From assembly GCA_045863235.1 (NCBI GenBank), contig BTUM01000010.1:1-64000 (forward strand): a stretch of DNA of 64,000 nucleotides, in the 5' to 3' direction. Positions 1 through 64,000 of the stretch are shown in pieces. Numbering within the stretch: position 1 is the first letter of the stretch; every line of letters starts with the position of its first letter. Source of the DNA: Candidatus Xenobia bacterium. Lineage in GTDB: Bacteria; Vulcanimicrobiota; Xenobia; Xenobiales; QWHO01. The notes under the pieces were generated by a model, which saw only the letters and a program-made list of their open reading frames with translations, was not told the origin of the DNA and did not search any database. Position numbers and translations under genes: made by a program.

Positions 1-205
1 CCCTTCTCGATGGACAGCTTCTCGAACTGGCCCTTCTCGTTGGGGTTCTTCTCGGCCGGGCCCTTTTCGATGGACTGCTTCTCGAACTGACCCTTCTCGT
101 CGGGGTTCTTCTCGGCCGGGCCCTTTTCGATGCACTGCTTCTCGAACTGGCCCTTCTCGTTGGGATTCTTCTCAGCCGGGCCTTTCTCGATGGACTGCTT
201 CTCGA
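1..205. repeat. 60-bp tandem repeat (about 3.4 copies) encoding the 20-aa unit EKGPAEKNPNEKGQFEKQSI
   Basis: Lines 1-60, 61-120 and 121-180 are near-identical; partial fourth copy. Confidence 0.95.
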
Positions 206-704
206 CCGGCAGCTTGTCGCCCAGCTTCTCCTCGTGCCGCTTCTCGAAGCAACCCTTCTCCGCCGGATCCTTCTCCAGGCGCCCCTTCTCGTCGGGACCC
301 TTGTCTCCGAGCTTCTCGCTATCGCGCTTCTCGTGCAGGTGCTTCTCGTCACGGCACTTGTCGCCCAGCTTCTCGGGCTGATGCTTCTCGTGGTGGAGCT
401 TCTCGTCACGCTGCTTGTCGCCCAGCTTCTCCAGCGAGTCCTTCTCGCGACCCTTCTCGACGCGCTCTTTCTCGAACGAGCCCTTCTCCTGACGCTTCTC
501 GGCATGGTCCTTCTCGCAGAAGAGCTTCTCGGTCCCCTTCTCCTGGCACAGCTTCTCCAGTCGCTTGGCCACCTCGTCGGGCTTATCGAAGCCGGGCTCT
601 GCAGCGGGAAGCGGCCCCGAGAGCGTCCCCGGCTCGGACTTGCGGATGACGTCGCCCACCGGGCGGTTGGGGCGGAACTCGGAGTTGATGAAGAGGTCGG
701 ACAT
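3..704 (-). CDS. xxxEK pentapeptide-repeat protein, runs off the window start (not in the ORF track)
   Basis: Manual translation from ATG at 704, preceded by AGGAGG: MSDLFINSEFRPNRPVGDVIRKSEPG...KRLEKLCQEKGTEKLFCEKDHAEK...EKGPAEKNPNEKGQFEKQSIEK; no stop before position 1. Confidence 0.85.
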   Translation of the reverse strand, partial: MSDLFINSEFRPNRPVGDVIRKSEPGTLSGPLPAAEPGFDKPDEVAKRLEKLCQEKGTEKLFCEKDHAEKRQEKGSFEKERVEKGREKDSLEKLGDKQRDEKLHHEKHQPEKLGDKCRDEKHLHEKRDSEKLGDKGPDEKGRLEKDPAEKGCFEKRHEEKLGDKLPVEKQSIEKGPAEKNPNEKGQFEKQCIEKGPAEKNPDEKGQFEKQSIEKGPAEKNPNEKGQFEKLSIEK

Positions 705-923
705 TGGTGGGAGCCCTCCTGCGCTGTTCGTTGAGTGCAATTTCCCACCGACCTCACCTCCGACTAGGGAAGAAAGTTACAGGGATGCTAGCGTTTCATT
801 GACGACATGTAAATTCTACTTTTGTTGCCTATTTATGTTGAGTTGTTACCGTTCTGTAATCGACAGTTTCTAGTGTCTGCTTTCCATGAGCTTTGAGGCT
901 CCTTTCAGCGGGCCACGCTATGA

Positions 924-2966
924 ATGGTAGCAGTGGAAGTCCGATCCTCGCTCCTGAACCGAACCCTGCGCGGCGGCCTGCGGCCCGACCTGGCCAGCCG
1001 GCCCCTGCCTTCCGATCCCCAAGAGCGCGCCTACGTCGAGCGCCTCCAGGAGCCATTGCGGCAAGGCGCTTTCGTGGACAGCTGGAATGTCGGGCTCAGC
1101 ACCGGCGAGATGAGCGCCCTCACGGCTCCCTGGCTGGCAGCCACAGTCGCATCGGTGGCAACTCTGGGGCTGACATCGATGGCAACGATACCCTGGCTGG
1201 CGGCTCAGACCAACCTGGGGTTCCTGCCATCCCTTGGGGTCTTGTTCGGAGGCATCGCGGCCGGATCGGTCGTGGGCGCGGCTGTGGGCGCAGGAGCCTA
1301 TGCCGTTACAGCCTGCCTGACCCACTCCATTCTACGCCACCGACGCGAGCAGGCAGCCGAGAAGGCGTTGCAGGCCAGGCTCCCCAACCCGAACGAGCGA
1401 GCCGAAGTCGTTCGTGCGGCCCTGGACCATCCGGGCAGCCTGGCCGGAGGGCTGCTGGGGATGGCCCTGGGTCCCTTCACCACCGGCCCCTCGGGGAGCG
1501 CCTTCGCCCACAATGATCTCACCAGCGATCAGTGGCGCAAGCGCCTGGGCGCGGCTGCCAGTTTCCCATTCTTGACCACGGTGGGGCTCGGCTTTGGAAT
1601 GTTCTTCAGCCCCATCACGGGCTACATGCTCGGACACTCCGAAGGCGTGCGACCCCAGCTCGCCACGGCTGCCGGCGTGGCAGCCGGAATCGGGCTGGGG
1701 GTGAGCGCAACCCTGGCGGCCGGGGGCCATCCCGTCCTGGCCGGACTGGCAGGATGGTTGGGCGGCAGCCTGGGGGGCTCGGTCGCATCCGCTGCCTGGT
1801 CGCCCCTGGTCAACCCGGACGTGAGCCTGGTGCGGTCCTGGCAGGCCGAGCTGGGATCCTCGACGGAGGGCCGCGAGAACCTGATACGCCTGGCCACCGG
1901 CCTGGAGATGACCGGTGAAGAGCACGCCGGAGCCAACCGCCTGCTCAAGAGCCTGAGCCGCGAGGAGCGCGGGCTCCTGCTCAAGACCGTGGCGGACGAT
2001 CCGCGGGTAGGAGCGAGCATGCTGGAGTGGGATGGCGCCCACCGCGCCAACCCCGAGCTGGCCCGTCTGGAACCGTGGCGCAAGGCGCTGGGCAAGACCG
2101 ACCTGACTCTGAGCAGCCCCCACGTCAGCCAGGCCATCTGGGCGCTGTGCCACGTGCCGGAGGCCACCGCGCTGGTGCGCGACCTCAAGGATGAAGATCG
2201 AGGACGCCTGCTGGCCCACCTGGCCAGCAGTTGGGTGGACGACCACGCAGCCCGGGCCCAGATACGAGACATCGCCCGCTCCTGGCTCCTGGGAGCCGGG
2301 AAGCTGGTCCTGCAACAGGGCCCCGCGCGAGCGGTGGCCGAGACCGAGACGCGCGTGACGGTGGGCGGCGTAAGCGTGCGCCGCCGCGCGCCCGCCCGTC
2401 TTTCGGCTCAAGAAGCCCTCCAGCAGATGGAGAAGGATGCCCCGGTGCACTTCATGCAGGCCGAAACCGGAACCAGGGCCCTGGACCAACTCGCCCCTGA
2501 GAACGAAGCCGCGCGGTTGGCCCTGGTAGGGGTGAGGGTGGGCCAGAGCGAGCACTTCAAGGCCAGCCTCTGCAAGCTCGCCCTCCAGTCGCTCGAGCGG
2601 GGCGAGGAGTCGCCCTACCGGATGGCCCGTCACCTGGCCGAGGACACGAGCTTCTACTACAGCCGCGAGGGGCACGAAGCCCTGTTCGCGATGCTGAGCC
2701 TCTTGCAACAGCAGTCCGGCCCCGAGGGCGCCGAGCTGCTCGACCGCACCCTCGACAAGCTCGATGGCCAGCTGGGCAAGAACGCTCTGGCCGACCAGAA
2801 GCTGGTAACGGGGGCCCTGGACAAGCTGGTGGGCCTGACCACCGACCGCGAGGCCCTCACTCGGATGCGGTCCAATCTGGTGGAGCCAGAGGGTGCTGCC
2901 CTGAAGGAGAGCGGGAACCGCCTGATCGTGGGCGGGGTGGCCGTCAAGATTCGGCGGCCTTCCTGA
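924..2966 (+). CDS. Hypothetical protein with Gly/Ala-rich hydrophobic segments and two copies of a VGGV-basic motif
   Basis: 680-aa ORF; glycine-zipper-like segments (GIAAGSVVGAAVGAG; LAGWLGGSLGGS); RVTVGGVSVRRR internally and RLIVGGVAVKIRR at the C-terminus. Confidence 0.8.
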   Translation: MVAVEVRSSLLNRTLRGGLRPDLASRPLPSDPQERAYVERLQEPLRQGAFVDSWNVGLSTGEMSALTAPWLAATVASVATLGLTSMATIPWLAAQTNLGFLPSLGVLFGGIAAGSVVGAAVGAGAYAVTACLTHSILRHRREQAAEKALQARLPNPNERAEVVRAALDHPGSLAGGLLGMALGPFTTGPSGSAFAHNDLTSDQWRKRLGAAASFPFLTTVGLGFGMFFSPITGYMLGHSEGVRPQLATAAGVAAGIGLGVSATLAAGGHPVLAGLAGWLGGSLGGSVASAAWSPLVNPDVSLVRSWQAELGSSTEGRENLIRLATGLEMTGEEHAGANRLLKSLSREERGLLLKTVADDPRVGASMLEWDGAHRANPELARLEPWRKALGKTDLTLSSPHVSQAIWALCHVPEATALVRDLKDEDRGRLLAHLASSWVDDHAARAQIRDIARSWLLGAGKLVLQQGPARAVAETETRVTVGGVSVRRRAPARLSAQEALQQMEKDAPVHFMQAETGTRALDQLAPENEAARLALVGVRVGQSEHFKASLCKLALQSLERGEESPYRMARHLAEDTSFYYSREGHEALFAMLSLLQQQSGPEGAELLDRTLDKLDGQLGKNALADQKLVTGALDKLVGLTTDREALTRMRSNLVEPEGAALKESGNRLIVGGVAVKIRRPS

Positions 2967-2987
2967 CTGCGGGGAAACCGGGTCGGC

Positions 2988-3380
2988 ATGAAGTCGCGCG
3001 GTCGAGGATGGCCGGCTCTCACGCTGGTGCTGATCGGCGCAGCCCCTTTCGGAGTGCTGGACAGGTGGCCTTCGGAAGCGCGGCCCGGGCCGGCTATGGT
3101 CTAGGCCTGGTCCGATCGCAAGTATCGAAGACATTTCGCCATGCGGGTCCTCCCCCGGGCCGAGTCGCTGGCCCTGGCGGTTCGACAACTCGGCACCGAG
3201 CTCGAGCAGGGCTCCGTCAACGAGCCTGACTTCATGAAACGAAGCCGAAAGCTCACGGGTGAGCTGAGCGACCTGTACGATACGACGACCAGCTGGAGCG
3301 CACCCACTCGGGCCGAACGCCGCGAAGCAGGTCATCTCCTTGAATCGAACAGATTTCCGCGTAAACGTTCGTACCGGTGA
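2988..3380 (+). pseudogene. Possible decayed gene with in-frame TAG
   Basis: ATG 2988 with hydrophobic N-terminus (MKSRGRGWPALTLVLIGAAP); TAG at 3102-3104; the same frame continues into ORF 3141-3380. Confidence 0.35.
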
Positions 3381-3389
3381 CTCTCGAAA

Positions 3390-3430
3390 CGAACACCTGT
3401 TCGTCCCCGCGGGGGACAAACAGGTGTTCG
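3390..3430. repeat. REP-like palindrome, copy 1
   Basis: CGAACACCTGT-TC-GTCCCC-GCG-GGGGAC-AA-ACAGGTGTTCG forms an imperfect hairpin. Confidence 0.85.
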
Positions 3431-3651
3431 GTAGCCCTGTATACGAAATTGGCCCGCCGGAGACTCTTGAGCCGCACGAGGAATCTTCGCGCACTGTTCT
3501 CAACGCTGACTCTGCGAGCAGCAAATTCTGCGATGGGGACTCACGAATCGAGCAGGTGGCGCTGGACAGATCCGGAACTGGCTGTTCCCAGACCTACGGG
3601 ACGCCCGGCTCAGGGATTCCGCCAGGCTGACCAGCCCGCAACGCGAAAACA

Positions 3652-3688
3652 AACACCAGTTCGTCCCCGCGGGGGACAAACTGGTGTT
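3652..3688. repeat. REP-like palindrome, copy 2
   Basis: AACACCAGT-TC-GTCCCC-GCG-GGGGAC-AA-ACTGGTGTT; compensatory change relative to copy 1. Confidence 0.85.
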
Positions 3689-3721
3689 CCCAAGCTATGA
3701 GCGACCGGGCCCGCATAGACA

Positions 3722-3860
3722 TTGAACCCGGAGTGGCCGCACTCCATCGACTTTCTGGCCGACCTGGTCCAGGACATTCCCAAAGCGAGACAGCAAACCG
3801 TCTCGTATCACGGCTGGTTCGCCAACGCCATGGGCCATCTCAGTCGCAAAGAGGAGAGCG
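3722..3860 (+). mobile_element. IS91-like (Y2) transposase C-terminal remnant
   Basis: IDFLADLVQDIPKARQQTVSYHGWFAN resembles the conserved (E/D)FLxRLxxHIP...VRYYGxxxN motif of IS91-family transposases. Confidence 0.55.
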
Positions 3861-3920
3861 TCGTCGAGAAGGCTCGTCGTGGGCCGGGTGCGCAGCGGGG
3901 CCCAGCAGCACTTCTGTGCT

Positions 3921-4316
3921 TCAGGCCGCCCAGAGTCGGCTGGTCTCGAGCTTGTGCTCGTTCACCTTGCTCTCCACCTCTGTCAGCATGTCCTCGGCCT
4001 GGTAGACCAGCAGCAGAGCCTCCTGCAAGCGCTCCTCCCGATGGTCGACGAGGTACTCCAGCAGGTGCTCGAGACAGCGGTAGTAGGCGTCCAAAGCTTG
4101 GCGGAGCCCCTCCTGGAGCGCATCGGCCCGCAGATGCGAGTGGGTGTCCTCGAGCCAGTCCAGCACCGAGCAGATGGCCTGGCGGAGCGTCTCGGAGTGC
4201 CGGCGAGCGCGTTTCACGGCCTGGATCAGGCCCAGCGCGATCTCCTTCACGATTGGATCCGGCCCCAGTCGATCGGCCCCAGGTTCCAGCAAAAGGGCGT
4301 GTGCCGGTCGCTCCAC
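3921..4316 (-). CDS. Hypothetical helical protein
   Basis: 131-aa ORF with ordinary composition; no recognised family. Confidence 0.5.
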   Translation of the reverse strand: MERPAHALLLEPGADRLGPDPIVKEIALGLIQAVKRARRHSETLRQAICSVLDWLEDTHSHLRADALQEGLRQALDAYYRCLEHLLEYLVDHREERLQEALLLVYQAEDMLTEVESKVNEHKLETSRLWAA

Positions 4317-4742
4317 TCCCAGGTGAGCGTATCACTGGTGCGCGTGTCGGTGCTGCCGTCGCGGTTTACCTCGGTCACCGTCAGCTGGTCGCCGTCATAG
4401 CGCATGCGGGTGGGGTTGCCCCACTCCGCGTCGGGGGGATGCACGCCCTCGAGCAGGCGTCGTTCGTAGGCTTTGAGGAAGGGATACCAAGATGCCCCGA
4501 TGATGCGCACAGGGCGGCTGCCCGTCGCGCGAGCGATGCGAGAGCACTTTGCTGGCCGCACCATCTACCGCCCGGCGACGTTCCTGTGTGCGATTGCGAC
4601 TGACAACCCCCGCTGTGGACTCAACGGGGATCAACCAGTACAATCCCAACTTCCGTATGATCCTGACTTCGGGTCAGAAGATTCTTGGGCTAATCGGTTT
4701 GAATGAGGTTGCTGGCTGGAGCGTCATCGAAGCCTTTACGGA

Positions 4743-5200
4743 TCAAGCCCCAGGAAGGTTCAATTCCCCTTCTGAATCTCCGCGATCATCCCCCGGAGGC
4801 TGCCGTCGGCCCTGGATGTCATCGATCTTCCAATGCCCGTTGCTCTGGATCAACATGACCCGGTGTGGGAGGACGACGCTCGCCTCGGGGCGCGGGTCCC
4901 GCCCGACGCGCGTGTAGACGATGACCGTGGCTTTGTCCTGCTCGACTTTCTGCTCGCCGACTTGAAAGCTGAGGAACTTCTCCTGGCCGCCCACGAACGG
5001 GTCGCAGTCGATGGGGGGCGCTCCCTGCTTGACCGTCTGGTCCATCACGAGCAGCGGAAGCAGCGCGTCATACAGCGAGGGGATCAGCTCGGCCTTCACG
5101 GATCCGCTGGTGCCGTTTCTGGGCCGCAGCAGCGGGCCGACCAAGATCACGTATCAACTGGGGCTCAAGAAGTAAGCTACCACCACGTCCCGGGGTCTTC
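4743..5200 (-). pseudogene. DUF3828/YbjP-like protein, 5' part interrupted
   Basis: IDCDPFVGGQE and WKIDDI motifs; the upstream in-frame segment DVVVAYFLSPS ends in TGA (5154-5156). Confidence 0.55.
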
Positions 5201-5262
5201 CGAGCTCTCCTGGACTCCGCCCGCGGCCTCCAGCGGGGGGCTCTATTCTCACGCTCCCGCCA

Positions 5263-5280
5263 GGGACAAACTGGTGTTCG
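5263..5280. repeat. Half copy of the REP-like palindrome
   Basis: GGGACAAACTGGTGTTCG matches the right arm of the 3.4-3.7 kb copies. Confidence 0.7.
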
Positions 5281-5332
5281 TAGGCCATGGGCGAAGCTTC
5301 CCTCGCATGGCGCTCACTCGTTCGCGACCTGG

Positions 5333-5815
5333 TCAGTCGACCTCCGGCAGCCGAGCCAGCTGGCCCAGACGTTCCACCGGCGAGCGCAGCACGCGACGGT
5401 TCTGCTGGGGGTTGGACACGGACGGGTCGGGCACCCACTCGAGGGTGCCGTGGTCCATGGCTCGCGCGATTCGCATACGGTTGGCCTGCGAGTTCTCCCC
5501 GAAGGCCAGGGCGGCGGCGTTGCTGATGGTGATCAGGTCCTCCATGGAGATCCACCAGCGCGAGCGCGATACCACGATGCCCAGGTCGGTCTGCCAGAAG
5601 TTCTCGGGCCAGCTCGCCCGGCTCTGGAGAGCGTTGCCGAGCAGCACCGACTGCACCCGTCGCAGCGCCTGCTCCGCCTCCTCCACTCAAGAGTCGGTCC
5701 GGGTGAAGCGTGCGTTGGCGACCTGCACGAGCAGGCCCAGGTCGCTGCGCAGTTCTTCTGTTGCAAGCCGCTCGGCGTGCAGTTTGACGAGCGCGACGGT
5801 ATCGAGCTGCTTCAT
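5333..5815 (-). pseudogene. Hypothetical gene split by an in-frame TGA
   Basis: MKQLDTVALVKLHAE...RFTRTDS*VEEAEQALRR...; TGA at 5687-5689, same frame on both sides. Confidence 0.5.
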
Positions 5816-5933
5816 GCACACGCCAGATGGCTGCGGGGCAAGCGCCTTGAACTCACCCGGGACCTGGCTCAGCGCACTCGGACGCCCGACACCGACCGGC
5901 AGGCCCGGGACCGATCCGGCCGAATCAGCCCGG

Positions 5934-6698
5934 GTGAATCCCGTGCGCCTGGAAAAGTCGGGGCCGGTCTGGACGGTCATCCTGGACCGTCCAGAGGCCC
6001 GCAACGCAGTCGACCGCACCAGCGCCGACCGACTGGCGGCGGCCTTCCGGGCCTTCGAGCACGAGCCCACGGCCCGGGCGGCGGTGCTCTGGGGGGCAGG
6101 GGGGCACTTCTCGGCGGGAGCCGACCTCAAGGCGGTGGCCGAAGAGCGGGGCAATCGCCTCGAGGAAGAGGGCGACGGCCCTCTCGGACCCACCCGCATG
6201 CAACTCACCAAGCCGGTCATCGCCGCCATCGAGGGGTACGCCGTGGCGGGCGGGCTGGAGCTGGCCCTCTGGTGCGACCTGCGGGTGGCCTCCAGCGAGG
6301 CGGTGCTGGGCGTGTTCTGTCGGCGCTTCAACGTGCCGTTGATCGACGGGGGCACGGTGCGCCTGCCCCGGCTGATCGGGCTGTCGCGGGCACTGGACAT
6401 GATTCTCACCGGCCGGGCGGTCAAGGCGGACGAGGCGCTCGGGTTCGGGCTGGTCAACCGGGTGGTGCCTCCCGGGCAGGCGCGAGCGGCCGCCGAGCGA
6501 CTGGCGATGGAGCTGGCCAGCCTGCCCCAGGAGTGCCTGCAGGCCGATCGGCGCTCGGCTCATCGCCAGTTCGACCTGAGCCTGGACGAGGCGCTCAAAG
6601 CCGAGTTCCGAGGCGGCACCGAGGCCTTCCGCCAGGGCGGCACCGAGGGCGCCCGGCGCTTCCTGCAGGGGGAAGGGCGGGGAGGGCATCCGCTGTGA
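5934..6698 (+). CDS. Enoyl-CoA hydratase/isomerase (crotonase family)
   Basis: LDRPEARNAV, FSAGADLK, KPVIAAIEGYAVAGGLELALWCDLRVA; GTG start inferred at 5934. Confidence 0.92.
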   Translation: MNPVRLEKSGPVWTVILDRPEARNAVDRTSADRLAAAFRAFEHEPTARAAVLWGAGGHFSAGADLKAVAEERGNRLEEEGDGPLGPTRMQLTKPVIAAIEGYAVAGGLELALWCDLRVASSEAVLGVFCRRFNVPLIDGGTVRLPRLIGLSRALDMILTGRAVKADEALGFGLVNRVVPPGQARAAAERLAMELASLPQECLQADRRSAHRQFDLSLDEALKAEFRGGTEAFRQGGTEGARRFLQGEGRGGHPL

Positions 6699-6882
6699 TT
6701 CCGACTTCGAACATGCGGCGAGCTGCCGGCCCGATGCACCTTTCGGCTATCCCCCCCGCGCACCGGCGCAGCGTGCACGCAGCCCCGGCTTACCTCGCGG
6801 GCCAGCCACCCACGGCTCACCCTGTGCGCGGACACGCCCGCAGCTTGTCTGCGCACGCGCAGCCGGCCCACGCGGGCTCGCC

Positions 6883-8061
6883 GTGAACTTCGACCCCCTG
6901 CTCCCCGAGCTGTGCCAGCAGGTCCGGCGCTTCGTGCAAGAGCAGATCCAGCCGCTCGAGCGCGACTTCGACGAGACCAGGTTCCGCCAGCTGCTCCCCC
7001 CCCTCGAGGCGGTCCGCGCTCAGGTCAAACAAGAGGGCTGGTGGGCCCCTCCCCTACCCCGCGAGCTGGGCGGGATGGGCCTGACGCTGCTCGAGTTCGC
7101 CCACCTCAGCGAAGAGCTGGGGCGAAGCCCGCTGGGGCACTACTGCTTCAACTGCCAGGCACCCGACATCGGCACGATGGAGCTTTTGCTCAGCCACGCC
7201 AGCGAGCCGCAAAAGGAGCGCTACCTGCTCGCGCTGGCGAAAGGCGAGCAGCGCAGCTGCTTTTGCATGACCGAGCCCGACTACCCCGGCTCCAACCCGG
7301 TCTGGATGGGCACCACGGCCCGGGAAGAGCCCGACGGATGGGTGCTGAACGGACGCAAGTGGTTCGCCACCGGAGCCGACGGGGCCAGCATCGCGCTGGT
7401 GATGGCCCTGACCGACCCCGAGCATCCCGAGCCTCACAAACGCGCCAGCCTGTTCCTCTTCCCCACCGACACGCCAGGCTTCCTCAACCTGCGCAACCTG
7501 CCCGTCATGGGCCCCCCCGGCGAGGACTGGCCCAGTCACTCGGAGATCGAGCTGCGCGACTGCAAGATCACCCGGGACGCTCTGCTGGGCAAGCCTGGCG
7601 AGGGATTCCGGCTGGCTCAGGAGCGCCTTGGACCGGGGAGGATCCACCACACCATGCGCTGGATCGGCATCGCCGAGCGGGCCTTCGAGCTGATGGCCAA
7701 CCGGGCCAGGCAGCGCGAGCTGAAGCCCGGGCAGCCGCTGGCCGAGCAGCCGGTGGTGCAGGGGTGGATCGCCGACTCGCGGGCCGAGATCGACGCTGCC
7801 CGCCTGCTCGTGCTGCGCGCCGCCTGGCGCATCGACCGCGAGGGAGCGGCCGCGGCCCGGGACGACATCGCCCTGATCAAGTTTCACACCGCCGCCATGC
7901 TGCAGCGGGTGCTCGACCGGGCGGTGCAGGCTCACGGAGGACTGGGCCTGCTCGATGAGACGCCGCTGGCCTTCTGGTATCGCAACGAGCGGGCCGCGCG
8001 CATCTACGACGGGGCCGATGAGGTGCACAAGAGCTCGGTGGGTCGCCGCCTGCTGCGATGA
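6883..8061 (+). CDS. Acyl-CoA dehydrogenase (ACAD10/11-like)
   Basis: FNCQAPDIG, CFCMTEP, LNGRKWF, AQERLGPGRIHH, RIYDGADEVH. Confidence 0.93.
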   Translation: MNFDPLLPELCQQVRRFVQEQIQPLERDFDETRFRQLLPPLEAVRAQVKQEGWWAPPLPRELGGMGLTLLEFAHLSEELGRSPLGHYCFNCQAPDIGTMELLLSHASEPQKERYLLALAKGEQRSCFCMTEPDYPGSNPVWMGTTAREEPDGWVLNGRKWFATGADGASIALVMALTDPEHPEPHKRASLFLFPTDTPGFLNLRNLPVMGPPGEDWPSHSEIELRDCKITRDALLGKPGEGFRLAQERLGPGRIHHTMRWIGIAERAFELMANRARQRELKPGQPLAEQPVVQGWIADSRAEIDAARLLVLRAAWRIDREGAAAARDDIALIKFHTAAMLQRVLDRAVQAHGGLGLLDETPLAFWYRNERAARIYDGADEVHKSSVGRRLLR

Positions 8062-9065
8062 GTCTGGACCGACCGCGCCCCGTTCGAGCCGGGGAAGAGC
8101 TCGATCTCGAGAAGCTGGCCGAGTGCCTGGGGATCGGGCCGCTGACAGCCGAGCAGTTCCCGGGGGGCTACTCCAATCTCACCTACCTGATCAGGAGCCT
8201 CCACGAGGAGTGGGTTCTGCGCCGACCGCCCCGAGGGGCCAACATCAAGACGGCCCACGACATGGAGCGCGAGTTCCGCCTGCTCAGCCTGATCTACCCG
8301 GTGTGGCCCAGAGTGCCCCGGCCCATCCGCATGGTGACCGACGAGAGCGTGCTGGGGGCGCCGTTCTTCCTGATGGAGCGGGTACGGGGGATGGTCCTGC
8401 GCGGTCCCGGCCAGCCCCCCGAGGTGATGAAGAGCCTTTCCGAGCAGGTGGTAGACCTGCTCAGCGAGCTCCACTCCCTGGCGATCGAGGGCCTGCCGGG
8501 CAAGCCGGAGGGCTACGTGGAGCGCCAGGTGAGCGGTTGGAGCGAGCGCTATCGCAGAGCCGCCACCGACAGCCACGAGCTGGCCGAGCCGGTGATGGAG
8601 TGGCTGGCGCAGAACCAGCCTCCTCAGAGCGGGGCGGCCCTGATCCACAACGACTTCAAGTACGACAACCTGGTGCTCGACCCCGACGATCCCACCCGGG
8701 TGCTCGCGGTGCTGGACTGGGAGATGGCCACGCTGGGGGATCCGCTGATGGATCTGGGCACCACGCTGGGCTACTGGATCGACCCTGACGATCCGCCCGA
8801 GCTGCGGGCCTTCGGCTTCGGGCCCACCTATCTGCCCGGCAACCTCAACCGACAGCAGCTGATCCAGCGCTACGAGAACGCAACCCGAAGGCAGTGGAGG
8901 CCGTTCTACCTGGTCTTCGGGCTCTTCAAGATCGCCGTGATCGCCCAGCAGATTTACGCCCGCTACCGCCAGGGGCTTACCCGGGACAACCGCTTTGCGG
9001 CTCTGGGGCAGGCGGTTCAGCTTCTCTTGCAGCGCGCTGACGTTGAATCTCGCCGCCCACGATGA
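8058..9065 (+). CDS. Phosphotransferase family protein (APH-like)
   Basis: GGYSNLTY, AHDMERE, IHNDFKYDN, VLDWEMATLGDP; ATGA overlap with the upstream gene. Confidence 0.92.
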   Translation: MSLDRPRPVRAGEELDLEKLAECLGIGPLTAEQFPGGYSNLTYLIRSLHEEWVLRRPPRGANIKTAHDMEREFRLLSLIYPVWPRVPRPIRMVTDESVLGAPFFLMERVRGMVLRGPGQPPEVMKSLSEQVVDLLSELHSLAIEGLPGKPEGYVERQVSGWSERYRRAATDSHELAEPVMEWLAQNQPPQSGAALIHNDFKYDNLVLDPDDPTRVLAVLDWEMATLGDPLMDLGTTLGYWIDPDDPPELRAFGFGPTYLPGNLNRQQLIQRYENATRRQWRPFYLVFGLFKIAVIAQQIYARYRQGLTRDNRFAALGQAVQLLLQRADVESRRPR

Positions 9066-9672
9066 GGTGATCGCCCAGCTTGCCGGCTCTGCCGTTGCCG
9101 CGCAGCGACTCCTGGAGCAACTCGAGGTCGTCGGGGAAGTTGGAGAGCTTGCCCATTGCCCGCGAGACCGAATTGAGGCGGTCTTCCAGGGTGGCCCGCA
9201 CGTCGGGGGTGCGCACCATCAGGTCGCCCTCCCCCACCGCCCAGGCGGCATCGGGGTGGATGGAATAGGCCGGGGCCACCGAGCCGAAGATCGACTCCGC
9301 CACCGCCCGCAGCTCCTTTTCGGGACGCTCGCCCTGGCGGGCATGCTTTTGCACCGGGCCCATCAGGCGGTAGCCGAACTGGGCCGGAGAGGCGGTGGGA
9401 TTCTGGTGCAGCTCTTTGAGGGCGGTGATGGCGATGGCCGCCGCCAGCGGTCCTGTGCCGGCCGCGGCCAGGGCCCTGGAGGCGATGCTGCCCAGGCGCT
9501 TGAGGTTGCCCGAGGGCATGCGCGAGAGCTGCTCCAGGCCGATTTGAGCCAGCGACACACTGTCCTCGGGCCCGATGTGGGGCAGGGCGGAGTTGACCTG
9601 GGCCAGCATGGTCCGGGCGGCCGTCTCGAACGGCGGCGCGGGGCGAGAAGATGCGGGGATGGGGGCAAGCAT
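8977..9672 (-). CDS. Hypothetical helical protein with an LIVGG tail, resembling the C-terminal half of 924-2966
   Basis: ATG 9672 coupled to the upstream TGA; GDHLIVGG near the C-terminus; 3' end overlaps the convergent gene. Confidence 0.65.
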   Translation of the reverse strand: MLAPIPASSRPAPPFETAARTMLAQVNSALPHIGPEDSVSLAQIGLEQLSRMPSGNLKRLGSIASRALAAAGTGPLAAAIAITALKELHQNPTASPAQFGYRLMGPVQKHARQGERPEKELRAVAESIFGSVAPAYSIHPDAAWAVGEGDLMVRTPDVRATLEDRLNSVSRAMGKLSNFPDDLELLQESLRGNGRAGKLGDHLIVGGEIQRQRAAREAEPPAPEPQSGCPG

Positions 9673-9902
9673 CAGTTCGGGCTGAACAGGTCCCAAACCC
9701 GGGCCAGCTCTTCCTCGAGGCCGAGCACCTGGCTGTCCAGGCTCAGCTCGACCGAGTCCTCGCAGGTGGAGGAGTAGGCCGGGCGACGCCGCCGACCCTG
9801 ACGCTGCTGGGAGTAGCCATCCAGCACCGGCACCATCACCGCGTGGCGGAGCGGCTCGTAGGTCCAATTGGTCTCGGTCTGCATCGTCGGCGGTATCAGC
9901 AT
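9672..9902 (-). CDS. Small hypothetical protein
   Basis: 76 aa; GGAGG upstream; stop overlaps the next start. Confidence 0.6.
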   Translation of the reverse strand: MLIPPTMQTETNWTYEPLRHAVMVPVLDGYSQQRQGRRRRPAYSSTCEDSVELSLDSQVLGLEEELARVWDLFSPN

Positions 9903-9958
9903 GTTCAGTTCCCTCCCGAGCTCAATCTACCGCGGGGGGATGAAAGAAAGCTGACAGG

Positions 9959-10237
9959 CTAATTGCGCAAGAGAATTGTCTCCCTCAGGGGATGGCGCCC
10001 CTCGCCGAACTCCTGAATCACGATCTCGCTGGCCTCTTCTTTCGTCACCACCTGGCCTGAGGCGTCCCGGGGGATCATGAGCACGCGCACGATCGGCACC
10101 ACCTCGTCGGCGTCCTCGCACGGATCCACCGCTTTGCCGCCCTTGCGATAGACGGCCTGCTGTTCGGCGGCAAGCTCGCTGACGGGTACCTCCTGCACCT
10201 GGTCCGACCCGGCGATCTCAAAGCGAATCGTGCGCAT
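9959..10237 (-). CDS. Small acidic hypothetical protein, possible partner or inhibitor of the upstream zincin
   Basis: 92 aa, translationally coupled (TGATG) to 10237-11175. Confidence 0.7.
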   Translation of the reverse strand: MRTIRFEIAGSDQVQEVPVSELAAEQQAVYRKGGKAVDPCEDADEVVPIVRVLMIPRDASGQVVTKEEASEIVIQEFGEGRHPLRETILLRN

Positions 10238-11175
10238 CAGACCTTCTGCCTCCCTGAGAAGATGTCGGCCAGAATCTTGGCCCGGTTGGGGTAGGTCGCG
10301 TGGAATTTGGCCAGGGCCTCCTTGCCCTGAAGATAGACTTTGACATACTCCTGGAAAGCCTCGGCAAAGTCCTCCGCGGGAGAGCTCTCGGAATACTGGC
10401 GTTCCTTGCCATCGGCCCCGACCACAGGTTGCCCCCCATCGACCGCCTTCCCATCCGCCTTCATGGCCTTCTCCCAGCCGTCGGGGTAGCGCTGGCTGTC
10501 AAAGCGCCGGGGCAAGAGGCGCTCGAGCCAGGTGTCCTGATTCTCCTCCACCTGCTGTCCGACCAGGTGGCCGAACTCGTGCACGAAAGCGTGGGCGACC
10601 GTCGAGCGGCCCTGATGCTTCGCCCCGTTGTAAAAAGTCATCACTCCGTCGCCAGCCGAGGCAGCGCTGGAGAAACCGGGAATGCCATAACGCTTTTCCC
10701 ATTCCTTGTCAGCCGGGTTGGGGCCATCGGTGATGCGGACTTCCTTGAGAACGTGGCGCATGTGCTGGGGAATCTTGACATACTCTTGCAAGAGCTCGCG
10801 GGCGAACTGCTCGGCCTGCCCGTCGAGCGAGGCGGACAAGGTCATGCGGAACTTGTCCGAGCCGACCTCGACGTCGTAGGAGCCCACCCCCAGCCTGCGC
10901 ATCCGGGCCCTGACCCGGGAGGCGCCCTGGACGACCTCGATCTCCACCACGTCTTTCTGGGTGGCAGGCTCAGCCGCGCCCTGAGCTCCCAGCCCACCCA
11001 GGCCGCGTATCTTCTCCACATCGCCCAGGACCTGATTGTTGTAAGCCTCCAGAGCACGGATCTGCTCCGAGCTCATGGCCTGGACCCGGCTCGGGTCGAT
11101 CGGCTCGATCCGGGTCGAGTTGAGCCGGCTGACGGGCGTGATCGGAAGGCCCGAATCGATTGGACGCAGTTCCAC
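10237..11175 (-). CDS. Putative zinc metallopeptidase (zincin/gluzincin-like)
   Basis: HEFGH motif plus downstream YSESSPAEDFAEAF; AGGAGG upstream. Confidence 0.75.
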   Translation of the reverse strand: MELRPIDSGLPITPVSRLNSTRIEPIDPSRVQAMSSEQIRALEAYNNQVLGDVEKIRGLGGLGAQGAAEPATQKDVVEIEVVQGASRVRARMRRLGVGSYDVEVGSDKFRMTLSASLDGQAEQFARELLQEYVKIPQHMRHVLKEVRITDGPNPADKEWEKRYGIPGFSSAASAGDGVMTFYNGAKHQGRSTVAHAFVHEFGHLVGQQVEENQDTWLERLLPRRFDSQRYPDGWEKAMKADGKAVDGGQPVVGADGKERQYSESSPAEDFAEAFQEYVKVYLQGKEALAKFHATYPNRAKILADIFSGRQKV

Positions 11176-11221
11176 CTGGCAATCCTCCTGACTGCTTCAT
11201 CACGGCACTTCGAGCTCGGGT

Positions 11222-14200
11222 CTATGGAGTCGGGCGAGGCTGGCGTTTCTTCAAAGTGACGCCGCTGAACATGATCTTGCCGTCTTTGTCGAGCAGGACC
11301 GTTGCGTTGTTGTCAGGCCGGATGTCCATCCTGGCCACCTCCTCGAGCTCCTCCAACCGCTTGTGCAAGGCCTCGCGGGTCACGCCTTTGGACTGCTCGG
11401 CCGAGTAGATGCCGGCCACGGTCTCGGCCGCCTCGGCGGGCGTGCGTCCGAACTCGGTCAGCTTGCGATGGATGCGCACCAGCGAGGAGAGACACTGGTG
11501 ACTGCTGACCTCGGTGCGGCCCACCATGTTGGACACGGTCTTGCGCAGCCAGCTGCGCTGGTCTTGCTCGTTGACCTCGAGCAAGCGGTCCAGGGCGGCG
11601 ATGCGCTCTTCGCGCTTGCTGCGCCCGATCGGCTCGTTGATGGTGGCCAGAATCTCCACCGCCTCCTCGGATCGGCAGCCCCCCTCGCGGACCTTCTGGT
11701 AGCGCCTGAGCAGGGTGGCGGGCGCTCCGTGCAGACGCTCCATCACTTTGAGGAAGCTCTGGCCCCGAACCGAGCCATCGGCCAGCGGCAACCAGGCTGT
11801 CAGTTTGTCGCTCTCTCGCTCGAGCCGGGTCAAGAGCTCCTGATTCACACCGGGGCTGGCCGGCAATCTCAGCGAGGAGACCAGGCTCTTGAGCACCACG
11901 GTCGAGGACTCCAGGCCACAGCCCAGCAAGAGCTGGCTGACCAGAACCCGGTTCAGGCCCAGCGCGCACTCCAGTGTGGACTTGCCCCAGCTCTCCAGAG
12001 CGCCGGTCGCCTTCAGGGCCTCCAGGCGCTGCTCGGCGTTGGCGCTGCCCCCCACCTTGAGCAGTTGCTCGGCCAGCTGGCCGGCCTCGGGGGGAGGGGC
12101 CCCCAGATCCAGCAACTGGCCGAAGAGCCCGGAGCGTCCGGCGGGACCGGAATCGGAGTAGTCCAGCGCCTCCTGCACGACCTCCAGGGGTGCTTTGCGG
12201 ACGGCCAGGGTGCCGGCCAGGCCGACCAGACGGTCCACCGCCTCGGGCCCCTGCAGGTTGACGCTGGCCTGCAGGCGCTCGGCTACCGCGGGGCTCAATT
12301 CGCGCCCGTAGCCAGCCAGGGCCAGGAGAGCGGGCTCGTGGCCGGGGCCGAAAGCCTTCAGGCTCTGAAGCACGACGCCTGTGGGCAGCCCGGACTTCAG
12401 CAGGCGCTGAAGACTCTGGCGTCGCTCCCCGTCAAGACCCGGATACTCCCCGAGCACGGCCAGCTTGTTGGCCTCGCCCAGCGACCGGATGATCCCGAGC
12501 AAACTGCTCAGCTCGGCGGTGGCCTCGGCCAGGGGCCGACCCGCCGCCACCTCGCCTTGAAGCACGTCCAGACTGCGCTCTTTCACAGCCGGCTCGTGCT
12601 GCTTGAGCAGGCCCAGATCGACGTAGGCCTGGCGGCGCTCCTCCAGACCGTGGCGCTGCAGGCGCTCGAGGATGCGGTCGCACAGCTCGGGGTCCTTGTG
12701 CTGAGCGAGCAGCTCGCGATAGACCTCGCGGGGGCGGGGCTGATCGGCCAGCCGCTCGAGCGATCTCCAGGCGAGGGCCTGACCCTGGCGCTTCAGGCCC
12801 GCGCGAGCGTCCGTCAGCTCATTGACGGCCAGCTCGGGAGGGATCCCCTGCTTGAGCAGAGCTTGCAGGGCACTGACCAGGCTCTGACGGTCGGCTGGCT
12901 CGAGCAGGGGGCGAGTCCTGTCGTCGTGGTAGCTATACTCGGTCTCGAAGGCCTGCAACTGATCCAGGCAGGCCAGCCGGGCGTCCTGCTCGCCCGGTCC
13001 GGGACGCAAGGCCTGCTCGAGCGAGATGGCCTCGGCCGCGCGGATGACGGGCTTCTCGAGCAGCTTGCAGAAGACATGGCAGCTGGTAGCGTTCTCGCAG
13101 AGCTCGGCGCTCCAGTGGGCGGTAGCCGCCTCGACCTCGGCCAGGGAAAGCCCCTGACCACCGGCAGTCTCGGCCAACCGGCCCAGCGTGGCGATGGCCA
13201 GGGTGCGGTCGGCTCCGCTCTTGAGTTTCTGGTCCAGAGCCCGGTGCAGGTGCTCGGCCACCTGCGGGGTCAGCTTCGAACCGGCCCGACCGAGCCCGCG
13301 CAGGGCCTCGAGCTGGGCCAGATCTCCCTGCTCGCGAGCCCGCTCGAGGCTCTGGCTGGCCACTTTGGGCAGAACGCGGTGGCGCAGCTGATCCTGAAAT
13401 GCGTCCCGGGCTTCGCTCTGAGCGGCCAGGGAAGCGGCAAAGTCGAAGGCGTGGACGAGCTGATCGCCCGACGACCACTTGGTCGACTCGTGGAAGCCCT
13501 TCACCAGTGCCACGGCTCCCGCCAGGTCGCGGCCCTGCTCCACCTCGGCGCGCAGCATCGTCAGCATAGCTCGCTGCACCTCTTGCGAGCCGGACAGCCT
13601 GCGCAGCTCGCTCAGGGTGCCTACCCGCTCGGTCAAACTGGTCGCCCCGAGTGGCAGCCGCACCAGGTCCCACAGAGAGAACAGCACCCCCTTGTCGACC
13701 CGACCATCGGCCAGGTCGAGAAAGAGCTTGCGCTCCTCGTCGGGCCGGCCGGCCACCTGGGTGGCAAAGTCCTGATAGATGGCCCCGTAGTCGCTGCTCT
13801 GCAGGCGAGCGAGTCGCTTGGTGACCTCCCCGGCCTCGACCAGGGGCACGCCCGCGCGCAGCTGGGCGGCCAGGGTCTCGTAGAGGCCGAGCTGAAGCTT
13901 GCCGCTGAACCCCCTCGTGTAGGAGTAGCCCTGTGGATCCTCCCGCTCCAGGCCTCCGGCCGCCTGAAAGGATGCCAGCCGCTCGGCCGGGGTGGTCGAG
14001 CCGGCCGGTCGGGCCACGGCCTCGAACAGGTCACTCAGGTCGCGCTCGCTCACCCTGGCCTCGAGCAGACCGGCCAGCAACTCCCCCAGGGCCGGATCGC
14101 CCACCGCCCTTGCGGCGAAGAGCTCGGCCGCCGTCTGGGTCAGCCTGCCCGCTCGACCCATCCTCTGGCTGAGGTGAGAAAGGCTGGCCAGCTTCTCGCT

Positions 14201-16684
14201 CGAGCCGTCCTCGACAGCGCCCGCGAGCAGCTCGACTGCTGGTAGGGGAAGCTCGCGAGCCTTCCCCAGGCCGGCCAGGGCAGCCCGGGCCCCGGCCAGG
14301 CCGTTCTTGCCGGCCAGTCGGTCGACCGCCGCCACGGCCGGCTTCTCGGCCAGGCCGTCCTTGATGAGCCCCACCAGCAGCTCCTGTGCGGCCCGATCGC
14401 CGGCGTGGCGGCCGAGAGCTTCGGCTGCCTCTCCCGAGCCGCGCGGCAGGGTCTTGAAGAAGGTCACTGCCTCGGCGAAGGAGGTGCCCGCGTCCACCTC
14501 CCGGCCCAACGCGGCTATCAAGGCGCAGGAGTGGGCGGGAGACGCTTCCTCCAGGTTCAGGTCGCGGAAGGCCTGCAGGCGCTCCTCCCGGGTGGTGGTG
14601 CCGATGGGCTGATCCAGGCGGTCGAGCACCCGGGTGGCCGTGGCCAGATCCTGGCGCTTTCCGAGCAGGTCCAGGACCAGCTTGCAGCCGGCCCGGTCGG
14701 GCCCCAGGCGCTGGCCGATCAGCTCCAGGCCGGCCGTCCACTGGCGGCTGGCCGAGCGCCACAGGCGGCCGACATCGGCCACCGCCTCCTCCGGGCTGGC
14801 CCCGTGGCTCACCAGAGCCCCCAGGGCCCGGGCCAGGGGGGCGCGGGCGCCGGCCACGTCGCCACTCTCGTCGTAGTAGCGGGAAGCTTCACACACATCC
14901 ACAAAGGCTTTGAGGCGCTGCGACAGGGGCAGCTCACACGACCACCCCTCCAGGGCCTCCAACACCTCGCCCGCCTCGGATACGGGGATGCGGCGCTTCA
15001 GCAGCGCCTGCATGGCTTCGGTGGAGGCCGCTCGCCCGCCCAGGTGGGCGCAGGCATACTTTCCCAGGGCGGCAAGGTCGGATTCAGGCCGCGTGGGCGC
15101 GGCCTCGATCAGGCTCTTGAGGGCGGGTAGCTCCTGCTCGCCGTGGCGCTCGAGCGCCTCCAGGAAGGCCTGGCCGTTGTTGGCGTTGGCTCGCGAGCCC
15201 AGCTTCTCGAGAAGCTGCAAGCCGCACTCGGAAGAGGTCAGCGCCACCAGTTGGCCCACCTGCTGGCCGGGAGCCCCGGACTGCAGCAAGCGACACAGGT
15301 CCAGCAGGCGGTCGGGGTGAGCGGCCCAGGCGTCGCAGGCATCGCGCGGATCCTGGCGTGATTTGAGGGCGCCCAGCAACTGGCTCAGACCCTGGAATGC
15401 CTCTGGAGTGGAGCCGTTTTGCTCGATCGCCCGCCGAGCCGCCTCCCAGGCCATCGTGCCCGAGCGGCGCAGGGGCTCGAAGGCCTGGCTGCGCTCGGCG
15501 AAGGTGCTCTGGCCCAGCGGCTCGGCCAGGAACTGGACATACTTCGCGAGCTGGGGAGCCTCCATCCGGTCAACATGCTGGCGATAGAGCGCCAGGTGCT
15601 CCACCGGCTGGCCGGCCAGGGTCGCCAGTTGCTCGAGCCCGTCCACGGGAGTGCGGTCGTAAGCTTGCAGGGCGATGTCGCGCACCGAGCCCACCAGCTC
15701 GCGAGCCTCATCGGGGGGGCAACCCTTCTCGACCAGGGCGTCGTAGGCGCTGCAGGCAGCGTTCTGCAGCCGCTCCGCACGCGAGGAGTTGCCCAGGTGC
15801 TGGATGCGCCCCAGAAAGGCCAGCCGATCAGCCAGCTCGCCCGACTTGACCCGCTCGGAGACGCTGGTCATCCGGGCGATCCGCTCATCCGGCGTGCTCC
15901 CGCCGGTGTTCTCGAAGGCGACCGCCAGCGCTTTGAAGTCACGAGCCTCCAGGCGCTGCATCTCCTGGCTGACGCGCCGGTTGTCCTTGGGAAAGAGCCC
16001 GCTGTAGTGCTTCAGGGCGACCAGTGGCTCGCTCTTGAGCTGCTCGGCCCGGGCCAGGGCTTGCTCGAGCTCCGGGCGTGGCCCTTCACGCTCGCAGAAG
16101 CCAAGCAGAAGCTCACCCTGGCGCACTTCCACCACCTGCCCCTGTCCCGCAAGCTGGTAGGCCAGGTAGCCCTCGATCGGGAAGCCGTCCACGGTAAAGC
16201 GCAGGCCCCGCTCCTGCAATGCCTTGAGCTGACCGGCCAGGCCCGGAGCCTGGCCTTTGCCGTGCAGGGCCTCGAGCGCCTGCACCTGCTCAGCGCCCTG
16301 AACCGGCACCGGATCCTGGTCAGGCTTGAGCTTCACTTTCAACCGACCATCGTCGGTATGGCGAGCGGCCTTCTCGGCCGTGATCTCGGTGGTGCGGGCC
16401 ATGAACGGAAGGCGCCACTTGCGCTCGAGCACCCAGGTCACGGGTAGCTCGCCCAGCCGCTGGGCCAGGGGGAGCATCAACGGCCCGCCCGCCGCCGCCA
16501 GGGTGGCGCCCACGGCGACCGAGCTGTTGGCGCTGCCCCTCGCAGGCGGAGCACCTGCACTGATCTGAAGGGACTCCTCGGGCTCGCTGACGGGGGAATC
16601 GGCCGGCCGCAGCGGGGCCGAGGCCTGGGGGAGCGAGGACAGGAAGCTGGTCGGGCGGATCATCCGTGCTGGCAGGAATTCCAT
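11222..16684 (-). CDS. Giant alpha-helical repeat protein (about 1820 aa)
   Basis: Long ORF with a recurrent P(I/L)GxTTxxERLxAF motif; C-terminal KIMFSGVTLKKR. Confidence 0.85.
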   Translation of the reverse strand: MEFLPARMIRPTSFLSSLPQASAPLRPADSPVSEPEESLQISAGAPPARGSANSSVAVGATLAAAGGPLMLPLAQRLGELPVTWVLERKWRLPFMARTTEITAEKAARHTDDGRLKVKLKPDQDPVPVQGAEQVQALEALHGKGQAPGLAGQLKALQERGLRFTVDGFPIEGYLAYQLAGQGQVVEVRQGELLLGFCEREGPRPELEQALARAEQLKSEPLVALKHYSGLFPKDNRRVSQEMQRLEARDFKALAVAFENTGGSTPDERIARMTSVSERVKSGELADRLAFLGRIQHLGNSSRAERLQNAACSAYDALVEKGCPPDEARELVGSVRDIALQAYDRTPVDGLEQLATLAGQPVEHLALYRQHVDRMEAPQLAKYVQFLAEPLGQSTFAERSQAFEPLRRSGTMAWEAARRAIEQNGSTPEAFQGLSQLLGALKSRQDPRDACDAWAAHPDRLLDLCRLLQSGAPGQQVGQLVALTSSECGLQLLEKLGSRANANNGQAFLEALERHGEQELPALKSLIEAAPTRPESDLAALGKYACAHLGGRAASTEAMQALLKRRIPVSEAGEVLEALEGWSCELPLSQRLKAFVDVCEASRYYDESGDVAGARAPLARALGALVSHGASPEEAVADVGRLWRSASRQWTAGLELIGQRLGPDRAGCKLVLDLLGKRQDLATATRVLDRLDQPIGTTTREERLQAFRDLNLEEASPAHSCALIAALGREVDAGTSFAEAVTFFKTLPRGSGEAAEALGRHAGDRAAQELLVGLIKDGLAEKPAVAAVDRLAGKNGLAGARAALAGLGKARELPLPAVELLAGAVEDGSSEKLASLSHLSQRMGRAGRLTQTAAELFAARAVGDPALGELLAGLLEARVSERDLSDLFEAVARPAGSTTPAERLASFQAAGGLEREDPQGYSYTRGFSGKLQLGLYETLAAQLRAGVPLVEAGEVTKRLARLQSSDYGAIYQDFATQVAGRPDEERKLFLDLADGRVDKGVLFSLWDLVRLPLGATSLTERVGTLSELRRLSGSQEVQRAMLTMLRAEVEQGRDLAGAVALVKGFHESTKWSSGDQLVHAFDFAASLAAQSEARDAFQDQLRHRVLPKVASQSLERAREQGDLAQLEALRGLGRAGSKLTPQVAEHLHRALDQKLKSGADRTLAIATLGRLAETAGGQGLSLAEVEAATAHWSAELCENATSCHVFCKLLEKPVIRAAEAISLEQALRPGPGEQDARLACLDQLQAFETEYSYHDDRTRPLLEPADRQSLVSALQALLKQGIPPELAVNELTDARAGLKRQGQALAWRSLERLADQPRPREVYRELLAQHKDPELCDRILERLQRHGLEERRQAYVDLGLLKQHEPAVKERSLDVLQGEVAAGRPLAEATAELSSLLGIIRSLGEANKLAVLGEYPGLDGERRQSLQRLLKSGLPTGVVLQSLKAFGPGHEPALLALAGYGRELSPAVAERLQASVNLQGPEAVDRLVGLAGTLAVRKAPLEVVQEALDYSDSGPAGRSGLFGQLLDLGAPPPEAGQLAEQLLKVGGSANAEQRLEALKATGALESWGKSTLECALGLNRVLVSQLLLGCGLESSTVVLKSLVSSLRLPASPGVNQELLTRLERESDKLTAWLPLADGSVRGQSFLKVMERLHGAPATLLRRYQKVREGGCRSEEAVEILATINEPIGRSKREERIAALDRLLEVNEQDQRSWLRKTVSNMVGRTEVSSHQCLSSLVRIHRKLTEFGRTPAEAAETVAGIYSAEQSKGVTREALHKRLEELEEVARMDIRPDNNATVLLDKDGKIMFSGVTLKKRQPRPTP

Positions 16685-16695
16685 TCAGGCAATCC

Positions 16696-17802
16696 TCAGC
16701 CCTCTCGCTTGCGCAGGCTGACCGCCCCGAGCTGCACCAGCTCAGGGGACTCGCGCACAGTGGCACCGTCCGGCTGCATGCTCTCACCCAGACGTCTGGC
16801 TTCCCAGCGCAGCGGATCGCGCACGAACTCGGCGCAGGCGGCCTGATCGTCCAGGCCGCGGAGCTGAGCCAGCTTGTCGGGAGAACCGGCAACGAGCAAC
16901 ACCAAAACAGCCGTGGAGCGCTCCACGCCACGTTTGACCAGAGCTTCCACCCGCCCGCAGGCATCCAGGACCCCGGCCGGCCAGGGGCGCTCGATCAGCG
17001 GGCTGTAGCAGGCCGTGGCCTGCTCGAGGTCCTCGCCCTGACGCAAGCCGCCGCGCACCACCTCCAGGGCCCGCCGGGTCATCAGGGCGTTCTCTGAGCC
17101 CAGCAGATTGCGCAGAGCCCGAGCCTCCTCGGGAATCAGGGGCTGGCGAAAGTCCTCTCGGTTCTGGAACGAATGCTTGCCGGCAGCCAGATAGAAGGAG
17201 GCGCTGGTGGAGAAGAAATCCTGAGCCAGCTGCACGCGCTGACCCGACTCGAGCTCGACGATCTCGGCTTGGAAGGAGGCCCCGTCCTCGGTCTGGCTGG
17301 CCCGCAGGCAAAACCGGCCGTCCTCGAGCCGGGGGCTCTGATCGTGCTCGCGCCAGGCGGTCCAGGCCTGGTGAGCAACTCGCGCCGCCAGCTCGTGCTG
17401 GCCGGCAGCCAGGGCCTTCAGATCAGCCGACTGAAAGGGCAACTCGCTCGAGGTTCGGGCAGGGACGCTCTGACCCAGCAACCAGGTCAGCCAGGGCCGC
17501 CAGGGGGCCCGGTCGTGGCCGGAGGACGAGCCTCCCCAGCCGCGCCGGTCGTGGGTGCCGTAGTGGCGCACCGACTCGCGCTCGAAGTGATGCTGCGAGA
17601 GCAGCAAGCGAGCTCCGTCCGGACGCTCGATCTCCAGGCGCAGCATGTTGCCGTCGCTCGAGCGAGCGGCCTTGATGGTGGCATCGGGCTGGCTGAGCAA
17701 GACCGAGTCGGCCCCGGCCTGGTCGAGCTCGGAGCGCACCGAGGCCAGCAGACGCTTCTCGTCGCGCCGGCTCAGAAAATGGCCCAGAGCAGGGATCTCC
17801 AT
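16696..17802 (-). CDS. Hypothetical protein with a VQLGAVSLRKR tail
   Basis: ATG 17802 with GGAG upstream; stop lies just upstream of the giant gene. Confidence 0.75.
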   Translation of the reverse strand: MEIPALGHFLSRRDEKRLLASVRSELDQAGADSVLLSQPDATIKAARSSDGNMLRLEIERPDGARLLLSQHHFERESVRHYGTHDRRGWGGSSSGHDRAPWRPWLTWLLGQSVPARTSSELPFQSADLKALAAGQHELAARVAHQAWTAWREHDQSPRLEDGRFCLRASQTEDGASFQAEIVELESGQRVQLAQDFFSTSASFYLAAGKHSFQNREDFRQPLIPEEARALRNLLGSENALMTRRALEVVRGGLRQGEDLEQATACYSPLIERPWPAGVLDACGRVEALVKRGVERSTAVLVLLVAGSPDKLAQLRGLDDQAACAEFVRDPLRWEARRLGESMQPDGATVRESPELVQLGAVSLRKREG

Positions 17803-18019
17803 GCTCTCCAGCCTACCTGGGCGGGCTGAAAAATCGTTACAAATTCCGAAGGTTGCGCCCACAGAAGGGCCGGATGCATTGATTTCGCCCCTCTTGTGAG
17901 CGAGGTACACCGGCATCCTTCCCTGGTCATTGTGCGCGCCTTCCACGACCTTGCTCAGGCGAAGAGCTCTCCAGCAGGTGGAGCTCACGATCTATGGCCC
18001 GCGCAAGTCTCGGGCCTCC

Positions 18020-18160
18020 GCTGACGTATTCCTGCAAGAGTTCGCGGGCCAACTGCTCGGCCTGACCGTCGAGCGAGGCGGTCAAGGTCGATTGGCTCGA
18101 TCCGGCTCGAGCCGGAAGGGCTCACAGGCGTGATCGGAAGGAATCGATTGGACGTGGCTA
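18020..18160 (-). pseudogene. Internally deleted paralogous fragment of the zincin gene 10237-11175
   Basis: 18027-18090 matches 10781-10843; 18094-18153 matches 11102-11166 (LPITPVS...RIEPID). Confidence 0.8.
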
Positions 18161-18239
18161 CCTTCCGGCAACGGTTTCCAGCGGTCGTCCGGCCTCGGCG
18201 GCGAGTCGGCGCTGGTCCTGGGCGACGTGAAACGCCCCC

Positions 18240-18758
18240 CTGACAGGTAGACTGCCCGCATCTTGGGCATTGCCTCGGCGCCCGGGATCGACTAGCGCAT
18301 TCCCGAGCGTTCCATCCTGTCTTTGATGAGATTCTTGCACACTCCCTCAACTGCCCCGCTGGCGGTCGGGAGGCCCTCGGCGAGAGACTCGTGGTAGTGC
18401 ATGTACGGTCGGTTACGATAGAGGTAGGCCGTGACTCGTCGATGACTTTGCGGCGGGCGCCAGTGAAGTCGCGCTTGGTGGCGCTCTGGCGAAGGGTGCG
18501 AACCAAGTCGCTGACTTGGCCACGCAGGATCCGGAGAACTCTTGCTTTAACCCACTCCGCGGCCTCGGGGCTGCCCTCAGCGTGGAACAGGTAAGCGGCT
18601 TTCCATAGCTTCTCGAGAACATGGAACAGGCACGAGCCAGGTCCCTCCAGGTCCCTCTCGACGACGTCCTGGCCTACTTCGTCGGACGAATCGTGGATCA
18701 AACCAGGTAGTTTCTTTCAGCAGGATTACCCCCCCCTTGCTTCGAAAGGAACCCACTC
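18240..18758 (-). mobile_element. ISKra4-like transposase remnant (frameshifted, internal stop)
   Basis: FHVLEKLWKAA; in another frame GLPTASGAVEGVCKNLIKDRMERSGMR*SIPGAEAM..MRAVYLSG; possible end GAGTGGGTTCCTTTCG at 18758. Confidence 0.75.
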
Positions 18759-18761
18759 TAA

Positions 18762-20223
18762 GTGGGCCCCGTCAGAAGTTCGCTCATGAAATTCTTGGCT
18801 AGACAGAAGGAAATTCAAGTAAAAGCTCGTACAACGCGATGAGAACTGTTTCTGGAGGTCGTTTGTGCGAGGCAGAAAACCATCACTCGAGATCAACCTG
18901 AGTTCCGATGAGCAAGAAGCTCTACTGGAGCGTGCCAAGCAACGCACTGCTCCCTACTGCGAGGTGGTGCGTGCGAAGGCTATCTTGATGGCCGCCCAGG
19001 GCCGAAGGAATGTTGAGATAGCGCAAGTTGTCGATACCGACGAGCGCACCGTTTCGGTCTGGCGCAGTGAGTTTCTGGATCGAAGACTCGAGAGCCTGAA
19101 TGACCGGCCACGATCCGGTAGGCCCAAGTCTTTTTCCCCCTCTCCAGACAGCAGCCGCCATCAAGCTTGCCTGCCAAGTCCCGGATAGCCACATTCCTTT
19201 ATCGGATCTGCCAGGGCTCCAGGACGGCGAGCGGCCATTCTTGGAATGCCCAGTCCCCAGTCCAGAGTCAAGCCTCCGCAGGCTCCTGTTCTGGGATTTC
19301 CAACTGGGCTGGTGCTTGAAGGTGCCGATCAGCCGCTTCAGTGCTGGGCTGGTGGCCGCGCTGCTGGCTATCATCGGTCTGGCTATGGTCTCTGCCCGGA
19401 CCGTAGCCCGCTGGTTCAAGGCGGACAAGCTGAAGCCGTGGCGGTTTCGAAGCTGGGTGACCCCGGTCGACCTTGCCAAGTTCCTGCCCAAGGCCGAGGC
19501 CATTCTAGACATCTACGAGAGAATCCCAGACTTGGCCGAAGACGAAGTTATTCTCTCCGTGGATGAGAAGACATCGATTCAGGCACGAAAACGCGATTCC
19601 TACCGACCCGCGGGGGCCGGCGAGCCGGCTCATGTCGAACACACCTACAAGCGTTGTGGATTCGTCCATCTCTTTGCCGCGCTCAATGTAGCCACGGGCA
19701 AGGTTTTCGGTCAGGTTACCCAGACCAAGACCTTCTCTACATTCTCCCAGTTCATCACCGTCCTGATCAAGGGTGCCGCGGCCTGCGGGCACAAGACCAT
19801 CCACCTGATTCTGGACAACGGCTCCACCCATCGCCCGAAGTATTTTGAGACCTGGATCTCCGAGCAAGACTGGCTCGGTGGACTGAGCGTCATCGTTCAC
19901 TGGCTGCCGGTCCGCTCGTCCTGGCTCAATCAAGTCGAGATTTTCTTCAGCGAATTGCAGCAACACGTCCTAACACCCAACGATACCAATGGTCCGGACC
20001 AACTCGGAGGCCGGATCATCGACTACATCGACTTTAGAAACGAAGATGCAAAGCCGTACAGGTGGACCTACACAAGCGCCGACCTGCGCCGCAAATACGG
20101 TGCCTCTCACGGGCCTGAAGCTGAACAAAGTCGGCCGGAAGTCGTGGCCACCCCATCGGCCAAGCCAGTACGGCCCCACCGGAAGGTCGCCTAATTCATG
20201 ATGGGATTTACGCCGAGGCCCAC
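18762..20223 (+). mobile_element. IS630-family insertion sequence
   Basis: Imperfect terminal inverted repeats GTGGGCC...GGCCCAC, with TAA on both flanks (18759-61, 20224-26); encodes HTH plus DDE. Confidence 0.85.
18865..20194 (+). CDS. IS630 transposase in two frames joined at T5C5
   Basis: HTH ORF 18865-19188 (DRPRSGRP); DDE ORF with SVDEKT, LDNGSTH, SSWLNQVE; TTTTTCCCCC at 19131-19140. Confidence 0.9.
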
Positions 20224-20332
20224 TAAGCGAATTCGGGGGAGGGCGCATTCGATGGTGCAGGGCCTCATTCAACAGGAAGTCCCTTCGGACCCGAGAAGCA
20301 GCCCGAATCGTGTCGACTCGCTGGGATGGCTG

Positions 20333-23300
20333 ATGGCTCGGAGCTGCATCCTTTCTCGATGCGTGATCTGGCTGCTGGCCGCTTTCATGGTCAGCTGTGG
20401 CGGCCCGGAGCGGACCTCACTTCTTCCGCCCGACCCGGCCAGCGTGGCTCCGCGATTTGCGGACCTGTCGCCCCAGCAGCTGAAAAAGGGTAAGGTCACC
20501 GTCTGTCACCACGCTGGCAACGGTCAGCATCACCTCATCTCCATTTCCGAGCCTGCGCTGGACGCGCATCTGTCCCACGGCGACCAGCTTCCACCCTGCC
20601 CGGGCGGCACTTCCAGCGGGGGCGACTCCACGGGTGGCGCCACGACCGGGGGCGAGACAACCGGCGGCACTGCCGGAGGCGAAACGACCGGAGGCTCGGT
20701 TGGGAGCGAAACCACTGGCTCGACCGGCGGTGCGACCGGAAGCTCGACCGGCGGCGAGACCGGGAGCTCGACCGGCGGGGACACCACCGGCGGCCAGACA
20801 ACCGGGGGAGGCTCCACGGGCGGCACCGGCGCCTCCGATGTCCCCTCCACTCCGGTCCCCTTCTACACGGCCGTCCACTTCCTGGTGGAAGGCGACCCGC
20901 CGGTGCAGACCGATTTCGTGGCAGGCTCGGTGCGTCCCGGGTCGGCGGCCGTGCTCCGCGGCCGGGTGCTCGACGGGGCCGGGGCTCCGCTAGCCGGGGC
21001 CCGGGTCGAAGTGCATGGCCACGCCGAGTGGGGCTCGACGATCTCGCGTGCCGACGGAGCCTACGACCTCCTGGTAGAGGGCGGCCAGACTCTGCGCGTT
21101 CACGCCGAGCATCCGGCTGCCTACCCTGCCCAGCGAACCGTGCGCCCGGCCTGGCAGGATTACTGCCTGGTGGCCGACATCGCGCTGATCGACCGCGCTC
21201 CGGCCACCCGGATCGTCAACAACGCCAGCGTTCTTCAGGTCGTAACCGGCGACTTCAGCCTGGACGCGCGCGGCTTTCGCCGGCCGCTCCTCATGGTCTT
21301 GCCCGGCACCTCGATGGAGCTCGTCCTCCCGGATGGTCAGACCCAGACGACGGCCGTGCTCGATGTCGAGACGGCCGAATATACCGCCGGACCCGACCCG
21401 CTCTGGCGCGACCGGATGCCCGCCTCCCTGCCGCGAAGCGTCGGCCCGACCTACTGCCTGGAGCTATCGGCCGCACAGATTCGCGACGCCGAGGCCGAGA
21501 CGGTCCGTTTCTCCAAGCCTGCAACCTTGTATCTGGAGAACTTCCTGGGCCTGGATGCGGGGCTCTCGCTGCCGCAAGCGTCGTATAGCTTCAGCGCGGG
21601 AGCCTGGCAGCCGGGGCCCGACGGTTGGGTCGTGCGCGTCGTGGCCGAGCAGGACGGGTTGGCCCAGCTCGATTTCGACGGCGACTCGGTCGCCGAGACG
21701 CAGGAGTTCCTCGACCAGGTCGGGGTCACGGCCGATGAGCAGCGCGAGCTGATCAGCCGGGGCCACTCGGTGGGCTCCTCGCTCTGGAGGCTCAAGGTCA
21801 GTCGCTTCAGTCCGTTTGACTGCAACCTGACCGTCTACGAAGGGCGCCCGCCCAACATCACTCCCAATCCCTGCCTGCTCCGTCTGCTGCTCAAGATTCC
21901 CTGCCCCGAGCTCTGGCTCGGAGCATCCTTCATCGACGTGCACAACCAGGTCTTCGGGGAGAGCCTCGGCCTGGTCGGCACCCCCTTCTCGCTCAACTAC
22001 GCCAGTGAGCGCACCCCGGGCTCGGGCACCGACTATTCCGTCCCCATCCGGCTGTCGGGCCCCGAGCTGCCCCTCAGTCCGTCCAACCTTCCCATCAAGC
22101 GCATCAAGCTCACCGTGATCGTCGCCGGACGCCAGTTCGTGCAGGAGTTCCCCGGGTCGCCCAACCAGAGCACGACCTTTACCTGGGACGGTCTGGACGT
22201 TTACGGCCGGCGCGTGCAGGGTCGCGTGCCTGCCACCATCAAGATCGACTATGTCTCGGATGGTCTCTACGTGGGCTTTATCCGGTCTGGCCCGGACCTT
22301 GTTGTCGACCCGGTTACCTGGAGCCGTTTCAACCAGATTACGCGGCTGGTTCCCACCGGCTATGAGGTGAGCAGCTCAGGGGAATACAAGGCCATGCTCG
22401 GCACCCTGGACACGCGAGGCAAGGGCCTGGGTGGCTGGACCCCGGACGTCTACCACAGCTTCGATCCCACTTCGCGCATCCTGTATAAGGGCGATGGCAC
22501 CCGCGAGTGCGACGCCCCCTATTACCACCGCAGCAGCCGCGTGGAGGCGAGCCTCACCCCCTACGGCGGCGGCGGGGGCTTCGGCGATCCCGTCTGCTTC
22601 GGGGACGCGGTGGTTACCGGGTCGGGAGACCTGGTCTACGGAGACCTCGGCGCCCATGTGATTGTGCGACGCGCGCCGGGCCAGACCAGCACTTCGCCCG
22701 TGGCCGGCACGGGCGCGCCCGGGCTCTCGGGCGATGGGGGGCCGGCCCAGCTGGCCCAGATCAACGCCCCGACCGATCTCGAGATGGGCCACGACGGCTC
22801 GCTCTACTTTGTCGACGCGGGCAACCGACGCATCCGGCGCATTTCGCCGCAGGGAGTGATCACGACCGTGGCTGGCAACGGAGAAGCCCCCAGCATCGGG
22901 CCCGACGACACCTATGAGAATCTCTTCGAGAACCAGGATGCCCGCCTCTCGGCCATCCAGCCCGGCGAGATCGCCCTGGCGCCCGATGGCACCCTGTATT
23001 TCGTGCACGACGGCTATCTCGTCATGCAGGTCAGCCCCAACGGCATTCTCCAGCGGACGGCCGGCCGGTTGCCCGTAGCCGGGAGTTACTCCGGCGACGG
23101 CTCCTCGCCCCTGGACACCGATTTTGACCAGCTGGCCGGATTGACGGTCGACCCCAATGGCCATTTGCTCCTCGCCAGCGGAGCCCGCATCCTGAAGCTC
23201 GACGGCCTGACGGTGACCACCGTGGCCGGAACCGGCGTCTTCGGAGCCGAGGCCGACGAGGCCAGCCGGCTCGAAGGTCCGGCTCTGGCCATGGACCTCA

Positions 23301-26300
23301 TGGGTCCCAGAGGCCTCGAGTTTCACGGCGACTCGCTCTACTTCACCGACGGGGTGGCCACCGGCACTCCGGGCGAGGCCGGCGGGGTCATCCGGCTGCT
23401 GCATCCCGACGGCCTCTTGCGCCGCCTGGCCGGGGGCGGGAGCGGCTTCCCCCTGGCCAGCGCTCCTTTGAAAGCCGACCTCGACCGGGTCGGCAGCCTC
23501 GAGATCGGTCCCGACGGCGGGGTCTACGTCGGGCTGGAGAACGCCAGCGATTGCGTCATCATGCGCATCAACGGCCTTACGCCTCAGAGCGTGGCCGACT
23601 TCCCCGAGGACCACCTGGAGGTGCCCTCCCACGACGCCACCATGGTCTACCAGTTCGATGCCAGCGGGCTACACATGAGCACGCGGAGCACCCTCACCGG
23701 GGCGCTGCTCTACACCTTCTCACACGACAGCCAGGGTCGCCTGAGCGAAATCGTGACCGGTGACGGAGAGCTAACCCGCTTCGAGCACGACTCCAACGGC
23801 GCTCCCACGGCCGTCGTGAGCCACGACGGTCAGCGCACCACCCTCTCGACCGACTCCAATGGCTTTCTGGCTTCCGCCTCCAGCCCGGCCGGTCGAACCG
23901 TCACCATGGCCTCGACCCCGAGTGGACTGCTCACCTCCTTGCGAGACCCCAACCAGAACGCCCCCAAACAGCTCGATTACGACGCGGCCGGCAGGTTGGA
24001 GCGGCGGACCGATCCGGCCGGCAACCAGGTGGAGCTGACCCGCACCGAGACCGAGGACGGCTTCGAGGTGCGGGTGACAGACGAGGAGGATCGCCAGACT
24101 CGCTACCTCTATGCCTGTCGCGATCGCAAGCGCCGCGACATCCAGCCCGATGGCACCGAGATGCTTTCCGAGGAGCGCGAGGACGGCGATTTCTCCTCGC
24201 AGCATCCCGACGGCACGCTGGTCAGCGGCGAAAAGACGCCCGACCCGCGCTTTGGCCTGGCCGCGCCCTATACCAGCCGCGCCACCGTCACCAGCGCCGG
24301 TCGAACGGCCGTCATGACTGCGACCCGCTCGGTTGTGCTCTCCGATCAGGCCGATCCCTTCAGCCTGACCTCGCTCACCGAGACCAGCACCTTCAACGCT
24401 CGCACCTCGACCAGCCACTGGAACGCTGTCACCCGCACCCTGACCACAACCTCCCCGGCCGGCCGCACGAGCGTGTCCACCCACGATGCTCAGGGCCGGG
24501 TGCTGACCTCCAGCGTCCCGGGCCTGGCCACCGTGACCAGCGTCTACGATACCCGCGGCCGTCTGACCTCGCAAACGGCCGGCTCGGGCCCCGAGGCGCG
24601 CACCTCCATCATCGTCTATGGTGCCGACGGGTTCGCTCAGTCGCTGACCGATGCGCTCTCGAGAACCGTCTCCTTCGCGCGCGACGCGGACGGCCTGGTA
24701 AACAGTACCACGGGCCCCGACGGTCGAGTCGTCTCCTCGGTCTTCGATGCCAACGGGAACCTGACATCGCTGACTCCTCCCGGTCGTCCGGCCCACACCT
24801 TCACCTATGACAACCGCGACCTCAACACGCACTATACGCCCCCCACCGTGGTGCCCGGCGGCCCCACCGAGTACACTTACAACCGCGCCCGCCAACCGCT
24901 GACCACGCTGCGCCCCGATGGGGATACCGCGACCCTGGTCTACGACGCAGCCGGTCGGCCTCAATCGCTGACCCTGCCGCGCGGCTCCTTCGGTTACGGT
25001 TATGAGCCCCTGACCGGCAGGCTGCAAACGGTGAGCGCCCCCGGCGGCTTCGGATGCGAATACACCTACGACCAGGCTCTGCTCGCCTCCAGGACCCTGA
25101 CCGGCCCGGTCGCGGGGACGGTCAGTTGGGACTACGACAGCGACTTTCGCACTTCGTCGCGCTCGGTCAACGGGGCCAACAGCCTCGCCTTTGCCTATGA
25201 CGCCGATGACCTGACCACCGCGGTGGGAGGCCTGGCCCTGGGTCGCGATGCCCAGAACGGCCTCCTGACGAGCACCACCCTGGGCTCGGTGGCGGACGCG
25301 CTGAGCTACAACCTGTTCGGCGAGGTCACCGGCTACTCGGCCTCGAGCGGCGCGACCCCTCTCTACTCGGAGAGCTACGTGCGCGACGCGCTGGGCCGGA
25401 TCACCGAGCGCACCGAGGTATTGCAGGGCGTGACTACGGTGTGGGGCTATGGGTATGACACCGCTGGGCGACTTGCCAGTGTGACGCGCAACGGGGCGGC
25501 GTTTGAGAGCTACACGTACGACTCGAATGACAACCGGCTGACCAAGACGACTGCGGCCGGGACGACGACCTACGCCCACGACGACCAGGACCGGCTGCTC
25601 TCGGCCGTGGGGCCGGATGGGGCCGAGTCCTGGATTTACGACGCCAACGGTGACCTGCTGTCGCACAACGGGAGCGCGGGGCAGACGAGCTTCGATTACG
25701 AGACGGGCGGGCAGCTCCTGAGCCTGACCAGGCCCGACGGGGACGTGGTGGGCTACGAGTTGGACGCCGGAAACAAGCGGGCCGTGAAGCGGGTGAACGG
25801 CGTGGTGCAGCGGCAGTGGGTGTATGCCGGGGGGCTGCTGCCCGTGGCCGAGCTCGACGGCAGCGGCAACCTGGTGGCTGTGTTCAACGGCGGGTTCATG
25901 GTGAAGAACGGGACGACCTACCGGCTGCTGCGCGACCATCTCGGGTCCGTGCGCATGGTGGTCGACGCGAGCACCGGGACGGTGGTGCAGCGCTTGAGCT
26001 ACGGCCCCTGGGGCGAGGTGCTCGAGGATACCAATCCTGGGTTCCAGCCGTTCGGCTTTGCGGGTGGGCTGTATGACGCCGACACAGGGCTGGTGCGGTT
26101 CGGGGCGCGGGACTATGACCCGAGTGCAGGGCGGTGGACGTGTAAGGACCCGATTGGACTAGCGGCTGGGGCGAACGTCTACGCTTATTGCGGCCAAGAC
26201 CCGATCAACTGTGTCGATCCAAGCGGGCTTGAGATCGAGCCTTGGACAAAGCTTAGACTAGAAATTGGCATGGGTCTGGCGCTGGACACCATGCGCGTAC

Positions 26301-26782
26301 TATTGGGGCCAGCCACCGCTGACCTGCTAGGAGTTCCTCAGCCAACTGCCGCAGCGGAGCCGTTTGTGAACATTATCACGACTCTGGCGCCAGTTCCTGC
26401 GGGGAAAACGACTGCTGGCACCAGACTGGTCCGGAGTGCACCTTGTCCCGAATTCGTTATGGTCTACCACGGAAGCATCAACGATGCTACGCATATCCGA
26501 ACTCATGGATTGGATCCCGCTCGACTTCCTACCTGGCTAACAACTGACAGGGCTGCCGCCCACGAAGCGATAAGCAGCGCGAGGTATGAAGTGAACCAGG
26601 GCTTGGTTCGCGACACAGGAGTGATCGAATCAAGAATACCTAGAAGCGAGTTTGAAAGGACAATGCTCCCACATCAACGACCCTACGTTGGATTTTCTGG
26701 ACACCTAGACACAACAGAGATTGTGATTCGCAGAGGGTTTGAAGAGGCCATAGGTGTCTTTAACAGCCATATTCTTAGGTAA
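20333..26782 (+). CDS. Teneurin-like RHS/YD-repeat lipoprotein with NHL repeats and a C-terminal toxin (putative ADP-ribosyltransferase fold)
   Basis: Lipobox-like FMVSC; Thr/Gly linker; GDGGPA NHL repeats; YD repeats; RHS core PFGFAGGLYDADTGLVRFGARDYDP...DPSG; tip YHGS...WLTT...E; start inferred (ORF opens at 20198). Confidence 0.9.
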   Translation: MARSCILSRCVIWLLAAFMVSCGGPERTSLLPPDPASVAPRFADLSPQQLKKGKVTVCHHAGNGQHHLISISEPALDAHLSHGDQLPPCPGGTSSGGDSTGGATTGGETTGGTAGGETTGGSVGSETTGSTGGATGSSTGGETGSSTGGDTTGGQTTGGGSTGGTGASDVPSTPVPFYTAVHFLVEGDPPVQTDFVAGSVRPGSAAVLRGRVLDGAGAPLAGARVEVHGHAEWGSTISRADGAYDLLVEGGQTLRVHAEHPAAYPAQRTVRPAWQDYCLVADIALIDRAPATRIVNNASVLQVVTGDFSLDARGFRRPLLMVLPGTSMELVLPDGQTQTTAVLDVETAEYTAGPDPLWRDRMPASLPRSVGPTYCLELSAAQIRDAEAETVRFSKPATLYLENFLGLDAGLSLPQASYSFSAGAWQPGPDGWVVRVVAEQDGLAQLDFDGDSVAETQEFLDQVGVTADEQRELISRGHSVGSSLWRLKVSRFSPFDCNLTVYEGRPPNITPNPCLLRLLLKIPCPELWLGASFIDVHNQVFGESLGLVGTPFSLNYASERTPGSGTDYSVPIRLSGPELPLSPSNLPIKRIKLTVIVAGRQFVQEFPGSPNQSTTFTWDGLDVYGRRVQGRVPATIKIDYVSDGLYVGFIRSGPDLVVDPVTWSRFNQITRLVPTGYEVSSSGEYKAMLGTLDTRGKGLGGWTPDVYHSFDPTSRILYKGDGTRECDAPYYHRSSRVEASLTPYGGGGGFGDPVCFGDAVVTGSGDLVYGDLGAHVIVRRAPGQTSTSPVAGTGAPGLSGDGGPAQLAQINAPTDLEMGHDGSLYFVDAGNRRIRRISPQGVITTVAGNGEAPSIGPDDTYENLFENQDARLSAIQPGEIALAPDGTLYFVHDGYLVMQVSPNGILQRTAGRLPVAGSYSGDGSSPLDTDFDQLAGLTVDPNGHLLLASGARILKLDGLTVTTVAGTGVFGAEADEASRLEGPALAMDLMGPRGLEFHGDSLYFTDGVATGTPGEAGGVIRLLHPDGLLRRLAGGGSGFPLASAPLKADLDRVGSLEIGPDGGVYVGLENASDCVIMRINGLTPQSVADFPEDHLEVPSHDATMVYQFDASGLHMSTRSTLTGALLYTFSHDSQGRLSEIVTGDGELTRFEHDSNGAPTAVVSHDGQRTTLSTDSNGFLASASSPAGRTVTMASTPSGLLTSLRDPNQNAPKQLDYDAAGRLERRTDPAGNQVELTRTETEDGFEVRVTDEEDRQTRYLYACRDRKRRDIQPDGTEMLSEEREDGDFSSQHPDGTLVSGEKTPDPRFGLAAPYTSRATVTSAGRTAVMTATRSVVLSDQADPFSLTSLTETSTFNARTSTSHWNAVTRTLTTTSPAGRTSVSTHDAQGRVLTSSVPGLATVTSVYDTRGRLTSQTAGSGPEARTSIIVYGADGFAQSLTDALSRTVSFARDADGLVNSTTGPDGRVVSSVFDANGNLTSLTPPGRPAHTFTYDNRDLNTHYTPPTVVPGGPTEYTYNRARQPLTTLRPDGDTATLVYDAAGRPQSLTLPRGSFGYGYEPLTGRLQTVSAPGGFGCEYTYDQALLASRTLTGPVAGTVSWDYDSDFRTSSRSVNGANSLAFAYDADDLTTAVGGLALGRDAQNGLLTSTTLGSVADALSYNLFGEVTGYSASSGATPLYSESYVRDALGRITERTEVLQGVTTVWGYGYDTAGRLASVTRNGAAFESYTYDSNDNRLTKTTAAGTTTYAHDDQDRLLSAVGPDGAESWIYDANGDLLSHNGSAGQTSFDYETGGQLLSLTRPDGDVVGYELDAGNKRAVKRVNGVVQRQWVYAGGLLPVAELDGSGNLVAVFNGGFMVKNGTTYRLLRDHLGSVRMVVDASTGTVVQRLSYGPWGEVLEDTNPGFQPFGFAGGLYDADTGLVRFGARDYDPSAGRWTCKDPIGLAAGANVYAYCGQDPINCVDPSGLEIEPWTKLRLEIGMGLALDTMRVLLGPATADLLGVPQPTAAAEPFVNIITTLAPVPAGKTTAGTRLVRSAPCPEFVMVYHGSINDATHIRTHGLDPARLPTWLTTDRAAAHEAISSARYEVNQGLVRDTGVIESRIPRSEFERTMLPHQRPYVGFSGHLDTTEIVIRRGFEEAIGVFNSHILR

Positions 26783-26785
26783 GAT

Positions 26786-27115
26786 TTGATGGATGGATTA
26801 CTAATTCAGGCCCGATCATTCGCTCTAAGGCGAGGCTATAGTCTTGGTGATTTATTGGGAATAATTCCGGATGACCAGGTTGACTATGGTCTAGATTTAG
26901 TCAGAATCCCCAAGGACGGTCTCATTGCTCACGCTGCGGACCAGGAAGAGGTTGTGGCAAAACTATTCGACTCCGGGGCAAGTTATGTCCACATAAATGT
27001 AATTCCGTGCGGGAAGGATTTTTGTCTAACGACCCTACTTGGCGCTCAGGTCGGAAATCCAACCCCCAGTGTCAATATTAGCATGGAAACCAACAAATCT
27101 GTTGTCCTCTATTAA
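26786..27115 (+). CDS. Putative immunity protein
   Basis: 109 aa, low GC, starts immediately after the RHS stop. Confidence 0.7.
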   Translation: MMDGLLIQARSFALRRGYSLGDLLGIIPDDQVDYGLDLVRIPKDGLIAHAADQEEVVAKLFDSGASYVHINVIPCGKDFCLTTLLGAQVGNPTPSVNISMETNKSVVLY

Positions 27116-27458
27116 CTGCGGGTTGAAACCACTGGGCTTGCTATTTTCGGCTCTCCTCCGCCGGCGGCGCTCGAAGAGGTCTTGCTTGAGATCCGACGGC
27201 GATCCCCGAACTGGACGGGCATCGGGCATCGGGAGCCCGGGGTGCTCGTACACGAGCTGACGCAGGTAGAGCGCGACCCCACCCGAGCGGCCAGCGGCCT
27301 GCATGCTGGCTGGATTCGCCTGCCTTCTCCCGCAGAACCCGCCAGGATCAACGAACTCTTCAGCAAGTGAAGGTCAAACTTCTCAAAGGCGCCCTGCTCC
27401 ACTGGGGCGGGGGGCTCCAACAGGACTCCCACCCCGGACGGCGCAAGATCCGCCTCCC

Positions 27459-27945
27459 ATGCGCAATCTGCTCTTGAAACTGGCTTACAGCAACACAGCA
27501 ACGTCTGGATCGCTCTGCAGGCGGGCGGGCAGGCCATCATGACCCAGGTCATGCTCGACCTGCCCCTCGACCCCCGGGCCCCCTGGCTCTGCTTTCTGTC
27601 CATGCTCTTCGTCTACACCTTTGCCAAAACGGTGCGGTTCGACCCCACCGCCGACGCCCTCAACGACCCCGAGCGCACGGCCTTCCTGCTGCGCTGGCGC
27701 GCTCCCCTCATCGCTGCCGGCGTACTGGGCTTTGGCCTGGGGGCCTGGCATGCCTATCGCTGGCAGGTGCTTTTCCTTTACCTCTTCCCGGTGCTGACGG
27801 CCGTGCTCTACGACGTCAAGCTCCTGCCCGCGGGCTATCACTACCGGCGATTGAAAGACATCACCGGGGTCAAGAGCGTGGTGGTCGCCGTCGCCTGGTC
27901 GGTGCTGGTTATCTTGTATCCCTGGGCCGCTGCATCCTTGACCAG
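27459..27945 (+). pseudogene. UbiA-family prenyltransferase fragment
   Basis: DALNDPERT and RRLKDITGVKSVVVA motifs; frameshift from an 8-bp duplication at 27487-27502; 3' half absent. Confidence 0.7.
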
Positions 27946-28083
27946 GTCCGTAAGGAACTGTGAGAATGCTGAGAACGTCTTGGTCTGCGTGACCTGCCAG
28001 TTCAGACGACCCCGCAGGCAAGGCAGACCTTCACGAGCTGTCCTCGATGCTGGTGCAGCTGCAGCCCGGCACCATTCAACCCA

Positions 28084-29511
28084 TCACAGTCGCTCGAGCG
28101 TGGCCGTCAGAAACTTCCAGAACTTTTGCACCGAGCTGACCTGAACGCACTCGTCAGGGGAGTGAGCGCCGCGGATGTTGGGGCCGAACGAGATCATCTC
28201 CATGTCGGGGTAGTTCTGACCCAGGATGCCGCACTCCAGGCCCGCGTGGCAGGCGGTCACCTTGGGCTCTTGTCCGAACATCTCGCGGTAGAGCCCGCTC
28301 ATCAGCTTGACGATGGAGGACTCCGGGCGCGGGGTCCAGCCCGGGTAGTCGCCGGAGAGCTCCACCTCGGCCCCCAGAAGCTCGAGAGCGGCCTGCACCG
28401 AAGCGGCCATGTCGTGCTTCTCGCTCTGCACCGAGCCGCGGGTAAGGCACTGGAGGCTGTACTGGCCGTCCTTCACCAGCACCCGGGCCAGGTTGTTGGA
28501 GGTCTGCACCAGGCCAGGCATGTCCGGGCTCATGCGGTAGACGCCGTTGGGCAAGGCTTGCAGAACGCGCAGCAGTCGCCTTTGAAAGTCGAGCTCCAGG
28601 ACGCCCTCGGCCTGGCCCTCCACCAGGCGCAAGCGGAGGTCAGGATCGGTAAGGGCGTACTCCTGGCTCAAAATGGCGGCGTACTCGCGCACCGACTCCT
28701 CGAAGGCGGCCCGGTCGGTTACGGCGACGACCGCCGTGGCCTCGCGGGGGATGGCATTGCGCAGACCGCCGGCGTCGATCCAGGCCACCCTGGCCGGGGA
28801 GGAGAGCAGAAAGCGGTTCATCAGCTTGTTGGCGTTGCCCCTTCCCAGGTGGATGTCCATCCCGGAGTGGCCACCCTTGAGCCCATCGAGCTTCAGGCCC
28901 AGCACGACGTGATCTTGCGGCACCGGCTCGACCGCGTAACGACCGCTTCCCACCACGTCCAGCCCCCCGGCGCAGCCGATGGTGAGCTCATCGTCATCCT
29001 CGGTATCCAGATTGAGCAGGGTGTGGGCCTTCAACCAGCCGCCGCGCAGCTCGCGGGCCCCGGTCATGCCGGTCTCCTCGTCGATCGTGAAGAGGGCCTC
29101 GAGGGGCGGGTGCACCAGGTCGCGTGAGGCCAGCACGGCCATCATGGCCGCTACCCCGATCCCATTGTCGGCCCCCAGCGTCGTGCCCTCGGCCCGCACC
29201 CAGTCCCCCTCTCGGCGCATGCGGATGCCTTCGGTGGCGAAGTCGAACCTGGTGCCCTCGTTCTTCTGGTGAACCATGTCGAGATGGCTCTGCAGGGCCA
29301 CGGTGGGCCGATTCTCCCGACCCGGGCTGGCCGGCTTTCCTATGAGCACGTTGCCTGCTTCGTCGGTCTCGACCGGCAGGCCCAGCTGGCGGGCGAATTC
29401 TTGCATGTGCTGGATGACCCGGGCCTCGTGCTTGGACGGACGGGGGACGGAGTTCAAAGCAGTGAAGTGCTGCCAGAGATCGGGAGGCTGAAGTTCGAGA
29501 AGGTTGCTCAT
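28084..29511 (-). CDS. pepD: Aminoacyl-histidine dipeptidase (M20C)
   Basis: LQSHLDMV, TTLGADNGIG, DEETGMTGA, GGHSG, HAGLECG, IRGAHSPDE. Confidence 0.95.
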   Translation of the reverse strand: MSNLLELQPPDLWQHFTALNSVPRPSKHEARVIQHMQEFARQLGLPVETDEAGNVLIGKPASPGRENRPTVALQSHLDMVHQKNEGTRFDFATEGIRMRREGDWVRAEGTTLGADNGIGVAAMMAVLASRDLVHPPLEALFTIDEETGMTGARELRGGWLKAHTLLNLDTEDDDELTIGCAGGLDVVGSGRYAVEPVPQDHVVLGLKLDGLKGGHSGMDIHLGRGNANKLMNRFLLSSPARVAWIDAGGLRNAIPREATAVVAVTDRAAFEESVREYAAILSQEYALTDPDLRLRLVEGQAEGVLELDFQRRLLRVLQALPNGVYRMSPDMPGLVQTSNNLARVLVKDGQYSLQCLTRGSVQSEKHDMAASVQAALELLGAEVELSGDYPGWTPRPESSIVKLMSGLYREMFGQEPKVTACHAGLECGILGQNYPDMEMISFGPNIRGAHSPDECVQVSSVQKFWKFLTATLERL

Positions 29512-29569
29512 GGGAAATCCCTTCGCAGCCGGGCGCAGGACGCCCTGGTGCGAGGGAGAATCGACCGGG

Positions 29570-30061
29570 ATGAATCGCCTGCTCCTTGTGCCTCTCCTCC
29601 TGCTGGCTCTGGTCTCCAGCGCGATGGCCCAGGAATCCACCGTCAGATCGTTCTACCAGGCCTACATGGCTGCCGTCGAGGAGCACCCGCAAGCCTGGGT
29701 GCAGCACCTGATGCAGGTGCAGGCAGACAACGTGGAGAGCGACCTCTCCTCGATGCTGGTGCGACTGGCCAACGGCAAACCCGGGACCGAGGAGCCCTGG
29801 CTCGACTTCGATCCCTTCAGCAACTCCCAGATGGGCACCCAGAGCTACACCGTGGGCAAGGCGACCTTGAAGGACGGTCTGGCCTACGTGCCGGTAGCCA
29901 TTGCCTACTACCGAGACACGGGTCCCGAGAAGGTGCGCGTGCGAGTGGTGCTGCGCCAGACCGGCTCGGTCTGGAAGATCGCCAATTTCGTGTACCCCGC
30001 CGAGGCCGGCATGGCGGCCTGGGACCTCAAGAGCTTTCTCAAACAGACTCTGCAACCTTGA
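29570..30061 (+). CDS. Exported DUF3828/YbjP-like protein
   Basis: Signal peptide MNRLLLVPLLLLALVSSAMA; LDFDPFSNSQ; WKIAN. Confidence 0.75.
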   Translation: MNRLLLVPLLLLALVSSAMAQESTVRSFYQAYMAAVEEHPQAWVQHLMQVQADNVESDLSSMLVRLANGKPGTEEPWLDFDPFSNSQMGTQSYTVGKATLKDGLAYVPVAIAYYRDTGPEKVRVRVVLRQTGSVWKIANFVYPAEAGMAAWDLKSFLKQTLQP

Positions 30062-30158
30062 GCCTGGTCGGCCGGGTTGGGAAAGCATTCCCCAGGTTCA
30101 ACCTGTCAATGCTCGGGACGGTCCCGTTTGCTTGGATCTTTGATTGTGAGGGAGGATC

Positions 30159-31058
30159 GTGGACAAAGAGCTCGCCCGCCGCGAATTCATGCGCGAGGTC
30201 GGCAACCAGCCTTTCGCCGGCCCGCTGACATTTTTTCGCCAGAAGACCGGGGATGGCACCGGGGCGGACGTGGCCCTGCTGGGGGTTCCCTTCGACATGG
30301 GCACCAGCAACCGACCGGGAGCGCGATTCGGGCCGCGAGCGGTACGCGAGCAGTCGGTGCACGCCTGCATGAGCGAGGCTTTCCCCTGGGACTGGTTCCG
30401 CCAGCGCAAGCTGGTGGACTGCGGCGATACCTGGTACTTCTCGGGCGACCTGGACCAGGCTCTGGGGCGCATCGAGGAGGATGCCCGGGCCATCCGATCA
30501 CGCGGGGCCCGGCTGTTGGCGGTGGGAGGCGACCACACCGTCACCCTGCCCTTGCTGGCCGGACTGGAGGGGGTGGCCCTGATCCAGCTCGACAGCCATG
30601 ACGACCTGGGCGATCCGTTCCACAAGCCCTATCACGGCAGCTTTCTCAACCGGGCCATCGCGGCCGGGCGGGTGGATCCGACCCGATCCGTGCTGGTCGG
30701 CCGGCGCACCCCGCCCTCGGCCCCCTCGGACATCCTGGTGCTGGAGGCCGACTGGCTGGACGAGCACGGCCCGCTGGCCGCGGCCGAGCGCATCCGAGAG
30801 CGGGTGGGAGACCACGCGGCCTATCTGACCTTTGACATCGACTTTCTCGACCCGGCCTACGCACCCGGCACCGGCACCCCGGTTCCCGGCGGACCCACCA
30901 CCGCTCAGGCCCGGCGCCTGCTCAAGGCCCTGCGCGGGATCAACCTGGTCAGCGCCGACCTGGTGGAGATCAGCCCTCCCTACGACGGCCCGGGCCAGAT
31001 CACGGCCCTGGCGGGAGCCTTCGTGCTGGCCTGGCTGCTCGAGCTTGCGGTGAGATAA
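30159..31058 (+). CDS. speB: Agmatinase / ureohydrolase
   Basis: GVPFD, RPGARFGP, GGDH, LDSHDD, FDIDFLDPAYAPGTGTP. Confidence 0.88.
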   Translation: MDKELARREFMREVGNQPFAGPLTFFRQKTGDGTGADVALLGVPFDMGTSNRPGARFGPRAVREQSVHACMSEAFPWDWFRQRKLVDCGDTWYFSGDLDQALGRIEEDARAIRSRGARLLAVGGDHTVTLPLLAGLEGVALIQLDSHDDLGDPFHKPYHGSFLNRAIAAGRVDPTRSVLVGRRTPPSAPSDILVLEADWLDEHGPLAAAERIRERVGDHAAYLTFDIDFLDPAYAPGTGTPVPGGPTTAQARRLLKALRGINLVSADLVEISPPYDGPGQITALAGAFVLAWLLELAVR

Positions 31059-31457
31059 CCGCGCGACCCAGTCCTGGACAAACAGCAAGGCCGTTTCAGG
31101 AGGGCTGCAGCAGGAGAGGAGAGACGGGGACCGCCAGCACATTCTGCAGATGAAGCACTTCCTGGCCCTCCCTGGTAGAGAAGCAGTCCTCGCGCCTCCG
31201 GGTCGTCCACGAGGCATCTTTGAAGCTCCAACACCCGAGCTCCCGGCACGTCTCCTCGTCCAGCCGACCAGCCGGCGTGCCAGCCCTCCATCAGCTCCGG
31301 CGGGTCCTTCCCGGCGCGTCCCACCGCCTCACCCAGTCCGTCGCTCCAGACCCGGATCCTCAGGCCGAGTGTCCTGGATTCTGGACAGCGATAGCATCCA
31401 GTCGTATACTTAGAGGTGCCCCAACAGGTCCACCGCAAAGTGCCCAGGGAGGTCTAC

Positions 31458-31706
31458 TTGCCGGGAGTAACAATGAAGGTGCCAAGCCAGACCCGAGATC
31501 GGATCCGCGCACTGGCCGAGCACTCTGGAAAATCCATGGCTGCTGTCATCGAGGAAGCCTTGACCTGTTTCGAGCGGTCGCTCCGGGCAGTGGAATACCT
31601 CGAGGGATGGAACCGATTCAAGCAGAACGATCCTGAGGGTTTTGCAGAGTACGCGCGTGAGTCCGAGCTGTTGGAGTCTGGTCTGAGCGATGCGGTCCCG
31701 GAGTAG
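31458..31706 (+). CDS. Ribbon-helix-helix-like antitoxin
   Basis: TMKVPSQTRDRIRALAE...MAAVIEEAL; overlaps the toxin start; TTG start after GGAGG inferred. Confidence 0.75.
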   Translation: MPGVTMKVPSQTRDRIRALAEHSGKSMAAVIEEALTCFERSLRAVEYLEGWNRFKQNDPEGFAEYARESELLESGLSDAVPE

Positions 31707-32049
31707 CCCTCAGCAAGGGGAGATCTGGCTGGCCGATTTGAATCCTCCGGTTGGCCATGAGCAAGCCGGTCCGCCTCGCCCGGTGCTGGTGCTTTCCGGA
31801 ACCATCATGAATCGAGCTCCATACAGCCTGTCCTTTGTCGTCCCTCTGACCACAAGATTACGAAAATTGCCAGGGCACATCTTTCTGGCCGCCAAAGAGT
31901 CGGGCTTGCGTGCCGACAGCGAGATCCTTTGCGAGCACCTTCGCTCCATCTCGCACCATCGCTTCAAGTCGAACTCGGCTATCGCGAAGGTGACGGAGGA
32001 AATCGTCCTTGAGGTCAAGCGCCATGTCATGATGCTGATGGAGCCGTGA
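31690..32049 (+). CDS. PemK/MazF-family toxin
   Basis: GEIWLADLNPPVGHEQ...RPVLVLS...VVPLTT...CEHLRSIS. Confidence 0.92.
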   Translation: MRSRSSPQQGEIWLADLNPPVGHEQAGPPRPVLVLSGTIMNRAPYSLSFVVPLTTRLRKLPGHIFLAAKESGLRADSEILCEHLRSISHHRFKSNSAIAKVTEEIVLEVKRHVMMLMEP

Positions 32050-32453
32050 TGACCCCAGAAGAGCGGCATGAGGCGGAATTTTGAGCTGTTCGCCCTTATC
32101 CGGACGACGTTGGGGAAAAGCCCGACCAGTGCGCATCGGATTTCCTCGGACCTTCACGCTCGACCAGGCCGAGCAGAACCAGCTCATTGCCCTGGGCGGC
32201 CCTTGCAGGAGGCTGCGAATCGCCAGCGAGCGCTCGAGACCCTGACCCTGGTCCAGCTGACGCAACAGGGGTTATGGGGTTGGGGATAAGGTCATCTGCC
32301 TTGTGCAGGCTCCAGAGGGCATGGGCTACCCAGTAGTCCTTCTCGACCAGACCCTCCAGTACCCCCTGCTTTGATTTTCCGGCGCCTCCCCTGTCGAAGC
32401 GACCAGTGCCTGAGTATGGCGTTCTCAGGCGATTCTCAAGAGCACTTGAGCCA

Positions 32454-32482
32454 TTGACAAAGTGTTTATGTTACACTATAAA
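32454..32482 (+). promoter_or_regulatory. Sigma70-type promoter with an overlapping AGTGT-N7-ACACT palindrome (NrtR-like operator)
   Basis: TTGACA (32454-59), 17-bp spacer, TATAAA (32477-82); palindrome at 32461-32477. Confidence 0.75.
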
Positions 32483-32521
32483 GAAAATAGATACTTTTCC
32501 GGGAAAGCGAGGGCGTCCGAG

Positions 32522-33967
32522 GTGAATCGAGCCTGGAGCCTGCCCAACGCGGCCGATGCCGCCCACTACCCGCCTCAGGCCTGTTTCGAGGCCGGCGAGC
32601 GCAACCATCACATCGCCAACACCGCCTACCCCATCGCCCACCAGCTGACCTGGAAGCCCTATCGGGTCGGCACCGAGCGCTACCAGTCCCTGGTGGCGCA
32701 GGCCTTCGAGGGCCTCGATCCCCTGCTGCTCTACGTCCACATTCCGTTCTGCGAAGTGCGCTGCGCCTACTGCGAGTACACCGTGGTCGGCCAGGACGAG
32801 CTGCACGGCACCGAGCAGTATTTGCGGCGCCTGCACCGCGAGCTCGAGCTCTATGCAGGTCTTCTCGGCTCGCGTCGGCTGGCGGGCTTTGACATCGGTG
32901 GCGGCACGCCGTCCTTTCTGGAGGGAGAGCAGATCGAGGCGTTGATGGAGAAAGTACGCCAGCACTTCGAGCTGCCCCCCGACGTGGTGGTCAGCATCGA
33001 GACCACGCCCCGCATCGCCGCACTGCAGCCGAACAGGCTGGCCAGGTTCCAACAGGCCGGGATCGGTCGCATCAGCATGGGCATCCAGGTCATCCAGCCC
33101 GATCTCCTCAAGGTGCTCGAGCGAGACGGCAACGGGGTGGAGCATCACTTCCGAGCCGTGGAGCACATCCGCGCGGCCGGCTTCACCGACTTCAACGTCG
33201 ACCTGATGTATGGATTTGCGCGCCAATCATTGGAAAGCTGGCGGGCCACCCTCGAGCACGCCCTGAGGCTCGCTCCCGAGGCCATCACGCTCTATCGCAT
33301 GCGCTACAAGCTCACCCGCATCTCCGAGCAGGCCTCGCAGGTGGCGCTCGAGGGGGTGCGCGCACAGGCCGAGCTGGCCAAGAAGATCCTGGCCGACCAC
33401 GGCTATCTGGCCAACCCGGGCAAGAACACCTACAGCCGCATTCCAGGCCATCCGGGCACCAGCGACTACATCACCCGCCGGGTCGTGGAGGGAATGCCCT
33501 ATCTCGGCCTGGGCCTGGGGGCCCAGAGCTTCACCCACACCACCGTCAGCTACAACGACGGCGCCGCCGGCAAGAACCTCAAGCCCTACCTGCGCTCGGT
33601 GGACGCCGGCGAACTGCCCCTGCAAGACCTCTATGACCTGCCGCGCGAGCACATGATGGCCAAGATGATCTGCGTGAGCTTCTACTTTGGCGAGGTGGAC
33701 CGGCCCGCCTTCCGGGCCAAGTTCGGACAGGACATCGACCAGGCCTACCCCGAGGAGGTGGCCTTCGCCCTCGAGCGAGGCTTCATGAGCCTGACAGGCG
33801 ACAAGCTCTCCATGACCGAGCTGGGAGCCCGCCACTTCAACGGCCTGGTAGCGCTGTTCCACGCTCCCTCGGTGAAACGCTACCTGCTCGAGCGCGACCC
33901 CGAGCAGGCCGAGGATATGCACCGCCACCGCAAGCTGGCCCTGGCCGTGGCCCGGAGGGCCTCATGA
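32522..33967 (+). CDS. HemN-like radical SAM protein
   Basis: LYVHIPFCEVRCAYC, GGGTPS, RISMGIQ, NVDLMYG, YLGLGLGA; GTG start inferred downstream of the promoter. Confidence 0.9.
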   Translation: MNRAWSLPNAADAAHYPPQACFEAGERNHHIANTAYPIAHQLTWKPYRVGTERYQSLVAQAFEGLDPLLLYVHIPFCEVRCAYCEYTVVGQDELHGTEQYLRRLHRELELYAGLLGSRRLAGFDIGGGTPSFLEGEQIEALMEKVRQHFELPPDVVVSIETTPRIAALQPNRLARFQQAGIGRISMGIQVIQPDLLKVLERDGNGVEHHFRAVEHIRAAGFTDFNVDLMYGFARQSLESWRATLEHALRLAPEAITLYRMRYKLTRISEQASQVALEGVRAQAELAKKILADHGYLANPGKNTYSRIPGHPGTSDYITRRVVEGMPYLGLGLGAQSFTHTTVSYNDGAAGKNLKPYLRSVDAGELPLQDLYDLPREHMMAKMICVSFYFGEVDRPAFRAKFGQDIDQAYPEEVAFALERGFMSLTGDKLSMTELGARHFNGLVALFHAPSVKRYLLERDPEQAEDMHRHRKLALAVARRAS

Positions 33968-34719
33968 CCGACTTTGCCAACATCCTGTTCGGGGGCCCCT
34001 GCAACCGGCGTTGCCCCTTCTGCATCGGCCAGCAGCTGCCATGGGCGGTGCGCCAGGACAACCTCGACCGGTTCCCGCCCACCAACCTGGGCTCCCTGAT
34101 CGAGGCCGTCAACCGGCTCGGCGTGCGCCAGATCGTCTTCACCGGCACCACCACCGACCCCCAGCTCTACCGTCACGAGAGTCGCCTGCTCGAGCTGCTG
34201 CGCCGTGAGGTGGTCACCGGGGCCAGCTACTCGCTCCACTCCAACGGCGCCCTGGCGCTGAAAAAGATGGAGGTCTTCAACCAGTATGACAAGGCCTGCC
34301 TGTCGCTGCCTTCGTTCAATCGGGATACCTACCAGCGCATGATGGGGGCCAACACGAAGGTGCCCGACCTGGCGAAGATCCTCGAGCGGTCGACCATTCC
34401 GGTGAAGATCTCCTGCATCATCAACGAGCACAACGCCCACGAGCTGGAGAGCTTTCTGGCTCAGTGCCAGCGCCTGGGGGTCGAGCGGGTCGTCCTCAGG
34501 CGCCTGCTGGGCGAGACCCGACTGTGGCAGGTCCCGCGCTTGCGCCCGGTTCGATTCTACCGGGGAAACCCGGTCTACGATCTGAAGGGAATGGAGGTCA
34601 CTTGCTGGAGCTTCGAGGAGACCAGCTCCACCAGCCTGAACCTGTTCCCCGACGGTACTCTGACCGACGACTACCTCCTCACCCGAGTCGGGGAAACTCT
34701 CGTGAGGGCCGCCGGTTAG
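33964..34719 (+). CDS. Radical SAM protein
   Basis: CNRRCPFC motif; ATGA coupling to the upstream gene. Confidence 0.88.
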   Translation: MTDFANILFGGPCNRRCPFCIGQQLPWAVRQDNLDRFPPTNLGSLIEAVNRLGVRQIVFTGTTTDPQLYRHESRLLELLRREVVTGASYSLHSNGALALKKMEVFNQYDKACLSLPSFNRDTYQRMMGANTKVPDLAKILERSTIPVKISCIINEHNAHELESFLAQCQRLGVERVVLRRLLGETRLWQVPRLRPVRFYRGNPVYDLKGMEVTCWSFEETSSTSLNLFPDGTLTDDYLLTRVGETLVRAAG

Positions 34720-34743
34720 ACTCCGGACAAGGGGAGGTGCTCG

Positions 34744-35133
34744 ATGCGAATCGTCTGGATGGCCCTGCTGGGCCTGCTCTTGCTCGCGCCCGGGATGGCG
34801 CAGAAGAAATCTCCGCCCAGCGTGGGGATGAAGCTCGTCAAGCTGGACAAAACCACCACCGCCAATCCCAACGAGAGCCTCTACGAGCTCTCCCTCGAGC
34901 TCACCAACACCGGCCCAGAGCTGGTGCGCTTCAACAACAACGAAGTGTTGCTGGTGGACGATCAGGACAAGTACCACCGGGTGGTCCGCCTGCGCAACCG
35001 TCAGGTGATGATCCTCAAGCCCGGCGAATCGGTCGTGGCCGACCGCATGTTCTACCAGCTGCCCAACGGTGTCAAGCCCAAACGTGCCGTGCTGCGGGTG
35101 GGGAACAAGATTCTGGGGGAGACCGCCCTCTAG
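34744..35133 (+). CDS. Exported beta-sandwich protein (DUF4352-like)
   Basis: Signal peptide; LELTNTG...LKPGES motif. Confidence 0.7.
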   Translation: MRIVWMALLGLLLLAPGMAQKKSPPSVGMKLVKLDKTTTANPNESLYELSLELTNTGPELVRFNNNEVLLVDDQDKYHRVVRLRNRQVMILKPGESVVADRMFYQLPNGVKPKRAVLRVGNKILGETAL

Positions 35134-35162
35134 AAGTCCGGCCTCAATACGGAAGCACTGCC

Positions 35163-37391
35163 TCAGGCGACAGATTCACCGCGCGCGGGGGCGTCCGGTT
35201 GCAGGCGCAGCACCACGCCGTGGGAGCCGTCCACCTCCAGTTCGTCGCCGTCGCGCACGGCGGCCATCAGGCCGTGCACTCCCAGCACCGCTGGAATGCC
35301 CACCTCGCGGGCCACCACCGCCCCGTGCGAGAGCACGCCGCCCACCTCCACCACCACCGCCGACGCCAGCGAGAACAGGGGGGTCCAGCAGGGGTCGGTG
35401 GTGGTGGTCACCAGCACCTCGCCTGGCTGCAGGCGCTCGGCCTCTTGCAGTGAGAGCAGGACCCGGGCCTTCCCTCGGGCCAGGCCAGGGCTTCCCGCGA
35501 TGCCCTGCAGAACCGTCCCGGTGGGCGGCTGGGGGAAGTAGAGCCGCAGACCGCCCGGGCCCTGCACCCGGTGAAGCGGGCAGGGACGGGCCTGCGCGCG
35601 CCGGTGCAAGACCTTGCGTCGCTCGACCAGCCCGGGCTCGGGCTGTTTTCCATCGATCAGCGCCTCCACCTCGGCCGGATAGAGGTAGGTCAGCTCCACC
35701 CCCAGCCGCCGCTCCAGCTCGTGCAGGTAAGCGCGTCCCACGGCCAGGCGCCGATGGATCAGGAACTTGGTGTTCTCGCGATGAGGCGCGGCTGCCCGGG
35801 CCAGGGCCAGGACCACCCGCAAGTGGAGCTGGCGCCACCAGGGCTGGCCTCGCAGCAGCTCGTCCTCGGCCTGGCGGCGCTGCTCGGACAGCCTGGCCAG
35901 GTAGGCCTCGCGGCCGTGTACTTCTCCCGCCTCGCGCAGCCGCGCCACCATGGCCAGCACCGGAGCCGGGTCGTCGCGCCAGGTGGGCTCATTGAGGTCC
36001 AGCGAGCCCGGGCCAAGATGGCCGTATTCTTCGAGGTAGCTCTCGAGCGAGGCAGGGGGGTCGCTGGCCAGGTCCCGCAAAGCGGCCGCGGCCGAGGCGA
36101 AGCGGAAAGTGCCCAGCCCCTGCAGCAGCCGGGAGGCCCGCTCGCGCGAGCCGGCCAGCTCTTCGAGCCGGGCCAGGGCCGCGAAGGCCGCGGCCGAGCC
36201 CAGGACGTGAAGGTGAAAGGCGGCTCGCAGGTCGAGCCCACGCTGAATGGCCTGCCAGAGCTCGCGCGAGGTCATCTGCTCGAAGGAGTCAGGTATCCGC
36301 CAGCGCTCTCGCTCGAAGGCACGATAGCGGGAGGGAAAGGTCGCCAGGCCCCAGAGCAACCTGGCCAGGTTGGGCAGCATCCCCGGGCTGAATCGAAGCC
36401 GGGGCGACTCGCGGTGCTCGCCCACCAGGATGCCCTCGACCAGCACGCGAGGGTTCTCGATGGGAAGCTGGGCCACGATGGCCTCCAGCGCGGTCACGTT
36501 GAGAAAGACGCGCCCCTGGAAGACGCCCATGGCCTGCTGATCGGGAGCGGGGCGGGCTCCCAGCAGGCCCAGCGAGGCCATGAAAGCCTCGTGGATCAGC
36601 TCCACCATCAGCACTTGCATGAGCGGGGTGAGCACATTGGGCAGGGCCTCGCGAGCGTTGACGCTGGTCCAGTGCGTCTCGTCCGGACCCACCGGCGGGC
36701 TCTCGCGGGGGCCCAGGAAATGCAGACTGGCATCCTCACCGGTGGCGGTAACCGGGCGCACCTGCAGCCAGACGACCTGGCTCCGCGCCTCGGCCCACTC
36801 GAAGTCGAGCGGAGCTCCCATCTCGAGTCGCTCCTGGAGGCACAGTGCCTCTCGCACCAGGGACAGCTCCGAGCCGGGCTCGTGCCACTCGCGCTGGCCG
36901 GCCACGGTGCCGCCCACCAGCCCCTCGGCCGTGCCCGGGCACCACTCCACCAGGATGCGATCGCGGCTACCGCTGACCGGGTCACAGGTGAAGAGCACTC
37001 CAGCCCGCTCGGCTGCTACCATGGGCTGGATCAGCACGCTCAGAGTCCCACCCGCCCCATAGCTCCGGGCGCGCTGGGAATCAGCGCTGGCCCGGCAGGC
37101 CCGGATGGCCCGGGGCAGATCGGCCTGCTCCACCCTGAGCAGGCTCTCGAACTGGCCGGCGTAAGAACGTTGCGGACCATCCTCGGCGGCGGCACTCGAG
37201 CGCACCGCATACGGGCCCGGGCCCAGCAGCTCGGCCACCCGGGCGGCCAGCGCCTCAGGCTCGTCCTGGGGAGGGAGACAGACGGTGGGAGGGATGCTCG
37301 CTCCGGCTCGGAGCAGCATCCACAGGCCCCGGCCCTTGCCGCCCAACTCCAGGCGCTGGGAGTCACTCAGATCTCGCGCCAGAAGAAACAT
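35163..37391 (-). CDS. PEP-utilizing/PPDK-family phosphotransferase (rifampin-phosphotransferase-like architecture)
   Basis: GGKG, AVRSSAAAEDG..SYAGQFES, LQVRPVT; C-terminal TDPCWTPLF...GGVLSHGAVVARE. Confidence 0.88.
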   Translation of the reverse strand: MFLLARDLSDSQRLELGGKGRGLWMLLRAGASIPPTVCLPPQDEPEALAARVAELLGPGPYAVRSSAAAEDGPQRSYAGQFESLLRVEQADLPRAIRACRASADSQRARSYGAGGTLSVLIQPMVAAERAGVLFTCDPVSGSRDRILVEWCPGTAEGLVGGTVAGQREWHEPGSELSLVREALCLQERLEMGAPLDFEWAEARSQVVWLQVRPVTATGEDASLHFLGPRESPPVGPDETHWTSVNAREALPNVLTPLMQVLMVELIHEAFMASLGLLGARPAPDQQAMGVFQGRVFLNVTALEAIVAQLPIENPRVLVEGILVGEHRESPRLRFSPGMLPNLARLLWGLATFPSRYRAFERERWRIPDSFEQMTSRELWQAIQRGLDLRAAFHLHVLGSAAAFAALARLEELAGSRERASRLLQGLGTFRFASAAAALRDLASDPPASLESYLEEYGHLGPGSLDLNEPTWRDDPAPVLAMVARLREAGEVHGREAYLARLSEQRRQAEDELLRGQPWWRQLHLRVVLALARAAAPHRENTKFLIHRRLAVGRAYLHELERRLGVELTYLYPAEVEALIDGKQPEPGLVERRKVLHRRAQARPCPLHRVQGPGGLRLYFPQPPTGTVLQGIAGSPGLARGKARVLLSLQEAERLQPGEVLVTTTTDPCWTPLFSLASAVVVEVGGVLSHGAVVAREVGIPAVLGVHGLMAAVRDGDELEVDGSHGVVLRLQPDAPARGESVA

Positions 37392-37722
37392 CCCTCGGCC
37401 TTCGGGGCCCCCTCCTCGGAACCTGGAACTCGGCACTGGTGGGCGGAGTCCCCCACAGAAGCTGGTGCTGTTCAATCTCTTCCGCGACGGAACCGAGCTG
37501 GAGGTGGCCTTGCCGCGCGCCGAGCTGTCGGACATCGCTGAGCCGAACGGGCCGCTCGGGCCATAAAGCGCCGGGCCGCACCCCGGCGAGCCTCTTTGCA
37601 GTGACCTGGCCAGCGAACTCCATTGGGAGCGATCAGGCCTACCGTGGCGGGCGAGGGGCGCAGCCTGGCGGATGCCCGAACCAGCGAAGGCACCCGGCCA
37701 GGTGCCGGCGAAGCGCGCGTGC

Positions 37723-38475
37723 ATGAGTGGAGCAGTGTTCATCACCGGCGCCTCGGCCGGAATCGGGGCCGCCTGCGCGCGAGCCTTCGCCCGCGAAGGG
37801 CGCGAACTCATCCTGGCGGCCCGGCGGCTCGACCGGCTCGAGCAGCTCAAAAATGAACTGGGCAGCAAGGTCAGAGTGGACGTGTTCGGACTCGACGTCA
37901 CCGACCGCCAGGCGGTCATCGACCTGGTCCAAAACCAGGCCGAAGTCTTCGAGCGCACGGAGGTTCTGCTCAACAACGCCGGCATGGCGCTCGGGCGCGA
38001 GCCGCTGCACGCGGGCAACCCGGAGGATTGGGACCGCATGCTCGACCTGAACGTGAAGGGCTTCCTCTATGTGTTGCACGCCGTGCTGCCCATCCTGATT
38101 CGGCGGGGCACCGGGCACGTCGTCAATCTCAGCTCGGCGGCCGGGCACTACATGTATCCCAACGGCAACGTCTACGCCGCCAGCAAGTTCGCCGTCAAGG
38201 GGCTGACCGAAGGGCTGCGGATGGACCTGCACGGCAAGAGCATCCGGGTGACCAGCATCTCACCGGGTATGGTCGAGACCGAGTTCAGCGTGGTGCGCTT
38301 TGGCGACGAGGAGAAAGCCAGAGCCATCTACCAGGGTTTCACCCCGCTCGATCCCGAGGACGTGGCTGACGCCGTCCTGTGGGCCGTGACCCGGCCTCCC
38401 CACGTCAACATTGCTGACATCCTGATGTTCCCCACCGCCCAGTCGCGCATCGACGCCGTCCACCGGGGCCCCTAG
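37723..38475 (+). CDS. SDR oxidoreductase (YdfG-like)
   Basis: ITGASAGIG, NNAG, YAASK, PGMVETEFS. Confidence 0.92.
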   Translation: MSGAVFITGASAGIGAACARAFAREGRELILAARRLDRLEQLKNELGSKVRVDVFGLDVTDRQAVIDLVQNQAEVFERTEVLLNNAGMALGREPLHAGNPEDWDRMLDLNVKGFLYVLHAVLPILIRRGTGHVVNLSSAAGHYMYPNGNVYAASKFAVKGLTEGLRMDLHGKSIRVTSISPGMVETEFSVVRFGDEEKARAIYQGFTPLDPEDVADAVLWAVTRPPHVNIADILMFPTAQSRIDAVHRGP

Positions 38476-38555
38476 CAAGCAAACCGCAAGACCTCTTGTC
38501 ACGCCCTGCCCCGGGCGGCTGTAGGATTTCGCCCCCGGCGCGCGAACGCGCCCTG

Positions 38556-41285
38556 ATGTTTCGCCGTAGCTCCGTTCTGCTGTTTGTTTTCCTTCTGACT
38601 CTGGGCGTCCAGGCCCAGGCCCCTCCCAAGCTGCCGCCCGGCGTGCGCCAGGTCACCAGCGTCGAGGGCATCACCGAGTACCAGCTCCAGAACGGGCTCA
38701 AGGTCTTGCTCTTCCCCGACCCGTCCTCCTCGGACATCACCGTCAACATCACCTACCTGGTCGGCTCCAACCACGAGGGCTATGGCGAGAAGGGCATGGC
38801 CCACCTGCTCGAGCACCTGCTCTTCAAGGGCAGCAAGAACCACAAGAACATCCCTCAAGAGCTGACCGCCCACGGCGCCCGGCCCAACGGCACCACCTCC
38901 CAGGACCGCACCAATTACTTCGAGTCCTTCCGCGCCTCTGACGAGAACCTCAAGTGGGCTCTGGACCTGGAAGCAGACCGCATGGTCAACTCCTTCGTGG
39001 CCAAAAAGGACCTCGACTCGGAGATGACCGTGGTGCGCAACGAGTTCGAGTCGGGCGAGAACGACCCGTTCGGGGTGCTGCTCAACAAGACCATGTCCAC
39101 CGCCTTCCTGTGGCACGCCTACGGACAGACCACCATCGGCAACCGCTCCGACATTGAGAAGGTGCCCATCGAGCGGCTGCAGGCCTTCTACAAGCGCTAC
39201 TACCAGCCCGACAACGCCATGTTGATCGTGGCCGGCAAGATCGATCCCGCCCGCACCCTGGCGCTGGTCCAGGCTACTTTTGGCAAGATCCCCAAACCAA
39301 CGCGCAAGTTGATCAAGCCTTACACCATCGAGCCCACCCAGGACGGCGAGCGGGCCCTCATCTTGCGACGAGTGGGGGACATCCAGGCGGTGCTGGCCGC
39401 CTACCACGTGCCCCCCGGCAGCCACGAGGACTTCGCAGCCCTGGACGTGATGTGCGAGATCCTCTCCGATACCCCCTCGGGCCGCCTCTACAAGGCCCTG
39501 GTGGAGTCGGGCAAGGCCACGGCCGTCTTCGGAGGAGCCTTCCAACTGCGCGACCCGGGGCTGGCCCTGTTCGCCGCCCAGGTCCGTAAGGACGGCCCCC
39601 TGGCCGAGGTCAAGGACATCCTGATCCAGGTGGTTCAGGAGATGCCCGCCAGCGAGCCGACCGCCGAAGAGGTGGAGCGGGCCAAGCTGGGTCTGCTCAA
39701 AAGCGTCGAGCTGACGCTCAACTCCAGCGAGCGGCTGGCCCTGCAACTCTCCGAGTGGGAGGCCATGGGCGACTGGCGGCTCTTCTTCCTCTACCGAGAC
39801 CGCATCGAGAAAGTCACACCGGCCGACGTGCAGCGGGTGGCCAAAGCTTACCTCAAGACCTCCAACCGCACCGTGGGCGAGTTCATCCCCACCGATGCGC
39901 CCGAGCGGGCCTCCATTCCCGAGACCGGCGAGCCCTCCGCCCACGTGCGGGGCTACACCGGCCGGGCGGCGATAGCCCAGGGCGAGGCATTCGAGGCCTC
40001 CCCGGCCAACATCGACAAGCGCACCCGGGTCGTGCCCCTGGAAGGGGGCATCGAGATGGCCCTCCTGCCCAAGAAAACCCGCGGCGAGACGGTCTTCGTG
40101 AGCATGATCTTCCGCTTCGGCAGCCTGTCGGACCTGCAGCACCTCGACCACGTGGCCGCCTTCACGGGCAGCATGCTGATGCGAGGCACGAAGCAACGCA
40201 CCCGCGAGCAGATCCAGGATGAGCTCGACCGACTCAAGGCGCGCATGTCGATCGGGGGCGGCGCCACGTCGGCCACAGTCAGCATCGAGACCACCCGGGC
40301 TAACCTGCCCGCCGTGCTCAAGCTGGCCCGCGAGGTGCTGCGCGAGCCTTCTTTCCCCGAAGCCGAGTTCAAGGTCTTGATGGAGCAGAGCATCGCCGGT
40401 CTGGAGAGCCAGAAGAGCGAGCCCGAGACGCTCGCCAGCATCGCCTCCAGCCTGCACATGGACCCCTATCCGGTGGGCGATCCGCGCCACCCCGAGACGC
40501 TCGACGAGGCCATCGCCAACGAGAAGAAGGTCACCCTGGAGCAAGTGAAGGCCTTCCATCAGGGCTTTTACGGCGCCAGCAACGTCCAGATCGGGGTGGT
40601 GGGCGACTTCGACGAGGAAGCCACCCAGCGGCTGCTGACCGAGCTGTTCGCCGACTGGAAGAGCCCCAGGAAGTTCGAGCGCCTGGTCAACCAGTACTTC
40701 GACGTGAAGGTGGCCCACGAGAGCATCTACGTGCCGGACAAGGCCAACGTGACCATCCTGGGCAACCTCAACCTCAAGCTGCAGGACACCGACCCCGACT
40801 ACCCGGCCCTGGTGCTGGGCAACTTCCTGCTGGGGGGCGGGTTCCTCAACTCGCGCCTGGCCACCCGCATTCGCCAGAAGGAGGGCCTCAGCTACGGCGT
40901 GGGGTCTAGCCTCTCGGGCGGCAGCCTGGACCCGGTGGGCGAGTTCTCGTTCTACGCCATCTGTGCCCCCGAGAACGCCGACAAGGTCGAGAAAGCCTTC
41001 CGCGAGGAGCTGCAAAAGGTGCTCGACGTGGGCTACACCGCCGACGAGGTCAAGGCCGCGCTGGCCGGTTACCTGCAGATGCGCGAGGGCTCTCGGGCCA
41101 AGGACTCGAGCCTGACCGGCAAGCTGGCCTCCAACCTCTACCTCGACCGCACCATGGCCTGGGACCAGGCTTTCGAGGACAAGCTGCGCAAGCTGACTCC
41201 GGACGAGATTCGGGTGGCCATGAAAAAGCACATCGACCCCGCTCGCATCTCCATCTTCCGTTCCGGCACGCTGCCCCAGAAATGA
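38556..41285 (+). CDS. Exported M16-family zinc protease
   Basis: Signal peptide; AHLLEHLLFKG (HxxEH); NGTT..DRTNY; IRQKEGLSY. Confidence 0.93.
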   Translation: MFRRSSVLLFVFLLTLGVQAQAPPKLPPGVRQVTSVEGITEYQLQNGLKVLLFPDPSSSDITVNITYLVGSNHEGYGEKGMAHLLEHLLFKGSKNHKNIPQELTAHGARPNGTTSQDRTNYFESFRASDENLKWALDLEADRMVNSFVAKKDLDSEMTVVRNEFESGENDPFGVLLNKTMSTAFLWHAYGQTTIGNRSDIEKVPIERLQAFYKRYYQPDNAMLIVAGKIDPARTLALVQATFGKIPKPTRKLIKPYTIEPTQDGERALILRRVGDIQAVLAAYHVPPGSHEDFAALDVMCEILSDTPSGRLYKALVESGKATAVFGGAFQLRDPGLALFAAQVRKDGPLAEVKDILIQVVQEMPASEPTAEEVERAKLGLLKSVELTLNSSERLALQLSEWEAMGDWRLFFLYRDRIEKVTPADVQRVAKAYLKTSNRTVGEFIPTDAPERASIPETGEPSAHVRGYTGRAAIAQGEAFEASPANIDKRTRVVPLEGGIEMALLPKKTRGETVFVSMIFRFGSLSDLQHLDHVAAFTGSMLMRGTKQRTREQIQDELDRLKARMSIGGGATSATVSIETTRANLPAVLKLAREVLREPSFPEAEFKVLMEQSIAGLESQKSEPETLASIASSLHMDPYPVGDPRHPETLDEAIANEKKVTLEQVKAFHQGFYGASNVQIGVVGDFDEEATQRLLTELFADWKSPRKFERLVNQYFDVKVAHESIYVPDKANVTILGNLNLKLQDTDPDYPALVLGNFLLGGGFLNSRLATRIRQKEGLSYGVGSSLSGGSLDPVGEFSFYAICAPENADKVEKAFREELQKVLDVGYTADEVKAALAGYLQMREGSRAKDSSLTGKLASNLYLDRTMAWDQAFEDKLRKLTPDEIRVAMKKHIDPARISIFRSGTLPQK

Positions 41286-41286
41286 C

Positions 41287-41314
41287 AAAAGCCCGGCCTT
41301 CCGCCGGGCTTCTT
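41287..41314. terminator. Probable bidirectional intrinsic terminator
   Basis: AAAA-GCCCGGC-CTTCC-GCCGGGC-TTCTT between convergent genes. Confidence 0.8.
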
Positions 41315-41327
41315 CAAGTTGACGGCT

Positions 41328-41981
41328 TCAGCGGCGGATATTGTAGCCGTTGAAGCTGCCCACCGGGCTCGGGTAGTTGTTGACCATGGAGCCGAGCCCG
41401 CCGGGATACAGGTTGGGATTGTTGCAGTAGTCGCGCACCATCATGGGGTCGAGGCCCATGTTGCGAAGGTCGGAGTCGGTCAGCGTGCGCAGGTAATTGG
41501 GGTCATTCATGTTGGGATTGTTGAGCATCGGGTTGTTGAGCATCCCGGAGCCGGCCATCCCGACGCCGGTGTTCACGCCCGAGGTCGCATAGGAGCTGGC
41601 ATAGGTGCTGGGACCGCCGTAGCCCATTCCGAAGCTGCTCATTCCCGAAAGGCTGGCCTGGCGGGCCAGAGTGCTCAACTGCTCCTGGGTGCGGCGCGAC
41701 TCCTGGGCCACCTCGTCCTGGATGCGGCTGACTTCCTGCTGGGCGCCCATGGCGATGGTGTGGCGGGTCTGCTTGCCCCCCTCGACCATCCGTCCCATCT
41801 GAGCGAAGATCTGCTTGACGTCGTCTCCATCCCAATCGGTGCCCTTGATGCTGGGAGTGAAGGCCTCGTCGACCGGGCACCACCCATCATTGGAGGCAAT
41901 GGCCCGCGACGGCGTCGTGTGCTGCGAGGCCGGGGCTTGAGCTCCATTGAGAAAGTGAGCCGGGATGTTCATGGCTGACAT
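41328..41981 (-). CDS. Hypothetical protein with a Gly/Met/Asn/Ser-rich low-complexity C-terminus
   Basis: 217-aa ORF ending at the terminator; MLNNPMLNNPNMNDPN. Confidence 0.75.
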   Translation of the reverse strand: MSAMNIPAHFLNGAQAPASQHTTPSRAIASNDGWCPVDEAFTPSIKGTDWDGDDVKQIFAQMGRMVEGGKQTRHTIAMGAQQEVSRIQDEVAQESRRTQEQLSTLARQASLSGMSSFGMGYGGPSTYASSYATSGVNTGVGMAGSGMLNNPMLNNPNMNDPNYLRTLTDSDLRNMGLDPMMVRDYCNNPNLYPGGLGSMVNNYPSPVGSFNGYNIRR

Positions 41982-42081
41982 CAGTTTAGCAGATCAAACC
42001 CGAGATCGGAACCCCATTGGTGTTGCCTTTCTGTGTCTCGTTTGCAAAGAGATTGTAAACAGTCAACCATTCAGAAATTTT

Positions 42082-43158
42082 TCAGGGCTGATATCCGGTC
42101 AACTCGGCATAACCACTGCCTCCGCCCACAATGCGCACGGCGCCCTCCCAATAGCGAACCGAGAGCTTCATTTCCTGGTCCTCGAGGTAGGGCTCGAGCT
42201 CGAGGGGGGGGACTCCCCGGGCGGTCAACCGCCAGCGCCGGGGATAGACTTTTCCTCGTTCCAGCACCTCGAGTCGAGCGTCCTCCAGGCGCGTCCAACG
42301 GCCATCCGATTGCACCCTGGTTCCATCCTGGTAGGTCACCTGTCCCTGGCGGTCGCGCAACTGGAAGTACATCACCTCGCTGCCGTCGGCGAGCTGCAGC
42401 CCGAACCAGTCCCAGCCGCTCTCGTTGCGGCTCAGGGCATTGGAGGTCCACTCGTGGTCCATCCAGCTCCAGCCCGCGACGGCCACGCCGTTGACCAGCC
42501 CCCGGGTCTTCAGCCGGGTGCGCGAGACGTAGTAGGAAGCCTGCCCCTCGGCCGTGCCCTTGCGGCTGAAGCCCTGCTCGCCCTGCAGCACCGGCGGCCG
42601 CTCATCAGACAGAGTCAGGTCGAGCGCAATCTGGTCCTGGGAAGCCTGCAGGCGAATGGGATTGAGCCCGCTCGCCTGCCAGCTCCCCAGCCACACCCGC
42701 TCGGGCTCGAAGCCCGCCAACCCCAGGGCCGGGCGGCCAAACTGCTCGAAGCTGGTGAACCGCCCGACGCTCACGTCGGTCACCGCGAAGTGGGCCATGG
42801 CCAGCTGACGGGTGGCCCAGCGGCTTTCTCGAGGCACCTCGCTCGGGCTGAGCGAGCGCCGAAAGAAGGTGAGCTGGTAACCGAAATGGCGGCCATCGGC
42901 GGAATCGAGGTTGCCGGTGTAGTACCACCACTCGCTCTGAAAGTCGGGATGGGGGCCGTGGTCGGAGGGAAACTCCAGCCGGATCGGACGGTCGGCCCGG
43001 GCGAACCCGGCCTGCTGGCTCGGCCCCAGCACCTCGGTGATCTGCATGGTCGCTTCAATCTCGGACCGAGGGGTGGGGCCGCAGGAAGTGGCCAGGACCA
43101 GCAGGAGGATGAGGGCAGCAGTCCCCCGCGTTCCGAGCAGCGGGACTCTAAGAAGCAC
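42082..43158 (-). CDS. AttH/CrtC-like lipocalin-domain lipoprotein
   Basis: LATSC lipobox; [37 protein letters not shown]. Confidence 0.88.
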
Positions 43159-43813
43159 GTTCCACCAGCTGCCCGTCATGCAGGTCGAAGACCCGGTCGG
43201 CCAGGCGCAACAGCTCCTGACTGTGAGTGGCCACCAGCAGCGTCTTGCCCCGCTCGCGGAGCAACTCCCCGAGAAGCCCCAGAACCGACTCGCCGGTCTC
43301 GTCATCCAGGTTTCCGGTGGGCTCGTCGGCCAGAATCAGCTCGGGATCGTGGGCCAGGGCCCGAGCCAGAGCCACCCGCTGCTGCTCGCCCCCGGAGAGG
43401 CGCTCGGGGAAACTGTGGGCCCGATCCGCCAGGCCCACCCGGGCCAACAGCTCCCCGACCGCCTCGAAACCCCGGCTGTGGTTCAGCTCCAGGGGCAGGG
43501 CCACGTTCTCCTCCACGGTCAGGGTGGGGATCAGGTTGAAGAACTGGAACACGAAGCCCACGTGGCGGCGCCGCCACAGGGTGCGAGAGCGGTCATCCAG
43601 CTCGCCCAAACGGGTGCCCAGCACCTCGATCCTCCCCGCGTCCGGGAGGTCGATGCCGCTGACCAGGTTGAGCAGGGTGGACTTGCCCGAGCCGCTCTTG
43701 CCCAGCAAGACCACGAACTGACCGGCTTGCACGCTGAGGCTGGCAGCCTTGAGCACGGGTCGAAGACGCCCCGCCTCGCGATAGCTGCGCGAGACCTCGC
43801 TGAGCAGGATCAC
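43148..43813 (-). CDS. ABC transporter ATP-binding protein (LolD/MacB type)
   Basis: [26 protein letters not shown]. Confidence 0.95.
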
Positions 43814-44676
43814 GGCTCGGAGGGCCAGCGCACGCGGATCTTCTTGCCGCTCCGAAGGGTGTGGTTCTTGTAGGACCCCGAGAGGGGGAGCGTGGCCTGC
43901 ACCGCCTCCAGCGCCTCCAGCATCAAGGTGATCTCCGCTGCGGTGGGGTCGGAGCGGTCGTGGCGCCGGGTGGAGACCAGCCAGGGGATCAGGCCCGGCT
44001 CGGGCAGAGGCCAGTTGTGCCGCCGAGCCTCGGCCAGCAAGCGCGGCCCGGCTTCCTGCTCGTTGAGAAACGAGAGCGAGAGCAGCGGACTGCGGGCCAG
44101 GGTGGGCTGGTCTTCGCTGAGGGCGGCCACGGCCGCCTGCTTGTTGAGAAACAGAGCCAGCCCACGCTGCAGGTCGGCTCCCCCCATCACCGAGACCCAG
44201 ATGGGCGAGGGGTCAAGGCCCTCCAGGCGGGCCAGCTGCACATCGTCGATCTCGGTCCACAGCTGGCGTTGCCAGAAGTCGGTGGCCGCCAGGCACAGCT
44301 CGGCCACCCGCTCGGGGGTCACCTCGGGGCGACCCAGGTAACCGGGCAGGGTCGCGTCCAGGGCCTGCTCCAGGCTGTCGTAGGCGGCCTCGAGCACGCG
44401 CGCGTCTTCGGGGGCTGGCAGCTTCAGCTCTTTGCGGGGCGAAAGCCAGCGCTCGGGCTGGCCGGCGGTGCCCTGGAGAGGATTGCGGGCAGCCTTCTCC
44501 ATCAGCTCGAGCTCCAGGGCCACGGGGCTGTCGGCCTCGATGGCCTCCACCAGCTTGAGCTGACCGTCCGAGCCCACCCAGACCACCACGTCTATGGGAC
44601 GGCCCTCCACGGTTTGAGAAGAGCGACGCCGGTCGCCCAGCCAGGTCTCGCCGGTCAGGATGGGGAGATCGTCCAC
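43810..44676 (-). CDS. Hypothetical protein
   Basis: 288-aa ORF coupled to the ABC ATPase. Confidence 0.75.
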
Positions 44677-44817
44677 GAGGCTCGCGTTCGACCGGGGGGA
44701 CGCTCACCCTGCCGTCCGAGAGCGAGAGCCATCCACGTGGATGTTGATCAGGATCACTGAAGCCCATCTTCCGTCAGGGATACACTGGGGTTATAATTAA
44801 CCAGGAGGATACACGAC

Positions 44818-45054
44818 GTGGACGCACTCGAACGAAGGCTTCAGCAGCTAGAGTCCCTGCAGTCGGAAGAATTTCGGCTCATCTTGGGCGCCTTCGAGCA
44901 GCAGAAGAAGGCCATGCAGAGCTACGCGGACACCTGGACGGAAATCTACGGTGCTCTGCGTGACATCGTCCGGACTGAGCGCACCGAGACGCGTGAGGAG
45001 ATCCGGCGCATCCACGAGCGTTTGAGCCGCCTGGAGAATCCTCCCGCGGCTTGA
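44818..45054 (+). CDS. Small coiled-coil protein
   Basis: AGGAGG RBS and TATAAT upstream; heptad-like sequence. Confidence 0.7.
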   Translation: MDALERRLQQLESLQSEEFRLILGAFEQQKKAMQSYADTWTEIYGALRDIVRTERTETREEIRRIHERLSRLENPPAA

Positions 45055-45111
45055 GCTTCGTCGCCTTGACCGTGCCGCGACACGTGCCGGGTACGAGCGA
45101 TGCGACGAAGT

Positions 45112-46968
45112 TCAACCCAAGCTGATCAAGAGCGCCTGGGCCTCCACCGTGTCCCCCACGGCAAAGTGGACCTCCTCCACCCGCCCGGCACGAGGCGCGA
45201 GCACGGTGTGCTCCATCTTCATCGCCTCCAGCTTGAGCAGCGCCGCGCCCGCCTCCACCTCGTCTCCCACCGCCACCAGCACCTCCAGCACCTTGCCCGG
45301 CATGGGGGCGTAGAGCGAGCCGGCCGGAGCCGCCGCCGGCTCGGGCTCGGGCAGCTGGGGCAGGCTCTCCAGCCGGGTGGGGCCGCTGACCAGGCTGTGC
45401 ACCCACCAGCTTTCGCCCTGGCGCAGCGCGAGCACGGTCTGGTAGTGCCCGTCCAGCGCCAGCCGCAACTCGGGCAGCTGGTGCTCGAGCAGCTCCAGGC
45501 GATGCTCGCTCTGATCCACCACCAGACGGTAGAGACTTCCCCCGCGAAGAGGCGGGAAGAGCTGCACCTCGCGCACTGCCCCCGAAGGCCCGCGATAGCG
45601 CCGCGGAGGGGCCCCGCCGGGCTGGATGCGCCAGAAGTCGTGCGGGCTCTCCAGCCATTCGGCCAGGGCGGCCGCAGCCAGCACCACTGGCTCCATCTCA
45701 GCCGCCTCCGCCAGAGGGTTGCGAGAGAGCCAGGTCGTGTCCAGCGGACCGGCTTCGAGGGCCCGAACCAGCGAGCGCAGAAGGGTCAGATTGCTGACCA
45801 CACCCAGCAGCACCGTCTGCTCCAGGGCCCGGCCCAGTCGGCGAAGAGCCGTGCCCCGATCGGGTCCATGGGCCACCAGCTTGGCCAGCATCGGATCGTA
45901 GCCGGCGCTCACCTGATCGCCGGTGGCCAGGGCCGTCTCCACCCGCACCCCCGGGCCCGGTTTGAAGAGGAGCACCGGGCCGGTGGCGGGCAGGCCGGTG
46001 CGCGGGTCCTCGGCATAGAGGCGGGCCTCCACGCTGTGCCCCCGCTCCTCGGGAACGGCCGGCAGGCGCTCGCCCATGGCCACCCGCAACTGCCACTCCA
46101 CCAGGTCCAGGCCCAGCACCTCCTCGGTGACCGGATGCTCGACCTGCAATCGCGTGTTCATCTCCAAAAAGTAGAACCCGTCGTCCTCGACCAGGAACTC
46201 CACCGTGCCGGCATTCTGGTAGGCCACCGCCCGGGCCACTCGCAGAGCGGCCTCGTGCAGCTCGTGGCGGCGGGGCAGATCGGGCGCCGGGGCCTCCTCG
46301 ATCACCTTCTGGTGACGACGCTGCAACGAGCAGTCACGGTCGCCCAGGGCCAGCAACTGGCCGTGGGCGTCTCCGAAGACCTGCACCTCGACGTGACGGG
46401 GCTCGAGCAGCGCCCTTTCGACCAGCAGCGCGCCCGAGCCGAAGGCGGCCTCGGCCTCGCGCCGGGCCGAGGCCAGGGAAGCCTCAAGCTCCGAGGCGCT
46501 GCCAATCAGGCGCATTCCCTTGCCTCCCCCGCCGGCGGCCGCCTTCAGCATGAGCGGATATCCCAGGTGTGAGGCCAGCTCCACCGGCCCCCCGGGAAGC
46601 ACCGGAACCCCCTGGGCAGCGGCCAGCTCGCGGGCCGCCCGCTTGTCGCCCATGGCCTCGATGGCCTCGGGGGTGGGGCCCACCCAGGTCAATCGCGCCT
46701 CCTGCACGGCCCGGGCGAAGGCCGCGTTCTCGGCCAGAAATCCGTAGCCGGGGTGGACCGCGTCGCAGCCCGAGCGACGGGCCGCCTCCACCAGGGCCGC
46801 TACGTCAAGGTAGCCCGGCACGGCCACCGCCTGCTCCACTGCCCGCAGGTGTCCCGAGCCCACGTCGTCGGGCGCGAACACCCCCACCGGGCGAATGCCC
46901 AGCTTGAGGCAGGTGCGGGCGATGCGGGCGGCGATCTCGCCCCGGTTGGCGATGAGCAGCGCGTTCAA
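45112..46968 (-). CDS. Acyl-CoA carboxylase biotin carboxylase/BCCP subunit (LiuD/AtuF-like)
   Basis: LIANRGEIA, HPGYGFLAEN, RDCSLQRRHQK, EAMKM. Confidence 0.93.
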   Translation of the reverse strand: MNALLIANRGEIAARIARTCLKLGIRPVGVFAPDDVGSGHLRAVEQAVAVPGYLDVAALVEAARRSGCDAVHPGYGFLAENAAFARAVQEARLTWVGPTPEAIEAMGDKRAARELAAAQGVPVLPGGPVELASHLGYPLMLKAAAGGGGKGMRLIGSASELEASLASARREAEAAFGSGALLVERALLEPRHVEVQVFGDAHGQLLALGDRDCSLQRRHQKVIEEAPAPDLPRRHELHEAALRVARAVAYQNAGTVEFLVEDDGFYFLEMNTRLQVEHPVTEEVLGLDLVEWQLRVAMGERLPAVPEERGHSVEARLYAEDPRTGLPATGPVLLFKPGPGVRVETALATGDQVSAGYDPMLAKLVAHGPDRGTALRRLGRALEQTVLLGVVSNLTLLRSLVRALEAGPLDTTWLSRNPLAEAAEMEPVVLAAAALAEWLESPHDFWRIQPGGAPPRRYRGPSGAVREVQLFPPLRGGSLYRLVVDQSEHRLELLEHQLPELRLALDGHYQTVLALRQGESWWVHSLVSGPTRLESLPQLPEPEPAAAPAGSLYAPMPGKVLEVLVAVGDEVEAGAALLKLEAMKMEHTVLAPRAGRVEEVHFAVGDTVEAQALLISLG

Positions 46969-48119
46969 CGGGGCAGCAGGCCCTCGTACTTGGCGATGAT
47001 GTTGAGCATCACCTCATCGGCGCCGGCTCCGATGCTCAAAAGGCGCGCGTCGCGGTAGTAGCGGGCCATCGGGTATTCCTCGGCGTAGCCCATGCCGCCG
47101 TGGAACTGAACGCAGGTATCGGCCACCTCGCGCACCAGGCGGCCGGCCTTGAGCTTGGCCATGCTCACCTGGCGGGTCATGTCCTCGCCGGCCACCAGCA
47201 GGCGCGTGCAGTGATAGTTGAGCTGGCGCAACGCCTCGAGCTCGGTCAGAAGCTCGCACAGGCGGAAGTAGATCCACTGGTTCTCCACCAGAGGCTTGCC
47301 GAACACCTTGCGCTGCCGGCAGTAATCGATGGTCATCCGGATGGTCTTCTCGGCCGCGGTGACGGCCATCACCGAGCCCACCAGGCGCTCTTTCTGGAAC
47401 TGCTTCATCTGCAGCACGAAGCCGTTGCCCTCGTCGCCGATGCGGTTCTTGACCGGAACGCGGGCGTCCTCGAAGCTCAGCACGGCGGTATCAGAGGAGT
47501 GATTGCCCATCTTCTCGAGCTTGCGGCTCACCTTGAAACCGGGGGTATCGCGCGGCACCACCAGCAATGACATGCCCCGAAAGCCCCCCTCATCGGACGT
47601 GCGGCACAACACCACGATGAAGTCAGCCTGAGTGCCGTTGGTGATCCACATCTTGGAGCCGTTGACCAGGTAATCATCCCCGTCGCGCCGGGCCCGGGTG
47701 GTGATGGCGGCCACGTCCGAGCCGGCGTCCGGCTCGCTGACGGCGATGGCGGCCATCAGCTCGCCCCGGATGGCGGGTGCCAGAAAGCGCTCGCGCAGCT
47801 CGTCGGTGCCGAACTCGGCCAGGGCCGGGGTGGCCATGTCGGTGTGCACCAGGATGCCCATGGGCACGCCCATGCAGTCGGTCCTGGCCATCTCCTCGGC
47901 GAAGACGATGTTGAACCAGTAGTCCAGGCCGGCTCCGCCGTATTCGGGCGGGTAGGAGACGCCCAGCATGCCCAGCGGGCCCATCTTGCTCAGAAGCTCG
48001 CGGCCCGGGAAGATGCGCTCGGCCTCCCAGCGCTCCACATTGGGGTTGATCTCGCTCTCCACGAAGCGCCGCACGGTCTGGCGGAACATCTCGTGCTCGG
48101 GGGTGAACGTCAACTTCAC
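46965..48119 (-). CDS. Acyl-CoA dehydrogenase (AtuD-like)
   Basis: IAVSEPDAGSDVA, NGSKMWITNG, QFHGGMGY, IGAGADEVM. Confidence 0.92.
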   Translation of the reverse strand: MKLTFTPEHEMFRQTVRRFVESEINPNVERWEAERIFPGRELLSKMGPLGMLGVSYPPEYGGAGLDYWFNIVFAEEMARTDCMGVPMGILVHTDMATPALAEFGTDELRERFLAPAIRGELMAAIAVSEPDAGSDVAAITTRARRDGDDYLVNGSKMWITNGTQADFIVVLCRTSDEGGFRGMSLLVVPRDTPGFKVSRKLEKMGNHSSDTAVLSFEDARVPVKNRIGDEGNGFVLQMKQFQKERLVGSVMAVTAAEKTIRMTIDYCRQRKVFGKPLVENQWIYFRLCELLTELEALRQLNYHCTRLLVAGEDMTRQVSMAKLKAGRLVREVADTCVQFHGGMGYAEEYPMARYYRDARLLSIGAGADEVMLNIIAKYEGLLPR

Positions 48120-48363
48120 AGACCTCCGTTCCTGGGCTCAGGTGGCGAAGTTAGCCTCCCCGGGGTCGATCTCCCCCCGAGGATCGATCGGCCAGGTCGA
48201 CCGGCGTGGAACATCAATTCCAGGAGGAGCGAGTTGTCCCCGAGCCTCCGGAGCGATTCCAGGGCATTTCGAATGAATTCCCAGCTGGGCGCAGCAGCAA
48301 TCCTACATGTCAGGCTGACCTGGCCAAAGGAATGCTCTTCAAGAGGTCGAAGGGGGTGGCGCC

Positions 48364-48825
48364 ATGAAGATAATGCCCAGAGCGATTGAGGGTCTGATCG
48401 TAAGTCCCGTCGGGGACGGAGACTCGGTAGTCTTCAATAAACAGCAGAATCGCGTTCACTCTCTGAATGCCGTGGCTGCCAGGGTTCTCTCGGCGTGCGA
48501 CGGGGTCACTCCGATGAGCGACGTTGTGCAAGCTCTGGCACCAGCTTATGGTGACAGTACCGAAGATGTCCTCTGGTTAACGCTCCGGAGGCTGCAGAGC
48601 TCAGGCCTGCTGGCCACTCCCCTGCCAGGCAACGGGCTCTCATCCAGACGCGAGTTCTTGGGCAAATGGGGCAAGATCGCGGCCGCGCTGCCCATCGTGG
48701 CCTCCATCGCCGCTCCGGCGCCGGCGGCCGCCCAGTCAGCTGGATGCGGGTTCTTTGGAGACCCCTGTCCCTGCTGTCCCGGTTTTGGTCTCGCTTGCGT
48801 GGGCGGTATTTGCACTGCCACCTGA
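48364..48825 (+). CDS. PqqD/RRE domain fused to a Tat-like segment and a Cys-rich peptide
   Basis: VHSLNAVAARVLSACDG...LRRLQSSGLL (PqqD-like); SRREFL...APAPAAAQS; tail CGFFGDPCPCCPGFGLACVGGICTAT. Confidence 0.8.
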   Translation: MKIMPRAIEGLIVSPVGDGDSVVFNKQQNRVHSLNAVAARVLSACDGVTPMSDVVQALAPAYGDSTEDVLWLTLRRLQSSGLLATPLPGNGLSSRREFLGKWGKIAAALPIVASIAAPAPAAAQSAGCGFFGDPCPCCPGFGLACVGGICTAT

Positions 48826-49928
48826 GCGTAGCCGGCCGACTCTTTGACCGCTGGCGACCCCTGGCCCCTCTCTGGCGGGCTGCTTACCTGAACGACGAGC
48901 GAGCGATCCAATCGTGGCTCACCTGGCGCGGCAACAATCCTCTGGCCAGCCAACCAGGCTACCTTCCGAGCGTGTTAGGCAACCTCCGCCGACTGGGCTA
49001 CAAGGACGCAGACTTCGGTTTTCTCGAGCATCTCGAAGAAGAATTCTGGTCTCACCTCGAGTTAATCGAGCGCGGAGGCGAGCGAGCCCTGGGCCACCTG
49101 CACCAACAGGGCATCCCTACCCTGCGACTCAAGGGAGCTGCCATGGTGAAGTCCTACTACCGCGAGTCCGGCTCCCGCTGGATGGCCGACTTCGACATCC
49201 TGGTTCCTCGCCACGATGCGGCTCGGGCCCTGGATGCCCTGGCCAGCCAGGGCTGGGTGAGCGACCATGATCTACCCCTTTCCCAGATGCTGACACATCA
49301 CAGTCAGGGTCACCGGCACCCGGACCACCCTGGCTACCGGATCGATCTGCACTGGCATGCCCTGTCCGAATGCCGCTGGCCCGGTTCCGACGAAGCAGTT
49401 TGGAGCCGCAGCCGAGACGGACTGCTCGATCCGGCCGACCATCTGGTGGTACTATGCTGCAATGCCGCCCGGGACAACTCCCGCTCTCCCTGGCTACTGG
49501 ATGCCAGCGCCATTCTGGAGCGGACCGGTGAACAGCTCGACTGGTCGGTGGTGATTTCAGAAAGTCGAGCCCGCCGAGTTGAGATCCCGGTGGCGGCCGC
49601 TCTGGCCTTCCTGGGTAGCGAGCTGGGGCTACCAGTATCCCGGGCCCTGGATGAGGCCCCCTCCGCATGGTGCGACGGGGTTTACTTCTGGAGCCAGATG
49701 CACGCCTCCCCGTTGGCGATGCTGGCTGAAACCTGGTGTGATTTTCTACGCACCGATCGACCGGGCTGGCGATGGTGGAGGATACTCGACTTCCTGCAAG
49801 AGCGATGGGGTGTCAGCGGGCCGCTCCCTCTAGGGGCCGAGCTGCTGCGGCGCGCCCGCAGGCGGCTTGTCCGCAATCGACCGGCCGACTTCCCCTCCAA
49901 AGCAATTCAGAGTGTGGCTTCCGGATGA
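48666..49928 (+). CDS. Nucleotidyltransferase family protein (NTP_transf_5-like); true start probably near 48822
   Basis: LKGAAM..YY...RWMADFDILV, IDLHW, WLLDA motifs. Confidence 0.82.
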   Translation: MGQDRGRAAHRGLHRRSGAGGRPVSWMRVLWRPLSLLSRFWSRLRGRYLHCHLSVAGRLFDRWRPLAPLWRAAYLNDERAIQSWLTWRGNNPLASQPGYLPSVLGNLRRLGYKDADFGFLEHLEEEFWSHLELIERGGERALGHLHQQGIPTLRLKGAAMVKSYYRESGSRWMADFDILVPRHDAARALDALASQGWVSDHDLPLSQMLTHHSQGHRHPDHPGYRIDLHWHALSECRWPGSDEAVWSRSRDGLLDPADHLVVLCCNAARDNSRSPWLLDASAILERTGEQLDWSVVISESRARRVEIPVAAALAFLGSELGLPVSRALDEAPSAWCDGVYFWSQMHASPLAMLAETWCDFLRTDRPGWRWWRILDFLQERWGVSGPLPLGAELLRRARRRLVRNRPADFPSKAIQSVASG

Positions 49929-49982
49929 CCTGGCCATTGTCGCGTGGGGGTCGTCGAAAGCGAGATACCGCTGCCGATTCCT

Positions 49983-50783
49983 TTACAGGCCCAGATATTC
50001 TCGTTCCTCATAAAGACGCATCAGATTGTCAAAAAAGCTGCTCCCCTTGTCCACCATGAGCACCTGGCCGCTGACCCCATCCATCAACCCCGAGCAGAGA
50101 GCCAGGATGACGTTGGCGACCTCCTCGCACGTGATGAACTGGTTGGCGCCGAAGCGGCTGGCGAAGTCCTCGAACTCGGGGCCGAAGGTCGCCCGCAGCG
50201 ACTCGGTGCGCACCAGTCGCGAGCGAACCACGTTGATGCGGATGTCCTCAGCGTGGAGTCGAAAGTTGATGTATCGACAGAGGGTCTCCATGACGGCTTT
50301 GGAGGCGGCCACGAAGTCATAGTTCTTGTAGAAGGCGTCCGGCCCCCCGCTGGACAGACCGACGACGTAACGGGGATAACGGCCGAAGGATGCCTGGATG
50401 GCTCGGGTAATGGCGTACATGGGCCAGGCACTGTAGTGAATGCTCTGGTAGAGGGCGCGCTCCTCATAATCCTCCAGGCCCCTGACGATCAGGGCCACCG
50501 AGACGTTTGAGACAAATGCTTCCACGCCATCGTGCTCGGCTTTCATGCGGGCCAACAGCTCTTTGCTGTCCTCTTCCCGGCCGACATCGGCGCAAACGAT
50601 CCGGGGGGTCGGGAGTCCGGCGTCACGGAACTGTTTGAGGACCTCATCCTCCTCGGCCGTACCCCACTTGTGGGTCAGCCATGCCACCGCGCCCTGTCGG
50701 GCGAAAGCCAGTCCGGTCGCCAGCCCGATGCCCATGGTGGCGCCGGTGATCAGCACCGCCTTCCCGCTGAAGTCATTGATCAA
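49983..50783 (-). CDS. FabI/FabL-type enoyl-ACP reductase (SDR)
   Basis: ITGATMGIG; Y-x6-K motif YDFVAASK. Confidence 0.78.
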   Translation of the reverse strand: MINDFSGKAVLITGATMGIGLATGLAFARQGAVAWLTHKWGTAEEDEVLKQFRDAGLPTPRIVCADVGREEDSKELLARMKAEHDGVEAFVSNVSVALIVRGLEDYEERALYQSIHYSAWPMYAITRAIQASFGRYPRYVVGLSSGGPDAFYKNYDFVAASKAVMETLCRYINFRLHAEDIRINVVRSRLVRTESLRATFGPEFEDFASRFGANQFITCEEVANVILALCSGLMDGVSGQVLMVDKGSSFFDNLMRLYEEREYLGL

Positions 50784-51522
50784 GAGATTCCTCGATTCCG
50801 CTCCGAGCCTCTGGCGAGGCAAAACTCACCCGGTGCATCAGAGACTCGACGGTGTGCGTGCGCTCAAAGGCCTGGCGGCGGGGCAGGGAGAGGGTGCGTT
50901 TGAGGATCTCCAGCGCGCCGCGAGGTTTCTCGGCAAATCGGGCGGCCAGGTCCATGGCCCTTCCCAGCACCTGCTCGCGCGGCAGGATGGCATTGAAGCC
51001 GCTGCGCCCCTCGAACCAGGAGCCCTTCTTCGGCTCGCCTCCGAACAAGAGCTCGCAAGCCAGGGCCGGGGTCATGACGTGGGTGAGCAGTTCGGTGAGG
51101 CCCATTCCCGGAGTGAACCCCATGTTCATGAAACTGGCGCCATAACGGCTCTCCCGGGCGATCAGCAGGATGTCGGCGCAAATTCCCAGCGCCAGCCCTC
51201 CCCCGATGGCGTGCCCTTCCATGGCAGCGATGACGGGCACCGGAAGATCGAGCACCACCTTGGGGAGCACGATGTCGGCTGGAGCCAACCGTCCCCCCAG
51301 CAGTCCCACCAGCACCTCGCGGCTGGCACCCGAGCAGAACACCTCCGGCAGGCCGCTCAGCACGATGACGCGCAGCTCGGGCCACTCCGTGGCCGCCCGC
51401 AGGTTGGCCAGCAGAGCTTCGACAAAGGCCTCGCTCATCGCGTTCTTGCCCGCTTCGTCGCGCATCGCGATCTGGGCGATCCCGCCTTCGTGACGGAGGC
51501 ACTCGATCACCGTTTCTCCCAT
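50773..51522 (-). CDS. ECH2 (PksI-like) decarboxylase of a beta-branching cassette
   Basis: AMEGHAIGGG, YGASFMNMGFTPGMG. Confidence 0.85.
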   Translation of the reverse strand: MGETVIECLRHEGGIAQIAMRDEAGKNAMSEAFVEALLANLRAATEWPELRVIVLSGLPEVFCSGASREVLVGLLGGRLAPADIVLPKVVLDLPVPVIAAMEGHAIGGGLALGICADILLIARESRYGASFMNMGFTPGMGLTELLTHVMTPALACELLFGGEPKKGSWFEGRSGFNAILPREQVLGRAMDLAARFAEKPRGALEILKRTLSLPRRQAFERTHTVESLMHRVSFASPEARSGIEESLDQ

Positions 51523-52208
51523 GGCGCCCGGCCGTGCTCCACGAAGTCGCGCACCCGGCGCTGTACCCTGGGCTCGGCCAGCAGCTCGTCGGTGATCAGA
51601 ACGCCTCGAGCCAGCCCCTCGGCCAGCTCCAGGCGCTCGGCCTGGCTGACGAAAGAACGCAGGCGCCCCGCGCCAACGCCCCGGGCCAGATCGCGCGACC
51701 AGCGTCGGGCCACTCGCTCCAAAGAATCCTCCGGGGCGATCTCATCCACCAGGCCACTGGCCTGAGCCCACTCGGCAGTCCGACTGCTCCCGACCATGGC
51801 CAGCAGTCGAGCCTTCTGAGGAGACATCCGTTGCAGCAAGACGGGCATGATGATGGCCGGCAACAGACCGAACAGACATTCCGGCAGCCCGAAGGTAGAG
51901 CGCGGCGTGGCCAGCACCAGGTCGCAGGCCGCGGCCAGGCCCAGCCCGCCTCCCAGAGTCTCGCCGTCCACCAGGGCCACGGTCGGCACGGGAGCCTCGA
52001 CCAGGCTGGCGAGACAGGCTGCAAAATCCTGCGTGCTCGGTGTCTGGCCCATCAGGGCAAGGTCGAGGCCGCGGCAGAAGATCCCCGCCTGGCCCTCCAG
52101 CAGCCAGATCCTGGCCTCCTCCGCGGCTGCGCGCTCGAGCTGGTGGGCCAGCCCGGCCAAGGTCTCGGGCGACAGTGTCGCCGGCACCTCAATGCGCATC
52201 AGCTCCAA
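51507..52208 (-). CDS. ECH1 (PksH-like) dehydratase of a beta-branching cassette
   Basis: FCRGLDL, GGGLGLAAACD, FGLPECLFGLLPA. Confidence 0.85.
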   Translation of the reverse strand: MELMRIEVPATLSPETLAGLAHQLERAAAEEARIWLLEGQAGIFCRGLDLALMGQTPSTQDFAACLASLVEAPVPTVALVDGETLGGGLGLAAACDLVLATPRSTFGLPECLFGLLPAIIMPVLLQRMSPQKARLLAMVGSSRTAEWAQASGLVDEIAPEDSLERVARRWSRDLARGVGAGRLRSFVSQAERLELAEGLARGVLITDELLAEPRVQRRVRDFVEHGRAPWEKR

Positions 52209-53425
52209 CCATACTGGCGATAGAATTCGTGGGCACCGCGAAAGACGAGATAGCCCTTGCCGGCATAGTGTCTCTCGTACCAGTGGTCAAAGCCACTCGT
52301 GTCGGCCTCGAAGTCGCCGTCGTCGATGTGGGCCGTGCGCTCGCCCTCGGCCTGCTCATACTCCTCAACGCTGAGCCCATGGCGCTGGTCGAGCAACCTC
52401 TTGAGATCAGCGGCAGCTGCCACCGAGTGGGCCTGCGGGCCGAGCAGGCCGCTCCACATTTCCGAGCAGCACCCGGATCCGTAAGAGAACATCCCGATTC
52501 GATCCCCGGTCTCAAGCTCGGGGCACTCGTCCAGCAGGCCCAGCAGGCCCACGAAAGTGCTCGAGCCATAGGTTCCACCCAGGCGACGGATGTAGGTCAG
52601 CGAGGGTCGGGTCTTCTCGGCCCAGAGCTCATCCGCCTCAGATCGCTTGTAGCTGCCAAAGTGGCCCAGAGCCGTGCGCGTGGCCCGCAGGGTCAGCCCG
52701 CCGAAAGGCGCGTGGTAGACATTCTTTTTGAAGTAGTCGTAACCGACGCTCTGACCGAGCGTCCTGAGGTAGTCCGCCACAGCCATGTCCAGTGCTTCCA
52801 GATAACTGAGCAGGCTGGTCTCGCTGTTGCCGGTCTCTACCCGCGAGGTTGGCCGGGTGAGGTCCGAAACCTCGTTGGTGAAGATGCCGCTCTTGCCCGG
52901 CTCGATCTCCAAAAGGTCGGGCTCAGACGAGACCAGCAGGGCCGTGGCGCTGGCGCCCATCACGAACTCCCACGGCTTGCCAAAGTGGGCCCGGCTCTGA
53001 TCGGTCGAGATCACCAGAGCCTTCTTACCCGCCCCCCCGCTAGCCAGCCAGCTGGCGGCCATGTGCAAACCCGCGGTGGCTCCGTAGCACGCGTGCTTGA
53101 GCTCGAAGTTGCGGCAACGACTGGTCAGCCCCAGGTAGCGCTGGACCCAGGTGCTCATCGGCTTCTCCTGGTCCACCCCGCTCTCGCTGCCCACGATCAA
53201 GAGCTCGATCGAGGCCTTCTCTTCCTCGGTCAGCATGGGCAGGGCGGCGTTCACGGCCATGGTGACCGGGTCTTCCCAGGGTGGATTGACGCTGCGCTCG
53301 TCGATCATCATGACCTCGCGGATATTGGCCGGGTCGTGGTTGCGGGCCGCGCACAGGCGGTCCATGGGGAGGGCCATGCTGGCCGGATAAACCCGAGCCT
53401 TCTCGATGCCGACGCGCGAGCTCAT
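52199..53425 (-). CDS. HMG-CoA/HMG-ACP synthase (PksG-like)
   Basis: EDPVTMAVNAA, ELKHACYGAT, YHAPF, FSYGSGCCSE. Confidence 0.92.
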   Translation of the reverse strand: MSSRVGIEKARVYPASMALPMDRLCAARNHDPANIREVMMIDERSVNPPWEDPVTMAVNAALPMLTEEEKASIELLIVGSESGVDQEKPMSTWVQRYLGLTSRCRNFELKHACYGATAGLHMAASWLASGGAGKKALVISTDQSRAHFGKPWEFVMGASATALLVSSEPDLLEIEPGKSGIFTNEVSDLTRPTSRVETGNSETSLLSYLEALDMAVADYLRTLGQSVGYDYFKKNVYHAPFGGLTLRATRTALGHFGSYKRSEADELWAEKTRPSLTYIRRLGGTYGSSTFVGLLGLLDECPELETGDRIGMFSYGSGCCSEMWSGLLGPQAHSVAAAADLKRLLDQRHGLSVEEYEQAEGERTAHIDDGDFEADTSGFDHWYERHYAGKGYLVFRGAHEFYRQYGWS

Positions 53426-54162
53426 GGACCCCAGTCCAGCCCGCCGGTGACCGAGATGGCTTCACCATTGATATAGCTGGCGGCCTCGGAGCAAAGAAAG
53501 AGGATGGCTCGAGCCGCCTCGACAGGCTCGCCGGTGCGACCGAGCGGGTTGTAGGTTATCCAGAACTGCCGGTTGCCCTCGCTCATTCCCTCGCGGGTCA
53601 TGTCGGTCTCGATGAAACCGAGCAACACCGCGTTACTGCGGATGCCGCGGCGGCCATACTCCTTGGCCAGGGTGCTGGACAGACCGAGCAGGCCGGCCTT
53701 GCTGGCGGCGTAGGGAGCCTGACCGCTGATTCCCTTCGCCCCCATCGAGGAAACAAAAACGAGGCTGCCGCTTCGATTGGCCACCATGCCAGGGAGAAAT
53801 TGACGAGCCACAAAGAAAGAGCCCGTCAGGTTGGTATCGATGACCGTCTGCCAGGTTTCGTCCGGCATGTTGGCCGCCAGTCCGTTCAGGTTGATGCCGG
53901 CGTTACAGATCACCGCATCCACCCGGTCGAAGTCATCGAGCACCTGGTTTCCGACCTCATCGACCTGGTCCGAGTTGCGCACATCTAGAGGATAAGCCTG
54001 GCAGCGAGCCTCGGGACGGACCGCGTGGGCGGCTCGGATGACCTCCTCGGCCCGGTCGGGGCTGGTGTGGTAGGTAAAAGCCACCTCGTAGCCCTGACGA
54101 ATCGCCTCCAAAACGATGGCCTGGCCGATTCCGCGCGATCCCCCGGTGATGAAGACGTTCAC
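53422..54162 (-). CDS. 3-oxoacyl-ACP reductase (FabG-like)
   Basis: ITGGSRGIG, NAG, GQAPYAASK, GFIETDM. Confidence 0.9.
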   Translation of the reverse strand: MNVFITGGSRGIGQAIVLEAIRQGYEVAFTYHTSPDRAEEVIRAAHAVRPEARCQAYPLDVRNSDQVDEVGNQVLDDFDRVDAVICNAGINLNGLAANMPDETWQTVIDTNLTGSFFVARQFLPGMVANRSGSLVFVSSMGAKGISGQAPYAASKAGLLGLSSTLAKEYGRRGIRSNAVLLGFIETDMTREGMSEGNRQFWITYNPLGRTGEPVEAARAILFLCSEAASYINGEAISVTGGLDWGP

Positions 54163-55457
54163 GCTCCAACCTCCTCGGGCTCGGGGCGGCGTAAGATGGA
54201 CACCGAGTTGATGCCTCCGAAGCCAAACGAGTTCTTCATGACGTAGCGCATCGGATGCTCCACCACGCGCCCGCGGCAAACGTCCAGGTCGACCTCCGGG
54301 TCCAGCTCATCGATATTGATGGAAGGATGCAAGCGACCGGCGTTCATCTGCAGGATGGCTGCCACCGACTCCACCAGGGGGGCAGCCCAGCAGGTGTGGC
54401 CGAGCATGGACTTGGTCGCGTTCAGCTTGAGCTTGTAAGCGTGAGGTCCGAAGACCTTCTTGATGGACCGAATCTCGGTCAGGTCGCCGAGCGGGGTGGA
54501 GGTGGCGTGGGCATTGACGTAGTCGATCTGCTCCGGGGCCAGTTGGCAGGTTTGGAGCAGTCGCAGCATCAGCCTGGACTGACCCTCCTCGGAAGGCTGG
54601 GGCAGGTGGTTGCCGTCCGAGTTGCTCTCCACCCCGACCAGCTCGGCATGGATGCGGGCCCCCCGACGGCGGGCCGCCTCCCAGGACTCCAGCACCAGGG
54701 TGGCGCCCCCGTGGGCCGGCACGAAACCTTCCCGGCGGACGTCAAAGGGACGGCTGGCTCGGGTGGGGTCGTCGTTGAAGCTCTCAAAGGTAATGGCGCC
54801 CATCAGCGCCATGGCGTGCAGCTCCACCGGGGAAAAATCCAGCACCGCCCCCACCACCACGGCCACCTCCACCTCGTGGTAACGAATCTCGTCCACTGCC
54901 GAGCGAAGGGCGGCGTTGCCGCTCGCGCAGGCGCCTCCGATGGTGTAGATGGGGCCCATCACCGGCAGGACCTCGGAGATCGAGCCGGCATGATCGGTGT
55001 CAAGGCCCGTCAGAGCGAGCAGCGAGTCCATATAGTCCGGCTCTTCCTCGAACTGCAGCCGGTTCTGGTACTGGAAGTCGAAGTTGATGTTGTGACCGGC
55101 CACGATGGCGGCGATCCGGGATGGATCGATCTCCTGGCCGAACAGGCCCGCGTCCTGAAAGCCGTCCACCGCCAGCAGCATGGAAAGGCCGGTCGACCAG
55201 GGGGCGCGGGAAACCAGCTTGCGCAAGCGCTTGTGGACGTCGGCCGGAATCTCGCTGCTCAACCGGGCCAGTTTTGCCTTCACGTCGTAGTCGCTGAGGT
55301 CGGCTCCCACCTTGGAGTAGATCCGGGAGGTATCCCAGCGCTTCCAGTTGGAGAGGGCCGAGCGGCCCGCCAGCAAGGCCTCGAGGTAGCCCGGCAGCGT
55401 GTCCCCCAGGGGAGTGTTGATAGCCATCCCCGTGACGGCGATGCGCTCACTCCTCAA
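54159..55457 (-). CDS. Stand-alone ketosynthase (FabF/PksF-like), catalytic Cys retained
   Basis: GGACASG, NAHATSTPLGD, KSMLGH, NSFGFGG. Confidence 0.92.
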   Translation of the reverse strand: MRSERIAVTGMAINTPLGDTLPGYLEALLAGRSALSNWKRWDTSRIYSKVGADLSDYDVKAKLARLSSEIPADVHKRLRKLVSRAPWSTGLSMLLAVDGFQDAGLFGQEIDPSRIAAIVAGHNINFDFQYQNRLQFEEEPDYMDSLLALTGLDTDHAGSISEVLPVMGPIYTIGGACASGNAALRSAVDEIRYHEVEVAVVVGAVLDFSPVELHAMALMGAITFESFNDDPTRASRPFDVRREGFVPAHGGATLVLESWEAARRRGARIHAELVGVESNSDGNHLPQPSEEGQSRLMLRLLQTCQLAPEQIDYVNAHATSTPLGDLTEIRSIKKVFGPHAYKLKLNATKSMLGHTCWAAPLVESVAAILQMNAGRLHPSINIDELDPEVDLDVCRGRVVEHPMRYVMKNSFGFGGINSVSILRRPEPEEVGA

Positions 55458-55953
55458 CCAGGTAGACCTCTTGAACCGAATACGAGCAGATCGTCTCCCG
55501 GCAGAGCACCTGTCCCAGGCACAGAGCCGTGTAATCGTTCCAATCGAGGATGCGGGCCAACAAGGTCAGCTCGCTGTCGGGGCCGATGGCCTCCAGATAC
55601 TCGGCGGTGTGCACCTTGAGGGCCCGCACTCGAGACGAGCGCCCCAGCAGATAAGGCAACAGGCACAACCCGAGCTGGCCCACCATCTCGATCTGCAGCA
55701 CCCCGGGATAGACCGGCTCGCCCGGAAAGTGGCCCGCGAACACGGGGTCGCTGGCAGACACGTAGCGTCGGCCCCGAATCGATTGCTCCTCGACGCCGAT
55801 GTGGGTGATCTCGTCCAAGAACAGGAATGGTTCGCGGTGTGGGAGCATCCGCTCGATCTCCTCGCGGCCCAGAAAGACCCCCTCCCCTTGCGGAACCCAG
55901 ATGGGCTTACGCCGGGCCGACTTACCGGTGGAACGCAGCTCCAGCGGGTCCAC
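55447..55953 (-). CDS. 3-hydroxyacyl-ACP dehydratase (FabZ-like)
   Basis: LPHREPFLFLD, GHFPGEPVYPGVLQIE. Confidence 0.9.
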   Translation of the reverse strand: MDPLELRSTGKSARRKPIWVPQGEGVFLGREEIERMLPHREPFLFLDEITHIGVEEQSIRGRRYVSASDPVFAGHFPGEPVYPGVLQIEMVGQLGLCLLPYLLGRSSRVRALKVHTAEYLEAIGPDSELTLLARILDWNDYTALCLGQVLCRETICSYSVQEVYLVEE

Positions 55954-56893
55954 TCAGAAGCTCCTCCACCAGCGTCGCCATTGAAGCACCAAAATCTCCT
56001 TCTGAGTCGGTCGTGTAGCGCTTCGGATCCAGCCACTTTCTTCCAAAGAAGTCCGTAAGCACCGATTTGGGGCCGGTTTCTACGAAGATCAAGTCTTTCT
56101 CCTGCCGAGAAAGGCACTCCATGGACTCCCTCCAGCGCACCGGATTCCAGGTGTGGCGAGACAGACAATCGATGAAACCGACGCGATCGGGCTCAGCCAG
56201 GAATTCTCCCGTCAGGTTGGGCAGATAGGGGCGCTCTGGGGTCCGCCAGCAAGCCGCCTCCAGGGCCGGCCGCAGGACCTCCCCGGTGGAGCGAAAGCGG
56301 GGCGAATGCATGGGCAATCGCTCCTCGATCACGCGCGACTGGGCATAGAACTCTTCCTCGGCCTGCAGGGCCAGTCTCTCGACCAGGTCGGCCTGGCCGG
56401 AGAGGACGCACTGGCGGGGCGTGTTGTACATTCCGATGCCCACCTGCCCGTCTGTCCTGGTCCGCTCCAGGAGCTCCTCGATCTCCTCGGGACCGACCGG
56501 AAAAACTGCCGTCATGACTCCCTCGGGACCCTCCTCATAGGCCAGGCCGCGAACTTCGAGGATGCGCAGCGCCTCCTCGAAATCCAGGGCCCCGATGTGA
56601 ACCAGGTGATTGAACTCGCCCAGGCTCAGGCCAGCCGAATACTCCGCCTCCAGGCCCTGCCGCTGCAGATTCTGCCAGTGCATGTGATTGGCCAGAAAAA
56701 CCCCCAGCTGGACGTCGCGGTTGCGCTCGAACACCGTCGGATTGTCGGAGCGAAAGTGGCGCTTGAGGTCGCGTCCGAGAACGTCCGAGGCTTGCTCGAG
56801 AATGGCCAGGTTGCGGGGATCCCAGGCCAGGAGGTGGTCGAACATAGCCGGGTATCTGGAGTTTTGTCCGGGGAAGAGCAGAGCGACGGGCAT
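55922..56893 (-). CDS. Malonyl-CoA:ACP transacylase (FabD-like)
   Basis: LFPGQ, GLSLGE, PMHS, PVRW. Confidence 0.9.
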   Translation of the reverse strand: MPVALLFPGQNSRYPAMFDHLLAWDPRNLAILEQASDVLGRDLKRHFRSDNPTVFERNRDVQLGVFLANHMHWQNLQRQGLEAEYSAGLSLGEFNHLVHIGALDFEEALRILEVRGLAYEEGPEGVMTAVFPVGPEEIEELLERTRTDGQVGIGMYNTPRQCVLSGQADLVERLALQAEEEFYAQSRVIEERLPMHSPRFRSTGEVLRPALEAACWRTPERPYLPNLTGEFLAEPDRVGFIDCLSRHTWNPVRWRESMECLSRQEKDLIFVETGPKSVLTDFFGRKWLDPKRYTTDSEGDFGASMATLVEELLSGPAGAAFHR

Positions 56894-56966
56894 GGGGCTA
56901 ATGGGCTCTCGCTCGGGTCGTGCCCGGCAGCACAATCTGGCGACCGGGCCGCCACAGGCATTGCAC

Positions 56967-58235
56967 TTAGACCTGGACCCCCTTGAGCAAGCCTCTGCTG
57001 CGCATGGCCGGCACGATCACGTCGGCGATGATCCCGAGCGCCTGGTCCAGGCTCTCGCGGCTGTGCCCGGCCGTCACGCTGGCCCGGAAGCGCAACTGCT
57101 CGAGCGGGACGCTGGGATAGTCCACCGGGCTGACGAACAGGCCCCGGTCCCGGAGGGCGTGGCCCAGTTCGTAGAGCAAGGCCCGGTCGTCGCCGATCAC
57201 GATGGGAATCACGTAGCTGTTGGAATCGCCCGTATTCAGGCCCAGGCCATGGAGTTGCCGGCGGAAATAGTTGGCGTTCTCCCACAGGCGCTCTCGCCGC
57301 CACGGCTCTTCCCGGACGACCTCCAGCGCGGCCGACAGACCGGCGACCGTGGCCGGGGGCAGAGCGCACGAGAAGCCATAGGGATTGGAGTAGAAGCGCA
57401 GGTAATCGACGATCTCCGGAGTCGCAGCGGCAAAGCCCCCACACGATGAAAAGCCCTTGGAGAAGGTTCCATACTGGATGCCGACCCTCTGGCCGGCTCC
57501 AAAGTGCTCCACGACCCCCCCACCCCCGGGTCCGCAGCACAGGATGGAGTGGGCCTCATCGACCAGCATGCCCACCCGGTGGCTTTCGGCCACCTCGAGC
57601 AGGGCCGGCAGGTTGGCCATGTCGCCATCCATCGAGTAGATCCCCTCCACGATGACGATCCGGCGCTTGCCGCTCTCCCGGGTCAAGATGGCGTCCAGAG
57701 ACTGCGGGTCATTGTGCTGGAAGAAGGCCAGCCTGGCTCCCGATACCCGGACCCCGTCCACCAGCGACGTGTGGGAGCGCTCGTCGAGGACGGCGCAGTC
57801 CCCCTTGCGCAGCAGTCCGGCCACCGTCCCCAGCGCGCCGGCAAATCCGCTGTTGTAGGTCAACACGCCCTCCTGCCCGGTGAGAAGCCGAAGTCCGCTC
57901 TCCAACTGGTCGTGCAGGGTGGTTCGGCCCGAGAGGATGGGTGAGCCGCATGAGCCGGTGCCGAACTGATCGAGCGCGTCCTTGGCGGCCTGGATGATCT
58001 TTGGATGGCGCATCAGCGCCAGGTAGCCGTACGAGGCCATGTTGATGACCGACCGGGAGCCCAGTCGGCAGGTCGCTTCGGCAGCCGAGCCCAGGGAAGG
58101 CTCGTAGAGGGAGATGGCCCAGGCCACGTCGCGCCGCCACTTGAGGAAATCGGGCGGGGGAACCAGCGGATCGTCAGTCTCGGCCAGAAAAAAATCTGCC
58201 AGGCTGAACTTGTCGGATTCAGACCCTGAGTTCAT
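56967..58235 (-). CDS. PLP alpha-oxoamine synthase, serine-palmitoyltransferase-like
   Basis: SYGYL, EGIYSMDGD, VDEAHS, GTFSK. Confidence 0.85.
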   Translation of the reverse strand: MNSGSESDKFSLADFFLAETDDPLVPPPDFLKWRRDVAWAISLYEPSLGSAAEATCRLGSRSVINMASYGYLALMRHPKIIQAAKDALDQFGTGSCGSPILSGRTTLHDQLESGLRLLTGQEGVLTYNSGFAGALGTVAGLLRKGDCAVLDERSHTSLVDGVRVSGARLAFFQHNDPQSLDAILTRESGKRRIVIVEGIYSMDGDMANLPALLEVAESHRVGMLVDEAHSILCCGPGGGGVVEHFGAGQRVGIQYGTFSKGFSSCGGFAAATPEIVDYLRFYSNPYGFSCALPPATVAGLSAALEVVREEPWRRERLWENANYFRRQLHGLGLNTGDSNSYVIPIVIGDDRALLYELGHALRDRGLFVSPVDYPSVPLEQLRFRASVTAGHSRESLDQALGIIADVIVPAMRSRGLLKGVQV

Positions 58236-58238
58236 GGC

Positions 58239-58505
58239 TCAGGAGGCCGGGGCTTGTTCCTTCTGAGCGACGGTCTGGTGCAGAATGTCGACCAGGGCGT
58301 CCAGATTGGTGAGTTTGGAGAGCTCAGAGCGAGGGATCTTGACCTTCAGCTCGCGCATCGAGCAGGAAACGATCTCCACGATATCCAGGCTGTTCAGGCC
58401 CAGGTCTTTCATGGAGCGGGAGGGGTCGATCTGCGCCTCCTGGATCTCCTCGGAAATCTCCATGATGTGCTTGTTGATGACCGCTTGAATCGCTTCCCTC
58501 GTCAT
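58239..58505 (-). CDS. Acyl carrier protein (AcpK/donor-type)
   Basis: DLGLNSLD motif; GGAGG RBS. Confidence 0.9.
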   Translation of the reverse strand: MTREAIQAVINKHIMEISEEIQEAQIDPSRSMKDLGLNSLDIVEIVSCSMRELKVKIPRSELSKLTNLDALVDILHQTVAQKEQAPAS

Positions 58506-58711
58506 GATCTGGAACCTCCCGTACTCGTGGCGGGGACTTCAAAGGGTCGTGTCGGCGTTCCTTCCAACCAAAAGCCGATCCCGGCCGACGAAGGGAGGAG
58601 GGCGAGGACCAGCGCCCGGGAAGGACCAGGCGGTCAGTTGGACCTGGCCAGGGGCGAAAGGCCCGGTGGTCGCCACAGGAACTCCGTGGAAGGCCGCTAA
58701 ACTCCCTCGTT

Positions 58712-59410
58712 GTGCGAGCGGGGTTGGTAGTTCCTCGAACCATCTTTCAGACCTGGCGCAACAAGACTGCTCTGCCCCAGGATGTGGAGCCTTACGTGGC
58801 CCGTCTGCGGGACTTTTGCATCCAACACGGATTCGAGCACGTCCTGGTCGATGATGACGAAATGACGAGCTTCGTCCGTGATTCGTTCCCGGGCTATCTC
58901 CCGGTCTATAAGTCCCTGGAGACCGTGGTGGAGCGGACCGACCTCTGGCGCTACCTGATCTTGCTCCGGCACGGGGGCTTCTATCTGGACCTGGACTGCG
59001 AGATTACGGAGGCGTTCGGCCGCGTGACGGACCATTTGGACAAGCCCCTGGTCCAGGTTGAGCACGACAAGTGGCTCGACTGGGCTCGAGGCGTGTGCCA
59101 TCTTCCCCAGATTGGCCAGTTCTTTCTCGGTTTTCCCGCCGGGAGCCCGATCCTGGAGGAGGTCGTAGCGGAGGTGGTCCGTCGCCTCGAGCACAGACCT
59201 TACCGGAAGCTGGGCCGCTATCAGGAGATCCTTTTCACGACCGGACCGGGGGCCTTCGGAGAGGTCGTGTGCCGCCACCGAACCCGGGTCCACTTCTTTC
59301 GAGTCAACCAGTTGGTCGTCCACCATACGCGAGGAAACTGGGTGGGCGGGCTCAACCGGGGTCCTCTGCGATGGCTCTGGCGCCGCTGCTCTGTTCCCTA
59401 TGTCCGGTAG
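58712..59410 (+). CDS. GT32 (DXD, Och1/Sur1-like) glycosyltransferase
   Basis: VPRTIFQTW, RTDLWRYLILLRHGGFYLDLD, TTGPG, HH..G.W. Confidence 0.88.
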   Translation: MRAGLVVPRTIFQTWRNKTALPQDVEPYVARLRDFCIQHGFEHVLVDDDEMTSFVRDSFPGYLPVYKSLETVVERTDLWRYLILLRHGGFYLDLDCEITEAFGRVTDHLDKPLVQVEHDKWLDWARGVCHLPQIGQFFLGFPAGSPILEEVVAEVVRRLEHRPYRKLGRYQEILFTTGPGAFGEVVCRHRTRVHFFRVNQLVVHHTRGNWVGGLNRGPLRWLWRRCSVPYVR

Positions 59411-59522
59411 GAGTGAGAGGGTCCCGGGCCACGGGGACGGTTGACCGGTCCCACGGACCAGGAGGGCTCGGGAGCACCAGCCAGCAGCAGGAAGCCCTGG
59501 CTCGAGCCCAAAGCCTGCCTCC

Positions 59523-60494
59523 ATGCGCATCCTGGTTACCGGGGGGGGAGGGTTCATCGGCTCGGTCGTGGTCTTGAAACTGCTCGAGCAGGGCCACCAG
59601 GTGCGCTGCTACCTGCGTGACCCGACTCGGGCCCAGCGATTGCAGGGACTTGATTACGAGACCGCGCTGGGGGACATCCTGGATCCCGTGGCCACGGGGC
59701 AGGCTCTGGAAGGCTGTGAAGCGGCGATCCACCTCGCCTGCATCTCGGACTGGAGTAACATTCGCTCGGGACGGATGCAGCAGGTCGTGGTGCAGGGCAC
59801 CCGCAACGTGCTGGAGGCGGCTCGCCGGGCCGGTTGCCGCCGAGCCGTCTACGTCTCCTCCAGCCTGGCCGTCTGCGCCAGTGAGACGCCCCGGGTCTTC
59901 GACGAGTCCTCCCCCGCTTCACCCCATCTCTCCAGCCTGGTTTACGCCCGGGCCAAGGTCGAGGCCGAAGGGTTGTGCCGTGCCTTCTGTCGGGACGGAC
60001 TGGAGGTCGTGATCGTGAACCCCTGCGAGGTCTACGGGCCCAGGGATGACCGCCTGGTGACGGCCGCAAATCTGATCGATTTTGCCCGAAGCTCCCCGGT
60101 ACTGGTCTGCGACGGCGGGACGTCGGTCGTCTTCGTCGAGGACGTGGCCGAGGGGATCCTGGCCGCCCTGCAGCGCGGCACAGCAGGAGAGCGCTACATT
60201 CTGGGCGGGGAGAACCTCACGGTGCGCCAGTTGGCGGAGCTTACCCTGGAGTTGCTGGGCCGTCAGCAGAAGATCGTCAAGATGCCGAACAAGCTGCTGC
60301 GACCCATTGCCTGGCTGGGCCGCACCCTGCGCCTACCGCTGCCATTCGAGCCGGAGGTAATCCCCTACGCCACGCTCTACTGGTTCATGGACAACTCCAA
60401 GGCGTGCCGGGAGTTGAACCTGTCCTTTCGATCGGCCCGGGACACCCTGGCTCCCACCTTGCGCTGGCTGCAAGAGAGCGGCCACATTCGCTAA
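59523..60494 (+). CDS. NAD-dependent epimerase/dehydratase family reductase
   Basis: VTGGGGFIG, YARAK, VNPCEVYGP. Confidence 0.9.
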   Translation: MRILVTGGGGFIGSVVVLKLLEQGHQVRCYLRDPTRAQRLQGLDYETALGDILDPVATGQALEGCEAAIHLACISDWSNIRSGRMQQVVVQGTRNVLEAARRAGCRRAVYVSSSLAVCASETPRVFDESSPASPHLSSLVYARAKVEAEGLCRAFCRDGLEVVIVNPCEVYGPRDDRLVTAANLIDFARSSPVLVCDGGTSVVFVEDVAEGILAALQRGTAGERYILGGENLTVRQLAELTLELLGRQQKIVKMPNKLLRPIAWLGRTLRLPLPFEPEVIPYATLYWFMDNSKACRELNLSFRSARDTLAPTLRWLQESGHIR

Positions 60495-62854
60495 TCCCCC
60501 CGGGTGCCCAGCACCTGGGCGGGGTTGAGCCGGAAGATCTGGCGCAGGGGCAGGATGATCCCGGCCAGGCTGAGCAGCAGGCTGATGCCGGCCACCTGGA
60601 GCAGCGTCTTCGGTTGCAGAGCAAAGCTCAACTGAATCAGGTCACTCTGGTAGCTGTTCACCAGCCAGGCTCCCAGCGCCAGACCGGCGGGGATGCCCAC
60701 GGCCAGGCCGGCCAGCCACAGGAGCAGGGTCTCCACCACCAGCATCCTGGCCAGGATCTCATAGCGCACCCCCAGCACCAGCATGGTCACCAGCTCGTGG
60801 GTTCGCTCGGACAGATTCATCGTGGTGGTGCCCATGACCAGGGCCACCGCCAGGATGCCGGAGAAAGCAAACATCAGCCCTTCGTAGCTGGTCAACATGC
60901 GCAGGAGGTCGTCGATGTCGCCGACCATGTCGGCAAGATTGATCACCTGGGCGACCTGACCATGCTCGAGAAGTCGCCGGGCCAGGGTTCTGGCCGTGCC
61001 GGGCTGGCAGCGAACGAGCAACGTATTGACCCCGTCCGGGGGCATCGGCTCGGTCCGGGCCAGCTGCTGCTGGAGCCGGGGCAGGGCCAGCTTGAACGGG
61101 TTGCTGAGGGGCTCGAGCAGCACCGGCCCGACGCTGTAAGTGACCGGGCGAGCATCGCGAGGCGTGGTCATCCTCAGAGTGACCCGATCGCCGGGACGAA
61201 CTCCAAGCTGGCGGGCCAGAATCGGTCCCATGGTCAACTGGTCCTCGAACTGGACTGGCCGGCCCTGAAGGTCCAGAAGACGCAGCAACTGCGCCTGCTC
61301 GGGCACACCCCAGACGCTCCGTTCCACGAAGGCGGAATCCGAATCCACCCGGGAATGGCAGCGCAGGTAGTGCTCCACCCGCTCCACTCCCTTCCAACGG
61401 GAGATCGCGGGCAGGTCGGCCGGGCCGTAGATTCCACTCAAATTGACCTGGAGATCGTAGCGATGCACCTGGCTGAGGTAGTACTGCAAGGTGGAGGCCT
61501 GCCCGTCCAGAAAGGCGAGAGTCATCACGATCTGGGCCACTCCCGAGGCGATCCCCAGGACGCCGGCCAGAGTGCGCAGCGGGTGGCGCAAGAGGTTGCG
61601 TAGAGGCAGGCGAACGAGGTAGGGAAGACCGGCAAACCAGGCTCGCCCCGCTCGGACGGGCTCAAACTCGGCACGCAGGGCCTCCACCACCGGCAGGTTG
61701 ACGACCCGGCGCGTGGCCAGCCAGCCTGCCACGAGGCTGGAGCCCAGCGCCAGCCCGGCGGCCACCAGGTACCACCACGGATACAGGCTGGTCCGCACGA
61801 ACGGGATGCCCAGAACATCGCTGTAGAGGCGAGTGCAGAAGTCGGCCAACCAGCAGCCGGCCCCGATCCCCACCACCCCGGCCAGCAAGCCCAGACTGGC
61901 GCACATGCTGGCGTAGAGCCCCAGGCACTGCCACCGGGAGAACCCCAGGGCCATCAGAATGCCGATCTGACGGCGTTGCTGATTGACCACCTGCCAGAAG
62001 GCAACGAACAGAAAGAGCGAGCTCAGGGTCAAAAACAGCGACGGGAACAAGACCGCCATGGCCGCGAACGCATCCTGATCGCGCACCAGCATAGAGTAGG
62101 AGGGCTGCTGCTCCCTCATCACGGCCGGCCCGAAGAGATAGCGCTCGGCCACGGATTCGGCAGCCCGGGCCACGGCCTCCCGGTCGGCTCCCGGTCGAAT
62201 GCGAACGTGAATCTGGTGGAAACCGGCCTGGTGAGACAGTCCCTCCACCTCGCCGGGAGCACCAAAGAGGATGGCCAGGTTGCGGGCCGAGGGAATGGGG
62301 TCCTGACGGTCCTCGGCCAGCCAGATGTACTCCGGGGTGCTGACCAGACCGACCACCCGGAAGGAGGCGCGGTCCCGAACACCCTCAAATCGCAAGGTGT
62401 CTCCCAGATGAATCTGGTGGGCGGCAGCAAAGCGACGCTCCAACAAGACCTCACCCCGCCCCAAACGAAGAAGTCGCCCCTGGTGGAGGTGAACCCGGTT
62501 CACCTGCCCCTCACTGCCCGGCGGCAGACCGTGCAGGCGAGCCCGCGCATAGCGAAGGCGTCCTCTGGCGTCGCTGCCGACCACCACGCGCCCGCCGATC
62601 ACCTGGCGACCGGTGGCCACGGCCACGCCCGGCAACTGGCGAATTCGCTCCAGCACGGCCAGCGGCGCGCCCTCGACCTCCAGGGTGAAGTCCAGAAAGG
62701 CCAGTCGCTGATAGGTCAGCTCGGTGGAGAGCCGGAGGTTGAGAAAGGAAGAGTAGAAGGCTACGAAAAGGCAGACGGCCATCGTGATGATCAGCCAGGC
62801 TGCCCCAAAGGGGAGCCAGTGCTGGCGCAGGTCGCGCCAGCCCTTCAAGAGCAA
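60491..62854 (-). CDS. FtsX/MacB-like ABC permease (two-fold repeat)
   Basis: RRQIGILMALGF and ERTHELVTMLVLG motifs; multiple TM segments. Confidence 0.9.
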   Translation of the reverse strand: MLLKGWRDLRQHWLPFGAAWLIITMAVCLFVAFYSSFLNLRLSTELTYQRLAFLDFTLEVEGAPLAVLERIRQLPGVAVATGRQVIGGRVVVGSDARGRLRYARARLHGLPPGSEGQVNRVHLHQGRLLRLGRGEVLLERRFAAAHQIHLGDTLRFEGVRDRASFRVVGLVSTPEYIWLAEDRQDPIPSARNLAILFGAPGEVEGLSHQAGFHQIHVRIRPGADREAVARAAESVAERYLFGPAVMREQQPSYSMLVRDQDAFAAMAVLFPSLFLTLSSLFLFVAFWQVVNQQRRQIGILMALGFSRWQCLGLYASMCASLGLLAGVVGIGAGCWLADFCTRLYSDVLGIPFVRTSLYPWWYLVAAGLALGSSLVAGWLATRRVVNLPVVEALRAEFEPVRAGRAWFAGLPYLVRLPLRNLLRHPLRTLAGVLGIASGVAQIVMTLAFLDGQASTLQYYLSQVHRYDLQVNLSGIYGPADLPAISRWKGVERVEHYLRCHSRVDSDSAFVERSVWGVPEQAQLLRLLDLQGRPVQFEDQLTMGPILARQLGVRPGDRVTLRMTTPRDARPVTYSVGPVLLEPLSNPFKLALPRLQQQLARTEPMPPDGVNTLLVRCQPGTARTLARRLLEHGQVAQVINLADMVGDIDDLLRMLTSYEGLMFAFSGILAVALVMGTTTMNLSERTHELVTMLVLGVRYEILARMLVVETLLLWLAGLAVGIPAGLALGAWLVNSYQSDLIQLSFALQPKTLLQVAGISLLLSLAGIILPLRQIFRLNPAQVLGTRGD

Positions 62855-62868
62855 GCGGGGCAGCCTGA

Positions 62869-63126
62869 TCAGTGGCTTTGGGAGCGCGCGCGCATCAGGT
62901 CCTGCAGGTCGCCGATGGTTCTCAGGTTATCGATGTCGCTGTGCTCGAGCGTGACCCCGAGATTCTCCTCCAGGATGATCACCATCTCTACCAGTGTGAT
63001 CGAGTCCATGCCCAGATCGCGAATGGCCTGGCTCCTGGTCAGAGTGCCAACCTCCGGGAGAGCGACATGCTTGAGGGCATCGCGCAAGGCCTCGAGAAAT
63101 TGCGGGTCAAGGGGCTCCTCGCTCAT
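62869..63126 (-). CDS. Acyl carrier protein
   Basis: DLGMDSITLVE motif. Confidence 0.9.
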   Translation of the reverse strand: MSEEPLDPQFLEALRDALKHVALPEVGTLTRSQAIRDLGMDSITLVEMVIILEENLGVTLEHSDIDNLRTIGDLQDLMRARSQSH

Positions 63127-63186
63127 GGGAGCTGAGGTTTCTCGCCCAGACACACTGCCCCCTCTTTGCTCGAGTCGAAGATGCGT

Positions 63187-64000
63187 TTAGCGCAGCGCGG
63201 GCTTCTCCAGCACGCGATAGATTTTGTAGCGGCGGCCGCCCAGAATCCGGGCCAGGCTGTTCATGGGCTGGTTGTCCTCCAGCACCCAGGACACCTCCAG
63301 GGCCCGCCATTTCACGCGCACTCCCTCGCTCAAGACAGCGTTCGCCAGGGCACCGGCCACCATGGCTCCGGAGAGATCGGCGCCGAGGTCGCGCCGCACC
63401 CCCAGCGCATAGCCGCGGAAGCGGTCAATGGACTTGCGCCCCCAGAGGTAACGCAGCACGAAGCCAGGTGTGATGCGGCCTCGGGAGGCCTTGATGAGGG
63501 GGTTGTAGTTGGGGAGCAAGAACAGGCTCCCGACCTCCCGACCCTCATAGCTGGCCAGCCAGACCAGTTTCGGATCGAGAAAGTAGCGAGTCAAAAGCAG
63601 CAAGGCCTGCACCTGCTCCTCATCGATCGGCTCGAAACCCCAGTTCCCTGACAGCGCGCTGTCAAAGACCTCAGCCATGCTACGAACGTCCTCGGTGAGG
63701 CGCGAGCGATTGAGCGTGCGCACCTCGACCCCGCACTGCTCGGCTCGCTGGGCCGCCCTCCGGGCCACCTCGAGACGCGCGCTGTCGGGAAGGATCTCGT
63801 AGGCATAGAGGTCTTTGAGCTTGTGCATCCCGGCCTGCTCGAGATACTCGAGATAGTAGGCCGGGTTGTAAGGCATCAGGAAGTAAGGCTCGTACTCGAA
63901 GCCCTCCACCAGAAGGCCGCTGTAGGACTCCTCCAGACGGAAGTGGTACGGTCCTCGCATGGGAAGCTGAGGAGCCAGTTGGTGAGCTTCCTCCAACAGC
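63187..64000 (-). CDS. YghO-like GNAT protein, bacterial ceramide synthase candidate (5' end outside the window)
   Basis: GLLVEGF...MPYNPAYY...LE, NWGF.P, EVSWVLEDNQPM, YKIYRV. Confidence 0.8.
   Translation of the reverse strand, partial: LLEEAHQLAPQLPMRGPYHFRLEESYSGLLVEGFEYEPYFLMPYNPAYYLEYLEQAGMHKLKDLYAYEILPDSARLEVARRAAQRAEQCGVEVRTLNRSRLTEDVRSMAEVFDSALSGNWGFEPIDEEQVQALLLLTRYFLDPKLVWLASYEGREVGSLFLLPNYNPLIKASRGRITPGFVLRYLWGRKSIDRFRGYALGVRRDLGADLSGAMVAGALANAVLSEGVRVKWRALEVSWVLEDNQPMNSLARILGGRRYKIYRVLEKPALR

Follow-up and report, generated by a model that had tools for sequence, protein, structure and literature searches.

What would an HMG-ACP synthase cassette of the polyketide type make when it stands in one operon with a type II fatty acid synthase (FAS) and an alpha-oxoamine synthase (AOS)? 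The question was raised by a locus of a soil bacterium, an Eremiobacterota metagenome-assembled genome (MAG, 97.6% complete), and was followed in the window (the whole stretch of 64,000 nucleotides analysed), along its 127-kb contig and in related genomes. With a probability of about 0.6, the locus is read here as encoding a pathway of the sphingolipid type, to a ceramide or a glycolipid, in which a private type II FAS with a built-in polyketide-style beta-branching cassette would supply the precursor of the long-chain base; no description of a beta-branching cassette feeding a ceramide-like pathway was found in print.

Pfam and NCBIfam scans identified an operon in the order ACP-AOS-AT-FabZ-KS-FabG-HMGS-ECH1-ECH2-SDR enoyl reductase, entirely on the minus strand, in which adjacent genes touch or overlap and the widest gap is 31 bases. 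All ten genes, together with the five flanking genes, were present where the first-pass annotation had placed them. The HMG-ACP synthase (HMGS; 52199..53425) is of the polyketide (CurD/PksG) type: its best solved relatives were CurD (261 bits) and PksG (246 bits), against at most 187 bits for true HMG-CoA synthases, and Glu81, Cys113 and His238, which we take to be the catalytic residues, were invariant in an alignment of related sequences. It is followed by the dehydrating crotonase of the cassette, ECH1 (51507..52208; PF00378, E 5e-31), whose top NCBIfam match, PRK07112, reached 128 bits, under the cut-off of 250, and by the decarboxylating crotonase ECH2 (50773..51522; PRK07110, 261 bits, cut-off 215), best related among solved proteins to PksI (157 bits) and the ECH2 of CurF (135 bits). 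In the FabF-like ketosynthase (KS; 54159..55457; best solved relatives FabF; best NCBIfam match the polyketide KS model PRK07103, 355 bits, cut-off 445), the triad Cys177-His317-His354 is intact; the Cys was kept in 46/46 related matches covering it and the two His in 52/52 and 54/54, and the KS is the most conserved gene of the family (56-79% identity across related loci). Canonical HMGS cassettes use a condensation-inactive KS, according to excerpts of PMC10006238 and PMC12560621. Because the operon KS retains its Cys-His-His triad, the cassette is not of the standard PksF type that had been implied, and the KS itself, judged from these residues, is probably condensing.

The FabD-like acyltransferase of the malonyl-CoA:ACP transacylase type (AT; 55922..56935; PF00698; TIGR00128, 129 bits, below cut-off) is kept ahead of FabZ-KS in related loci. 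The FabZ-like 3-hydroxyacyl-ACP dehydratase (55447..55953; PF07977, E 1.6e-15) was scored by FabZ models at 66-73 bits, below their cut-offs, and the FabG-type 3-ketoacyl-ACP reductase (53422..54279; PF13561, E 1e-56; TIGR01830, 225 bits, below cut-off) probably has its true start close to 54156, as its family match does not begin before residue 42. The last gene encodes an SDR-type, FabL-like enoyl-ACP reductase (ER; 49983..50822; PF13561, E 3e-30; top NCBIfam match FabL, 99 bits, below the FabL cut-off), orthologues of which (62-70% identity) come after ECH2 at related loci, mostly accompanied by a second paralogue. The first gene encodes a dedicated ACP (ACP1; 58239..58505; PF00550; best NCBIfam match PRK07117, 61 bits, cut-off 79) that is 53-67% identical to the sole ACP of related loci. 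A housekeeping FabF, three FabH and FabZ-like genes (two further ones, on contigs C19 and C17) lie elsewhere in the host genome, so that the operon is an extra FAS set.

The AOS (56967..58235; PF00155) sits within the operon and is translationally coupled to ACP1, from which it is separated by 3 bases. It remained under all NCBIfam Spt cut-offs (299, 271 and 224 bits vs 640, 500 and 670), and its best solved relative was the Sphingobacterium SPT (253 bits), only slightly ahead of a Thermus BioF/Kbl enzyme (246 bits). The BioF and Kbl-related models gave 313-318 bits against 299 for the best Spt model, which would suit a housekeeping BioF or Kbl, and a cassette serving a modular polyketide synthase (PKS) just outside the window would suit the host genome, five other contigs of which have PKS-sized reading frames containing KS domains; the results largely refute both and leave them almost no probability. 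In the host genome, BioB reached 40.7 bits (cut-off 225) and BioD was not found, which speaks against BioF, and the Kbl and TIGR01825 sequences formed a separate clade in the AOS tree (support 99/94), which speaks against Kbl. No modular PKS was found anywhere on the 127-kb contig, so that its absence, noted at first for the window, extends beyond 64 kb; besides the operon KS, the contig has one further KS, FabF-like and encoded by a gene standing alone at 82.2-83.4 kb. Among nine annotated related long loci, none carried a modular PKS beside the matching FAS/HMGS genes, one of them (L103) having a single KS-...-thioester reductase protein.

The AOS tree covered 43 rows with one canonical Spt, that of Sphingomonas, and true BioF, HemA and Bacteroidota Spt references stood outside it. 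The operon AOS fell into a clade (support 100/100) with HMGS-linked and desaturase-linked AOSs, including verrucomicrobial AOSs adjoining a sphingolipid delta-4 desaturase, and apart from the pair that the Sphingomonas Spt forms with Rubrobacter. Its closest HMGS-free relatives (53-55% identity, Verrucomicrobia) are those encoded between the desaturase (PF08557) and a member of the GNAT family, with CDP-alcohol transferases nearby. Only two AOS-family genes were found in the host genome, and a KS-AT-ACP-AOS fusion is encoded on contig C7. From these comparisons the operon AOS is probably Spt-like and would convert an acyl-ACP and an amino acid to a 2-amino-3-ketoalkane; phylogeny and genome content set it apart from Kbl and BioF, as the first-pass annotation expected, and did not group it with the Sphingomonas Spt.

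The flanking genes extend the comparison to ceramide synthesis. The GT32-type glycosyltransferase with a DXD motif (PF04488, E 1.7e-10; GC3 0.77) is in fact encoded on the plus strand (58712..59410); it had 99.6% amino-acid identity in same-species contigs (L007, L082) and was missing at the congeneric locus L009. A longer minus-strand reading frame over it (58697-59557) belongs to no family and looks spurious. Also on the plus strand is an extended-SDR (epimerase family) reductase, a CerR-like candidate (59523..60494; PF01370, E 2.5e-37), whose best NCBIfam match was HpnA (226 bits, below the HpnA cut-off); it is 31% identical (E 1e-19) to a Sphingomonas NAD(P)H-binding protein adjoining ACP and Spt, and it had orthologues of 57-59% identity in five type A loci and a 30% match in one type B locus. 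Three minus-strand genes follow: a duplicated FtsX/MacB-type ABC permease (60491..62854; two FtsX and two MacB_PCD stretches), a candidate lipid exporter with a 41% identical counterpart in congeneric variant loci; a second ACP (ACP2; 62869..63153; PF00550, E 1.5e-9), whose counterpart (55-60% identity) is kept in congeneric loci both with and without the HMGS operon; and, adjoining it, a YghO-type GNAT, a bCerS-like candidate N-acyltransferase, which is cut at the window end (63187..64000, on to 64275; 362 amino acids in full, contig C10 63187-64275). The cluster reaches about 73 kb of the contig, past the earlier description, with three GT4 enzymes, a MurJ-like flippase and two PMT_2 (ArnT-like) proteins beyond 64 kb.

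The GNAT is 26% identical to E. coli YghO and, over its full length (E 5e-30), 26% identical to an N-acetyltransferase beside LptFG in the Sphingomonas Spt locus, and members of its family stand next to AOS genes in 11 HMGS-linked contigs as well as in Verrucomicrobia and Rubrobacter. The GNAT, the reductase and the AOS, taken as ceramide-type from the start, are each homologous to the matching gene of one Sphingomonas Spt locus. The Spt of that locus, to which the operon AOS is 34% identical, scored 833 bits on its Spt model (cut-off 670); its ACP gave no BLASTP alignment with ACP1 at E<=10. The locus is laid out like the cerR-acpR-spt ... lptF2-lptG2-cerS region of Caulobacter, as this is given in excerpts of PMC11324152.

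The core AT-FabZ-KS-FabG-HMGS-ECH1-ECH2-ER-ACP was collinear in 78 independent soil-metagenome contigs, all outside the host genus, and in two Myxococcota MAG loci. Among the 78 contigs, the HMGS has FabG beside it in 74, a KS in 46 and an AOS in 24, and ECH1 directly follows it in 49; as most of these contigs are short, missing partners largely reflect truncation. The AOS stands beside the core in 19/30 contigs of at least 7 kb and in 11/15 of at least 12 kb, where the GNAT and the reductase were each found in 5/15 and an enoyl reductase match in 13/15, most of the listed loci having two copies. Judged by this comparison of sequences, the gene order of the operon is more than chance, and the synteny of HMGS and ECH with an Spt-type enzyme, which the first-pass annotation had proposed as a check, was recovered: an AOS, a YghO/bCerS-like GNAT and a CerR-like reductase recur in linkage with the FAS/HMGS core. 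The one core occurs with two different AOS lineages, which vary with the layout (52-70% identity in one, 34-39% in another), and this argues for functional coupling. Genes for a PPTase, a fatty-acid desaturase and a fatty-acid hydroxylase also occur in the long loci, as do those for an MMPL exporter, a LolA-like protein and GT2 or GT4 glycosyltransferases. In the HMGS-free congener G054, a collinear GNAT-GT4-ABC-FtsX-HlyD-ACP2 block (75-78% DNA identity) adjoins a type I PKS tail (ER-KR-ACP) and a different AOS; with the same downstream block beside a PKS and an AOS, the acyl-chain factory in front of it is exchangeable.

From the observed gene content, homologies, conserved linkage and module swapping, we infer every chemical step and, with these, the product, the amino acid used, the length of the chain and the site of its branch as follows. 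The AT would put malonate onto the operon's own ACP, and the Cys-active KS would both decarboxylate it to acetyl-ACP and carry out condensation to beta-ketoacyl-ACP; HMGS, ECH1, ECH2 and the SDR enoyl reductase would turn one beta-keto group into a methyl branch. An iso-terminal branch is favoured because CurD, the closest solved HMGS, presumably acts on acetoacetyl-ACP; the acceptor would then most likely be acetoacetyl-ACP, yielding an isovaleryl-ACP primer and, after elongation by KS, FabG, FabZ and ER on the same ACP, an iso-terminal chain. The co-operonic Spt-like AOS would join this acyl-ACP to an amino acid, probably serine, the N-acyl chain would be attached by the YghO/bCerS-like GNAT, possibly from ACP2, and the 3-keto group would then be reduced by the CerR-like reductase. 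Sugars may be added by the GT32, GT4 and PMT_2 enzymes, and the lipid may be moved outward by the MurJ-like flippase and the FtsX permease. The methyl-branched sphingolipid proposed in the first-pass annotation is partly supported, by linkage and by homology to the Spt locus; a simple Spt label for its AOS is called into question, and the cassette is not the standard one.

Several observations run counter to this pathway. FabG and HMGS would be rivals for every beta-keto intermediate, and where the canonical cassette KS is condensation-inactive, such operons have just one KS, with its Cys retained, and as a rule one ACP, the donor-acceptor logic being only putative. The AOS stands below the Spt cut-offs and does not group with the Sphingomonas Spt in the tree, the long loci L100 and L103 have the core without an AOS, and the operon-bearing Myxococcota MAGs gave no GNAT homologue at E<=1e-10.

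The same pathway may run without an iso primer, a version that we regard as rather unlikely. The cassette would then act on one or several later beta-ketoacyl-ACPs, giving a mid-chain or head-proximal methyl or, if branch and normal cycles alternated, a multi-methyl isoprenoid-like chain in the sphingoid base. The operon holds both a complete normal cycle (KS, FabG, FabZ, ER) and a branch cycle (HMGS, ECH1, ECH2, ER), two ER paralogues occur in most related loci, and in the type A loci L126 and L116 the AOS is immediately preceded by an AMP-binding acyl-activating enzyme, by which a ready-made fatty acid could be loaded and extended late; that gene was found in these two loci only, however, whereas the dedicated malonyl-type AT is general and fits de novo synthesis, and no visible feature would program alternating cycles. 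More doubtful still is a small-molecule or signal pathway, in which the AOS would convert a short branched acyl-ACP to an alpha-aminoketone, like CqsA/LqsA-type synthases and PKS-release AOSs, and the GNAT, reductase and glycosyltransferases would form an unrelated envelope cluster. Linkage to the GNAT, the CerR-like reductase, the desaturase, the hydroxylase, MMPL and the LolA-like protein recurs in independent layouts, and a cycle of FabG, FabZ and ER that is always complete points to acyl chains that are long and saturated. The autoinducer-synthase model gave the lowest AOS-family score for the operon AOS (196 bits, cut-off 428), and the nearest HMGS-free AOS relatives stand in sphingolipid-type clusters. 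Such a pathway would nevertheless agree with the patchy distribution at E<=1e-100 (3/401 genomes sampled in the own phylum and 9/401 in Myxococcota, only one of these nine at least 65% identical), with the 16.5 kb between operon and GNAT in the congener L008 and the GNAT-less Myxococcota MAGs, with the L103 variant, which would off-load via its reductase, and with HMGS cassettes being otherwise known from natural-product PKSs (excerpts of PMC12560621 and PMC10006238).

It is very improbable that the product of the FAS/HMGS module is the amide-linked N-acyl chain, or some other acyl group of a lipid, and that the AOS takes an ordinary acyl-ACP or acyl-CoA. ACP2 beside the GNAT makes acyl-ACP donors for N-acylation plausible, and the core of L100 and L103 stands without an AOS, but the AOS lies inside the operon, coupled to ACP1, and in type B loci directly after the only ACP, whereas the GNAT is more distant, often on the opposite strand, or absent.

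The preferred reading, a methyl-branched long-chain base built on a private type II FAS, can be set against several known systems. Myxobacteria make leucine-independent iso-branched lipids by an alternative isovaleryl-CoA pathway (MvaS, LiuC, AibA/B, AibC), and the same logic, from acetoacetyl through HMG, methylglutaconyl and dimethylacrylyl to isovaleryl, would apply here; that pathway uses CoA thioesters, a true HMG-CoA synthase and a different decarboxylase, whereas the present one would be ACP-bound with PKS-type HMGS, ECH1 and ECH2. The rhizobial acpXL-fabZXL-fabF1XL/F2XL cluster is a dedicated FAS II for the very-long-chain acid of lipid A and likewise sets an ACP, KS, dehydratase and reductase of its own beside the acyltransferase that uses the product, but it makes a hydroxy fatty acid and lacks both an HMGS cassette and an AOS. 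HMGS, ECH1, ECH2 and the small ACP best match the cassette proteins of bacillaene (AcpK/PksF/G/H/I) and curacin (CurB-F), and the expected chemistry of aldol addition, dehydration and decarboxylation is the same. Unlike those cassettes, the operon has no modular PKS acceptor, joins FabG, FabZ, an SDR ER and an AOS, usually has one ACP that must be both donor and acceptor, and has a Cys-His-His, probably condensing KS in place of the condensation-inactive one described in parts of PMC10006238 and PMC12560621. SgaAB of Pseudomonas fluorescens MYb115 likewise couples a dedicated, non-housekeeping chain factory to an AOS with, in its case, Spt activity (PMC12134224, in part); it is an iterative type I PKS, whereas the operon encodes separate type II enzymes and includes an HMGS cassette, and the main text of that report contains "HMG" 0 times and reports no beta-branching in the parts covered here. 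A layout of PKS and AOS like that of SgaAB is seen in the G054 tail and in the C7 fusion. Gene roles in Caulobacter ceramide synthesis (Spt, AcpR, AasR, CerR and bCerS) are given in excerpts of PMC11324152 and PMC11087976. Here no AasR is present, the chain would instead be built on the ACP by the FAS II set and the HMGS cassette, ACP1 and the AOS stand apart from their Sphingomonas counterparts by alignment and clade, and the exporters are of FtsX or MMPL type rather than LptF2 and LptG2. In common with the Caulobacter/Sphingomonas pathway, the operon has an AOS beside a dedicated ACP, with an epimerase-family reductase, a YghO-type GNAT, transporters and glycosyl/head-group genes close by.

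Scans with Pfam and NCBIfam models confirmed ten genes on the minus strand, running from 58505 down to 49983 with adjoining genes touching or overlapping, namely ACP1, α-oxoamine synthase (AOS), acyltransferase (AT), FabZ, ketosynthase (KS), FabG, HMGS, ECH1, ECH2 and an SDR enoyl reductase (ER). The operon is flanked by genes for a GT32 (58712-59410, plus strand), an epimerase-family reductase, a duplicated FtsX permease, a second ACP (ACP2) and a 362-aa GNAT that extends past the end of the window, and the gene content described in the first-pass annotation was thereby borne out. Beyond 64 kb, the 127-kb contig C10 of this 8.36-Mb draft genome (97.6% complete) carries three GT4 genes, a MurJ-like flippase gene and two PMT_2 genes. 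An open reading frame antisense to GT32 (58697-59557, minus strand, 286 aa) was discarded as probably spurious, being of low complexity and without a family match, and its conservation on a same-species contig was 92% versus 98-99% for its neighbours. The operon was regarded as an extra fatty acid synthase (FAS) set, given that the host genome encodes a canonical FabF, three FabH proteins and two FabZ-like proteins at other sites. The absence of a modular polyketide synthase (PKS), noted earlier for the window, extends across the 127 kb of C10, where, apart from the operon's own, KS is represented solely by a FabF-like gene standing alone at 82.2-83.4 kb; KS-containing reading frames long enough for a PKS are present on five other contigs of the genome.

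Two further groups of genes were recorded on C10. The stretch at 42082-44676 (minus strand), upstream of the operon, encodes a lipocalin protein of CrtC-like type (PF07143 and Lipocalin_9), an ABC ATPase and an uncharacterised protein of 288 aa; these may supply the ATPase that the FtsX permease otherwise lacks, or be unrelated to it. Just upstream of the operon, at 45112-48119 (minus strand), lie an acyl-CoA dehydrogenase gene and a biotin carboxylase gene with a weak methylcrotonyl-CoA carboxylase BT domain, and 30 kb further on (83619-85839) a carboxyltransferase gene and a BKACE enzyme gene; the proximity of these leucine/isovalerate catabolism-like genes to a possibly isovaleryl-making operon may be coincidence.

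HMGS was assigned to the polyketide, ACP-dependent type (CurD, 261 bits; PksG, 246 bits; true HMG-CoA synthases, at most 187 bits), and its E81, C113 and H238, which we take to be the catalytic Glu, Cys and His, were invariant in alignment A2. ECH2 exceeded the cut-off of PRK07110 (261 bits against 215), with PksI and CurF as top structures, and ECH1, whose top match was PRK07112 at 128 bits against a cut-off of 250, was accordingly assigned at family level only. The top curated models of KS, ECH1 and ACP were PRK07103, PRK07112 and PRK07117, respectively, all with scores under the cut-offs; from their names and numbering, these models presumably represent the bacillaene cassette series.

Of 401 genomes of the phylum that were sampled, three had HMGS, each a member of the host genus; in a fourth member of the genus, a contig end truncates the AOS. 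When metagenomes were scanned with an HMGS alignment, 162 relatives were confirmed, of which the best 80 were kept; two loci of the host genus were left out, and the other 78, most of them on short contigs, were tallied by tblastn with the cluster proteins. Beside HMGS were found FabG (74 of 78 loci), ECH1 (49), KS (46), ECH2 (38), FabZ (33), AT (29), ACP (26), AOS (24), ER (18), GNAT (11) and the CerR-like reductase (6). In the 15 loci that reach 12 kb or more, the counts were KS 14, ER 13, ACP 13, AOS 11, GNAT 5 and reductase 5; two of the four long loci without AOS (L084 and L134) are cut on the expected AOS side, and the other two (L100 and L103) truly lack it within the stretch covered. 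Two layouts were distinguished, type A (AOS-AT-FabZ-KS-FabG-HMGS-ECH1-ECH2-ER-ACP-ER-reductase-PPTase-desaturase-MMPL-hydroxylase-GNAT), with an AOS 52-70% identical to that of the window, and type B (ER-ER-AT-FabZ-KS-FabG-HMGS-ECH1-ECH2-ACP-AOS-PPTase-GNAT-GT2-reductase), with an AOS only 34-39% identical.

Carriers of the operon were seen in Eremiobacterota, Myxococcota and many soil contigs. Type A was found in one Myxococcales and one Polyangia metagenome-assembled genome (MAG), the GNAT was not detectable in the operon-carrying Myxococcota MAGs, and the eight organism-named HMGS homologues among the 120 listed were all from Myxococcota. Two close AOS homologues are named Vicinamibacterales, and Acidobacteriota are suggested as carriers solely by source names on AOS homologues. 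Among the proteins tested, 995 matched HMGS at E ≤ 1e-60, and one homologue sits on a 9.0-Mb contig. Records with an AOS 94-99% identical to that of the window are labelled Candidatus Eremiobacteraeota or 'uncultured Burkholderiales'; the titles of two congeneric records (L008 and L009, AOS identity 94-95%) read 'uncultured Burkholderiales bacterium', probably through mislabelling at the source, and 'bacterium CPR1' has the closest GNAT homologue. One locus (L012) has a 2-oxoacid-dehydrogenase-type acyltransferase just before the AOS. An AMP-binding (AasR-like) loader was considered as a general family feature and rejected, as it was found in only two loci.

Curated models were of no use in classifying the AOS, because BioF, Kbl-related and serine palmitoyltransferase (Spt) models all gave 224-318 bits, under their cut-offs (BioF, 313 against 426; three Spt models, 299, 271 and 224 against 640, 500 and 670, respectively). 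The 'PATP loop', which we take to be a motif of Sphingomonas SPT, was also dropped as an Spt test, since by alignment it is not kept even in Sphingobacterium SPT. A maximum-likelihood tree of 43 rows was read together with gene neighbourhoods; representatives of true BioF, HemA and Bacteroidota Spt are absent from the tree, in which long-branch joins were flagged. The window AOS fell in a 100/100 clade of 17 sequences, made up of the HMGS-linked AOSs other than type B and six verrucomicrobial AOSs, and the type B AOSs joined it as sisters on long branches (96/93). A separate 99/94 clade comprised the Kbl and TIGR01825 references, two of them adjoining tdh, and was divided from the window clade by a 96/93 branch; tdh was not among the neighbours of the operon. 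Identity as Kbl is excluded by the tree. A role in biotin synthesis would agree with the higher score on BioF than on any Spt model. It is excluded by the host genome, in which the AOS family is represented only by the operon gene and, on contig C7, by the C-terminal domain of a KS-AT-ACP-AOS fusion, the top match to BioB reached 40.7 bits against a cut-off of 225, and BioD had no match at 97.6% completeness. The sole canonical Spt in the tree (Sphingomonas, 833 bits on the Spt model) had a Rubrobacter AOS as its partner (92/91), outside the window clade. On this small reference set, an Spt origin of the window AOS is neither established nor contradicted by the tree.

Genomic context says more than scores or tree for the AOS as a candidate Spt-like enzyme. 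A GNAT-family gene lies about 1 kb from the sister AOS gene in all seven verrucomicrobial loci, and in three annotated loci (L010, L011 and L016) the AOS directly follows a sphingolipid Δ4-desaturase (PF08557), with CDP-alcohol transferases nearby and, in one of them, a fatty-acid hydroxylase; these desaturase-linked AOSs gave the same ambiguous curated-model scores as the window AOS. By BLASTP, the window AOS was 34% identical to Sphingomonas Spt (E 1e-65), the GNAT 26% identical over its full length to a Sphingomonas N-acetyltransferase (E 5e-30), and the candidate CerR-like reductase 31% identical over 279 residues to a Sphingomonas NAD(P)H-binding protein (E 1e-19); ACP1 was unrelated in sequence to the ACP of the Sphingomonas locus. 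The top curated model of the reductase was HpnA (226 bits, under the cut-off of 368), and several paralogues occur in the host genome. On a Sphingomonas parapaucimobilis replicon, the GNAT homologue comes after LptF, LptG and a desaturase, and Spt, an ACP and the NAD(P)H-binding protein are encoded within a few kb of it. Judged by homology and AOS linkage against this Spt locus, the GNAT is a candidate enzyme of the bCerS/CerS type. It adjoins an AOS in Rubrobacter, where a plasmid carries an AOS-GNAT-oxidoreductase triad, in Verrucomicrobia and on 11 HMGS-linked contigs, and on Roseomonas plasmids its neighbours are LptFG and genes of the sterol-desaturase, CDP-alcohol transferase and DAG-kinase families. 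The ESM Atlas returned only generic 'N-acetyltransferase' clusters for the GNAT. The protein is a homologue of E. coli YghO (26% identity, full length, E about 3e-32), and YghO, whose role is unknown, is in turn a full-length homologue of the GNAT family of sphingolipid loci; E. coli is not known to make sphingolipids.

A module swap within the host genus argues more strongly than any other single finding for the role proposed for the operon. A congener, G054 (97% complete), had no HMGS at E ≤ 1e-30, and was collinear at 75-78% DNA identity with another genome of the genus, G104, over a block GNAT...GT4...ABC...FtsX...HlyD...ACP2-like. In G104 this block terminates at the ACP1-AOS-...-HMGS-...-ER operon. 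In G054 unrelated genes stand at the place of the operon, and at the opposite end, next to the GNAT orthologue, the contig begins within a type I PKS, whose remaining ER-KR-ACP part is followed by an AOS (37% identical) and an SDR (L168:28-4074, contig C74). The same downstream module is thus accompanied by two different chain factories, each having an AOS of its own.

Two loci on contig C7 of the host genome were also recorded. A 1318-aa KS-(AT)-ACP-AOS fusion (62109-66065, minus strand; L004:10109-14065), adjoining myo-inositol-1-phosphate synthase-like and radical SAM genes, is possibly another sphingoid-base synthase, of PKS type, with a link to an inositol head group. At 81.7-90.7 kb (L005), a YghO-type GNAT paralogue (44% identity) with PAP2, PhyH dioxygenase, LicD, MsbA-like ABC transporter, NTP transferase, protein-kinase-fold and GT28 genes as neighbours looks like a second ceramide-type head-group cluster.

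The KS triad Cys177-His317-His354 is intact in the operon and was kept in 46 of 46, 52 of 52 and 54 of 54 covering homologues, respectively, and this conservation, together with the single KS and single ACP of most loci, suggests that one KS would both decarboxylate malonyl-ACP to acetyl-ACP and elongate, and that one ACP species would serve as donor and acceptor. Universal AT, FabG, FabZ and ER point to iterative synthesis on this private ACP, and the rarity of acyl-activating enzymes (two loci) to a chain that would be built de novo. The favoured acceptor is acetoacetyl-ACP, which would yield an isovaleryl primer and an iso-terminal base; branching later in the chain, or repeatedly, is the alternative. 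At L103 (12193-15759), a 1188-aa KS-...-thioester reductase (NAD_binding_4) protein takes the place of the AOS and a second KS is present, which suggests that the branched chain may there be released reductively, and on this domain evidence the core of FAS and HMGS cassette is best seen as a branched-acyl-ACP factory whose off-loading would be exchangeable.

Bacterial sphingolipid synthesis has been worked out only recently, and the chain sources known are the housekeeping FAS (through acyl-CoA or AasR with AcpR) and, since 2025, an iterative PKS. The operon suggests a third, a private type II FAS with an HMGS cassette; the combination was not described in the literature searched, most subscription journals being outside its coverage. 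The methyl-branched sphingolipid pathway proposed in the first-pass annotation is partly supported, by gene content, AOS/GNAT linkage and the module swap; against it count the unrelated sequence of ACP1, the lack of a detectable GNAT in the Myxococcota carriers, the replacement of the AOS at L103 and AOS scores under every Spt cut-off. The fuller reading is that a PKS β-branching cassette has been recruited to primary membrane-lipid synthesis, as a self-contained type II 'branched sphingoid-base synthase' operon that has spread horizontally among soil bacteria and gives sphingolipids with acetate-derived methyl branches; it is given a probability of about one in five. In its boldest form, alternating branching and normal cycles would produce an isoprenoid-like, multi-methyl sphingoid base. 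If there is such a third chain source, it would be the first use of β-branching chemistry outside modular PKSs for a membrane lipid and a leucine-independent, ACP-bound route to methyl-branched chains. As the operon is common in soil metagenomes, its product could be an abundant, unassigned soil lipid; on the recruitment reading, such lipids would be unrecognised components of the soil lipidome and possible biomarkers. The exchange of PKS plus AOS for FAS, HMGS and AOS before the same downstream genes in one genus offers a ready comparative experiment, and the minimal dissociated cassette, in which KS and ACP are both single, is a simple setting in which β-branching could be studied or engineered.

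In PKS clusters, cassette KSs are known to carry a Cys-to-Ser change and acceptor ACPs a flagging Trp; tryptophan is absent from both ACP1 and ACP2. The cassette KS is described as condensation-inactive and as only decarboxylating malonyl-ACP(donor) (PMC10006238, PMC12560621), whereas the operon KS has an intact Cys-His-His triad. The acceptor ACP of PKS cassettes sits in a modular PKS, and the operon has none; nor was a modular PKS found beside the core in nine annotated related loci. The operon cassette agrees with the PksG/H/I type in HMGS and ECH2 by their scores and in ECH1 at family level, and departs from PKS cassettes in its KS and in having no modular acceptor. The Sphingomonas locus has the same layout as that given for the Caulobacter ceramide region, cerR-acpR-spt ... 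lptF2-lptG2-cerS (PMC11324152). The SgaAB-type 'PKS plus AOS' system was shown to make sphingolipids in Pseudomonas (PMC12134224), and its PKS and AOS arrangement is shared by G054.
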